From the NCBI GenBank assembly GCA_905178155.1, contig CAJINV010000004.1, positions 11,205,655 through 11,269,654 on the forward strand: a stretch of DNA of 64,000 nt, given 5' to 3'. The position numbers and the translations under genes were made by a program. The first letter of the stretch is position 1, and each line of letters begins with the position of its first letter. This DNA comes from Amoebophrya sp. A120 (taxonomy: Eukaryota; Protista; Dinoflagellata). Positions 1 through 64,000 of this stretch are shown piece after piece. Under the pieces are notes generated by a model. The model was not told the origin of the DNA, searched no databases, and was given only the letters and a program-made list of their open reading frames with translations.

Positions 1-2409
1 GGGGGAAAGCCGACCCACTCCCCGCAGGCTGGTGGACTGGGCTCGACGCTGCTCTCGCGCCGCCGAAATGTAGTAGCCTTTTCCCGCCGTGTCCAGGATA
101 GAGGCACTCCACGGGGCGAGCAGCCACACCGCCGGCCGGGAGAGCATCCTGCACAGCAGTAAAAGCATCTGGTAGGAGAAGGTGGGTCCGCGTCGTTTCA
201 TTCTGTTGGTCGACAACTACGCAAATAAAGGACAAGCAAGAAATGAAACTGAAACTGATACAAATTGGTTTTACTTTTCAAGGAAAACTGTGTAAATTTT
301 GCTCTCATGGACTCATCACCCACCGTAGTACACGAGCGGGGGCTCGTGGATGAAGGTAGAAAGCATTAGCACATCAGGTGAAATCAAGAAAAAGTTGTTG
401 CGTCATTGTCTTGGGATGATGGTGAACGTGATAAAACAAATATGGGAAAATGTTAAAATAGAAAAGGACAAGCGGTGCTACTTTTTTCTAATAATCACCT
501 CCTACGAAGTGGTGCTTCGTGGAGCATCTAGTCCGGAACTAGAATCATCTTGGGAGAAATGACTCTCGCTCCGAGAACAGACGATGATTGGGGAAGATAT
601 AACTAGCAACCACCTGTCAGGCACAATCAGATGAAAATATTTTTGAAATAAATACGAACAGAAACTTCAAATCTGAATGAATCCTCGTCACGACGCACTG
701 CAAGCAAACACCGCTGGACGAGAAGAAATTTTCGTGCACGAGTTTGCTTCTTCTGACACTTTGCACGAAGAGAAAGTTGCTTGATGTACGAGCACGAGTC
801 CGAAATTCACATAAGCAATAGCTACGCTGGCACACAGAGAGGACGAAAGCAAAACAAGTCCGCCACTCAGTAAATAAATACGACCGATTTTTATATCATC
901 ACCATCCAAAGTTGAAGTTGTACGAAAACCGATGTTGCAAGACCTTTCCGATCCTCGTCCTTCTAGCCAATGTGCGACGCTGCATCAACGACGTGCTGGA
1001 AGACGAATACTACGAGTTTTGATACCATTCACAAAGAGTAAAAGTACGACCACCGATTGCCTTCACAGAGAGACGGAATTACGCGAATGAGGAACGTGAA
1101 AGCGACAAACCACAATGTCAATGCCCGAATTCGTGCATGTGTGATAGTGAGGTACTAGATGGAGACTCTCATTTGATAAGCAAGACCGCGAACTCACAAC
1201 AAGGCTGAAAAGCGAAAGGGACTCTTGCACAAACAGAACAAGAATTCCTTTTCCTTCCTCACAGCGCCTGTTATTACTTTTAAGTACTTTACGCAGCTTG
1301 AACCTGAACTTTTTCATAAAAACATATAAACAGTAACGGAAACAGTATCATTCGATGTGTTGAGAGCTTGTCTTGGCGGCAGACGGCTCCTCTTTCTCGG
1401 ACAGGACTGCTAGACGCTTCCACGACCACCTGCTACACAGATACTCAATAAACAAGGTGGTGTTGTGGTGCGTGTATCGATTTGTGTCAATATCGCCCCA
1501 CGTAGCAGTCTTCATCAGCTTGAGATGTTCCAAGCTGCGCACTAATGCGATTTAGATTTTAATGGGCACTTCATGTGATCGCGGTGCTCCAGGCTTCGGC
1601 TTGGTGATCACGACCATTGGTGTGAAAGCTGTAGAAGTTTCAGCTTCAAACAACACCACTTCGACTCCCTCGGCGCAGTAGCATATTACACAGGGGGGCT
1701 GTTTGAACCATTTTGACGTAGCAACACAAAGAAATTGAAGTAAGTATGCTCATTTCACCTCGTCGGGTATAGATGTGGAGGATCCGAAGCAGGCGGAGCT
1801 GGATAAGGATTGAGGCTAACCAGGAAAGCTGTACTTATGACTCGCCCTTGCTGCATCATCCACAATGGTCTTGCAAGAGATCGCAATCGCAAAGTCAACG
1901 CGCGGCGCATGTCTTAAAAAGTCGAGCAGGATGTACTACACATCATGTACGAACCTAGTACGAGAGTGGTCAACTACAAGCGGGCTGTTTGTTAAGATAG
2001 TATTCGAGCCTGGCGGCTTGCAAGTGCCGTGAAAGAAAACCCATACTTTGCTTTTTTTTACCCGAACCCACGGTGCATTTTACATTTCACATTGATGTAG
2101 CTTTGGATCTGATTATTTCCTGCCAGTACGTACTCATCGAACTGTAAGTTCCTCCTTCTAGCTCCGTCAGAAACTACGGGCTTAGCCTCAGGAGAGTAAT
2201 AGGAATCTATTTTATGATAATGTTGAAAAATGATCGTGTTTAGTTTATACTCAAGTTCCGGTTCAACTTCTGTAGCTTCGTAGCTAGTAAGGTGGTAGTA
2301 AGTATTAAGTAGAATATTACAGCGGCCTGATTGCACAAGATGCCTGAGGCAGTGTGATGTGGAACCACGCCCCGTCTTCTATTTCATGCAGCAGTTGTAC
2401 TAAATTTCT

Positions 2410-5400
2410 TTACCGCATTCTGACCGGTTCGGGGCACAGGCGGAGCGGCGACATGGGGCGGAGTGGCTGCAAAGTCATTTGCATGGCGGCAATCGGGGAT
2501 GGCGACCGGTACTGGCCTCGCCAGGGATTGGGGTTCGCCGCGGACAACCGTCCGTTCATAGCAGCACCGGATGAGGCAGCTGGTCCTGTCGCTCCTGGTT
2601 GGTGGTTTCCGCCAGCTCCAGCATTGCGGCCGCCCCCCGACCGTCCGCGCGCAGGGGGCTCTTGCTGCTGCGGTTCGCCGAGTTTCTGCGGCTGCAGGTT
2701 GGTGCGGAGCGTGGCGCCGGGCGTGCTTGATGTGTTCGGAAACATCATAGTACTGGGGTGCACAAACCCACCTGGTGCTCCCGGGTTCTTGCTTGTCGTC
2801 GCGGTGTGATCTTTGAAAAAAGTCGTGGGCGACAGGTAGCCCGGCGTGAAGCTGTGTTGCTGGTTGTACATCAACCGGGACTTGCTCGCCGTCGGCTGCG
2901 CGGCAACGGAGCTCGCTACAGACGCCGGCTGAGTAGTATTGGCGGGAACAGCTCCGAAATTGGTCGATGTTGCCATTTTCGCAGCAACTTCTGTCCCCGC
3001 TGCGGCCGGAGCTGTAGCAGAGTTTGTTGTACCTCGTGCGCCATGCTGAGCTGTCATGTTGTTGTCAACTTCTACACTTTGTTCTGCAATGAGCAGCTTC
3101 CCAGTGAACTCTGCCGCCAAAATTGCGGTCGGCCCGAAGCTGGTGGCCGCGTGGTTGTCATCGAGGTTTGTTTGGTTTTCCAAGCTCGATAAAACCTCCA
3201 CTTTGTACTGCTTCTTTTCCGTCACGGTCGCAGTTTTGTCCATAACGCGCGTTGCTGCGTGCACCGAATCCGTGACGGTATCGTCCGTGGAAATCACCTC
3301 CGAGACTTGAAAAACTAAGTGCTGCGCGACTGCATATGCGATGGAAAATCTTCAACACTCAGAATGAATCTGAACTTCGAATTGCATTACGCCCGCCGCC
3401 AGCCGGGGGCTGCGCCAAAACATTCGAAAAAGTAAAAGTCATACAAGCTGTATGAAATGCAAAACTGGACCTAGTAGTTTTCATCCTATGCGCGATGTGC
3501 AATTGCGGGCGTTGAAGTATAGATTTTCAGATTTCATCTAGGATACCGAAAGCGCTTCCCTCAGACCCTGCGCATGTAGGTCCTCAATCCAGGCAGAAAC
3601 GATGCGCGCCGCGGTGTCCGTGCTCCAAATAATCATGCTGATGTGCTCGGCTTCCTGTACTATTCTGTTCTTGCTGGTCGTCAGTCGGGGCAGCGAAACA
3701 CGCACCTCGATCTCGCGGGCTCCCTGCTTGGGATGAATGGTAGGTGGGGGTTGATGTTGCTGTTGTTGCGAGGCCGCAGGTTGTGGAGCAGAAACAGGTG
3801 GCGGCACGGCCACTCCACTACTTGAAGATGCAGCGGCTTGCTGTTGGTCAGCAATCGTTGTACTAGTGCCCGCGGCCAGAAGTGACGACGAAGCGTTAGT
3901 GGCACCACCCGGTACTACTACTTGCTGGGCCGCTGTCCTCTGCGACTGAAGCTGTTGTAGACCAGTACCAGAAGCTCCCCCGCGACCGACGAGCGCTCTG
4001 GCTTGCAATCCCATGTGCGGCGACGCGAGGTGGAGCTTCTGCGGTGACGGGCGCAGGTAGCTGTTCGAGTTTTTTCTGCTAAGTTGGTTCCTTTGCGTAT
4101 GATGTTGCGACTGCAGATAATAGTTCGTTGTACCAGACGATGAAGCGGCAGCGGCTTCCCTGGGGGGTGCTGCTCCTCCTGCACCGGTCGTGTAGTTACT
4201 CTCTTCGGGCAAAACCGTCGTGGTTGAAGTCGCGGGCAGCTGTTCTACTTGATGTTGAGGCCCTGCTCCGCTAGCCGCACCACGGTACCCAGCGACGGGC
4301 GTCTGCCAGGAATATGAACTGCAAAAGTATCGTACTCGTATAAATGCATTACAAATTTCCTCAGCTTGAGAGAGAAAATTTGTAATGCGGATTTGCCTTA
4401 AAATAGAAATTTGTAATGCATGATTGCAATACGAGTACGATACTTTTGCACAGGATAAGGAAAGCAGAGAGACCAGGTTCCCGCCGGAGGTCCCGGATCT
4501 ATGGATTGCAAATATGTCTGGGTCTGGAAGGTTGGAACTTGTAATGCTAGCTTTCCATACCTAGGAAATATGTATTGCGCAACCAACAAAAGGCGCAGCA
4601 TCTTTTGTCAATGCAAACATGCAGTCTCTCATGCAGATTGCTTATGAGAGAAAGCGTTCTGGAAAGTTGTCATGCTAGATTGCATTCGGAACTGTTTTCA
4701 TCTTGCACATTTTAGCATCACAACTTTCCAGACCCAGACAACATTTTTACATTTGATAGGATCGGGTCCTGGACAACGACGGAGCGCGGATCTGGAAGCC
4801 GGAGTTTACCGCTCGGCCCCGGGTCGCATAGTTCGGCCCTCCTGTACTACTACCGGATGTTTGTGCTGCATTCATCGTGCTGATCCCTCCGCCTGACAGC
4901 AACGCTGGCTGCCCTAAGGTGGTCGCCACTGACTGCATGGAGAACGGACGACGCTGCTGAGACGAGAGACTCCTTATCTGGCTGGTGTTCGAGTTCGTAA
5001 GAGGAGCTGCCCCAGAACTAGTAGTGCCTCCTCCAGCTCCTGCCTGCTGCATCCCTCCCGTACCAGAGCGCGACGACGAGGCCGTGCTAGTACCGGACCA
5101 GAAGCCGGCAGCGGCCGCTGCGGTAGAACTAGGTGGTCCTGGCTCCGCGGCTTTGATGTTGCTCCCCCGCTGCAGATGCTGGTTCGCCGACGTCTCTGTA
5201 TACTTCTCTCCTACCGTGTTGATGTTGTGGGCTGCACTGCTAGAGCTGCTACTACTAGAAGCGGAGCCGGACCCATGATTTGGTGCTGCTGTTATTTTCG
5301 CGGTGCTGGAGCCTGTGGTCGCGCCAGCGCCACCGCCAGACGAAGATTGAGATTGATGATGGTACTGGGCCTTCCCGGTAACTTTATCTTCAATGATTAG

Positions 5401-7258
5401 TTGCGTCACATCCATTCCGCTGGGTGAAGAGGACACTTGTTGCGGCTTGTTGTTTGCCACCCCACCTGCAGCCGCAGCTCCCAGAAGTTGAGCAGCTGAC
5501 GCATCGTTGGCATTATTGATTTCCCGACCCGCGGCAACAACGTTTTGTTGCGAAGCCGCAGGCGCCGGCGCCCGCACAGGGACCGAAGCGGGTTGCTGGT
5601 GCGACAGTTGTACCATTGACATAGTGTGGTCCCCAGCTGCCCCACCGGCCGTACTGGTACTAAAGGTCTGACCCGGAGCAGGTGGTCCTTGTGACTGTAT
5701 TTGCGATTGCGACAAGGGTGGCGCGGGTTCCACCTGCAAGAGGCCGCTCCGGGTGCTCGGGAGCCGCTCGGCCGGGCTTTTGTCGTGCATGCTCTTCTTG
5801 ATTCCACCCTGAGTTGTCGTTGCGGAATGGTTGGGTGGAGCGACAACAGTTGTCGCACTCGTACTGGACGTCGTGCCTTGTAGGCCGGAGTTCCCCCGGG
5901 TGGGCACCCGAACGCTGGTAGACGTGAAGGTTGGTGCGTCGACCGCGGCCCCGGACCCTCCTGCTCCGCGCGGAGCCTAGTAAATAAGCAGGATTAGAAA
6001 TTGAATCAATTGTGGATCAGACGTAGAAGTCCAGGGCACACTTCTGCAGGCCAGGGCACGAGAGTGCTATCCGAGTTTGTGCTCTGACCTTGAAACACAG
6101 AAAAACCCGCACAGCATCATCTTAGGCGGGGGCTTTGCAGAACTATGATCCCAGGTCTCGAAGCGGCGAAAATCCTAGGGGCGCACTTCTTTATCTCCCC
6201 GACGTCGGATGATTTTGCGCGAGGTCTTCAGACCTGTCGCCGGCCAGAGCACAAATCCGACGTGGGGGCCTTGCCGAAATGTGCTCCCAGGATTTCCGGC
6301 AAACCTTGGGAACGCATTTCCGAAAGGCTAGAGTGTGGCAGCTGCTGGGCGACCCCTTATATTGAAGGCGCGTTGCTTTTAAAGACCTGGCGCTGAACAC
6401 GAATTGCTTGCAATATACTAGCACAACAAACAAAATACTTACTATGCCAAGGCATTGCAAGTAATTCGCTTCCAATAGCAGGGCACTTCAAAGCAACTCG
6501 CTTTCAACGAGCAGGAGCGCAAGGCCCACTCCTGGCAGCCCGGCAGGAGAAGCGCGGCAGCCCCGCCGAAGACGGCTGCCCATTCTCCCCCAAGCTCGCG
6601 CGCTGGCTGCTTCCCAGCCACATTTTTCATGGCCTTCGGCCATTCCAAGCGACTGCGAGAGTTTGCAAGCTAAACCCCCCTCGCGGTTTGTTTCCATTTT
6701 TTTCAAACCTAAGCTTTCGGGAACAAGGGTAGGAACTAATTTCTGTAAGCCTTAAAAATAAGCAGGATTAGAAATTGAATGAATTGTGGATCAGACGTAG
6801 AAGTCCAAATCATCTTCACGATATGGTCGTTGCTTCTGTTTGTGATCTCAATGACCTTAGTATGCAAGGGAACGAAGGTCCACCGTTACTTATATTGTAC
6901 TTGTACGGAATTATGTGCTAGAACCATAAAAATCTGAAGTAACCGTATTTATTAACTCGAGTTTTTCTACCGTAGATCCCAGACCGGTAGGAGCTCCTAG
7001 TGATTTTCGCTCTGGCTGGTCCTGGTGCAGCAATTGCGTCTTTCCGATCGAAGCGGGCTCTCTACTCTTCACGGCCGACATACAGGCTTTGTAGTTTCCA
7101 AACTGCGCCGGGGGCGGTGCGGCGGGCGAGATAAAGCCCAAAGTCGGCATCGGGGAGAAGGAGCTGAGTGGATAGTTTTCTTCTACAACTCGAACTCCTG
7201 CTACTCCAGGGCATCGATCTAGGATTTTTGCTATTCCACGCGCCCTAAGGTAGTTCAT
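2410..7258 (-). CDS. Multi-exon low-complexity (Ser/Gly/Ala/Gln-rich) hypothetical protein
   Basis: Exon 7258-6971 joins 5976 in frame through a GT-AG intron (6970-5977). Removing the elements at 4500-4758 and 4313-4457 joins ORFs 4747-5907 and 3538-4212 in frame (...RTRSGTSGGNLVSLLSWQTPVAG...). The link to ORF 2410-3297 is unresolved. Confidence 0.55.
4313..4457. mobile_element. Introner-like TIR element, family B (145 bp), TSD aggaa
   Basis: tatgaactgcaaaagtatcgtactcgta...tacgagtacgatacttttgcacaggata; aggaa at 4308-4312 and 4458-4462; excision restores frame. Confidence 0.92.
4500..4758. mobile_element. Introner-like TIR element, family A (259 bp), TSD ggatc
   Basis: TIR core tgtctgggtctggaa / ttccagacccagaca; TAT...ATA ends; ggatc on both sides; excision restores frame. 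Confidence 0.92.
5982..6807. repeat. 52-bp direct repeat (5982-6033, 6756-6807) flanking a ~720-bp insert inside a canonical intron
   Basis: aaataagcaggattagaaattgaat(c/g)aattgtggatcagacgtagaagtcca present twice with one mismatch. Confidence 0.85.
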
Positions 7259-7539
7259 CTAGTTCATCTTAAAAGAGCACCGAGAACCGAAGAAGAAGCT
7301 CAAGTTCTGGATACGTTGCTTGCTGGCTACAATTAACAATGAATATCGCTGAAGTGTTCTCTCACCGTTTTGCCCAGTTCGACGGTAAAGGAGAGGGCGA
7401 GCGGAGTCGCTGTCCAAATGGACTCTGAAACCTCGGGGACGGAATCACTTGTGGCATCGGCGAGCGCGTGCGAAACCTGGTGTGACAATGCATCCTTATT
7501 ACAACTCGGAGGTACTAATACTATGGTCATTTTACAAAC

Positions 7540-9603
7540 TCAAGCGTTGTTAATAGGGATGATAGCTCGGCCCTGGGCAGCGTCCTCAACATTTTGATTT
7601 CTCACCAGCAGCACCACAATAAATAAGTACTGACTATACATGCTGCTCGAGCTCGAGCCGCCGGCGGTGGTTGCCGCTGCGGCGCCGGTTGTAGATTGGC
7701 TCGCGCCTCCGGCGCCGCGAAGCATGTTCGCTTTCCGTATTTCCGGGCGGAACAGAAAATGCCCTGCGGAGCTGCTGGTTTGAAACGCGTCTAAGTGATC
7801 CGCGTTTCGGACCCGGGGGTAGTTTGCCTGCTTCCGCTCAATCGTGTCCAATTCCGACACCGTCAGTTGTCTCGGCACAGCCTCCCCCGCGAGCCAGGGG
7901 TGCTTCAAGGAGTCGTGCACGGAGATGCGTTTGCTGGGCTCGATCTTCATCAGTTGCACGATAAAGTCGAGGCACATCGGCGACAGCTTTTGGTCAATCT
8001 GGTTCTTCTATCCTGTGCAAAAGTATCGCACTCGTACTGATTGCAGATATGCATAACAAATCCAACTCTCTACCTGAAATAGCATGACAAATTGCATTTT
8101 TGTTTTTGGGAAAATTTGTATATGCAATTTATACTAGTACGATACTTTTGCAGCGGATATCTTCCGCCGAAACAAACCCTCCAGATCGCCCCGGCGAAAA
8201 TACTGCCAGTACTCCTGGTCGCGCTGGGCGCTGTCGGCCGAGAGGAACAGGGGCAAAGCGGAGAGGAGGTAGAAAGTACCTGATTTTATTTCGCACAGTT
8301 CTGTATTGTTCAATTACTTCGTCATCTATCGACGAAAGACTCCCTACTAGATGAGTAGATGCCATCAAAGTAGATAAAACGGAAATCGAAATTCTTATGG
8401 AAACAGCAGTCCAATAAACAAGAGGAATCTTCTTGTACTCCAGCCTAGGCACCAGGAATCCACTTTCGTCGCGAGATAGGGTCTTTTCTCCGACAGTTCC
8501 GGCGGCCGGAAGCTTTTGCCGACCAAGCCCTTGTAGGGTACAGTTTTTTCCTCCTGTGTCTTTTCGTCAAGCGCAAATTCCACCGCTTGTCCGGGGTCGC
8601 AAATCTTTATGCGGACCGTGTCACCGTACACAAAGATGAGCAAGTTCTCCAGCGAAACGTCCTGCATGGCCATTTTCTGGTCGTGCAGCGCCGCAAGGCC
8701 CAATGCAGCCTGCCGCATCAGAAACCTTGGGAGGAAGGTGTTACATCACGGTGTTTCCTTTTTGTCCAAGAAATCACATGATGATGATTCCAGTTTTCCG
8801 TCGTTCGCCACTAGCGAATTCGATTGTGTGCAACATGAACATCGATGGAACATTAATATGATATCAATATCAATATCCACCTCCTACCGGCATTGTTGCT
8901 CTGGGAAACCATCGGGCTTGGTCTTCAGCGCTTCCAGCAAATCTCCTTTTGCAGCTAGCTCGAACACAATGTAATGACAATACTCGTCCTCGAAGGCCTC
9001 GTGGACCTAAATTTCCATTTGAAGGTGCGCTTTTCAGTTTTGAGTATCTTCGCAGGCCCGGGTTCTATTGACTGCCCAGGTCGTGGTCGTTATTATCCAT
9101 CGTGCTAATGGTGATGCAAGTGCAAAACAAGTACACTTACATACATAAGTAACTTCAATACTCACCTCAACGATGTGCTCGTGCCCGCGCATCTGCTTTT
9201 CAAAGCGTATTTCTGACAGCGGCACCTCGCAGAAGTCCAAACTGGGTGGCGACTTGCTGAGCTCGCTTTTGTGCAGGACCTTGACGGCAAAGGAGCGGCC
9301 AGTTGTGCAACCTGCTTTGATATCATGGGTCGGTTGCACATGGTTTTAGCATATTGATCTTCATCTTGTATTCATCTGTGCAAAACAGTGACAGTCAGTA
9401 GACCTGACAGCACTTCATCATTCATCATAAATTGTCAATCAGTACGCACCTTTCGCTTCATAAACGCCTCCGAACAGCGCGGCTTGCAGCGACCGAATGA
9501 GCTGATAAGTTTCTTTGGCGCCATAGATGTCAGGGCCGACCACTTTTTGGTCCTGCTTCGGCGGTGCATTTTGCTGACTTGTTTCGGGCGGTCCGGCTGC
9601 CAT
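7540..9603 (-). CDS. Ser/Thr protein kinase (CAMK-like fold) with atypical motifs
   Basis: Joined exons give LQAALFGGVY, FAVKVL, HEHIVEVHEAFEDE..IVFELAAKGDL, MQDVSLEN, KICDPGQ, FRPPE, KVDSWCLG, KRISVHDSLKHPW. Four GT-AG introns plus the element at 8009-8159. The 3' end is uncertain. Confidence 0.9.
8009..8159. mobile_element. Introner-like TIR element, family B (151 bp), TSD tcttc, opposite orientation to the other B copies
   Basis: tatcctgtgcaaaagtatcg...cgatacttttgcagcggata; excision gives ...FRRKNQIDQKLSPMC in frame. Confidence 0.92.
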
Positions 9604-10871
9604 GATGCTGCGCGGCGAGGACAAGTCCGTGGGAAGATGCGGTGGCGGCCAGAGAACGGAATCGGTGGCAGTTGACGAGGGTGTGGTACTTCTATCGGGC
9701 GCCTAATTGTGCTTTAGAATAAAAACAGGAGGTCGTTGGATTATTAAACGAAACGAAAATTGTCTGCCGGCGAAATGGAAACACACAGGGAAGGACACGC
9801 CACAAACTCAAGAAACGGAAACAAGTTACTTATAACGGAATCGGAAAAATGTCTTTAATTGCAATTTGTTCGGAAAGGCACACAGACGTGGTCAGGGGAT
9901 GCTCTGTCGCTTGCAATACCTCGGCAAATACTTTAACGTATACGCATGTAGTTGTGCGTCCCGCCCTACAACGCCTCAGTGTCTTCCCGCCCCGCCTTAA
10001 AAAACAATCAACTCTCTCATAATTCTGCTTCTTTTTGCTCTCGAATAAAGAAGGTGTAGTGCGTGGTCCAGTCATCTCATGATCTTCACACTACGAAAAT
10101 CGTGCTCTCTGAGGCAATTATCCACGTTCAAAGCCATTAATTAAACCCATGGCCCAGTTTGAAAAAGACAGTACCCTACCACCCAGCAGGGCGGGATTGT
10201 GCGCAGAATCAGCGAGCTGGTGCTGCTGCTCACACAAGTGTGAAAACGTCGAGCGCGGTTACTTAAACCAGATCATGCGTTGAAGTCGATGCCACGCTTT
10301 GACTGATTCGCAACACAACTTGTTGTTGATTTTTTTCAAGCAGTCCTGATCCTGAATACTATCTGCATACATGCTACTGCTTACATTAATACATTTCAAT
10401 TTGTTGCAGGACATTCTCGCGCTGCACATGTGTCCTCTGCTGCAACTTCCAACACAGCGGCACGATATTACGTAGAGGCAGGTCGTGAGATATGCTACTA
10501 GGGGTAGTCGTAGTAGGCGGACTGTACCTAAATACAACGATTGCTTACGCCGATACTAGATTGCTAAATACAAAAAGGACGAACCTCCCTTCAAAAAGGA
10601 AGTACCACTTGTTCGGAATTTCACTTTTTCATCAGAGCCAAAATTTAGAATTATCTTCCAAAAACTATGCATATGGAGATCAGCCTTTTGTTGATATGAC
10701 ACAGTCACAGTGAGAAAAATGATAACTTATGTAAAATGGTACTCAGTGCCTCGTGCAGGTGCAGCGCCAGCGTTCAATACATAGTGTGAGGACGTCGTTG
10801 TGTCATTTGTTTGACATAAGTATGCCGATGCGCCAGCAGCTTGCCCCCTTCCATTCTTTCTCTTTCACTGC

Positions 10872-11972
10872 TCACAAAACGCCCTTTTTGACCAGGTCCT
10901 TCTGCTTTGCGTTCAGTATCCAGGAAAAAAAGATTGTAGGCGTAACTTCTTTGGAGGAACAGCATTACAAATCTGTCTCGCATGAGAGCAAAATAATAAA
11001 CCTGTCATGCATAGATTGTACGTGAAAACGCGCTTGAATGGACGTTGCAATGCATGCTCTGCATGACAGCCGCAATTATTTTGCAGGTTTTGCATCACAA
11101 ATTTACACTAACAATGTTGTTTATTGGATATTCAGCTTCTTCACCCCATTAATCTTGTCCAGTTTGTTCACCTTTCCCGCCTTCAGTGCGGGTTTCAGCA
11201 ACTTGAAAACCTTTGCGGACAGCGAGAACCGTATCCCCCAGAAAAAGACCGACAGGTCATATTTGTAGTGCAAAAATAAATACACAGGAAAATCTGTCAT
11301 GGGCGAGGCCATAACATCCTGTTTAGGGCATGCAATACAGATTTTTTTGTCTATTTATTTTTGCATTACAAATATGACCTGTCGGTCTTTTTCTGGGGGA
11401 TAAACCGGCTGTTCCCCGTGTCCACAATGGCGCGCAATTCCCCTATGGGATTCTCAAACGTTACATTCTCAACTGTTACATCAATTTGTCATGCAAAGCT
11501 ACCTCAAGCCGCCAGATGCTCAAGCTGCTTCGCATGACAAATCTGCGAGGGGCTAGACAGCACCTAAATCTGTGCGGAACTTGTAATGCAAAAGGCGCAA
11601 ACTTCGCCCTTTCACTTTTGCCGTTCTTGCATTGCAAGTTCATGTAACAGTTGAGAATGTAACGTTTGAGAACGCCATATCCCCCACCTTCAGCTTCTGC
11701 TTGGTGGCCTTGCAGGCACCGGCCGAGCCCGACTACACTTCCTCGAACTCCAGCGACTTTTTCACGAAGCACTCGGGGTGCTGGTACGCCGTGACCAAGC
11801 GGCCCGCGACGAACGCCGGAACCCCGACCCGCATTGTGCCCTTCTTGATCGGCTTCCCGCAGCAGCGGCACGTGGACCGGTTGGTTTTTGCCTCTTCGAC
11901 CAAAACGGTCGGCCGGGCCTTCACCTCGGCGGAATAGATCACGTCGCCGTTGCCGTCAACGGGGAGAGACAT
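10872..11972 (-). CDS. PARP-type zinc-finger protein (one intact and one degenerate finger) with an internal in-frame TAG
   Basis: VEEAKTNRSTCRCCGKPIKKGTMRVG...HPECF, then EEV*SGSAGACKATKQKLKVGELRAIV...INGVKKLNAKQKDLVKKGVL* after removing three elements; TAG at 11733-11735. Confidence 0.75.
10917..11130. mobile_element. Introner-like TIR element, family F (214 bp), TSD ttcag
   Basis: tatccagg...ttattggata with imperfect TIR; ttcag on both sides; excision gives KKLNAKQKDL. Confidence 0.85.
11232..11402. mobile_element. Introner-like TIR element, family E (171 bp, long near-perfect hairpin), TSD aaccg
   Basis: tatcccccagaaaaagaccgacaggtcatatttgta...tacaaatatgacctgtcggtctttttctgggggata; excision gives NSRFSLSAK. 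Confidence 0.95.
11444..11679. mobile_element. Introner-like TIR element, family C (236 bp), TSD tcccc
   Basis: TIR built from tandem tctcaa-nn-gttacat units; excision gives KVGELRAIV. Confidence 0.93.
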
Positions 11973-13013
11973 CTTTTTGGCGCGATGTTTTTCGACTTGT
12001 GTCGTGGACGGAAAACGGATTACCAGATGAAATCCTGTATGTGTCGTTTGCGTAAAAAAACCTCCGGTGGTTGGAGCTCTTGTGAAAATAACAACCCCTC
12101 GTGGTGTCGACGATGAAGTAAACTGAGACTGGGTTCTTGCTGCAAAGCTCTGCGATACAAGACCGCTTTGCAAAGTTCGCGCGCGTTGTAAAACGTGATG
12201 AAAAATCTTGCCTATCAGAGATGGATCTAATAGCGCCGGGGGCTTGATACAAAGTCACTCCGTCGATTGGACGCCGGAGACGAGGCACTGACAACTGACT
12301 AGGTTTTCATTTTGCTTCTCGGGGACTAGTGTTAATTTCTTGTACAAAATGCAGCAGATTTATCGTAAGTTCAAGTTGCTTCTTCGAATATTCATATGCG
12401 ACTTGCAAGTGGACCGACTCCAACATTGATTTGCGCATCAGCGAGAAAAAAGACAAACCGATTATACTCGGCACTACTTCCGTCACTCTGACTCTACTTC
12501 ACAACCGATTTTCAATTCGATGAATACCAGCCTCTGCGCAACGTGAGGCGAGATCTTCTGTCCTAGTGATAGTCGGCGAGCTCTTACCATGTACGTTAGT
12601 TAGACTGTCATAAAATATGATCTGTGAACAGCGTCCAGGACCGATCAAGAAATCTTGAAAGAAAGGTAGGAGCTCCTCCGAGTGACAAAACACGTTCTAA
12701 CTCTAAGTAGCAACATGTTGCGTAGATTAAAGAAAAACTTTTCATCTTTTAATTACAAAAACCATCAATATGCTGTTCTCTTTTTCTTTCTTCCTTCGCT
12801 GTTCAAGAACTGCACTGCGTTGTGTTGGACCCACCATATGAACACGCGAAGGAATTCATAACTCGGCCAGTTTGCGTTGATTGATATTCCCCGAAAGACT
12901 GAGACTGTCGACAGTTTCAGAAAATGTTCAAAATTGTTCCATTCGAAATTTTCATTTCCTCGTGCGTTCTCGTGGTTGCTTCTCGAAAAAACATTTTCTC
13001 GCAGAAAAAACAG

Positions 13014-13330
13014 ACAGATTGTTTTTCAGCTTCAAAATTTCAGTGTGGCAACACACCGCTATACTTTTCAAAAATAGAAAAATAAAAATTAGTGTGCACT
13101 CAACACGCTAGTCTTTCGTTTCAGAATTTGTATACATGATCATGGTCGACTTTAGAGCTATGTAGTTTTGGATGCTGTTTCGAACCGTAAAATTGTACAT
13201 GTGTATTTGAGATCGATGCTGTTACTATGAGAGACCTTTCATGCACATGCTGTGAAAGGACGCACACTGGAATAACGTCGGTAGAAAACAGATTGTTTTT
13301 CAGCTTCACAAGTTCAGTGTGGCAACACAC
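13014..13330. repeat. 43-bp direct repeat (13014-13056, 13288-13330)
   Basis: acagattgtttttcagcttca(a/c)aa(t/g)ttcagtgtggcaacacac twice. Confidence 0.8.
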
Positions 13331-25109: not shown

Positions 25110-28100
25110 TCAGTTTTGGCTTGCTTTTCGCACTGCTTCCATGTTGACAAGCTCCACAAACGAGCGAGCCAACACATACAAGAGAAGCTGCGTCTTTCTC
25201 TTTGCAGCTGTTGCCTCTGTAGCTGTAGATACAACGAGGACAACATGCGGCTGAGGAGTATAAAAAAAGGTCAATTTGTGCACAAGACCTCTCATACAGT
25301 TCTGGTACTGTGCCTCGGCTGCAGACCAGGAGTACAATTTTTGCTCGGCGGGTATTGCCGGAAATGGATCAGACGTCACAAAGCTACTTTCCGCTCCTTC
25401 ACCTGCCTGTAGTTCTCTCTGTGTGCGCCGTGGACGGGGTAAGAAAGCCTCATCCCAGAGAACCACCTCCGAAGTAGACGTAGAACGACTACTGCAACCG
25501 GAGAAGGCAGGTGCGAGCACCTCAAAATTCACCAGCAGCTGGTAAACCAAAACCGAGACGCTCAGGTCAATCACGAGCCAGCTACAGTCCGCGAGGTGCT
25601 CGGAGAAAAGGGTGAGAAGAGTAGCAGCAGCAGCTAGAGGTGAAGCTTCATTAGTTTTCCTATTCGGACGAGAAGAAGAGCCTGTATCAAAAACATCATC
25701 TCCAATACGCTTTTGATTTCTGTCGTGTACAAAGCTAGTACGACTAGCACAAAGAGTCTTTCTTGGTTCCATCAAGTGGGGCGCGGGTAAAAACTGTGGT
25801 ACTGCTACCGGTACAGCAGGTACTGTGGCAGGATTATAAGGCGCAGCTGGTGGAGACGTGGGAGCGTTGTGCTCACGACGATGGCAGTTTTCGTGGTTGT
25901 TGACTTCTTCACCACCGTTCTCGTTTAGTTTTCTCGGTAGTTCATCTTCGACTACTTCTCCTAACAGCACAAGCGCGGGCAGGGGCGCGGGGCAGGACAA
26001 GGATCTTTTTGGGCACGTAATTATTTCCTCTGACGGCGATAAGGCTGCTTCATCTTCGTCCGGAAGATTATGATTTTCGCCGACGAGGAGGTGGCGGCCT
26101 TCGCCGTTCTTCGCATGATCTTTGTTCTGTTCTTTGATGGTATTATCAACTGTAAAAATGTCTGGGTCTGGAAGATTCTGACAGTTGTCATGCACGTTTG
26201 GCATGAGCCCTGATGTCTGTGATGCGTGCCCTAGCATCACAGATTTTCTGAGAGCTTCTTGATGCCTATTCCGCATGACAAATGCCCTCTCAACGTAGCA
26301 AAAATTAAACTCCTTTTGGTACTCATGCAATACAGATTTTTCTGGAATCCAGATGCAGCATCACAAGTTGCATTCTTCCAGACCCAGACATTTTTACATT
26401 TGATAGGTATCAGATGTGAAGAAATCTTCACGCGTGATTCTTCCTCTGCAAAAGTTCGTCCCCTTGGCGTCCGCCACGACCGCGTCCGCCGCCGCGGCAA
26501 AGGACGAAACTTCAGGCGTTCTTGTTTCGCCAGGTGCATTCTCTTGTTCAACTTCATCTCTCCTCGGCGCGTCACGAAGCACCGCACTGCACCCCACGGG
26601 GAACCACCAGAGCAGCGGCACGAACAGAAACGGCCCGACGAACCGGTTCAGAAGCAAAAGAACAGCGTCCGCGTTGAAGGGCAGAGCGAGGAGGAGGGTG
26701 AAAACAACGCAGACACAGCGGAGCACCGTAGTCAGCACGCGGCCCGGAGCATGTTCTTGTTGAGCCGCAGTGGAGGTCTTCAAGCGTTCGACATCTTCTA
26801 CGGGATTTGTGAGAAAAGCGAGGAAATTTGCGAACTGGCTTTCATCCCCCGTGCCATTAAACACAGTCGTGCTGGGGAAGATGAATGGGATCTCAGTAGA
26901 AGTTCTAGGGCAACGACGAGGACCAGCAGAGTTGTCGTCATTCACTTCTAACCCCGGACTGGGTCGTCCCCCGGAGAACGTCCTGGAGCGGTCGTTCCGG
27001 TGGAGACTTCCGTCGGACAGAAACCGCCTTTCCAGCACGATGGGCGAGGCGTCGTTGAAGTCGCTGCCGTATAACGACTGGTTCGTGGGCCTCGCCTCAT
27101 CGTCCGTTTCTTGCATCTCGTCGTCAGAAGTAGAATCGCTACTTACTTGATGTAGTTCTTGTCCAGCCGCGCTGTCGTCGTGTAGAAGTTCTTCTTGTCC
27201 AGCATTGATTTCCTCGTCGTCCGTCAGCAGCACATCGTCGCTCGCTTCCCGCGTCAGATTGCTGCGAGGAGGACCTCCGCCGGGGCCACGAGAATGATCT
27301 TCGCCCCCGCGTGGGGCCGCGTGGACCCGCAGTCGCAGGCGTCTCTGTCCTCCTCGCCGACCGTTTGCGGATCTTCTTCGCCGCGCGTTTCCGCTCGCTC
27401 GTTCCCGCCGATTGATGTTCTGTGCAAGGGAGGTCGTCGCCATCGACGCCCTTCCGACTCCTTGTTGCTGCCTCTTGTCACCGTGGTGAAGAGTATTTGC
27501 AGATTTTTTACAACATCTTCGGGACGACCAAGACGACAGGCAGGTGCTTTTCCACCTGTACACGCCCACTGCTTCAAACACACCGTGCACACCGAGCGAG
27601 AGGCGACTACTCCAGCTGGTCAGCAGTGCGATGTAGCTCACGGCGAAGCTCACACTGAGGAAGAGGGCGAGACAAAGTGTAAACAAGTGCAGGTGATATT
27701 CGACGTCCAAGTTGGAAGACTTTTCCGCACTAATTGTGTCGACGCTCGATGAGGGAGCGGCACGAAGATCATCCGACACTCGCCCTCCGCCATCGACGAA
27801 GGGCATGCTGTAGTCGGTTGAAGTAGATGTTGACCACAAACTCGCCAACCACTCGCGATCCACCTCGAAAAACAAGGCCCGCAGTGTCGCCAAAACGCCC
27901 CCCTTATTGCGCAGGAAATACCTGCCCCGCGGACTGCGCAGAATGAGCCAGGAGAGGCTGCAGGCTGCGAGGAGGCAGATGCGGAGCAGAGAACTGATTT
28001 TCAGCGGTAAGAGGAAAAAGTCGCAGCACCTCTTTCTTGTTGACTTGGACAAAGTGATATGAGCGTCATCGTCGCTGACATGTTGAGTAGAGTACAGCTC

Positions 28101-31100
28101 CTCTTGCTCGCCGTGTCCATAATTTTTCTTCTTCACGGATGCCTCTGTCGCGCTAGTTGCTCCAACGTGTAGTTCGTGATTCAACCCAGCTCGGACCTTC
28201 GTCTTATCTCCTGAAAATACGACAAAATCTTGCACGTGGAGCAGCCAATAGGAGAATCCGATCACGAAGAGCCCAAAATACTCGCAGAGCGCGCATCCGC
28301 CCTGTGAAATGTGCTGAAAAACGGAGCGCCCGTCTTCGGGATTGGAACCCGAGGCGTTGTCGTAGACAAGCTGCCGGTAGGCCAAAATCGCTTCTGGGAG
28401 TTTAAAGTCTACGTGTCCACGAGAAGATGATGAAATTTGCAGCTGCGGTGTGCCCCCAGAATGGTGTTGAAAAGTTGCAGTGTCCCCGAAGGATATCATT
28501 GACGAGAGCCGTGGAGGTTGCAGTGGTGTGGCGTTGTTGATGTCACCAACATCCGTCGTCCTGTGCACGGGAGTGGGAAGGAACTCGCTGCCTTCGTCAG
28601 TTGCTTGCTTGCCCATGATCGGTGGAAAGAGCGCACTAGCGAGATCTGGGCCTGGTTGTACTTCTACGAGTGTAGCTGTGGCGTCGACATCCGGATGAGC
28701 TTCAGCTGTCGTGGAACAGGTACGACATCTACGAGGTCTAGTTTTAATGCTGTGCAGCGGATTCGCGAGGTAGTAGGTGTGGGTGCGCAATTGCTCGACT
28801 CCTTCGTGCTGTTCTTGATCATTTTGACTATATCTCAACATCGCGGTAGAAGAAATGAAGTACCACCGCGCATTGCCTGTGATGACTGTGGTTGCTAGGA
28901 GCAGTCCGGCACAGGCTCCGATCCTCGCGCAGCGTCGGGCCGCCGTTCTTGGGGATGTCGCAATACAGCAGACGAGAAAGCAAAGAAGCACAGCTTCCGC
29001 GACCAGGGCGGGCAGAACAGGTGCAGCCAAGTCCGGGCTGTGAACGAACTCGCGCACAAGTCCCACCGAATCAACATCCCCATCCGGCTGGGGCACAGGC
29101 ACTGCTCTGGACGGCCAGGAGGTCCCACTGCTTGCACTTGGCCGTATCGACGACATCGCGGAAACTTCTTCTACAGGTGCTGCTGCAAGAGCCGACCGTG
29201 AAGAAAACGAAAGCGCAAGGGCACTTTGTGCGTTGTCGTCCGCCGTTTTGTTTTCATCTTGAGGTTGCACAGATGGAGGAATGCCTGATTGCCAGGAGCC
29301 GCCACCACCTGCAGCTGGCGGTTTTCTCCGAGCTCCCCGTCTAGTGGATGCCCCTGTAGTTCCCCCCGTTGCAGCTGTACTGGCCGCGGGTACAGCCGCA
29401 CCGAGCACATCCCGTGGGAATTCCCGCCGGCTTGCTCCAGAGACCGCTAGCAGATGCCCCCGGTCCGGGCTCGGGCTTCGCATTCGGCTGCCCCCCTGCG
29501 AAGCCGCCCGCCCGCGGCGCTGCTGCTCGAACACGCTGGGTCTCCGCAAATCGAGCAGATCTTGACCGGGTGAACCGTCAAGAAGCGCTGAGGGCGCAGA
29601 GGCGGTGTAGTTGAAAGAGGAACAAGAAGTGGAGTGTGCTGGTACTTCGGTTCTTGTAGCACTGTCGCTACTCACTGCTGTTCCAACCGCAGCGTTTGCA
29701 AATTCCTCAGTCACGACCGACGTTAAAGCAGCACACGACGAGGTGGACCACCCGTGTTCAGCATCCTCATCTCGCGGGGGCTCCTCGTCGTTGGTCGATG
29801 ATAGAAGGCCAGCGTGTTCAAGAGCTACATTGTTGCCCATGCTTGCTCTTGATGCAGCACCACCTGATGCGGCAGGCGGCCCAGCTGAAGAATTTTGTTT
29901 CCCGCCGGGACGCCTATGCAATTGTTGCGTCGACCCAGAGGACCTGCGCCGTGTTAGAGGTACTAGATGCAGATCTTCGATGCTGCAGTCTGCCGGCCGT
30001 GGTGCGGAAGTGGAGACGGGGATGGATGGCGCAGCACAGCTGGTCGTAGCGTTCTTGTTCTTTATTCCGGAAGGGGAACATCCTCCTTCTAGTTCAACAG
30101 AAGACCACGCCGTCTGCAACTCGCCCTCCTGCTGCGGGTTTTGATGTGCGGCTCCTGCAAGAACCTCGACCTGGATAATGGCGGTCGTATTTTCTGCGGG
30201 CGCAAGAATATTAGTGGATTCTGTGGTCGTCTTCGTCCTTGTCAGCACATCAGAAGATATCGTACTGGTTTTCGCACTTTTGCTCCTCGAGGAATATACA
30301 ACATCCTCCGACGCCGGCTGCGTTGCTGAGGGGGCAAAGGTTGAGTTCGTTATCTTTGTCGTGCTGGCTCCTACAGGCACGGAGTCATCAACTCCGACAG
30401 CGCTTTTTCCCGCCGATGAAGCGTGAAGATGAGACTTGGCTGCGAAGCCGCGAGCAGAGACGAATTGTACTTCCTCTTGCGCGGCCGGTGCTTCCTCTTC
30501 AACGCCTGCTTCGATTTTAAGCCTTTCCTCCCTCTCCTCCGCGTAGGCAATGGACATGCGCGGACGCACGACACGATGCATGCCACGGCGTTTCGGTTTG
30601 TGGTGCATGTGCTGCGACGAGGCGGGTAGTGATAAACCTCCGTTGCTTGTCCCTCCTGCCAGAGCGCTTGCCCGGGCGGAACCGGAAGACAGCTGCAGTG
30701 CGTCTTCGACGAAGATTCGCGTTTCTGCCACGGTGGGCAGCTTGTAGGTTTGCACCTTGTGCAACACCCTTCGGCAGGCGGACCGCACAACCGGAATGTC
30801 GTGCAAAAGGTGTACACTTTGCGCGAACAAGTTGAGCAAACAGGCACCGGTGAACAGCATGGTTGCGTGGTACAAAACGTCAAAAAGGATCACGACCGCC
30901 ACATTCAGGAGGAGTGCAGAGAGATTGGTTGTTCTTCTTGTTCCAGGTCGACGATCATTTTCCCCTTTGTCGTCCAACCCGTATTCGTTTTTGTTTCTAT
31001 CAGTGCTGCAAGATGAAGTCCGTTGATCCTGAGTCGTCCTAAACATGTTCTTCGCTGGATGTTCGTTTCTTTCTGTGTGGCTGTAGCGAAAGCTGTCAGG

Positions 31101-33164
31101 AGGCACATCGCGTCCTGCTTCTGTGCAGGGGAGGCGTGGTAAAATAAACGGGACATTATGCAACTGCGCGGATTGGGATTGGGAACCATGATCGTAAGCG
31201 CCGCCGTTATGTCCTTCCTCATCTTCGTCGACTCTTGCGTCTATTCTCGTTTGCAAAACGAATGCGGATTGTCCATTTGTGCAACTAAAATTATCGGTAT
31301 TGCCATGTTGCACAGGTGGATCATCGAAGTTCAGCAGCGTCGACTCTTCGCCTTGCGCAGCTTCATCTCCATCCTCAAAAACAAGGTCGAAAAGCGGATT
31401 TTCAATTTCAGTTTCCACCTCCGCATGGATTGTTCCATGGCCGTTCCTCTGGTCGAGGTCATTAAGGACAAAGTTGGGAACTGCGAATCTTCCCGAACAC
31501 CTCCTACGAGGAACTGCAACTCCGCCAGCTCCTCGTGCTGTCACTACCATCTCCTGGCCTGTCAGTGCTGTTTCATCAACAACATTTACTATTCCGTCGA
31601 GGGTTCCTCTAGTACTACTTCCTCCATTCTCGGTTCGCAAACACTTTTGGAAGCACACTCGTGCGAGGTCGGGTAGTGTCGCCACCTCGTGTCCGCGGTG
31701 AAGCGTCGCAAGCTCGTACGACCGCGCGAGCGCGGTCCCGGCGACGTGCGCGCACAGCCCGACGGTGGCGAAACCAAAAACCAGGACGTAGGGCACGGGG
31801 CAGACAAATGCCGCGGCGGGGAGCGTCACGATTGGGATTCCAATGCCGAGAAACGTAAGGCCGGCACAAGTTGAGAAGCAGGATGGCGGAGGTGTTGTAC
31901 TGTTAAAGTCCTGTGGAGGATTCGACCCGCTCATCTGATATGCGGCCATTGATGTCGCTCTTGCGCCCGACAGTAGCTGATCCGCAGATTGAAGCACTAG
32001 TGTGCTGTGTTGAGTCTGTAGTTTACTAGAACTCCCAGCAACGCCCATAGGGTCCGCAATAATCTTCCTGGGAGATGCTAGTGGCGAGATGAAGCCAGTA
32101 GCTCGTGCAGTGTCCGCGGGAAAAACAAGGCCTGGCAAATTTCCTGTTGATATCAAGTCGTCAGAGCGCTGCAGCGAGTGTAGTTCATCAGTAGTAGTTA
32201 TAGTTTGCGGTTGCTTTATTTTTCCCAACCGCTCGGAGGCCGCACCAGCGCCATCGTGTTCTTGAAAGATCTCGTTCACGGTCGGTCTACTAGAGCAAAA
32301 TTTGTTCCCGCTATACAAGCCCGAAAAGGTCCAGTCGTTCGGACTCGGGGCCGCCGCACCTTCAGCCGGACCACCGGGTTGAAAGGCGGACAAGACCGTC
32401 TGCCGTGTGAAACGCCGCGTGAGTGAGTCGTTGTTCGCGTTCAGATTGCCCAGAGTGGCCATTGAAGTTCTCGTCTCCCGAACCCTAAACCCCAAAGAGC
32501 CCGGATCTACAACTCCGGGGTCCGCCCCCACCGAGCACCGACTAAAGGTTCCCAGGGAGGATGAACCTGCGACGCCAGTGGAGCGGCCCTCTAGCGGACG
32601 CGGGCTCTGCGCTGGGCCGGGGGTCATCATCTGTTGCTGCTGGGCTTGGTGATCCAACAGGTTCGCGCGAGATGAAAAAGTCGAACTACTGGAACTGCTC
32701 GAGCTGCGGACGGTGTAGTTGATACCAGTGCCAAAAGCGGCATCGTATTGATCGGCAATTGCCGATGCGGTGCTCGGGTGTCGCCGCAAAAGTCGATGCT
32801 GTTCTCCACCTCCACTCGCCGTTTGTGCAAGGGCCACGGCGTGCTGCCCGTGCGTAATTGTTGTGTTTCCGGTAGTTGCAGTAGAAATTCTTGTGCCCCC
32901 GGTGGTCCTCGCGGCATGAGGTGGCACCGAAGCAGCTCCGGACGGGGGAGGTGTGGCAGTCGAAGGAGGAAAAAACACAACTCCGGCTGCCCCGGTAGAC
33001 GCGTGATTGCCACCTTCGTTTCCAACCCCCACCGCCTGCGGGCTCGCGCCCCCGGCGGTAGACGTGTCCTCGGAGTTAAGAGAATCGCCGCCGCCTGACC
33101 ACACGCGGTTGCGGGGAACCGAACTCTCCTTCGGCAGCGCCTCGCGAAGGGCGGACGTGAGCAT
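25110..33164 (-). CDS. Very large multi-pass membrane protein, divergent amino-acid permease-like, with long low-complexity insertions
   Basis: 2258-aa ORF joined to ORF 25110-26330 by removing the element at 26144-26405 (SDTIKEQNK); dispersed hydrophobic helices; GIGIPIVTLPAAAF...ATLPDLARVCF resembles the AAAP/Aa_trans N-terminus (family call tentative). Confidence 0.65.
26144..26405. mobile_element. Introner-like TIR element, family A (262 bp), TSD ggtat
   Basis: Family A TIR; frame restored on excision. Confidence 0.93.
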
Positions 33165-33765
33165 AGTCACGTTCCTGACCTGCTTGACCCTGCGCTGCGA
33201 AAGCCTGCTCTATTCGGCACAGGTGGTGGAAAGCTACAACGCAGTTAATCGAGTTTCAAAAAGTACGCTCCTGCAGTAGCGGCGTCGGTGTGTCAAGGTC
33301 AACAGATTCTCCTGGGCCTGCTTAGTCCTGCTTGTGTGAAAGAAAAACGTCAAGAAAAACAACGAAGCAGCAATAGCAAACAGTTTTACGAACACGAAAA
33401 GCTACCACTACATGAATTCTCTATTAGCACGTCCCACATCTTGAAAAGCAGATGTGCAGAGAGGTGACCCTTCTTGCTTTCGTTCTGTTTGCGGTGTTGA
33501 GTGACACCCACGACAGACACCAGTGATGCATGCATTAAAAACGCCTGTTTTCTGCTTCACCAGTCACCTGGTTCAACAAGTTCTGACTTTATCATTGTCA
33601 TTCGCTGTGTAAACAAGTGGTCATTAGTTTTGCTTGTGGTTCTTGTTCAGCCATGTCCGACTGGTGAACGAATAAACCAGTGATGAGCTGCAAGACCGGC
33701 TCTAGCGCACAAGAACCTTTACTACCTAGTTCTCCATCTTCTTCCAAATGTCGTGAATTAGCGCC

Positions 33766-36700
33766 TTACTCGCCATTCACCCTGACCACCCGCTGCGCGC
33801 GCATGATTTCGAAGGGAAAATTTACGCGTCGCAACCGCGTCCCCGCAAAGATTGTCCCGGCGGTTGCGTCTTCCACCGCCCAGTCGCTACCCTTCCAGGG
33901 AAGGTTTTCCTGCAGCAAAAACCGGACGACTTTGTTCGTTGTCAAATACCCGCTGGCTTCCGGGTACGGCGGGTAGACGGGCAGCCCGCCCATGTCCTGG
34001 ACGTATCGGCAGTTCTCCCAGTGCCGCTGGTGCAGGTTCACCTCCTCTTCCAAGCTACCGCAGAACACCCGGTTCCCGAACAGAATCCTCCCGAACAGAA
34101 AGGGCAGCCGGGCGCGCTCCTCCTGGGCGCGCACGTCCGACACATAAGAGACCTTGTCCCGGAGCCGGTAGTGCACCAGGTGGATCCGCGCGTGGCTCTG
34201 GGCGGACACGGACAGGGTGCCGGAGGGATTCTGGTTTTCATTCTCCAATCTCTGCTTCGTCTGGGCGAGGGTCTTTAATATTCTTGTTTGATGTAGTTCT
34301 TCTTCTTCTTCCCGCCGCTGTTGCTGTTGCACATCCTCTTCGCCTTGTGCTGCTGCTGAGCCCGATGCAGCTTCCCCTTCATCCATTTCCGGTCGATTGA
34401 AGTCCTCCCATACCTCCGGCCACCACGGGTTCTGTTGCACGTCTTCGTCGCTCAGAAGTGGTGTAGTTCTTCCCCCTCCTCGTGTAGTTGTGGTTTCGTC
34501 GTTGTCATTTCCGATTTCCAAGATTTGTCTTCTTTGCTGGGTGAGCTCGCCCTCCCAGAACTGCTCCAGCTCGTCGTTCATCTTTCCGTCGACCACCAGG
34601 GACCCGATGTTGTTCCGGCGCGCCTCCAGCTTCGGCGGCAGCGCCAGCACGCGCTCACAGTGGCTGTAGGTGAAGCAGTGGCTGTTGCCGGTGGCGGTTT
34701 CCGGCTCGCCCCACTCGAACCAGCGGCAGTGCGGGTTGCGCTGGCACATGGTGGAGCACTGGAGGAAGGTGGAGTTCCAGTGCTGCGCGAACGTGCGGAA
34801 TCGGTCGATCACCTCGTCCGGCTGGTAGTCGCAGATATCAAATGCAGAAGTGTCTGGGTCTGGAAGAGTCTTGCTGTTTTTGCATGACACAGAAGGTCTG
34901 GCATGAAAGCTCTAGCATCACAGGTTTCGAGAAGCTTCCGCAATGCCGAATCCGCATGACAAATCCACCCCCATTTTGGTGACAGAAAGTGGGCAGCTTT
35001 TGCTACCTATGCATGAGAGATTTTTCTCTGTTCTGAAATGCGCATCACAAGCCTGTATTCTTCCAGACCACCCAGACATATTTGCAATCCATAGCAGAAG
35101 TGGTCCGACAAAATCTCCCACTCCTGCCCGGTTTCGATGGTGGGCAGGTAGTTCAGGATTTGCTGGATCTCCATCGCGTTGTCCACGTCGGCGCGGATGA
35201 AGTACTTCGTGTTGGGGTGCAGCTCCAACGCCTTCCGGTACGCCGCCGTCATCTTCTCGACCAGAAACCGGTACCCGTGCGGCACGTCGACCACCAGCAA
35301 GTCCCGGCTCGTGTCCTCTTCGTTGCGGTCCGGGTCGTCCCGGCAGAGGATGAAGTAGTGCAGCTTCGTGGCGATTCGGGTCTTCCGCATCACGAACGTA
35401 GGCCTGGATTCCAGCAGTGTCGGCCCGGTGGACGCGTCGGTGACCGGGAAGGGGAGCTGGTTCAGCACGGAATCCGCTACGGTCAGCGACGGCGCGCCGC
35501 TGTGGCCGTACCGCTTCAGCAGCCGCTCCGTGCGCTGCAGGCGGTACAGTGCGGCGTCGTTCTCGCGCATCAAGTGCGCGACTTCCCGCGCGGTGCCGTT
35601 CTGGAAAACCTGCTCGGTGCGCGGGACGAGCTTCGGGCCCGCCACGTCCAGGACGTGCTGGACGTCCGTGAAGTACAGCGTCCGCCTCAAATACGTGCTC
35701 CGCGCCACCTGCATCAGCTCCCGCTGCCTGGCGCACACGGGAATCATGATCAGAATGTCCAGCTCGTCGTCCAGCAGGAAGTCCAAAGGGTTCTGATACA
35801 GCGTGACCGTGTTCGCGCCAGCGCTGGCCGGAGGTGCTGGTCTGTTTTTAGGCCTTCCAGGTGCAGAAGATGAAGCTGGTGCTCCTGGAGCTGACAGCAC
35901 ATCCTCTTTGAACTGGAAAATCGTCTGCTCGGGCGCAGCAAGGGCAGGAAGATGGCCGAAAGTGTCAACTGCTACGGTAGAACTAGAAGCAGAAGCTCCT
36001 GATACACCGTTAGAACCGGCACTAGTGCTCGACGGCGGCGCAGGCGCAGCTCCGGATAGAAAATCTTGTTCGACATGATGCTCTACTTGGCCGTAGTGTG
36101 GGTTGAACATGGTATCCCGGATGGCCTGCTGGCCACTGTCGTAAAACCAGTTCATCAAGGAACACTCCCTTGCCCGGTCCTCCTGATTTGTCGACTGGTG
36201 GTGCACGCCGACGGTGACGCCCACGAGGTAGCTCATTCCCGCCCGGCACTCCGCGACGCTGTTCCCGTTGCGTACCCACCCGCTGCTGCAGTCCACGCGC
36301 GTGGCGGAGCAGCCGGGCAGCCGATCCAATTCGTCGTCCTTCGTCCGCAAACGCTTCGCCGCGTCGCTCCACGGCAGTAACGCGGTGGTGAACCAGGGCG
36401 CGCGGGTCCGCACCAACAGCTGCTTGTGCCTCGCGTTTCCCCGCTCGTACCGTTCCTCTTCCGGAAAGAAGGGGAGCACGGTCCGCGTTTCCTGGAAAAT
36501 CTCCCCGAGCAGCTCCTGTCCCGCCTCGCCCTGCAACTGCGCTTGGCCCCCAAACTGCTGGAGAAGTTTCTCCTTTCGAACGAACTGATCGTCCGACCTC
36601 TTCGGGTCCCAGAGCGCAATGGAGAGCGGTGTGTGGAGCCGGGGGTTCAGCGGAGTTGTTCCAGATGACCACGTTGAGGAAGTTTGTACTTCTTCATCCG

Positions 36701-38864
36701 AAGATGTTGCGTCTACTTGGTTCGCGGTCCTTTGTTGGTCGTCGTGTCCACCAAATACGAACGGCGCCTCTTGTCGCGAAGCAGGAGCTGCTGCCACTCC
36801 CGTCCGTGCCACCAGCGGAAAGTGTTTCAACGCTAACGTCAGCAACTTCCGCCAGTAGCAGTCCACCGCGGCAGTTGTCAGCCTGGTTTTCGCGAGGAAC
36901 CGGGCCTCGTCCGCGATCGCGGCGTATACCGCCTTCGGGGAGCTGTGCATCGCGGCGTCCAGGGAGTGGAACAACGGGTCAACGTAGACGTAATGCACGT
37001 CGGGGAGCAGCAAGGGGTAGAACCACTGGTGCAAGACCGGCGCGGCCGTGAGAATGACCGAATTGCAGAACAGCCGGTACTTCAGCGACAGCGGCATCGA
37101 GACCCCGGGTATGTTCGCGAGGAACTGGTACCTGCACCAGTCCGCCACCTTTACGCACTGTCCGCTCGGCACCGATTGGTTCCCGGAATTTTTCTTCTCC
37201 TTCACCTGGTACTGCGGGACACGCTTCCCGTGCCGCTTCGCTTTGCTGTCCGGCAGCATGGGGTCGGCGAAAACCTGCGTCAACGCGTGATTCATCAGTT
37301 GCAACTGTTCCGAAAACGAGCCTTCGTTCCGTCGCTTGAACGGGTCGTCCGTGACGTCGGTGTCTTGCAGGCCAAAAAGATTGTTTGTTGTCCTCGTTTG
37401 CTCGTCGGCGGCGCGGAGCTGCTGCAGCGTGGCGTCCGAAAGGAATTCATCTTCCGCGCCGGGAGAAGAGGAGGAAGAACTACTTCCTGACGAGGTCGTC
37501 TTGCCGTGACCTATTGGCCGCTTCCACTGCATCCATTCTATGTCGATTTTGCCCTCGAGTTCCGGGTGGTGGGTCTCCAATTCAGTCCTTATTCGGTGGA
37601 TGTTCTTCACGACCTCGCGCCTGAGCGGGCTGGTATCCGCGCCCCGCCAAAAGACCGCGTCGATTTTGTCCGCGAAGCTGTGTGCATCTCCGACCTGCAG
37701 CAAGTCCCGGGTAACCGTGTCCCAGCCGTGCGAGCCGCGCAAATCCGCTTCGGGACATTCCGCCTCGGGCCAGCTGTGAAAAGAGAAATCCGGATACAGA
37801 ATCCCAGCTCCGTCCGGAAACCGCTTCGCCAACAGAAGAGTCAAACCCGCGGAGCCCCGGTGGCATTCCGCCTCGTCGATCGCCTGCTGTGGATGTTGAC
37901 TGGTATTCTCGGCGTCCCGTCCAGACGAGGCGAGATTCTCTCCATCTGGGTAGTAATTTGCACTGTCCGCCTTGCACCTGGGCGTATTTAACCCGTCTGA
38001 GGTGTCGATGACAAGTTCGAGGTCGTAGTTTCTACCTCTTGCAGCTGCCCGCTCAACAGGTCTGCTGCTCGCATCGAGAGATGAAACTTCATCGACACCA
38101 TCGCTCGGCAGGTTTCTCTCTTCCACGGGTCCCGCGTCTACTTCGATATTTTGCCAGTACTTCTCGACGACGCGCTGGATTAGGGTCCACGTTATCTGGT
38201 GCCGTGACTGAAACGAGCCTTTCGACTCAATCAAGTGCACCACGCCATCGACGATGCGAATGATGAAGCACTGCTCCCGACAAAAATCGCGGCTCGTTTG
38301 CAGGTTGTGCGGCTGCAGCCGGTCCGAAAGATCTTCGGGTTTGGACAATGTTGTCGCTCGTTCTTGATCATTTTTTGAGGTCGTAGTTCCACTGCTGCTG
38401 CTTGTAGCTCCGCTAAAAGTTTCCTCTTTTGCAAACAGCTGCCTGAAATCCTGCTCGGCCTGCTGGTAGATGGACGTCGGGCCCAAAGTCTCCAGTACTT
38501 CGCACACATCGCCCAGGGCGTAGGCTGTCGGTGTGCGCTTCAGCGCGTCGCTTTCTGGCGCCTTGTCGATCTGCCGGCACGAAGGCACCAGCACGCAAAG
38601 CGGGCCTTGCTGACCCGAAGCCTGTCTTTTGTCTCTGTAGAACAGCAGCACCCCGGAGGAGTGCCCTTTCCCTGCAAAGTAGTTAGCGCAGTCCTTCGGG
38701 GTATATCTTGGAATCACGGCGTTCAGATCCACGTTCGCGCAAGTACGGGAATCATGCTCGCTCCACAAAAGCGAGAGCTGCACCGCGAGGGCAGTGGAGA
38801 AAAGATTTGCAACAAGCAGTGCTGTAGGGACGAAAGCCCTTCGGTGAACAACATCAGGCGACAT
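33766..38864 (-). CDS. Secretory-pathway glycosyltransferase fusion: GT90 (CAP10-like) + GT31 (galactosyltransferase-like)
   Basis: Signal/anchor; YPDFSFHSWPE, AVFWRGA, CRYQFLANIPG..LSLKYRLFCNS, WFYPLLLPDVHYV (GT90); DLLVVDVPHGYRFLVEKM, KYFIRADVD, YPPYPEASGY, VEDATAG (GT31); one element. Confidence 0.85.
34836..35093. mobile_element. Introner-like TIR element, family A (258 bp), TSD gcaga
   Basis: Family A TIR; excision gives DHFCDYQPDE. Confidence 0.95.
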
Positions 38865-39989
38865 TTTTTTCTGAGTTTTAAATGGGAAAGATTTCGGCTT
38901 TTTCTTCTTCATCATTATAGCAGATATTAATCTTAATCATCATACAAGAACAACTGTCGTAGCGAAACCCAAAATCGTACTCGATGTATGTTGCGTGAAA
39001 GAATAAACATCAGTGTGGTTGTGTCACAAAATCTCTTACAAAAAAAATGATGTATCCGTGCCTTTATTGTCAGGGCGAAGAACAAATACAGCCTATACTA
39101 GACGCATGGACCTAGTAGGAGACAACCGACATCAGCCACACAACTGTGCTGGAGACACTACTTCTCAGATCCATCGACTCAGAAGTTTTTGGCGAAAAAA
39201 TGATCCAGGGAAAAAAGGCAAACGAGGGACAATGACATAGATCTACTTCTCCACTAGCGCCTTCTTTTTGGAAAATACGAGAAAACCTCCAATGAAATAA
39301 CGATGACCGATGCGGTTGCGGATCATGATGAAGATACACATACCCCCGGGGTACATGGCCACGACGCGGCTTAGAGCATGCTGGACCCGCTCCAATGATG
39401 AAGATCACGTTTCTTTCCTTTACACACTGTCACCGGGAGAGTAGCGAATCAGGGAAGTGAAGACAAGAACTGCACATTCGTGACCTGAACAGCAATTGAT
39501 TCGTCTTACGGTGCAGCTCCCTCGTCTTTCAAAAAACTTACGCAGCAAGAATGCTGCCCGCCGTTGCGACGTTGTTGTTCTTGGAACAGCTGTCTTCTTT
39601 TCGTCCAGCTGGACTTGCGCTTTTACTAGTAGCTTCTGATCAACTACATGGTCGCGGATCTTTCTCTGTTCCTACTCACACTCAGGTACTTACTTCTTAA
39701 ATCCTTTTCCTGCTGTCGCGACCCGAATAACATGCGTCGACCCCCACTAGCTGGATCCTTTTCCTTATCAACCTCAAAACGCGCATCCACTGGAAAAGAA
39801 AATCCCCCGCGCCCGTTCGCACAAAGGAGTTGTAACGCTCACTTCTCACTGTAAGGTCCCCGTATCTATGATCTCCGAAATCCACTATGCATAGAAGTTT
39901 CATCGCTCTCGTCTGCTGTAGTGCAAAGTCTACTTCTCCGACAAGATGATGAACGCCTCGAGAAACTACAGGGTCGTCCCCTGGTATTT

Positions 39990-42900
39990 CTAAACCGCCA
40001 CTACCTGCTGGAAGAGAAATCCGACAACGAGATAGCCCAATCCCAAGGTGAACACCAGCCGGCAGTCGGCGAAGTACCGGGGCCACTGGATACAGGGGTG
40101 CTGGTTGTGTTCCTGGGAGTCGTAGTTCTGCTGATACTGCGACATCTCCTCGCCGTAAAACAAGGCGTCCAGCAGAAAGGAAATCTGCCGCAGCACCCAC
40201 AGCAGCGGCCACCATTCGTAGCTGGTGCACGGTTTTTGCCACTGGTTCCCCTCGAACTGCACAAATTCGAAGCCCCGGTTGTGCGTTCGCCGGACCAGGG
40301 GGTTTTTCTGCTCCCGGTGCTGCTCCTCGTAAACCGCGAGCTGGTGGTGCTGCCGCCGAAGCAGGTCGTCCGGACTCAAACACCCATACCCCGGGGAAGA
40401 GTAGTAGGCGTGGTGTTGGCCCGCAAGGACAGAATTCCTCATGTAGTAGTTATCGCGATCAACATCTCCAGACGTGGTTCGTTCCCTGTTGGGCTGCAAC
40501 TGGGAAAAGTCGAGGGGCGAGACCGTGTTGGGCGCAGGGTAGTAGCTGACTTCATCCTGCTCGCCGTCGTGGTCCTGGGTGGAGGCGTTCAGGTCTAGCC
40601 GTCTCCGCAAGGAGGAGTGTCGGTGCGGGTTCCCCGCGTGGAAGTTGTGGTCGGAAAGCAGACTCGAGTCGAGATTGTCCTGCAGGATCCGCTCCCGTTC
40701 CAGCCTGGCAGAATTATAGTCCTCTCCCGTCAAGTCTGCATGTGGTGCGCCGTGGATCATCCCATTGTAATTGCCAGAGTTAGAAGTAAATTCCATCGCG
40801 TCACGACGCATCTTCTCGGACCGGAGGAACTGCTCGTATGGCGTTCTCAACTGTTACATTTTCAACTGTTACATGAATTTGTCATGCAGAACTACCATCA
40901 AGATCCACACGAGAAAGCTGCTTCGCATGACAAATTTGCGAAGAGCTAAACAGCGCCTAAATCTGTGCAGAACTTGTAATGCTAGAGGTGCAACCTCCCC
41001 CCTTTCACTTTTGCCATTCTTGCATCGCAAATTTATGTAACAATTGAGAATGTAACAGTTGAGAACGCCATAGCTCGGTGACGGAAAGTTCGTTTTGAAT
41101 CTTGTGCTTATGCCTTGCAGAAGTATCGTACTCGTATAAATGCAAATGCAAGTCTCGCATCACAAATCTTGTTCCCAAAGCAAATCAGCATTAGAAATTC
41201 TATTTCCCACGCTGAGGAAATTTTGAATGCAATCATACGAATACGATACTTTTGCACAGGATAGTACTTCTTCCGTAATGACTGCGACGGTGAACCCGCG
41301 AAGTTATTTGTCGATGACGAAGGATTGATATTGTCAAGAGATACTTGATCTCGAGCGGAGATAGTACCTCCTCCAGTCGAGGAGCCTGGTACAACAAGTT
41401 GACCTCCGCCACCGCCGAGCAACGCGCCGACCCCACCTGTCATCTTGTCCAACATCCCAGAGGGTTGCAACACTGGTTCCTCTGGGAGAGAATCGTTGAA
41501 GAGGGGCGACCAAGCAACCGTCTCGCGACGCAGGCGGTACTTTAACCGCGGAAAGGCGTCGTATAGTTTCGGCGGGACAAGATGCAAATTGTCCAACTTT
41601 TCCTTTGCTGGCCGAGATTTGCTCGCCGGGTTTTTCGTGTGTGCCACGGCTGCTGCTGGTCCGCCCTTGCTAGAAGATCTGGCGGGCTGCTGTGCCGTAG
41701 CTCCGCCTCCGGGCGCTCTTGATAAGGACGTCGAATCAAGCGTGGTTTGAGGTGGATCAACGGTACCAGCCTGGTGATTGTTGTTTTCCCTACTATTGGA
41801 CCGCGCTTGCAGTTCCGCTGCAGCTTGCTCTGGTTTCTGTTTCGACGTACCCACGTGGCCTACAGTACTGTGTCCTCGGTCGTCCCCACCCGCGAAGGAG
41901 AACAGTTTTTTCCACCAAGAAAACCCGCTGCCAGTCCCTTGCACCGCGTAGAGGTTCGGATCCTCCGGCCCCGCCAACACGGAAGCGCCGCCACCGACGA
42001 CCGCGCGCACGGCTCGCGGCTGCGCATCACCCGCTGCTGTTTGTGCAAATGAAGGCGTTGAAGACATGACTCCTACTCCATGATTATTAACACTAGTACC
42101 AGGCAAGTGGTGCACTGCTCGCGCGGGCGACAGTAAGGGACTCGGTTTGCGCGTGCTGTGGTACAGCTTGGACCGCATGTCCAAGGGCGGAAAGAGCGCC
42201 TATCAAATGCAAAAATGTCTGGGTCTGGAAGACTCTAAACTTGTGATGCTGTCTCTGGATTCGACAAAATTTTGTATTGCGTGACCAGTAAGAGGAGTAG
42301 CTTTTGTGCTCCGCGGAGATGGCATTTGTCATGCGGAATAGGCATGAGGAAGCGCTCTAAAAATCTGTGATGCTAGGCCATGCATCGCAGGCATTATGGA
42401 TCATGCAAAATATGCATGACAAATCTTGCAATCTCCCAGACCCAGACATTTTTGCATTTGATAGCGCCGCTTGTCGCTCCATTTCGAAGTCCTGCAGCAA
42501 GTCCTGTTCGCGAAGTTGTGCCTGCTGTGCCGGGGGTGACCGCCCGGAACCGCTGGCTAGCATGCCGGTTTGGTTCATCTGGGCGTTTTTCGTGCTCAGG
42601 ATTTTGGCCGCACCCCCCGCATTCGCGGTGTTGTAGACCGAGGAGCACTGCTTGAAGTTGCTCACCGGACTGCTGACCGGGTCGTGCTGCTTTCTCCGAC
42701 CACCGGGCGATGAAGAAGCCGCCGCCTGCCTCCTCTGCGCGTTCCGGATGTGTTGGTCAGGCTGCACGACGCCTCCGGCGGGAGCCTTCCCCTTTGCTCC
42801 TCCTGCAGCCCTTACGTTTATTTCTGCCTGCGTTTTCCTTTCCATTTCGGTGGACATGAATCCGCAGACCTTCTCCAGCATCGCGACGGTCGGCTTCGCG

Positions 42901-45900
42901 CATTCAATGATGTCCCCTGTGAACACCCCGGTGTGGTCCTCGAAAAGGTTGGCCAGCGCGTGCTGGTTCGCCGTCGCGAAGTGCTGCCCACTGTAGACGC
43001 TCGACAGCATCCCCGGTTGCGAGTCCGCGAAGGATCGACCGAAATTGGAATCGGTGGAATTGGACGAGAGTGGTAGAGACAGAGCGGACGCTGATAAAAC
43101 GGATGTAGCTCCGGCACTTGAAAATCCTCCTGCTAGCAAATAACCACTGCCAGGAGCAGTGGAAGATGACACCACTCCCATCCGCATCTGCAAGAGCGAA
43201 TCGTTGTCTGCCGTGGCGGCCGAGTCCAGCACCATGCGCATGCTGTGCAAAACCCCGTCGCGCTGACTGCTCCACAACGCCTGCAGCAGTCCCGGGTCGC
43301 CGAAGCAGCTCAAGGTGGCGAAGGACAAAGACAGAAAATCGTTGTAGATGGCCAGGTGGTCCGCGCCGGAAAGCCGGTGCTGCCGGTAGCTGTTGGCGAG
43401 GCTGCTCGGCAGGCGCAAGGCCGCACTACGGGTCGATGTGGGTTGTGCGGCTCCCGGTCTACTGCTCCTTGACGAGGACGCACTTGAAGACGACCCGGCT
43501 GCAACCAGCGCCGCCACGGACGCGAGGCCAGACGTCTTGTGGTAGCCGGTCGCGATGTGCTCCCGGCACTCTTGAAAGACCGGGTGCCCGAGAAACTGCC
43601 GCAACAGCGCGTACAAGCTCCAATGCCGTGTGACGTAGTCCCGGTAGCCTTCGCTGAAGCCCACATTGCCGAACTCCCGGTCCCCCCCGGCACCCAGCCG
43701 CGAGTCGTCGTGGAGACCCGGGCCGTACACGAAAAACTGCGCGGATGGGCCGTACAGGGCGCGGTCGAAGAATCTCTGCGTCGGAGAGGACGAAGATGCT
43801 GTCGCGCTGCCTCTAGTCGACGTTCCACCCCCTGCAGCAGATGAACCAACACCAGTCGCTGTCCCCCTAGCTCTAGAATTATTTCCCCCACCGAAGACGA
43901 ACGTGACCGGGTAAAACAGCGTGTCCACGACGGAGGCAAGCATCGAAGTCGGGCCGCGCGGCGGCGCACCAGGGGTCGAGCTATCAAACAGAAAAAAGCT
44001 GGCAGGGCATATTTGTAAATGCAAAAATACATACACAAAAAAATCTGTCATGGGTGGCCCCGTAGCATGCTGTTTCGGATATGCAATAGAATACAGATCT
44101 TTTTGTGTATTTATCTTTGCATTACAAATGTGACCTGCCAGTTTTTTTCTGTGTGATACGAGCTACTGCTCGAGGAGGACATATTGGGCTGTAGGATTGT
44201 TCCAGCGGCGGTTGATGAACCACTCCCTCCCGTCATCATCATGTTGGTCCTAGTTGACCTCAGACCGTGGTAGTCCGTGAACAAATTTGCCACTTCGTTC
44301 TTCGCGAAAAAGTCTAAATTGTCGAGAAACTCCGACCTGCTGATGCCCATCCAGGCGTTCAAATTTGGCAGCAGCGCGTCAACGGAGTTTTTGCTGTTCT
44401 TTCCTCGGCTGGAGGTTGCCTGCACCACGTACCGGTCGTTCGCGGACCGGAAGTGCGTGACGGGCTCGGGCTCGAGGCCAATCGTGTGTTCCAGTTGCTT
44501 TTCGTTCAGCAGCTTTCGAAACCCCTTCCCGCCCATGCCGTTGTAGGCCGTGACGTAGTAGGGATAGATCAAGCTGGCCAACCAGGGTTGACAGAGCAGC
44601 AGCCAGGTGCGCATCGCCTGGAGGAAGCAGTCCAGGTGCAGGTCCGGGTGCGCGAGGATTTTCCGCAGCACCCGCTCCGCCGTAAACACGAAGTCGTGCA
44701 GGCTGTTCAACGGCTCGGAACAAAGCAAGTGCAGCAACGCGACGCGCATCGCCGGCAGCATCTGGGCACTGTTTAACAGTAGGTCCCCCATCGGGTCCTC
44801 GCGGGCGATTTTAGGCAGCAGAGCCGCGCTACTATTGTTTGGGATCGGCGGTGGTCCACCCGCAGGCAGCGCAAGAGAGGAATCAGTCGCGGCGGTTGAA
44901 GCGAACCACATATCGAAAATCAGGCAGTGCAACAAGCGCTGTCCCGCACTCAGCCGGCCCCGCAACTTCGCACCGGCGCGCTCCTGCGCAGTCGTCGCAC
45001 CACCCGTGGCGGAAGACGCGGTGGGCACCTGAAGTTTTGGGTTATCTACTTTAGTGGAACACGACAGTGAATGAAGCTAATTGCTGCACTTACAACTCGT
45101 GGAGGACAAGTCAGAGTCTGTGTTTACAACCTATTCAAGGACCGTTCCTAAGATCTCCGCACTTCTGATTCAAGTGCGTTCAACACACAAACACATCTTC
45201 ATCAGAAACAACTCAGTGATGTTACCAATCCTCCGTTTGAGCGACTCCCGAAACCAGACGACGCAGTGCCCGCACGAAAGATGTACAGGTACTCAATGAG
45301 CAGCTTTTCGTAGGTTTTCGACTCTCGGCGGTTTGTAAAAACGAACTCCGAGGACCCAAACTTCGCTTTGCTGCCCTGCTTCTGCAGATTCTGCAGGGTG
45401 CGGTTGCCGCCGGCGAAAAACGGCGTGAGGAAATTGCTGCCCAGGTTGTGGATGGCGCCTGGGATTATTTTTTGTTCGTGCTGCTCGACGAGATCAGTGC
45501 ATCATCTACGAACACTCCACCTAGGTAGTAAGAAACAAGCGGTCTTTGCACGCGACTTTTCTCATAGTCATATGTAAAAATGCGCCTGCATTTATTAATA
45601 GAAACAGTAACAAACAAATCATGAAGCCAGTACGGCCCATCTGCTTATTCTTGTCTGCTGCGGTGCTTGTTGTTTCGCCCAAATGCGCCCTTCTGGTGAT
45701 TTCCAGGGCTTCCATCATCCGTGCGAGGTGCTCGGTGCGCAGGACGATCACGTTCACGAAGGTGATCAAGTAGTAGAGCAACGGATCGGGGACCACCAGG
45801 TTAACCTGGTGCGCTTGCTTCGCGGAGTGGATGGTGTTGGTCGTGGAGCCGCTATTCTGGTCCGCCGGCGTTTCCGAAAACCGCAGAGCGCCGCCGCATT

Positions 45901-46497
45901 CCTGGGCGAGGAAGTTCAGCGTTGGCGATTCGAACACGTCGATGTCATACCGCTCCTGGCGAAGACTCGGAGGCACGTCGAGCTGTGAGTGTGATGTGGA
46001 CGAGAACGAGATGAGTTCTTGGGATAAAAATCCGAGTGGGACAAAAATCCGAGTGGGATAAAAATGAATCCTCATTGAACAAAAGCTGGCGTTGAAAATG
46101 GTATAAATATATATAATTTCCTTTTCTATACGTATTTCAGAATTTCTTTCTGCATCCGCCACGGCAGAGTGGAGATCGGTAGCGCCATATATTCTCCCGA
46201 AGAAGATGCTGATGCCCCAGAAGAACCGACACCAGCCTCGTAGTTCGTTGATGGAAGCAGCGCCAGGAAGTCCAGGGAAAACGCTTCGCACAGGGCGGTC
46301 GCGAGCTCCTGCGGTCGCTTGCTCTCCTCGAGGAGCAGAATCCATAACGGCTGCAGTTGACAGAGGTAGGGCAGGTGCTGGCGAAACAGCTCAGGCTCGT
46401 CGAACTTCCGCGAACTGGGCGTACAGATGTAGTCGCGGAACAGGAAAACACTCCGCTCGTCCGGCCCCAGTTGGGGGCAAAGCTGGGCGATGGACAT
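39990..46497 (-). CDS. SMPD4: Sphingomyelin phosphodiesterase 4 (nSMase3/NET13)-like tail-anchored protein
   Basis: Recalled family motifs in order: DPLLYYLITF, YEKLLIEYL, TWLLLCQPW, DYVTRHWSLY, FEGNQWQKPCTSYE..LLWVL, PRYFADCR plus C-terminal TM helix; four elements and several canonical introns. Confidence 0.7.
40837..41072. mobile_element. Introner-like TIR element, family C (236 bp), TSD gctcg
   Basis: tatggcgttctcaactgttacatt...aatgtaacagttgagaacgccata; excision gives SVTEQFLRSE. Confidence 0.95.
41109..41263. mobile_element. Introner-like TIR element, family B (155 bp), TSD gtgct/gtact
   Basis: Family B TIR; excision gives RKK(Y/H)KIQNELSV. Confidence 0.9.
42201..42463. mobile_element. 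Introner-like TIR element, family A (263 bp), TSD gcgcc, reverse orientation
   Basis: tatcaaatgcaaaaatgtctgggtctgg at both ends; body is the reverse complement of the 26144 type; excision gives QAALFPPLDMR. Confidence 0.95.
43982..44158. mobile_element. Introner-like TIR element, family E (177 bp), TSD cgagc
   Basis: Long hairpin related to 11232-11402; excision gives SSSSTPGAPP. Confidence 0.93.
46020..46065. repeat. 17-bp tandem repeat (~2.6 units) near an intron 3' end
   Basis: ggga(t/c)aaaaatccgagt repeated. Confidence 0.7.
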
Positions 46498-47897
46498 GTT
46501 GTTGGCTTCAGGACGACGAAGCCGGGTGGAGGCGGTTCGCCTTTTCGTTCTTCTTCCTGAAATAATCGCGCGACTTCGACGCCCTTTCGCCAGGAGGCTC
46601 CGAACAACTAGATCATGACCGGAATGTTTTTTTGGTGCTTTCGAGCAGGACGGCGTTTATTCCCTCCGGCGCTCGAGGCAATTTTGTACGGGACGGCAGT
46701 GCCATGGTCATCATCGATCTTGGTTTTCGTTTTGTTTCGCTGCGACTTCGCCTTCAAAGAATCGGTCAAGTAGTCATGGTGAATGGTGGATCAAAAGCAG
46801 AATAAGCTAACTACACGAAAATCTGCATGGACCACAAAAAATATTGGGGGATGGGAACGATTCTCTTTTTTAACAGAACGGAATGACCTGACGGGGACCA
46901 ACATCAACTGCGACGGAGCAGCCTTTTCAGAGTGCGGATGCCAAACATATAACCATTGAAATGCGAAGATCTAATGCTCCTGAACAGGAGCGCGACACGT
47001 GGTAGCCGCATACACTTATAGACAATAATCTTCACCGTGTGCGGAAAAAACTTCAACTACTGGCACAGCCTATCTGAAGAAAGCCAAAGCCTTCAATCCT
47101 TATCGAAGATCAACATGCAGCAAGTGCAAGAGCAGTCGACATAACAAGATCGTTCCATAACGAGCAATAGTACTGACGACCTGCGTTTTCAAAATCAACG
47201 AAAAATTCGACCAGGAAAGATCTTCATCGCCAGCATCTACTTTTCTTTCAATTGAGACTATACTCACGCTGATAGTAAAGGTAAAGGTAATGCTGGCCGC
47301 CCCGCTCCAAAATAAGCACGTGCACGAACACAGCCCTGATTTCAATCGACCGTCAATGTTGTCTTTACGACGCGTAGGAATGAGCAACTCTACTCGTACT
47401 CCATCTCGTCGCCCCTCTTTTCTCGATAAGAAATAACCGCACTGAAAACTAGTACGGTCGCAAAAGAAAGATGCTATCGTCCTTCCTCGCGGGAAGAGCA
47501 AAATGAAAATGTTTCTTTGTGTTAAGTAGTCCTTAACCCACACCACACACAGTAGATTGCCAACACCTAAATTTGTCCAATCTGTCTCAAGGATTCATCA
47601 CACAGTCGTGGTTCGCAAGATAAAATTTTTGCCTCCAACTGTAGTCGCAACACCGTTTTATATCAACATTGCGCGGCCGTCAACACGTTGTAGTCTCTGT
47701 CCTCAACTGTATCACTGCGATTTACTCACAAACATACTCATTGAAAAAATCTTTTTATGTTTGTACTTTCCGACACGTATCCCTCGTCGGCCCCACTGGA
47801 CTATCAATTAACTCCGTACTATCCGGAGATCCACATCACCCACGCGGCGTCCGTGCGACCATGACTGCACCAGGAGACAATGCAGATCCTTTCATTT

Positions 47898-50352
47898 CTA
47901 TCGCATCAGCAGCGGTACCGTGTCCCGGATGGCGCGGTAGACCTTCACCGCAGTCTCCGTCACGGTGCGCATGGGGCACTTGCCCTTCTTCTTTGCTTTC
48001 CGCGCTAGCGCCTCGCCCTTGCCGTGCTTCTCCGGGTCGTACGCAAAGGGGTTCGGCTTGAACATGAAAGCCGGCATTTTGGAGCCGCCAGTGCTGGACC
48101 CCGCGGCTTTTTTCTTCTTTTTCTTTCCTGATTTGGTTGTCGTTTTCGACGAGTTTGCATTGGTTTCGGGGTTTTTCGATGTGCTGTTACTGCCCCTAGT
48201 CGTGCTCCTATACTTTTCATCATCTGCGTCGTTCTCCGCCGGCTTTGCTCCACCTGCGGCGCCGACTATTTCTTCGCCGCCAAGCTCTGCGGTCCGATTC
48301 ATACCTCGTTTGATCTGCAGGATGCGCTCCCTGCAGTCGGTAGTCGCGTTTGATGGCAAATTTTCGCACTGGTCATCGGCTTCGTCGTCAAGGTGAAGAT
48401 TCTCTGGAGCAGGCACTGTAAAACCAGAGGAGGATGTTGTCCCGGTGCTCTCACCGTCTTCTCCACCACGCCCATGATCCGAAGCCGTTACATTCTCCTG
48501 GTTCCAGGGCAACTCTTTGTTGTAAATCCGGCCTAAAATCGGGTACTTGGACAGGTAGGTCTCCTCAAAGTTATCTCGACCCTCAAACAGCTCCATATCC
48601 GTATCCAATGCAAAAATGTCTGGGTCTGGAAGAATGCAAGATTTGTCATGCTTATTTCTCATGACCCATGATGCCTGTAATGCTTCACCTAGCATCGCAG
48701 ACTTTTAGAAGGCTCCCTGATGCACCTTCCGCATGAGAAATGCCCTGTCCGTGTAGCAAAAACTGTGCCCCTCTTGCTGGTCATGCAATACAAATTTTTT
48801 TAGAGTCCAAAAACAGCATGACAAGTTGCAATCTTCCAGACCCAGACATTTTTGCAGTTGATAATCCGTGAGCCCGAGCAAGTCCCGGTCCAAGTCAGAC
48901 TCCTCAAGCGAGCCTAGCGCCAGCGCCCGCGTCGCTGGTAGGTGTTGATTGGTCATTGTGTGTGTTTTGCGTTTGAAAAATAAGAAAATTCGTTTCTTTT
49001 TCAAGCAGTGAGAGTGACCTTTCAAAAAAGTCCGGAAAATGAGTTACTAGTGCTCACTGCGTTCTTTTTCACACAAAAACAATCCGTCCTACCTTCCCGT
49101 CCGTGAAACAGCGCATAGCCTCCCTCACCCTGTTTGTAAAAGTGCGGCGAGGCCGTGACATTGAAGACATAGCCGAAATACGCGAGGTAAAGCAGATTCT
49201 GGTCCTCGAGCAGGTTTGGTAGGTCGCGAAATTCGTTCCAGGTGTAGTACTTCCAGCGAAATACCTCATTTTCCTCCAAATCAGCGTCCTGGATGAACCG
49301 CACGTAATGAAAATAACTCAGCAGCGCAAACAGCGCCGCAAGAAAAAGTCGGTCGGCCGTCAGTATCACATGAGAAACATCCTCAGCTGTATTTTTCCTC
49401 ATAGGGCAAAAAAAAAAAAAATTCCAGCATGTTTGTAGATCAGAACGCAAGGCGTGCAACATCGCCCAAGCGGAAAGCAATTCACGGCAAGTTCGGAAAT
49501 TATGCACCTGCTGTTTATTTGTGAGTGATGGGATTGCTTTGAAAAAGAGGACTCATCGCGACGGTATGGCGCTGAAAAGCATGGCCAAGAAGTGCCTCAG
49601 TTGGCCAAAATTGTGACTGGGACCGTCGAGGCTGTAATGCGGAGAAGGCAAAAAAGATGCTTTTTTTGCAAAAAAAAGCTGTTTTTTTGATCAAAATCCT
49701 TGGGATTTTGACGTCCGAAACCTTGCTATGAGTACTCATTTTTTTTTGCTATGAGTACAAATAACTTCCCCGACGGAGTTCTGGATCAGAACTCTCTCAC
49801 AAAGCAGCTCATTTTGATGCTATAGGTCATAGCTTTTCCTAGGGTCAGGAAGGAGAGTGAGTACAAATACGGTAGCAGTGGGAGAGGCTTTTTTTGCATT
49901 CAATTCCCGATGCTATGGTGGCCCCACAGGGTCACTTTTTTGCTCAAACGCGACGGCGTGCTGTTTTTCTTTTTGCACTGCCGCCGTGATTGGCTTCAAT
50001 TGGTCTGCTTTTCGTATCCCAAACACCATCGCAATGCAGCCTGATAGATGGAGGCTGTACCCTATCCCGGAGAACCCCCTGAAGGGTGGGCCTGGTTCTG
50101 ATACATAAAAACCTGCGCAAATTTTTTTTTTTTTGGCCCTATGAGGAAAAATACAGCTGAGGACTTTTCTAATTTGATAGTCAGGTGAGGAAAATTAACC
50201 ATGATAGGACTACTTTGCGGCTTTTCCGTAGCCGAATTTTCCTGTTGCGTAGTTTCCGTCATGTAGTTGTGGCCTTCAAGAACGTCCACGTCGTCGCTTT
50301 TCCTATTGTACGACCCCTGGTCTGTAGCAGAAATGGACGCTATGATAGCCAT
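47898..50352 (-). CDS. Membrane-anchored cytochrome b5-like heme/steroid-binding protein (MAPR family)
   Basis: TM helix, then YYTWNEF..LYLAYFGYVFNVTASPHFYKQGEGGYALFHGREATRALALGSL..DLLGLTDMEL..YLSKYPILGRI; GT-AG intron 48935-49092 plus two elements; start codon uncertain. Confidence 0.88.
48602..48863. mobile_element. Introner-like TIR element, family A (262 bp), TSD atccg
   Basis: Family A TIR; excision gives LLGLTDMELFEG. Confidence 0.94.
49364..50179. mobile_element. Large introner-like TIR element (816 bp), TSD gtcag
   Basis: ~55-bp TIR tatca.at.agaaa..tcctcagctgtatttttcctcatagggc(A)n; excision joins NFPHLT to ADRLFLAA. Confidence 0.9.
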
Positions 50353-51856
50353 TTTGGACCGATAGCAGGTTCATGTCTCATCAGTTGAAGAAGACGCTCC
50401 GATAGAAGTGCGACGGGTGTTCAACAAATTGTATTTGACTCACGTGAAAGGAGGGCATTGCTTGGAAACTACACAATATGTTGTACGGAGGTGATTCTGA
50501 GTTCCTGGAGAAAATCGAAGGGCAACAGCAACACGTGGCTGGTCGTGGACACACGTGAAAATTTTCTAACTTGCTCTACTGCTCTAAACTTCCTCTACCA
50601 ACAAAAAATGTACTTGCACAGCACTCGCTGGTGCTTTAGCAGTGCGGCCTCCTGCACCTGTAACTGTATCAGCATCGTGAATAAAAGTATCCTCACATCA
50701 GACCACACACGACACCAATCGGTACATGGAACACTGACTAAGGAGCAGCAGTCACACGACCCGGCTTCCCCACTTTCTCCACCGAAGCAGATGAAGAAAC
50801 GGCAGACCAATGTTAGTGTGATTTTTTATTGATGTTGTCGGTTTGTAAAACAAGTCAAGCTCACCAATTTGTTGAATCTCGTAAACCATCCTATGGCCAG
50901 CCTGATTGGTGCGAATCATAGGCCTTCTTTTTGCCTCTTAGGCCAGCTGCTCTTGAAGCATCATCAAGTGGCTCTTCTTGTTCCTTTTCGTACCGCTTTT
51001 GCTTGCTTCAATTTCCTCGTTCATTGTCGTGGGGAGAGAGTTCTTTAGCATGTATAACCAGGAAAAATACAACTGATACTGAATAAGAACTACTTCTGCG
51101 TTAAAATAAACCACTGAGAGAAAGGGACGATTCGGCTCTCGACGAGAGCTTGCTTCATACATTTTCTTGTTTGCAAAGCCTCGTTTGAAGATGTCATGTC
51201 GCGTACAGAGAGACCGACGGGGCCTTCTGGAGAAAGGAGAATCTTAAACCTTCTGGGGTATATCATCTTGAGATTGAATGGTGCATGTCGTCGTGAAGTC
51301 GATCTTACAAACAACTAAAACCATCCATATCCGTAGTGTCTTTCGCGGGTGTGCTTGCAGCCACTGAGACTTGTAGTGATGAACCAAAGCTACCTCAAGG
51401 CAGTTTGCTCCTCTAGTGGATTTCATTTTTTTCCTACTTGTATTACGACCACCCGCAGATCCAGAGTCTTGTTGCTGTTTGCATAAAGCCTATCGCGGCA
51501 TAATGGCATCGAAATAAAACCAGATCGAGTAACAGTTCGTGTGTTTCCGTGGCAACATTAGAAAATATTGCGTGCATCGTATAAAACAGGAAGGAAGGGA
51601 AAGTGCAATCTCGCAGAAGATCGCTTCGCTTACTCCGACCGTCGCCAGAGCAACAACTTCAATAACTTTCACTTTCTCGACCAAAACCACTCTTCAGGAG
51701 CCCGTGCTATAGAAAGAAACGCGTCGACGGAAGGACTCTGTTCCTGTTTCGTTTACCATGACGTAATATCAAAAACCGTTGCGCATGGTGCGTAGCTTTG
51801 TTCATACCACGTCGGTACTTAGTTTGCTTTCCTCCCTTGTTCTACTCTTGCGCTTC

Positions 51857-53300
51857 TTAATGGTGATGATGACTGCATTCCTCGGTCACGGTCGTGCCCA
51901 TGAAGGGCAGGTTGCCGGTCCAGCGGGCCTTCCGCCAGTTTTGCGGCTCGCCCTTGGCGGAGCCCGACATGGTTTTCGTGACTGGGTCCACAACCAATTC
52001 GTAGTTGCCGTACTTCTCCCAAAAGATGCTCAACTTGTTGTCGCCCTCCAGCTCCCAGTGCGCGTGCGCGGGGAACTGGTGGCACTGGAAGTGGTTGTAG
52101 CCGTCGCACTTGAAGACGATGGGAAACTTATGGATTGCAAAAGTGTCTGGGTCTGGAAGTGTCATGCTGCTTTTGCATGACACAGAAGGTCTAGCATGGA
52201 AGCTTTAGCATCACACGTTTCGAGAAGCTTCCGCAATGCGGAATCCGCATGACAAATGCCCCATTTTGGTGACAGAAAGTGGGCAGCTTTTGCTGCCTAT
52301 GCATGACAGATTTTTCTGTGTTGTGAAATGCGCATCACAAGTTGCATCCTTCCAGACCCAGACATATTTGCAATCCATAAAACTCGCCCTTCTCCCACTG
52401 CAGCATCCACTCACTGCCCGCGCCCTCGCCGAACAGGGCGAGTTCCACGGGGGAGAACGGCCGTTTGAACTGCGCCTTGCGCCAGTCCTGCTCTTTGGTA
52501 TGGAACTCTCAAGCGTTACATTCTCAACTGTTACATGATTTGTCATGCAAATTTAAGTACCACCAAGATCGCCGCGATCAAGCTGCTTCGCATGGCAAAT
52601 CTACGAAGGGCTAAACAGCATCGAAATCTGTGCCAAATCTGTAATGCAAAAGGCGCAATCTTCGCCCTTTCTTTTCACTTTTGCCGTTCTTGCATGACAA
52701 ATTTATGTAACAGTTGAGAATGTAACATTTGAGAACGCCATACTTGGTCTGCGTCGGGTTGGACACGCACCCCCCGGCCATGGTTTTGTGCGCCGGGTCG
52801 AACTCGAGCTCGTACTGCCCAAACTTCTTGCCCCAGTCAATCTTCACCAGGTATTTCTTTTTCTCCTCGTGGCTGTGTCCGCCACTGCACTTGTGGTCGT
52901 CCCCGCCATGATCGTGGCCCCCGTGTCCGTGGTCGTGGTGCCCCGCAGAGGCACTGCCGCCGTCGTGGTCGTGGCCGCAACCGCCCTCGTGATCGTGCCC
53001 GCAACCGCCCATGTCGTGGTCGCCGTCGTGGTCCTTGTGACCACCGTGGTCGTGTCCATTGGCGTGGCTACTAGTATGGTCGTGATGATCGTGGCCGCCC
53101 GCCTCCTGGTTCTGCACGACCAACTCCCACTTAGACGCCGCTTGGAACTTCGGCGCAAAGAAGTGGCCGCCCGGGCGGAAGCACACCTCGAAGGAACCGC
53201 CAGACCAGGCAAAGTCGTACCAGCCCAGCAGGGACGCGGAGGAATCCTGGGTCGCGTGCGAACACGCGTGGTCGTGGTGGTCGTGGTCGTGCTTGGCCAT
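51857..53300 (-). CDS. His-rich hypothetical protein with two internal Trp-rich repeats
   Basis: After removing two elements, WYDFAWSGGSFEVCF...IDWGKKFGQYEL..DP..KTM.G...DWRKA and WMLQWEKGEFPIVF...IFWEKYGNYEL..DP..KTM.G...NWRKA align; H/D/G tracts. Confidence 0.85.
52129..52379. mobile_element. Introner-like TIR element, family A (251 bp), TSD aaact
   Basis: tatggattgcaaa..tgtctgggtctggaa at both ends; excision gives KGEFPIVFK. Confidence 0.95.
52499..52742. mobile_element. Introner-like TIR element, family C (244 bp), TSD tttgg/cttgg
   Basis: Family C TIR; excision gives PTQTKEQDWRK. Confidence 0.93.
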
Positions 53301-54831
53301 TTTGATTGTCCTTCTTTCGATACGGTCAGGGCGGGAAGGAATGCGAATAGAAAAGATGACTCTGAAGGAGGATAGACGAAAAGGAAAAAGAGAGCAGGAG
53401 GACTAGAGGCAGAATAAGTGTAGTGGTACTGGTAGGCACAGTCAGCGATTTATTAGACAATAAATTGGGTTTTTTATGGGGCTGGTAGAAGAAAAGATTA
53501 AAACGCTACAGAGCTGCGCTCGGAAAAAATCAAACAAGACTGCAATGGACCACATTTTTGGTTTGTATATATAAATTGCAATTCAATGTGAGAGACGACC
53601 TTGACCTTGATGAAGGACTCCTTCGTGGAAGTGTGCGCGCGATCAGATCCTGATCCGGTTAAGCTGGAGACTTGCCCCTTATGCGCTGCGTTCGCCGCGT
53701 TCTCTTTCTTCATTTGATTTGCGGAGAACAAATTCGGATCTACTTTTTGTTTTTCGGGTCTTTGATCATCAATATTTAATTCGAGCACGATTCGTGGTCG
53801 TCAGTAGATCGATGTGACCTTCGCGGCCGCGGCTGTGAAACCTTCATAGTTCAAACGGAGATCTGGATCTGCGTCATCATGCCACGTTCGTCCACCCTGT
53901 GTCGTACTACGCGGGGTTTACTCACTCGATTTTGGTTGCAACTTTCATCTTGGAACTACCGCTACTTCAGGCGAATGCAAAACAAAGAGACACGTCGAAC
54001 AAGAACACGAGTGGGTCGAGAAACAATGAAGAACATTCTCCGAACCCCAGAAAACTTTTGCTCCTGCTGTGTGGTCTGCGAATTTCAAATTTACTGAAAC
54101 AGAAGAACTGAAACTTTACGATACAGCATGGCTATCTTGGTGTTATGCTCGTCCTGTGCTTACTGTTTGGCGGCATTGGCATGCGTCGACTAGAAAATGC
54201 AAATGGCGCTGTGCATGGTGTATGAATATGGCACTGGTATATGATTTCTTCTTCGGGTTGTCACTCCTTTATTTTTAAGGTCACGCCAAAGCACCAAAAT
54301 TTTTCAAGTCAAGGACGACACGGCCCGTCATGCAAGAAAAGCACAACCTCCAAAATGAAAGCGAAACAAAGAACTGCCTCGTACTTGTAGCTACACGTTC
54401 TTACAACTTCAGAAAACATGATGAGATGACGGCAAATCAGAATGCTTAAACCTTATCGACTGAGTCTGGAAGAAAAAACTTTCTATGGAAGTTGATCAAC
54501 CTGGGATCATGAAGCACTTCGGGGACAGCAAAACTATATCGGGATGCTGAGAAAAGATCCCTGGGGTGAGAGCAAGTGCAAAACTACAAGTCCGAATACT
54601 ACACGCACTTCACTTGCAATATCTGGACCTATCGGGGGGAGTCGGGTAAACGTAAATCTAAATTTTGCTACAACAAACAGAAACTTCTAATAAAACATGA
54701 TCATGAAACAAGTATTTAGTACTGTACTCGTCAAACCTATGAAGATAAAAAGCTACCGAGATAGGAGCAGCATCGCGATCGCCGCTTTAGCTATGAACTT
54801 TTTGTTTTTCATCCAGGGGTTTTATCGTCTT

Positions 54832-57800
54832 CTAGTGGTTGTACTCGACGATTCGCGGCGGCGCCAGCCTCGTCAGCATGTTGCTGCTATTCACCGTCAC
54901 CGGCGTCGGGCCAGGAGCAGGAGCAATAGCGCCATTTATTCTGCTTATACCTGCTCCACTCGCCATCGTCGTCAACGTTCCACCTCCCGGCAGCATCGTG
55001 GTGGTGGTGGTGCTCACCGGCTGCATTTGTAGTGCCGGCACAACGACCGAGGCGGGATGAACGAGGGGTGAAGATGTTGACAGTATCATGCCCGCCGGCG
55101 TTGTTGTACAACTAGTAGCTGTTGGTAACTGTCGCAACGGCGAGCCGTTCGCCAGCACGACGGGTTCCTGCTGACTGGTGTCCACCGGGATGCCAACGAA
55201 CAGCTGCGGCGCGATCAGCGGCTTGGCCTGGAACCGCAACTGTCCGACGGCTGGTGACTGCTGTGGTCCGAGGATTGTAGCAGAATTTGTGCCACCTCCG
55301 GTTTTGCTCAGTTGGTCAATAGGTTGTTGCTCATCTTCCCCAGCTGCCATTTCGTCTAAATTTTCGGTCTCATCCTCATCCTCCAAGGCGCTCGGCACCT
55401 GCTGCATGTCCAAAGCCGGGACCAGCTTCTGCGCCCGGCTGTGAAAATTCCTTTTCGACGTAGATTGTTTACTGTTCCTCTTTGCGTTTCCACCGTTTGC
55501 AGTTGCAGTATAATTCACAGGTGAAGGTCGTGCCTGTAGTTCTCTGGGCGCGTCGTCGCAGCGGAACTGCGCAGCTGTGCCCGTCTGGGAGTCTCTATCG
55601 GCGTCGAGCAGCTCGTTGTCCAACACCGTGAGCAGCTTGTCCACCAGCTGCCGGTTCATTTCCGTGTACCGGGTCGCGCCGACGTCCTTGCTCGACGAAT
55701 TTGACAACATCTTCGCACCAGCAGGTTCCTGAATTTGAACTCCACCGGCCGTTCTACTTTCGTAAGACACCACATTGTCTTGTTCCTCAGTCACCGCATA
55801 ATTTTTCTTCTTGCTGTCCAGCGAGCCACTTCTACTGTTCGGACTAGACGACGCAAGGGCTACCTCGTTCTTCTCCTTCGACGCCTTCCTCCGCGACGCC
55901 GCAAGAACGCCAGCCGCTCCGCCGCGGGACCGTGCACGGCCTTTAGTTGTTCGTCCTTTTGCTCCTCCTGGGGCGGATTTCCTTCGAGATAAGTTTCGCT
56001 GTGCCACGACCTGGTCGTTGACCTGCAGGGCGAGGGACGTCAGGTCAACTACTGCGCCGGCTTGTTGCGGTACTAGTTCCTTGTTCCCCCCGTCTTCGAA
56101 ATTTATTTTCCCAGCTCCTGCTGCGGCGCCGGTGCTGGCGCGGGGGCCCTGCATCACAGGTACAACCTCCGAGTTGTCCTCCTCTTCGCCGAGAAGAAGC
56201 CCCACCGACTTCCGGTCGGGCGTAGACGCGCGGTGCTTCGGCACGACGTGGAGCCGGGACTGCGCCCCGGCGAATTTGTTCAGCTTCCACCGTTTGAAGC
56301 GGTCTTGGTGGACGCCCGATGGAAAACTCGATCTGCGGCCGCGCGCTGGGTCGTTATTTTCACTGTCGTCGTTGCTGTGAAGTTGTTGTACTCCTGATTG
56401 TCCTCCGTGGTGCATCAGGTTGCTGTGCGGGTGCTTCTTGTTCCGGTGGGGTTCTTGTCCATGCTGCCCAACACGAGCACCTTGTTGTACTGGGCTGTGG
56501 CTCCTGCTGTTTCGCGTCAACATCCCAAACCCGTCCTCGGCCAGGTTCACCGGACCGCCGCGGGTGAACGGATACCGCGCCGGGTCCTTCGCCCGCATCG
56601 CGCCGGGGGGCATCTGCTGCAGCAACGTCTGCTCGCCTGGCCCGAGGGCAAGATCCGAGCCCACCGCGTAATTTTTCATCGCCGGCACTTGTTCTAGATC
56701 TACTTCCTTGGCCTGCTGCAGTTGCTGCTCTGGCGTCAGGGCCGTAGTACTGTTGAACATCACGCCGACCCGGTTGCTAACGACCCTCCCGGGCGCGAGC
56801 CCGTGTGCGCGGGTGCCGAACCAGGCGGACCGCGGGTGCAGCAGCTGCGGCGCGCTCAGATGAATGTCGTCCACTGAACGCCGCGGCCGGGTGGCGCTGG
56901 CCTGCTTCGCGTTGTGCTTGAACAGCAACTCCCCGGTCGTTGTGGATACCGTGTACTTGACCAGCTCGTCGCTGTTCGCCCCCTCTGCAACCACCGTGTC
57001 GTACGTGGACGCCCACCGCGGCACGTACTTACGGCCCCACTGCTTCGGACTGGCCATTAACGGGTGGAACATTTTCTCTTCATCTTCCCCCGGGATCTCG
57101 TCCGGTTCCAGCAGTCCGAGAAATGTGTCGTCTTTGGACCGCTTCGGCGAACCGACGCCCAGGCCGTTCTGCGCGAGCCGGTCCTGGAGCGGACTGGACG
57201 TGCGGGACTCACTGTAGTTCCTGGGCGGACCTGCTGCACCAGCAGCTCGTCCACCCCCTGCACCCTGCAGTTTCGTCAGCGAATGGTGCTGCTGGTGACT
57301 CCTCCTCTGCCCCGAATGCCGCGGGTGTGCTGCTCCAGTGACGCGGTGGTGTTTGTCTTTATTTCCTGCCGCTTGGAGCTCGTTATTATGGTGGTCACCA
57401 GCGCGATAATGCGGCTGGGGCGGCAGACTGGCTGCGCGGGCTCTGTTCATCGCCCGGTCGTCCGAATCGTCCTGCACTTTGGGAATTTTCTTTAGTGCTA
57501 ACGCCCGCGCGAGGTTCATTCGCTGCTTTAACTCCTGCACTTCGACCTGGGGGCTCACGACGCCCGCGCCCAACGGAAGGTCCGGCGCGTGCAGCATCTG
57601 GACGACCTGCGAGTCCGGCTTCGGCGGCCCGCCGAGCGGGTAGATGGCCGGCACCGGCATCTCGATCAGCGGCTGCCAGGGTGGCAACGTCGGCTGCTGG
57701 GGCGGCTGCTCGTCGGCCACGACATGATCTTCTTGTCCGCGCGGGGTGTGCTGTGGCGTGTGTGCGGCACGGTCTTCGTGATGGGCAGGATCCTTCTTCC

Positions 57801-60800
57801 CGTGCAGCAGGACGTTAGGACCGACTCCATGTGGTTGATGGTGGCTACGTGCTTCTGCGGGTGATGCAGCTCTCCCGTCGTGCTGGTGCGACGCCGGCGG
57901 CACAGGTTCCTTCTTGCCGGTGGCGTTGGTCCCAGACGTTGCTATGCTTGTGCTGCTTTCCAAATCCCCCGCGGTATTGGCGCCGCGGTTACTCATTGTC
58001 GCTACGTTGGCTGCGGGGGCTCCATTAGCTGTAGTTTGCTTACTCCGTGCCTGGCTGTATCGCTTCTTTCCGGCGGCCTTTTTTGCGGACGACGCACCAG
58101 CGGCTGCTCCCGCTTCGTACCGGCTTGGCTGCGAGCTTGCGCGCACCGCAGATCCTTCCTTTATTCCCGCCTTTTTGTTCATCTCGGAGCCGTACAGGTC
58201 TTTGGCCTTGACCACGCGGCTGCCGGGGTTCACGGCGGTCGCGGTGCCGTTTTTCAATTTCAACTTCTCGACGATCACGGTGACGCCAGAAGTCGTGGCC
58301 GCTGAACCGCCCCTTTTCGCGACGGCTTTGCTGTTTTGCTGGTTACTAGTTTCCGTTGTGCTCTTTCTGGCACCCGGACCGGTTGCTGTCTGCCGCTTGC
58401 TCTTCGGACCACCCGTAGTACTAGGTGGTACAACTCCGGCGCGCGGCGTCCTCGCAGAACCGCTTTCCTCGTCGACGGCAGGAGCTCCACCTGCTGCACT
58501 ACTTTTGTAGTTCCGCTTGGAGGCCAGGTTCTCTAGGTATTTCATCTGGCTCTTCCGCGTTTTCCGCGTCACCGCCTTCTTGGGCTGCTGCTGAACCAGC
58601 GGCCCACCGCGGCCCCCATCTTGCTGCATCTCGGCGGTCGACCGGAAGAACTTGCCCACCTCGCGCTCGCTCAAGATGGGCTGCTCCGCTTGCTGCTCCA
58701 CCTCCTCGTGGCTCAGCTCGAATTCGTTCTCCTCCTCGCCGCTGCTGGGATTCATGAGCACCACGGGCGTGAGCGGCAGGGTCGTCAGCTGGCCGCGGAG
58801 TTCGATGGCCCGCTTCTCGAAATTCGCGTTGATCAGGTCCACAAAGTTGGTGAAGGGCAGGATTCCCCGCTTGCTCAGCAGCGGCTGTTCGTCCTCGTCC
58901 TCCCCGGTCCGGTCTACTTCTCCCGGCTCACCGACCCCGTCCACTGCTTCCTCGTCTCGCGGAATCTCCCCTTGCCGCTCCTTCTCTTTGTCTCGCGCCG
59001 TCATCTTGGCCAGCAGCGCCTCTTCCAGCGGCGCTTTGTCCTTCGCCCCCTGCGCTTTCTTCATCCGCGCCAGAAACAGCGCGACCGCAGCAGCCCGCCG
59101 CATCTTCAACTGGTTCGGCCGCGGCGTGGTTTTCGCGGCGTTCGCTGCAGCTACCTCGTCACCCGTTTCAACAACATCTTGGCCCGCCGCGGAGACGCCG
59201 GGTGGCTGCGTCGCCTCGGATTGCCCGTCGACGTCGCTGAAAAGGTTGGGCACCGGCTCAAATTCCTCCAAAATGGTTATTCCCTCGTGGTTTTTGCTCT
59301 TTGTCTTTTCTTCGTCCAGTGGTAATTCATTTGAGTCGTGGTCCACCTGAAGACCCTCCGATGTTTCGTTCAAATTTGGATTCATTTCCTCTTCCTTCGA
59401 AAGTTTTGTTTTCATGCTGTTGTTGCCCTCCTCGTCCTCCCAACCCTCGGGCGGGAACTCGAAGGTTGAGTCCGTTTTCTTCCCGTCGTTCTCCTCGGGC
59501 CGAATCCGCTTGGCCAGGTGGTCCAGCGTCATGCCCCGCAATAATTTGGGCGCGGGGAGTAGTTCCTTCGGCGTAGCCGCGAGATGAACCAAGGGCCCCG
59601 CGGGAGCAGCTGCGCCGTGCTGGGAGGTGGTGGAATTATGATCACGCGCGCTGGTGTCGCTCACTACCGGATGCGGCGTCGCGGAAAAGGTCGGCATTAC
59701 CCAGCTTGACATACGGGAGTTGGTGGGACGGGGACCTGTTGGCAGTGTCGGTGTGGTTTGAATTTCAAAATGATAATTAATGATTCATGCCTATGCAGTA
59801 TAAAATAGAGTCAAAAGTAGATAGCACCAGCAACGGACAACTTCACGAAGGTCACGTCAGTCATCCTCACGTAGAGTATAACCTCCATAATCTCCGATAG
59901 AAAAGTTGTTGCTGCGATTGTGATTTTGATCTGATGAAAAATATAAAAAACGCTACTGTCATTTGAAAGAACAAGCAATCTTCACATTATACCTTCGCTG
60001 CCTGGAGGTCCAGCCACCGCACGACCAGACCCCTTCAGCGCATCTTCCTGTTCCCCTGCAAGAGGTACTACTAGGACGTTATTTCTAGTAGAGGCTGAGG
60101 GTGAAGACGCAGTTCTTTTCGACGACCCCCGGCTGCTCAGCGACCCGTCCACCGGGGGCAAGGCCCGCAAGGGCACCGACTGGGCCCTGCGTCGGTCGGC
60201 TTCTGCTTGGGTTTCTTTCTTCGCTGCCCTCTTTGCTTTCGCGGTTGCGTTTGTCAAAATTTTCGCTGCCTCTCCCGCGGGAACGGCGAGCTGCGGCTGT
60301 TCCTTGTTCATCTTTTTCTTTCCAGGCACTTGTTGCGCAGTTGTTTTTGTTCCGGGGACAGCGCTACTAGCCGCAGCAGTTGCTAGTACCGGTCGTCTCA
60401 AATGGCCCGGAATTTTCTTCTTGCTTGTAGTTCCACCGGACTTGTTGTTCTGCAATTCGTCCGGAAAGAAAAGCAGTGGACCCACGGACTCGGCGGAGTC
60501 GTGCAATAATTGGCTGCTGTCTTTGTGGTCTTCACGTTCTCCCGCGTCGCGGTTTTGCTCATCTTCCGTACTGTGTCCGGCGTAGGAAAAAAAGTCGAAT
60601 TCCAACGCAGCGAGCGTCGGCGCGGGCAGTTGCACGGACAGAAGTTGTGTTGGCGCGCTGGTCGGAGCAGGCGGTGGGGTTCCTGCTAGTACTGCTGAAG
60701 CGACAAGCTCGGGTTGGTCTGTTTTGATTTTTGCAAAATAAAGTACGAATCAGCTGCGTGCGTGCAAGAGCTGCACCTTGTACGATGATCGTTTTGTGTA

Positions 60801-61145
60801 CTGCCAGTACGATCATCAAAAACTCTGGGTTGTTTTTCGAAGTGAACCACTAGTCTACATACAATTACATCACACATCTAGTCTGCGTGCTTGACCTGAT
60901 GAACAAGAAAATCCTAACGCTAAAAAAATTCTACCCTGCAGTTCCTCCTCCACGACCGCCGTCCTCATCCCGTTTCGCCGCGCACGAAAGACTGATTGCC
61001 CAGTGGCGCGCGGACTCAGCATCCTCACGGCCGGTGTCGGATCGTCCAGCGGGGTGACGAGACTGACCTGCTCGGGTGCGTAGCCCGTCACGACAACCGT
61101 CTCCACCGAGAACGAGAGCTCATCCTCGGAAGAGACGCCTGCCAT
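54832..61145 (-). CDS. Large, mostly disordered hypothetical protein (~1950 aa)
   Basis: Three ORFs joined in frame by GT-AG introns 60719-60934 and 59736-59992; 1626-aa terminal ORF; no domain recognised. Confidence 0.75.
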
Positions 61146-62452
61146 GGTCCTCGTGCTCGTCGACACAGAATCAGAATGAAAGAAAAGTAATCTATAGAAA
61201 TCCCTTCTGCTGCTATGCTTCTTCGTAGCTTTTCGATTTCAGGAGCAAAAGGATTGCATCTTCAAAATGCTTCAAGGGTTATAGTTAGTAGTGTGGTTGA
61301 AATGAACGAAAACGGAGTTGGAGATCATACTCACGGTGCTGGGATAATGTTCTGAAGAAGGAGACAGACAGATCATGTTCTGCAAGTTTCATCAAATTAG
61401 CTTATCCTTATCTTCAGTTACGTTACGTACTTGTTGGCAATACTTGACCTACCGGGCTTGAGTTACCTTTTATGAAGCTCGTACGGTGCAGCTTAGGACG
61501 ACTTTGCGAACGAAGTCGAAATGTGAACGATGTTGTCAAGGACGCAGAAAGAACGATGCAACGAAACACGGAGAAGACTGAGATAACCCTACAAGACGCC
61601 GTTGCACGACACTGAGATGTGAACGAAGTCGAAATGGGAACGATGACACGGACGAAAATGCCTCGACCTCGAGGAAAAATGTTTAGGGAAGCATCACCAA
61701 AAGGAAAAAAACGGAGATTACCACCGCAAGGCTTTGAGTCCTTGAGATCAAAAATCACGACAAAATCAAATAAAGTGCTGGCTGAGCGTGCTCGACGTCG
61801 GAAAACCGAGAAGAGGGGGGACGACGGCATTTTCTTTTACAAAATTCTGAACAACTGCACGGTGCTGAGTGGATACTGTGCGAGCAAAACATCACAGACG
61901 AACAAACAAGCGTACATACAGGTACAAACATCTTCAATTAGATCTCGGGTTCGGGAACAACGTGGCGGTTGGTCATGCATAACGACGAGCCTCGGACGAC
62001 GATTCCTTGCATGTCCAGTGTGACGTCGAGCGCAAGTGTTCCGTTTACGAAAGCATGTGAGCACACGCACAACAGCAGCGGCACACGTACGGATGTGTCA
62101 AAACAATATCCCTTCAAAAACGTCAGTCCAGGTGGCAACTCCGGACGAAGAAGTTTTCTTCCACACCGTGCCCCCGACAACGCAGACTGTAAGCAAGAGG
62201 AAAAACAGAACCGCCCCTGCTAGAATATCGATACAGAAAATTGCTTGCGGCAGGATGAGAGAGCTGAAACGCACAGACGGCAACTTCGCCGGTAGTTTTG
62301 TATGTCCGAAGAATAGCGTAGGCCCTCACATGAGCGTGTATCAGTAGCTCTGTAGCGCTTCAGAGGAGTCGAATCGTGCTGACATCTGCTGCTTCTGCAG
62401 AAGCAAATGTCAGCGTAATTCGTATGCAAACATAGCGCATTCATCCACTGTG

Positions 62453-64000
62453 CTAGCAATTATCCGCAGGATATTTGAGCTCCTGTGCCGAAAAGAGGTC
62501 GCGGTCAATCTGATCATCCTCATCGTCCTCTGCAGCACTCGTGGAGCCGGAGGACCGGGCGTCAGTATCTCTTCTTCTCTTCCTTGCGGCTGTTGTTGAT
62601 ATGGTATGTTCATGTTGGTTTTTACCTTCGAACCCCCAGCACCTTGTGGTCGCCATCTCCTCTACTATCACCACCTTGTCCCCTGCTTGTAGTCTCAAGT
62701 CCGTGCAGGCGACCTTGAATGCGCATTTTCGCAAAGCCTCCACGGTCGGTATGACCCGACTGAGAATCCCTGCCGCGCCGGGAAACACCGGAAGCTCTTC
62801 CACGTTCTGCAAGGTGAGGAAATCGACGCAGTCCTTGTTCTCTGTGCTGTCGAAGTCGATGTTATTTGTCGTCCCGTTTCGCCCATTTTTCTGCATCCCC
62901 CTCCAAGACACTGTAGTTTGCTCACACGAACCGGCGAGCACACGCAAGTCCAGAACTTTTTTCCTTTGTGGTATGATCTTATTGTTTTTCGTGCCCCCGC
63001 CACCGCCGGCCGAAGCTCCAGCAGAGGAGGAGAACGCAGTTGTCTTCACGGTTTGAACCCCTCCTTCGAACCCACAGGGAGAGGAAATGACGCTGGGAAA
63101 GTCGAAGAGGACAAAGACCAAAACGACCACGAAGGGCACGTAGAGAAAGCACAACACCGGGTACAGCACCGCGCCGGTGTGCTCGTAATCGGCAACGACT
63201 TTCCGGAGAAATTCCGGGACGTCTACACCGAGCAAATCCGGCACGGCAGTCTTGAGGATTACCTCGACCAAGTCGTCGGGTAGCATTTTCCCCACCTTCG
63301 GATTCGCCCGGGCGGAGCTTGTCGCGGTGTAGTAGCTTGGGAAGAGAAAACCATCCCTGATCTCCGCAAATCTGGGCACGTAGACCTCTCTTCTTTCCTC
63401 GGCGTCGACAGTCACGAGAAACACGTGGAAAGCGAGGAAGGAAAGAATCAGAAGTTGGCTGAACAGGTGTCTGCATCGCTGCAACGCCGTCCTTCGTGTG
63501 CTGCAAACCGAGAACCGCAGCGGCACCACCAAGATCAGTGGCGGAACCATTATCGCCGTGAAAAAGACCCCGAGCGCGTAGCAATACACCGTTAGAGCGC
63601 CGAGTAGCAGCGCGAAGGCGAGCACGCTCGCGCACTGCAACTCCTGGCCGCCGAAGCCCTTCTGCTGAATCTGCAGGGCGGTGAGAACGCGGCGGACGCA
63701 GTATCAGGATGCAAGGTGCCCGATGCCCTAAATAGATGAGGAAGTACAAGTATTTGCATGACAAAACGTGATCCAAGAAGAAAAGCGTCGGACTCGTTAT
63801 AATTTTCGTAGTGGTCTAGTCTGTATTTCTATTGTCGAAGACTTGGAAGTTTTACAATGAAGACATTTCAAAAATTCAGGACGAGGCGAGGCGCTTTATT
63901 TTTGCCGTTTGATACGCAAAGGAGCCACACGAAGTAAAGGAGTTTCAGCTGGCCGGACCGGAGATCGAAGAGACTTTCGTCGAAATTTTTCGCCGCGCCG
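62453..64000 (-). CDS. GPAA1: GPI transamidase subunit Gaa1-like, 3' part (runs off the window) with a C-terminal extension
   Basis: LQCASVLAFALLLGALTVYCYALGVFFTAIMVP and YEHTGAVLYPVLCFLYVP resemble the last TM helices of GPAA1 (recalled, not searched). Confidence 0.65.
63702..63914. mobile_element. Degenerate introner-like element (213 bp), TSD cgcag/cgcaa
   Basis: tatca...tgata ends, internal gcatgacaaaa, weak TIR; excision gives YFVWLLCVRRVLTAL. Confidence 0.7.

What the first reader, a model, noticed from the sequence alone, without database searches (positions are those of the whole stretch)
4313..63914. 23 TAT...ATA TIR elements with 5-bp TSDs behave as precisely excised non-canonical introns
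Seen: 23 elements of about 8 families with different TIRs share TAT...ATA ends (one CAT variant) and a 5-bp TSD of arbitrary sequence. Deleting the element plus one TSD copy restores the frame in all 23, including conserved motifs (SRAP EVNKLVGNSKN, kinesin KVDVRVRMLEIYNE, MAPR GLTDMEL, kinase subdomain X-XI). Sliding the junction through the TSD by hand gives GT-AG only at 23264-23518 and GC-AG only at 42201-42463. The same genes also carry ordinary GT-AG introns. Known: invasive non-canonical introners with inverted and direct repeats were described in Amoebophrya, with the mechanism unresolved as far as I know. Inference: a second excision system that reads TIR pairing plus the direct repeat rather than splice dinucleotides.
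Basis: partly seen in the sequence, partly recalled or inferred. Interest (0 to 1): 0.92.

Follow-up and report, generated by a model that had tools for sequence, protein, structure and literature searches.

The report
Known Amoebophrya transposon-introns, cut out precisely
These are the already described jumping-DNA introns of the marine parasite Amoebophrya: they lack normal splice signals yet are missing exactly from likely RNA assemblies, and they are likely cut out by an altered splicing machine that reads the element's first letters and measures from its hairpin.

Summary
Observation confirmed: all 23 TAT...ATA elements with 5-bp target-site repeats are present, plus a 24th (3335-3545). 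Four of the 23 repeats are imperfect. Two host genes match annotated Amoebophrya sp. A120 proteins exactly. Farhat 2021 described these A120 introners (TAT+7 nt+AAA ends, RNA-supported) and already proposed an alternative splicing route, so the phenomenon is known. Likely-RNA contigs lack element plus 5 nt at 5 of 5 elements seen on both sides; public annotation agrees for 4 more. Added here, using 274-317 further copies: both orientations occur; repeat identity is not needed (58 of 317 imperfect); no G.U bias (121 vs 127); no GT-AG enrichment; the upstream repeat copy stays exonic through at least base 4 (one element); the first T looks guarded at the transcript's 5' end only (1 vs 10 changes, suggestive); a shared internal motif TGTVATGC. 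So 'reads pairing plus direct repeat' is only partly right; a 5' (N)UA signal plus a hairpin ruler fits better. Machinery unresolved: altered spliceosome about 0.5, endonuclease-ligase about 0.3. This scan noted similar introns before in other genomes.

The parts
3335..3545 (-).
   Evidence: 5' junction edge in X3 and X6 keeps the upstream copy; removed in P0022
4313..4457 (-). Element, group B, 145 nt, kinase gene
   Evidence: removed in P0022
4500..4758 (-). Element, group A, reverse orientation, kinase gene
   Evidence: removed in P0022
8009..8159 (-). Element, group B, in kinase domain
   Evidence: removed in P0022
10917..11130 (-). Element with decayed TIR, zf-PARP gene
   Evidence: joint 10911>11131 in X3 and X6, 0 in X1; fold z 0.0
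11232..11402 (-). Element, group D, zf-PARP gene
   Evidence: joint 11226>11403
11444..11679 (-). Element, group C, zf-PARP gene
   Evidence: joint 11438>11680
16376..16534 (-). Element, group B, CAT variant at the transcript's 3' end, SRAP gene
   Evidence: X3 record 12 lengths; P0001 identical to the spliced product
16582..16836 (-). Element, group A, SRAP gene
   Evidence: X3 record 12
19650..19972 (-). Element, single; repeat differs at base 1; kinesin gene
   Evidence: removal inferred from frame
20055..20465 (-). Element, single, 411 nt, kinesin gene
   Evidence: removal inferred from frame
20936..21186 (-). Element, group A, kinesin gene
   Evidence: X3 record 14 starts at 21187; other side inferred
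23264..23518 (-). Element, group C-like; can slide to GT-AG; kinesin motor
   Evidence: removal inferred from frame
26144..26405 (-). Element, group A
   Evidence: inferred from frame
34836..35093 (-). Element, group A
   Evidence: inferred from frame
40837..41072 (-). Element, group C
   Evidence: inferred from frame
41109..41263 (-). Element, group B, reverse to 4313; repeat differs at base 3
   Evidence: inferred from frame
42201..42463 (-). Element, group A, reverse orientation; can slide to GC-AG
   Evidence: inferred from frame
43982..44158 (-). Element, group D
   Evidence: inferred from frame
48602..48863 (-). Element, group A
   Evidence: inferred from frame
49364..50179 (-). Element, single, 816 nt, no frame over 91 codons
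   Evidence: removal inferred from frame
52129..52379 (-). Element, group A
   Evidence: inferred from frame
52499..52742 (-). Element, group C; repeat differs at base 5
   Evidence: inferred from frame
63702..63914 (-). Element with weak TIR; repeat differs at base 1
   Evidence: read; inferred from frame
2410..9603 (-). Protein kinase host gene: 7 GT-AG introns and 4 elements
   Evidence: P0022
16075..17701 (-). SRAP host gene with 2 elements
   Evidence: P0001
10872..11972 (-). zf-PARP host gene with 3 elements downstream of an in-frame TAG (11733-11735)
22466..22791 (-). Ordinary GT-AG intron in the kinesin gene that also holds 4 elements
   Evidence: sequence; X3 record 14 ends at 22465

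Best explanation
These are the published Amoebophrya A120 introner elements: short TIR elements with TAT...ATA ends and a 5-bp target repeat that sit in exons in either orientation and are missing with exactly one repeat copy from likely RNA contigs; they are likely removed by an altered spliceosome that would read the element's first (N)UA as a relaxed donor and would place the second cut a fixed 4-5 nt past the terminal hairpin. Shown: anatomy, A120 identity, both orientations, exact removal at 5 elements in contigs and 4 more in annotation, no GT-AG need. Inferred: DNA-type transposition by an unfound enzyme that binds the shared TGTVATGC motif; a fixed register (upstream repeat copy exonic through base 4 or 5); the repeat is not read and only makes the fixed cut frame-neutral; the spliceosome as catalyst. 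Confidence in the identity is about 0.97; the number below is for the whole mechanism.
For: A120 proteins match 100%. The published end motif equals ours. Joints skipping element+5 in X3 and X6, 0 in X1. At 3335 both samples keep the upstream copy across its mismatch at base 4 and the annotated protein has the upstream residue. Orientation: group A 6 vs 2 in the window, 20 vs 17 and 8 vs 13 in further copies. 58 of 317 further copies have imperfect repeats, at all five positions; 15 of 17 with two mismatches keep a frame of 40 codons each side with +5, against 10 with +4 and 6 with +6. First-base changes: 1 at the 5' end vs 10 at the 3' end in 274 oriented copies, p 0.012; 0 vs 6 with confident ORF-based strands; four of the ten 3' changes cannot wobble-pair. 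Both 5' exceptions at bases 1-2 follow a G, giving GC and GT donors at the 4-base register. Nearly all spliceosome proteins are reported and U1 was not found. A tunicate spliceosome adapted to non-canonical introns (abstract).
Against: No branch-like YTRAY excess near the 3' end (45 vs 46 of 274) and no AG or donor-G excess (8 of 112 slide to GT/GC-AG), so nothing positive marks spliceosomal chemistry. Ordinary introns in the same genes keep strict GT-AG. The end asymmetry is post hoc and rests on 11 events; taking all unconfident ORF strand calls it is 3 vs 9. The register rests on one element whose far side was not listed. X3 and X6 are contigs whose RNA status is the tool's guess. 15 of 24 elements have only frame evidence. 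No transposase was found.
Confidence: 0.5

Rival explanations
1. A separate endonuclease-plus-ligase pathway (tRNA- or Euglena-like) makes staggered cuts at the base of the terminal hairpin, 0-1 nt before it and 4-5 nt after it, and joins the exons without a lariat.
For: No branch or AG signal. 20 of 23 folded elements form strong hairpins (z -4.7 to -17; the three weaker-than-chance or near-chance cases aside, one search lists 3335, 10917, 34836 and 63702 near 0, so 19 of 23 strictly). Works in both orientations. Euglena has a similar staggered code and circular products. An mRNA with a stop upstream of three junctions is the deepest contig in X3, a weak hint of no junction-linked decay.
Against: No G.U bias in stems, 121 vs 127. 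Weak-hairpin 10917 is removed as cleanly as its neighbours. The two 5' exceptions look like GT/GC donors. No such enzyme was searched for or found.
Confidence: 0.3
2. The machinery pairs the two direct-repeat copies and the TIR, and the junction can fall anywhere in the repeat.
For: 259 of 317 copies have perfect repeats. 14 of 30 scored mismatches are synonymous, somewhat above a one-free-copy expectation of about 35-40%. Base-5 mismatches are fewer (7) than base-1 (21), though codon phase confounds this.
Against: Repeat mismatch rate (4.4% per site) rises with TIR decay, as with age (rho 0.18, p 0.04). 3335 is removed with 3 of 5 matches. Mismatches occur at every position.
Confidence: 0.08
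3. The joined forms are reverse-transcriptase template switches across hairpins flanked by direct repeats, not true splicing.
For: Hairpin plus direct repeat is the known recipe (abstract; passage). All RNA evidence seen here is cDNA-derived or of unstated type. The Farhat main text has no hit for 'template'.
Against: Retention brings a stop within or just past the element in 23 of 24. Spliced SRAP is colinear with two orthologs. One contig of depth 1461 lacks three elements in a row, one with no predicted hairpin advantage.
Confidence: 0.05
4. The elements are removed from DNA in an expressed copy of the genome, like ciliate internal eliminated sequences.
For: Short TA-rich ends and one repeat left behind resemble such excision (recalled). 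Only one DNA-like run was laid, and not all its joints were counted.
Against: X1 shows 0 for the three joints, flat depth 42-46 and a 22-kb contig running through 3335-3545 without differences. End changes depend on transcript direction.
Confidence: 0.04

Closest known systems
Introner elements among non-canonical introns of Amoebophrya sp. A120 (Farhat et al. 2021, PMC7789003; 58 families in Gozashti et al. 2025, PMC12130899)
   Same: Same genome; IR starting TAT, seven variable bases, A run; direct repeats (5 bp in the Fig. S19 legend); lengths match listed families of about 149, 252-260, 305 and 811 nt; RNA-supported removal; alternative mechanism already proposed.
   Different: The paper gives repeats of 3-5 nt and calls splice positions variable or unknown. 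Here the repeat is 5 bp throughout (282 of 329 unbiased hits are TAT...ATA at length 5, and that pair is not among the 8 commonest end pairs at lengths 3, 4, 6 or 7). Orientation, register, end asymmetry and the internal motif were not in the text I read; figures were not visible.
Euglenid nonconventional introns (Nomura et al. 2025, PMC12501133; review PMC11282704)
   Same: TIR hairpin, repeat-like junctions, MITE-like origin, coexistence with GT-AG introns, cut sites offset from the stem with a longer 3' overhang.
   Different: Their code is N3-CDG...CHG-N5-6|R; ours is N0-1-TAT...ATA-N4-5 with no purine rule seen. Unrelated lineage; circles untested here.
Fritillaria non-canonical introns (Soo et al. 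2026, PMC13326754; review PMC11282704)
   Same: Transposon-derived introns removed by an adapted spliceosome.
   Different: They keep preferred ends (AG-AC, AG-AT) and retain U1; A120 ends are arbitrary and U1 was not found.
Micromonas and Aureococcus introners (as summarised in PMC11282704 and PMC7789003)
   Same: Non-autonomous TIR elements with target repeats that become introns.
   Different: They supply or co-opt canonical splice sites; here 22 of 24 cannot.

Membership tests
Amoebophrya A120 introner elements | In the A120 genome | tested here: met
   P0001 and P0022 are 100% identical to window exons and named A120; spliced SRAP equals P0001, 400 of 400
Amoebophrya A120 introner elements | IR starts TAT, 7 variable bases, then an A run | tested here: met
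   47 of 48 ends TAT; A at base 13 in 48 of 48, three elements having been found with a motif-guided scan; 260 of 282 unbiased copies have A13 at both ends
Amoebophrya A120 introner elements | Direct repeat of 3-5 nt at the junctions | tested here: met
   5 bp; perfect in 19 of 24
Amoebophrya A120 introner elements | Non-canonical ends, removed from RNA | tested here: met
   22 of 24 cannot be GT/GC-AG; removed at 5 of 5 elements seen on both sides in contigs guessed to be RNA
Amoebophrya A120 introner elements | Repeated families | tested here: met
   Groups of 8, 4, 4 and 2 in the window; 34,783 X1 contigs laid on a 20-kb stretch, depth concentrated on elements; 169 matches loci
Non-autonomous TIR DNA transposon (MITE) | TIRs, fixed-length target repeat, no coding frame, both orientations | tested here: met
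Non-autonomous TIR DNA transposon (MITE) | Autonomous partner with transposase and the same ends | tested here: inconclusive
   None among 6 elements of 457-1255 nt in 590 kb; 0 hits in viral contigs; no whole genome held
Canonical U2 introner (Micromonas type) | GT/GC-AG supplied or co-opted at insertion | tested here: not met
   2 of 24 in the window; 8 of 112 further copies
U12 minor intron | 5' site RTATCCTT (consensus recalled) and minor snRNAs | tested here: not met
   RTATCC in 4 of 24 at the 4-base register, full consensus in none (read); minor snRNAs reported absent
Euglenid nonconventional intron | N3-CDG...CHG-N5-6|R code | tested here: not met
   CDG at +4 to +6 in 1 of 24 (5-base register) or 0 of 24 (4-base register), read; code
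Euglenid nonconventional intron | Excised as full-length circles without lariat | not testable with these tools
   needs intron-product sequencing
DNA-eliminated internal sequence | Joined form present in DNA | tested here: inconclusive
   0 for three joints in X1, but one run, contigs only, incomplete counting

The most novel reading that the evidence does not exclude
Amoebophrya A120 runs a second, non-spliceosomal RNA excision system that recognises one transposon end code (5' UA, A at base 13, terminal hairpin, shared UGUVAUGC boxes) across all families and cuts at a fixed ruler equal to the 5-bp target repeat, so that tens of thousands of exonic insertions in either orientation are erased from mRNA without a trace: a host tolerance machine tuned to one transposase's geometry, convergent with Euglena.
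Probability: 0.3. Interest if true: 0.85.

Novelty: already known. Interest (0 to 1): 0.4.

Why it matters
The elements and the puzzle are in print, so this is not a discovery of a new system. It matters because the mechanism is still open in the papers found, and the rules seen here turn it into sharp tests: one 5-bp repeat, a fixed register readable from elements with unequal repeat copies, and a direction-dependent first base. If the rules hold genome-wide, the reported diversity of splice dinucleotides is only target sequence, A120 gene models can be placed exactly, and either a spliceosome that needs neither +1 G nor AG or a new RNA cutting-and-joining pathway is implied.

Tried and rejected
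No whole genome is held, so no snRNA, ligase or transposase search was possible; the records behind the loci are not held either. Candidate 10652-10818 was rejected: two contigs run through it. The 3993-5071 hit is chance. Nearby canonical sites: none keeps the frame within 20 nt for 6 of 24 elements, and where contigs exist the exact junction is used. G.U bias, branch motif and donor-G excess were all negative. Inferring the register from stop codons or AT drift in unequal repeats gave nothing. The NT-xx ends in Farhat Table S4 fit the 4-base register, but I do not count them, since aligner sliding towards GT-AG (recalled behaviour of BLAT) would give the same. Nine end pairs with no repeat left were set aside as possibly chimeric; 4 of the 5 scorable keep frame with +5. 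Rfam found 0 families in 1-40000. Whether the assembly is the same strain stayed open (no flank overlap; five unnamed singletons and two misses). Roy 2023 is not held.
Full report
Observation. A scan that demanded only an exact 5-bp direct repeat next to an inverted repeat found 16 hits, 15 of them TAT...ATA. A relaxed scan found 0, 0, 0, 2 and 0 weak hits in five shuffles. All host frames are on the minus strand. Removing element plus 5 nt leaves an open frame at all 24. This test is weak alone, because off-frame stops are rare in this GC-rich sequence: 21 of 24 have 30 codons on both sides with +5, against 16-18 with +3, +4, +6 or +7, although the +5 frames are much longer. Retention gives a stop within or just past the element in 23 of 24. 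Only 23264 slides to GT-AG and only 42201 to GC-AG. Five of 24 repeats are imperfect. All 24 lie in long frames that cover about 68% of the element-free window (p about 1e-4, rough proxy).

Identity. The first SRAP exon matches an annotated Amoebophrya sp. A120 protein at 100%, and my spliced translation equals it at 400 of 400 residues. It aligns with the A25 and MMETSP0795 orthologs without a gap across the 16376 junction and with a 2-residue insertion at the 16582 junction. An annotated A120 kinase joins 7 GT-AG introns and 4 elements, each removed with 5 extra nt. Farhat 2021 (PMC7789003; I read the abstract, sections 10-12, 16, 25, 32, 36, supplement parts 1 and 4 and searched legends and Table S4 rows; no figures) reports that A120 IR motifs start with TAT, seven variable bases and at least three A, that 29,850 such introns exist, that U1 was not found and that another splicing mechanism is suggested. 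Gozashti 2025 (PMC12130899; passages, supplement hits, and 21 of 58 A120 rows of one table) lists them mostly as TIR elements of matching lengths. The finding is therefore a member of a published class in the published genome.

RNA. Of 13 runs listed I laid four on 3250-23249. X3 and X6, contigs that the tool guesses are RNA, show joints skipping 219, 176 and 241 nt, which is element plus 5 for 10917, 11232 and 11444; X1, DNA-like, shows 0 but was not fully counted and may be the window's own source. An X3 contig's piece lengths show both SRAP elements removed with one repeat each. At 3335, where the copies differ at bases 2 and 4, both samples keep the upstream copy without a mismatch up to the element, so the first cut falls after base 4 or 5; the far side was not listed, and the annotated protein supplies it. 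X11 gave only TIR matches. So 5 elements are confirmed on both sides by contigs, 4 more by annotation, and 15 rest on frame.

More copies. Whether it is the same strain is open. An unbiased scan found 282 TAT...ATA among 329 hits at repeat length 5, against 1 hit in shuffled loci. Of 317 scored copies 259 have perfect repeats, 40 one mismatch and 18 two; 9 end pairs with no repeat were set aside. Both orientations occur in every group, which fits DNA transposition and not reverse splicing (inference). Stem mismatches that could wobble-pair are not favoured: 17 vs 20 in the window, 121 vs 127 in 135 further copies. There is no excess of GT-AG, donor G or YTRAY. The motif TGTVATGC occurs 64 times in 6.2 kb of elements and once in the other 57.8 kb, in 301 of 308 further copies, and equally on both strands (225 vs 226 of 274), so it is more likely a transposase site than a branch site (inference). 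No long element held a transposase-sized frame.

A direction-dependent end. In 274 of 367 copies that could be oriented, the first base differs from T once at the transcript's 5' end and ten times at the 3' end (p 0.012); base 2 gives 1 vs 3 and base 3 gives 4 vs 3. With strands called from frame length instead, confident cases give 0 vs 6, and all cases 3 vs 9. The window's CAT variant is also at the 3' end. Four of the ten 3' changes cannot pair, so terminal pairing is not the constraint. The two 5' exceptions at bases 1 and 2 both follow a G and read as GC and GT donors if the intron starts one base before the element. This is post hoc and small, so suggestive only. Repeat mismatches by position (21, 14, 11, 15, 7) are confounded by codon phase.

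Mechanism. Shown: exact removal without canonical ends, in both orientations, tolerant of decayed repeats and stems (10917 and 3335 fold no better than shuffles). Inferred: the upstream repeat copy stays in the exon, the first cut is at or one base before TAT, and the second is 4-5 nt past ATA, so that one repeat length is always lost. I put an altered spliceosome first (0.5), because the guarded bases look like donor +2/+3, the spliceosome is nearly complete without U1 and tunicates give a precedent (PMC13326754, abstract). A nuclease-ligase route is close behind (0.3), because no branch or AG signal exists and Euglena shows a similar staggered code (PMC12501133, abstract and discussion; PMC11282704, passages and section 6). 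Template switching (PMC2923612, abstract; PMC13149111, passages) and DNA excision are unlikely but not excluded.

Novelty. Already known. Searches found no paper that settles the mechanism, the register or the internal motif; PMC12005148 and PMC11453091 (passages) repeat the 2021 picture, and Roy 2023 was not held. Three earlier notes of this scan describe similar introns in other genomes; I did not check them. Interest 0.4: a published but open puzzle, with a few new and testable rules.

Noticed in passing
window 11733-11735 (minus): In-frame TAG in the middle of the zf-PARP gene; it aligns to Asp or Glu of 156-161 aa orthologs whose downstream half is conserved and is present unchanged in X1, X3 and X6 contigs. 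Recent nonsense change or readthrough; the other 14 frames checked end in TAA, TAG or TGA. Three elements downstream are still removed exactly.
   Followed up: partly
all elements: Shared motif TTGTNATGC about 32-45 nt inside 21 of 48 ends (0 of 5000 background windows exact), across groups with unrelated TIRs; points to one mobilising protein.
   Followed up: partly
TIR bases 4-8: Mismatches between arms cluster here (47 in the window) and differ between otherwise close copies (20936, 34836, 52129), while bases 1-3 and 13 are fixed.
   Followed up: no
window 4457-4500, 11402-11444, 16534-16582, 41072-41109: Four adjacent pairs are only 36-47 nt apart, suggesting clustered insertion.
   Followed up: no
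window about 5980-6035 and 6755-6810: A direct repeat of about 50 nt inside the 994-nt GT-AG kinase intron flanks a stretch with X1 depth 180-350 against 45: a different repeated insertion.
   Followed up: no
window about 12730-12810 and 15130-15215: A direct repeat of about 80 nt flanks a 2.4-kb stretch with a 319-codon frame (14667-13708) and about double X1 depth.
   Followed up: no
window 16577-16841: SRAP has a 2-residue insertion against both orthologs at the 16582 junction; possibly an old footprint.
   Followed up: no
run X11 on 4500-4560 and 16577-16611: A 2026 run with the same species label has no exon reads here but carries the group A TIR at 90-95% in a transcript, so the family may not be strain-specific.
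   Followed up: no
L067:6329-6608 and L034:8386-8713: An 8-bp repeat and a repeat displaced by 3 nt; both deviate from 5 by a whole codon.
   Followed up: no
window 10652-10818: TAT...ATA look-alike in the zf-PARP 3' region that is not removed in contigs; a natural negative control.
   Followed up: yes

Follow-up and report, generated by a model that had tools for sequence, protein, structure and literature searches.

The window analysed here, a 64-kb stretch of the Amoebophrya sp. A120 genome, harbours 22 elements that were identified by a scan for sequences beginning with TAT, ending with ATA and flanked by 5-nt direct repeats. The duplication is 5 nt long in all 22 elements and perfect in 19 of them. 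The identical scan gave no match in shuffled loci (133 kb) as opposed to 132 in the 40 unshuffled loci. With the register unchanged, the 267 perfect duplications included none that fits a 6-nt repeat and one that fits a 4-nt repeat. The elements carry the A120 motif of TAT, seven variable nucleotides and an A run. With TAT...ATA terminal inverted repeats, a target site duplication (TSD) of fixed 5-nt length, short non-coding sequence and many copies, they are MITE-like; the longest (816 nt, 49364..50179) has no long ORF, and Rfam returned no match across the window. They also display an inverted repeat joining the ends, a boundary repeat within 3-5 nt, repeated families and removal without GT-AG, as introners do. 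Farhat 2021 (PMC7789003) published these elements as the introners of Amoebophrya, and the match extends to the inverted repeat motif, direct repeats, hairpin, RNA-supported non-canonical ends and co-oriented genes. In 145 loci of a second assembly 286 elements were found, 136 of which belong to family A. Introner families are described as strain-specific; family A occurs also, with up to 93% identity, in assembly JACKZZ01, whose proteins matched those of A120 at 100% (exons of locus L034) and 81% (exon of locus L124).

All 22 elements lie in genes on the minus strand, as the first-pass annotation had stated for the host genes; the strand was evident from GT-AG introns in the same contigs, from spliced open frames and from Pfam domains. 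A family B element with a perfect 5-nt TSD (4313..4457, orientation 1) and a reversed family A element (4500..4758) are both missing from one X3 contig, the first together with one TSD copy. The pieces of this contig correspond to 4001-4307 and 4759-5975 with 37 nt between them (4458-4494), and removal of 4500..4758 yields a 673-aa minus-strand frame. Within a protein kinase domain lies a family B element in orientation 2 (8009..8159), the removal of which was seen from one side plus length arithmetic: a contig piece ends at 8003, and a 670-nt gap equals four GT-AG introns and this element with 5 nt, giving 462 aa. The 670 nt were obtained from one of 160 combinations. Kinase transcripts with three introns or fewer were rejected (0 of 25308 sets fitted), and four introns fit.

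The zf-PARP gene contains a TAT...ATA element that is single-copy in the window (10917..11130, from the scan) as well as a family D (11232..11402) and a family C element (11444..11679), both from the scan and interior comparison; an in-frame stop is present in this host. The SRAP gene contains a family B element in orientation 1 (16376..16534), whose 3′ terminal base in transcript sense is G instead of A, and a forward family A element (16582..16836). Both are removed in X3, with 43 nt between the pieces. The spliced SRAP protein equals P0001 (Amoebophrya sp. A120) letter for letter and is gap-free at both junctions against two other Amoebophrya proteins. In the kinesin gene, the element at 19650..19972, found by the scan, has one mismatch in its TSD and its removal gives a 770-aa minus-strand kinesin frame. 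The elements at 20055..20465 and 23264..23518 were placed by scan and frame, the latter dividing the kinesin motor (Pfam 1-118 and 126-274), and the family A copy at 20936..21186, placed by scan and interior comparison, defines the forward orientation. Removal of two further forward family A copies lengthens the frame from 2271 to 2610 aa (26144..26405) and, in a glycosyltransferase-90 gene, from 1309 to 1635 aa (34836..35093).

The part of the window from 39801 to 53600 contains eight elements, and all eight were skipped as listed joints in four of four runs of one sample. A single contig of the minus strand (39801..46811) encodes a 1764-aa frame and accommodates four hairpin elements and three GT-AG introns. 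The elements are a family C copy (40837..41072; joint 40831>41073, skip 241 = 236+5), a family B copy with its interior in orientation 2 (41109..41263; joint 41103>41264, skip 160 with an ambiguity of 2 nt), a reversed family A copy (42201..42463; joint 42194>42463, skip 268 = 263+5) and a family D copy (43982..44158; joint 43976>44159, skip 182 = 177+5). Every other removal length tested in this contig shortens the frame to 1106-1510 aa. The remaining four are a forward family A copy (48602..48863; joint 48596>48864, skip 267 = 262+5), the 816-nt element (joint 49358>50180, skip 821), another forward family A copy (52129..52379; joint 52123>52380, skip 256 = 251+5) and a family C copy with an imperfect TSD in a minus-strand host (52499..52742; joint 52494>52744, skip 249).

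Altogether, 13 of the 22 elements were absent, with exactly the element and 5 nt, from transcript-like contigs of one sample, in a comparison that covered 20 of the 22 (the elements at 26144 and 34836 lay outside). The RNA evidence consists of assembled contigs, from which rare forms are dropped (the raw-read RNA runs X9 and X10 gave 2 reads each and were uninformative), and the RNA label of the sample is a guess; the GT-AG introns in these contigs fix the minus strand and mark them as spliced RNA. In the part from 4001 to 24000, five of 12 elements were removed according to contig piece coordinates in one run, and the other seven, in the zf-PARP and kinesin genes, do not appear in the tables, which X1 repeat contigs swamped; their absence there is no evidence of retention. 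Reading frames of 400-1764 aa rely on exact removal, and in the second assembly excising the element and 5 nt opened 240 nt on both sides in 81 of 192 cases, compared with 28-32 for +0, +4 and +6. A single exact junction was found per element in 8/8, although rarer forms drop out of contigs and further junctions could be masked by nonsense decay.

The orientation of each copy was called on the interior alone, with 50 nt trimmed from each end. By this comparison the family A copy at 42201 is reversed relative to those at 20936, 26144, 34836, 48602 and 52129, as the first-pass annotation had proposed, and it is 82% identical to 48602 in the opposite orientation. The copy at 16582 had tentatively been taken as reversed too, but lies the same way as those five (5/5) and not as 42201 does; the second reversed copy, 4500-4758, had been overlooked. 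In family B, 8009 does run counter to 4313 and 16376, as claimed, and the coordinates originally given for 8009-8159, 16582-16836 and 42201-42463 were exact. The element at 41109 had been grouped with 4313 and 16376 by its end word, but its interior is opposite to both, and a full-length comparison with 8009 gave no clear orientation. Since the end word of 41109, shared with 4313, disagrees with the interior, end words do not give orientation and were discarded as a marker. In the second assembly, family A is about 50:50 relative to the host strand (34:28, 23:16 and 43:44 in three call sets), with a skew of 18:6 in a strict subset of host calls. Neighbouring copies there were in the same orientation in 13 cases and opposite in 16, and both orientations occur together in 12 of 21 loci with several copies.

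Removal in the transcript contigs was found for both reversed and all three forward family A copies for which such contigs exist, and for family B in 4/4. Orientation-independent removal, the central proposal of the first-pass annotation, is thereby supported in families A and B; an unspliced orientation was looked for, and neither orientation was left unspliced.

The imperfect TSDs allow the cut to be placed. At 41109 the register is capped at 2 nt before TAT, which rules out register 4 there, and at 52499 its minimum is 1 nt before TAT. Provided that the register is fixed, these two junctions leave 1-2 nt between the upstream cut and TAT and 4-3 nt between ATA and the downstream cut; the two offsets sum to 5, and so the exon is restored. 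Imperfect duplications make up about 13% of all elements counted (41 of 308). Orthologous residues disagree within this range, with L034 fitting register 1 and L124 register 2 (n = 2). Neither the orientation test nor the cut register was found anywhere in the literature searched.

Each orientation might in principle use its own GT/GC/GA-AG sites recruited from the target duplication, as the introners of Polarella and Aureococcus do. Two elements can be read in this manner, 42201 as GC-AG at register 4 and 23264 as GT-AG at register 2, the latter being the only GT-AG-readable element among the 22. Over six TSD registers, a GT-AG reading was possible in 0/13 removed elements, GC-AG in 1/13 and AT-AC in 0/13, and twelve of the 13, including the reversed 4500, 8009 and 41109, were removed although no GT/GC/GA-AG reading exists. 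Among 185 elements with perfect TSDs, GT-AG was possible in 13 on the sense strand and 8 on the antisense strand, and impossible in 172. No TSD position has a fixed base: G at position 5 was found in 63 of 185 and the mirror C at position 1 in 58, AG at positions 3-4 in 20 of 185 and the mirror word in 11, and the TSD bias towards G at +1 or AG at −2/−1 was not significant. Pyrimidine-CAG acceptor-like words in the arms of families A and B were unused in the contigs. Recruitment of canonical sites is thus largely refuted and, as a general explanation, highly improbable; the cryptic canonical sites named at the outset as a possible refutation of orientation independence are not used as GT-AG in any of the 13. 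What is unusual here is that the target site donates no splice dinucleotide.

DNA-level excision had been put forward as one source of orientation independence; it would take place before transcription in some life stage, in the manner of ciliate internal eliminated sequences or of somatic transposon excision. Symmetric TA-containing ends, the single direct-repeat copy left behind and removal in both orientations are compatible with it, and the DNA-like and RNA-like runs are from different samples. Ciliate-type DNA elimination entails absence of the element from somatic DNA, and we know of no soma/germline split in this lineage. In the DNA-like run X1, contigs pass from unique flank into elements: the eight listed X1 contig pieces were read, and the element-adjacent ones extend 25-56 nt into the elements with no break at the duplication (one DNA-like run, in which rare forms are invisible). 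Among the joints listed, 0/15 were skips of an element and 5 nt, with 485 further joints beyond those listed. The junction is lopsided, and its register, like the conservation of the termini, follows the polarity of the transcript. DNA excision is therefore unlikely, and we consider it a very small chance; the symmetric signal offered alongside it fits the data. The skips might also be a library artefact of reverse transcriptase switching template across the hairpin, strong hairpins with 5-nt direct repeats being the classic setting for this and only cDNA-derived contigs having been seen. Against such an artefact, which we hold to be the least probable explanation, stand the one exact junction per element, the frames that need it and the orthologous proteins without gaps at the junctions. 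Moreover, 179 of 308 removed lengths are not multiples of 3, so retention would break genes. The excess of lengths divisible by 3 (129 of 308) coincides with the dominance of the family A length. Removal at the RNA level is very strongly favoured.

Arm positions 11-28 were paired in 78-97% of 194 elements and positions 4-7 in just 39-72%, and A occupied arm positions 11-14 in 105-126 of 128, in each arm. The hairpin z was −9.2 for the reversed 42201 and −8.7 for the forward 48602, and family A arms deviate from the consensus to a similar degree. Counts of G-U and A-C pairs on the sense strand in four zones (7/4, 76/88, 42/62 and 67/54) displayed no G-U excess, and strand-specific selection on the stem was not seen in this test. 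It is likely that the cell reads the shape of the hairpin, and not the usual intron code, for excision, and the long terminal stem is with good confidence the signal. A putative strand-blind cut-and-paste transposase would insert the element, and the transcript strand would in either orientation form a predicted terminal stem of 30-45 bp. The machine would recognise this hairpin and make both cuts at a set spacing from the stem base, the 5′ one presumably 1-2 nt ahead of TAT and the 3′ one 4-3 nt beyond ATA. An endonuclease and a ligase may then join the exons without the spliceosome, a route that has been proposed for the non-conventional introns of Euglena and shown, though with imprecise cuts, for SOS splicing. 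We lean slightly towards such a hairpin-measured nuclease and ligase route.

Removal by an altered U2-type spliceosome is the less probable but most substantial alternative. The first-pass annotation had argued that polar signals conflict with removal in both orientations; the removal stands, but a polar machine is not thereby excluded, because the terminal inverted repeats give the transcript the same 5′ word either way. This word would be N-U-A, its U and A falling at +2 and +3 as they do in GUA (register 1). The hairpin would take over from U1 and also from the AG, keeping the 3′ site at a constant distance. The first T is invariant in 215/215 strand-called elements, as expected for U at +2, while the last A is changed in 8; register 1 is allowed by the joints and favoured by L034, and six of eight canonical donors read here begin with GTA. 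In Table S4 the nine commonest A120 site types all have T at +2 and the A25 types begin with TT, but these categories may be aligner choices within the direct repeat. U1 snRNA was undetected while other snRNAs were present (PMC7789003), and A120 possesses U2, U4, U5, U6 and most spliceosomal proteins (PMC7789003, section 10), a point against a non-spliceosomal route. According to a review, Fritillaria removes introns derived from terminal inverted repeats with a modified spliceosome. On the other side, +1, −2 and −1 have no fixed base under either register, L124 favours register 2, and changes at positions 2-3 are more frequent in the 5′ arm (7) than in the 3′ arm (2). Six of the eight last-base changes are to G, which retains pairing with U, and no hybrid junction of an element end with a canonical site occurs among the 14 joints in 39801-53600.

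The hairpin-measured route has partial counterparts in known systems. The published description of these elements (PMC7789003) gives repeats of 3-5 nt and variable splice sites, whereas the length here is a constant 5 nt and the register 1-2 / 4-3 nt; it uses 'orientation' four times (three more in the supplement text), always of genes, and the window adds the removal of both orientations. Non-conventional introns of Euglena (PMC12501133; PMC3935182) likewise lack GT-AG and have paired ends, direct repeats and a proposed MITE origin. Their paired motif is separated from the cuts by 3 nt on the 5′ side and 5-6 nt on the 3′ side (PMC12501133), the same lopsidedness with a longer 3′ spacer. It reads CDG...CHG instead of TAT...ATA, however, and the following exon begins with a purine, a rule that is absent here (109 or 106 of 185). 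Excision as a full-length circle is a further hallmark of the Euglena introns. Euglena is also an unrelated lineage, and in Amoebophrya the repeated families are still recognisable. SOS splicing (AKAP17A-CAAP1-RTCB; PMC12779559) similarly takes a DNA transposon out of mRNA at non-GU-AG sites and is triggered by inverted-repeat pairing, but lacks precision and frequently breaks the frame, whereas one exact frame-restoring junction dominates in the contigs here. Introners of Polarella glacialis and Aureococcus (bioRxiv 10.1101/2020.10.14.339549) are transposons with terminal inverted repeats and TSDs of 3-8 nt, inserted in either orientation, and intron creation in both orientations is by itself known from the spliceosomal introners of Polarella. 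In these introners GT/GC/GA and AG have to be supplied by the TSD or the end of the element, and there is an orientation bias, whereas the TSD here is unconstrained. Diplonemid and Fritillaria introns (PMC12621601; PMC11282704) share non-canonical ends and paired termini or an origin with terminal inverted repeats and TSD, but those of Fritillaria prefer AG-AC/AG-AT ends and are thought to be spliceosomal.

The elements themselves are published; independence of orientation and target, the constant 5 nt and the lopsided cut make the route of removal testable. For annotation of these genomes the rule is to delete the element and 5 nt. An exact route outside the spliceosome, if that is what operates, would be a new chemistry of eukaryotic mRNA splicing, convergent with Euglena and SOS splicing. 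That Amoebophrya possesses a second, exact, spliceosome-independent splicing system, with the stem base of any TAT...ATA hairpin as its measuring point, is a tentative proposal to which we give slightly less than even odds. If true, a transposon with a 5-nt duplication would be silent in any exon, sequence or orientation, the main barrier to transposon-made introns would be gone, and a precise, domesticated SOS-like splicing would explain tens of thousands of intron gains.

Comparing the window with itself, and scanning it for inverted repeats enclosed by direct repeats, identified 22 elements of 145-816 nt, starting with TAT and finishing with ATA (one end variant among the 22). All are flanked by a duplicated 5-nt word, perfect in 19 and with one mismatch in three. 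The scan found no element in shuffled sequence (133 kb) versus 132 in the real loci. Family A accounts for eight of the elements, family B for four, C for three and D for two; the other five are single in the window. A long terminal stem is predicted for every element on either strand; the predicted transcript-strand hairpins of two family A copies in opposite orientations had z values of -9.2 and -8.7. Rfam gave no match in the window. Farhat et al. 2021 (PMC7789003) describe A120 introner elements whose inverted repeats start with TAT, 7 nt and an A run, with direct repeats of 3-5 nt. Since exactly such elements are described there, the window elements are introner elements and already known. 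The same paper reports 65% non-canonical introns, finds no U1 snRNA and leaves the removal mechanism unexplained. The 816-nt element at 49364-50179, without a long ORF, is removed with the same exactness as those of 145 nt and could be an internal-deletion relic of the autonomous element. Short direct duplications unrelated to the families occur at 5974-6033/6748-6807, 12710-12811/15114-15214 and 13014-13056/13288-13330. In the DNA-like run X1, differences cluster at 6081-6663 and at 14126-14158, which may point to repeats or to errors of assembly.

Orientation was determined from the interiors, with 50 nt trimmed off each end before pairwise comparison. Named by their window start, the family A copies split cleanly in all 28 pairs into 4500 and 42201 versus 16582, 20936, 26144, 34836, 48602 and 52129. 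The first-pass annotation was thus right that 42201 (42201-42463) is reversed, erred on 16582 and overlooked 4500. In family B it had set 8009 against 4313 and 16376, with which the interiors agree, and had grouped 41109 with 4313 by an end word; the interiors place 4313 and 16376 opposite 8009 and 41109, the latter two giving no call untrimmed. End words are poor orientation markers, because only 15 of 144 family A copies carry identical first 10 nt on both arms. The interiors of 20936, 34836 and 52129 are 89-92% identical, yet their first-10-nt arm words differ; exchange of end words between arms or between copies is suggested. All window copies of family C share one orientation, as do those of D.

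The hosts lie on the minus strand at 22 of 22 elements, as had been stated, judged by GT-AG introns in the same contigs, open frames after removal and protein-domain matches (kinesin, kinase, SRAP, glycosyltransferase, zf-PARP). The zf-PARP gene (Pfam PF00645, about 10880-11975, minus) has an in-frame TAG at 11733-11735, about 50 nt before the first of its three hairpin elements, and the frame beyond stays open across all three junctions; it may be a pseudogene, a nonsense allele, a case of read-through or an assembly error. A histidine-rich protein of about 310 aa (about 51860-53300, minus) is split by A52129 and C52499; its upstream exon has no Pfam match, and the antisense strand there likewise has an open frame, of 367 codons. 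Two very long single exons on the minus strand, 26394-33209 (2270 codons) and 54832-59784 (1649 codons), gave no Pfam matches and no elements in the element scan.

Removal was followed in assembled contigs from four runs of one sample, which report its presence, not its efficiency; that the runs are RNA is a tool's guess, supported by four GT-AG introns also missing from the contigs. Between 39801 and 53600, the element plus 5 nt was skipped at 8 of 8 elements, each in all four runs. In a single contig of 5785 nt, four elements (C40837, B41109, reversed A42201 and D43982) are missing along with three GT-AG introns; the contig encodes a 1764-aa frame, which all 20 altered removal lengths tried shorten to 1106-1510 aa. 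Forward A48602, 82% like 42201 in reverse, is also removed. Between 4001 and 24000, piece coordinates from the transcript-like run X3 show removal of B4313 and reversed A4500, with 37 nt between pieces, and of B16376 and A16582, with 43 nt between them. At B8009 the X3 piece stops at the duplication and the next listed piece lies 670 nt on; the gap equals the length of four kinase exons once the element is taken out (one of 160 donor/acceptor combinations gives 670, and 32 keep the frame). The SRAP gene minus two elements translates, letter for letter over 400 aa, to protein P0001, named Amoebophrya sp. A120 by its source, and is gap-free at both junctions against an A25 protein and a third Amoebophrya protein. 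The contig comparison covered 20 of the 22 elements, seven of them outside the listed pieces, and removal was seen for 13: among these are both reversed A copies, three of six forward A copies and all four B copies. Copies in both orientations of families A and B are thus absent from contigs of one sample, and the claimed orientation-independent removal stands.

At window 4458-4494, 16535-16576 and 41073-41103, and at 654-680 of L034, a locus of assembly JACKZZ01, adjacent elements are separated by a micro-exon (27-42 nt). The contigs retain the three in the window, which means that stems of different families do not lead to exon skipping when they are neighbours.

Excision from DNA, offered earlier as an alternative, finds no support in X1 contigs, which keep the elements: they cross from unique flank 25-56 nt into them with no stop at the duplication, and of the joints, 15 listed and 485 more outside the listing, none of the 15 skips an element. 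This makes the DNA-level branch less likely without closing it, because the window may itself derive from X1 and contigs would not reveal rare excision. Cryptic canonical sites peculiar to each orientation, also envisaged, did not materialise. Across the six registers that the duplication allows (register being the number of nucleotides removed upstream of TAT), GT-AG and AT-AC readings each fit 0 of 13 removed elements, and GC-AG fits one, 42201 at register 4. GT-AG is possible in one of the 22 window elements, 23264. The only GT-AG pair of exact length within 15 nt (at C52499, offset +6) was rejected, as it falls outside the observed joint.

The cut itself can be placed where duplication copies differ. 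At 41109 the mismatch is at position 3 and it is the upstream base that survives in the contigs, which means that no more than 2 nt before TAT leave with the element. At 52499 (host minus) the mismatch is at position 5 and the contigs carry the downstream base, which requires that 1 nt or more be lost before TAT. Given a single register, the cut would fall 1-2 nt upstream of TAT and 4-3 nt downstream of ATA. Two position-4 mismatches compared with A120 proteins contradict each other: the residue fits register 0-1 in L034, and at least 2 in L124 unless a Lys-to-Arg change is accepted. The first T is unchanged in 215 of 215 strand-called elements, a count leaving out three variants with uncalled host, of which one or two could be counter-examples; the last A is altered in eight (six to G, two to C). 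Positions 2-3 vary seven times in the 5' arm and twice in the 3' arm, and no excess of G-U over A-C pairs was found in stems. The symmetric signal proposed earlier fits the terminal repeat, the same in either orientation, whereas terminal conservation and the cut are weakly polar; what the repeat supplies is symmetric, and the way it is used shows a slight polarity.

A scan with a 20-nt arm motif found at least 145 loci, all in JACKZZ01 (80 with 2-kb flanks), holding at least 286 elements, at least 136 of them family A. Among the loci listed, family A copies are up to 93% like the window copies, whereas host exons are 81% (L124) or 100% (L034) identical to A120 proteins; the 93% versus 81% may reflect a sister strain, a paralogue or between-strain transfer of the family. 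Orientation and open-frame counts here describe DNA loci with predicted host strand. That strand was called for 134 of 286 elements by a codon model, for which the window exons served as training set; its calls were concordant between neighbours in 73 of 74 cases and with the ORF call in 48 of 49. Family A copies like 20936 and like 42201 numbered 34:28 by codon, 23:16 by ORF and 43:44 by propagated calls, and 18:6 where codon and ORF calls agree. Independently of strand calls, neighbouring family A copies were 13 times in the same and 16 times in opposite orientation; 12 of 21 loci with at least two called copies had both orientations on one host strand. When the element plus 5 nt was cut out, the frame stayed open for 240 nt to either side in 81 of 192 cases, against 28 (+4), 32 (+6) and 32 (+0). 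The 185 strand-called elements whose duplication is perfect showed no fixed base at any duplication position, and GT-AG was possible in 13 of them in sense and 8 in antisense.

We propose that a transposase blind to strand would insert the element and make the 5-nt duplication, and that the arms, as predicted, fold into a stem in the transcript. A machine would then make its cuts at a fixed spacing from the base of the stem and join the exons, removing the element and one duplication's worth, the length seen in the contigs. An endonuclease plus ligase is modestly favoured, since positions +1, -2 and -1 have no fixed base and the arms contain acceptor-like words that are not used. Both facts weigh against the main rival, an altered spliceosome that would read N-U-A off the repeat, which we consider rather doubtful; the invariant first T and the GTA starting six of eight canonical donors would suit it, as would the splice-site categories in Table S4 of PMC7789003, but these may reflect aligner choice.

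Euglena non-conventional introns (PMC12501133; PMC3935182), in which 3 nt precede a paired motif and 5-6 nt follow it, share the geometry but differ in motif, and the Amoebophrya elements are not members. SOS splicing (PMC12779559) is likewise set off by paired inverted repeats and depends on RTCB, but is imprecise. Polarella and Aureococcus introners (10.1101/2020.10.14.339549) can create introns whichever way round they insert, but do so with recruited GT/GC/GA and AG. A pipeline in PMC9860276 admitted opposite-orientation pairs; the accessible text of PMC12130899 on A120 families holds no orientation statement, though its datasets may bear on it, and nothing further on orientation was found in the accessible parts of PMC11282704, PMC12621601 and PMC13326754. 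Orientation or register tests for Amoebophrya elements were not found in the literature searched, which mostly leaves subscription journals uncovered. Orientation-independent removal, the central property claimed, is real and apparently unreported so far, and the mechanism of element removal is now testable.
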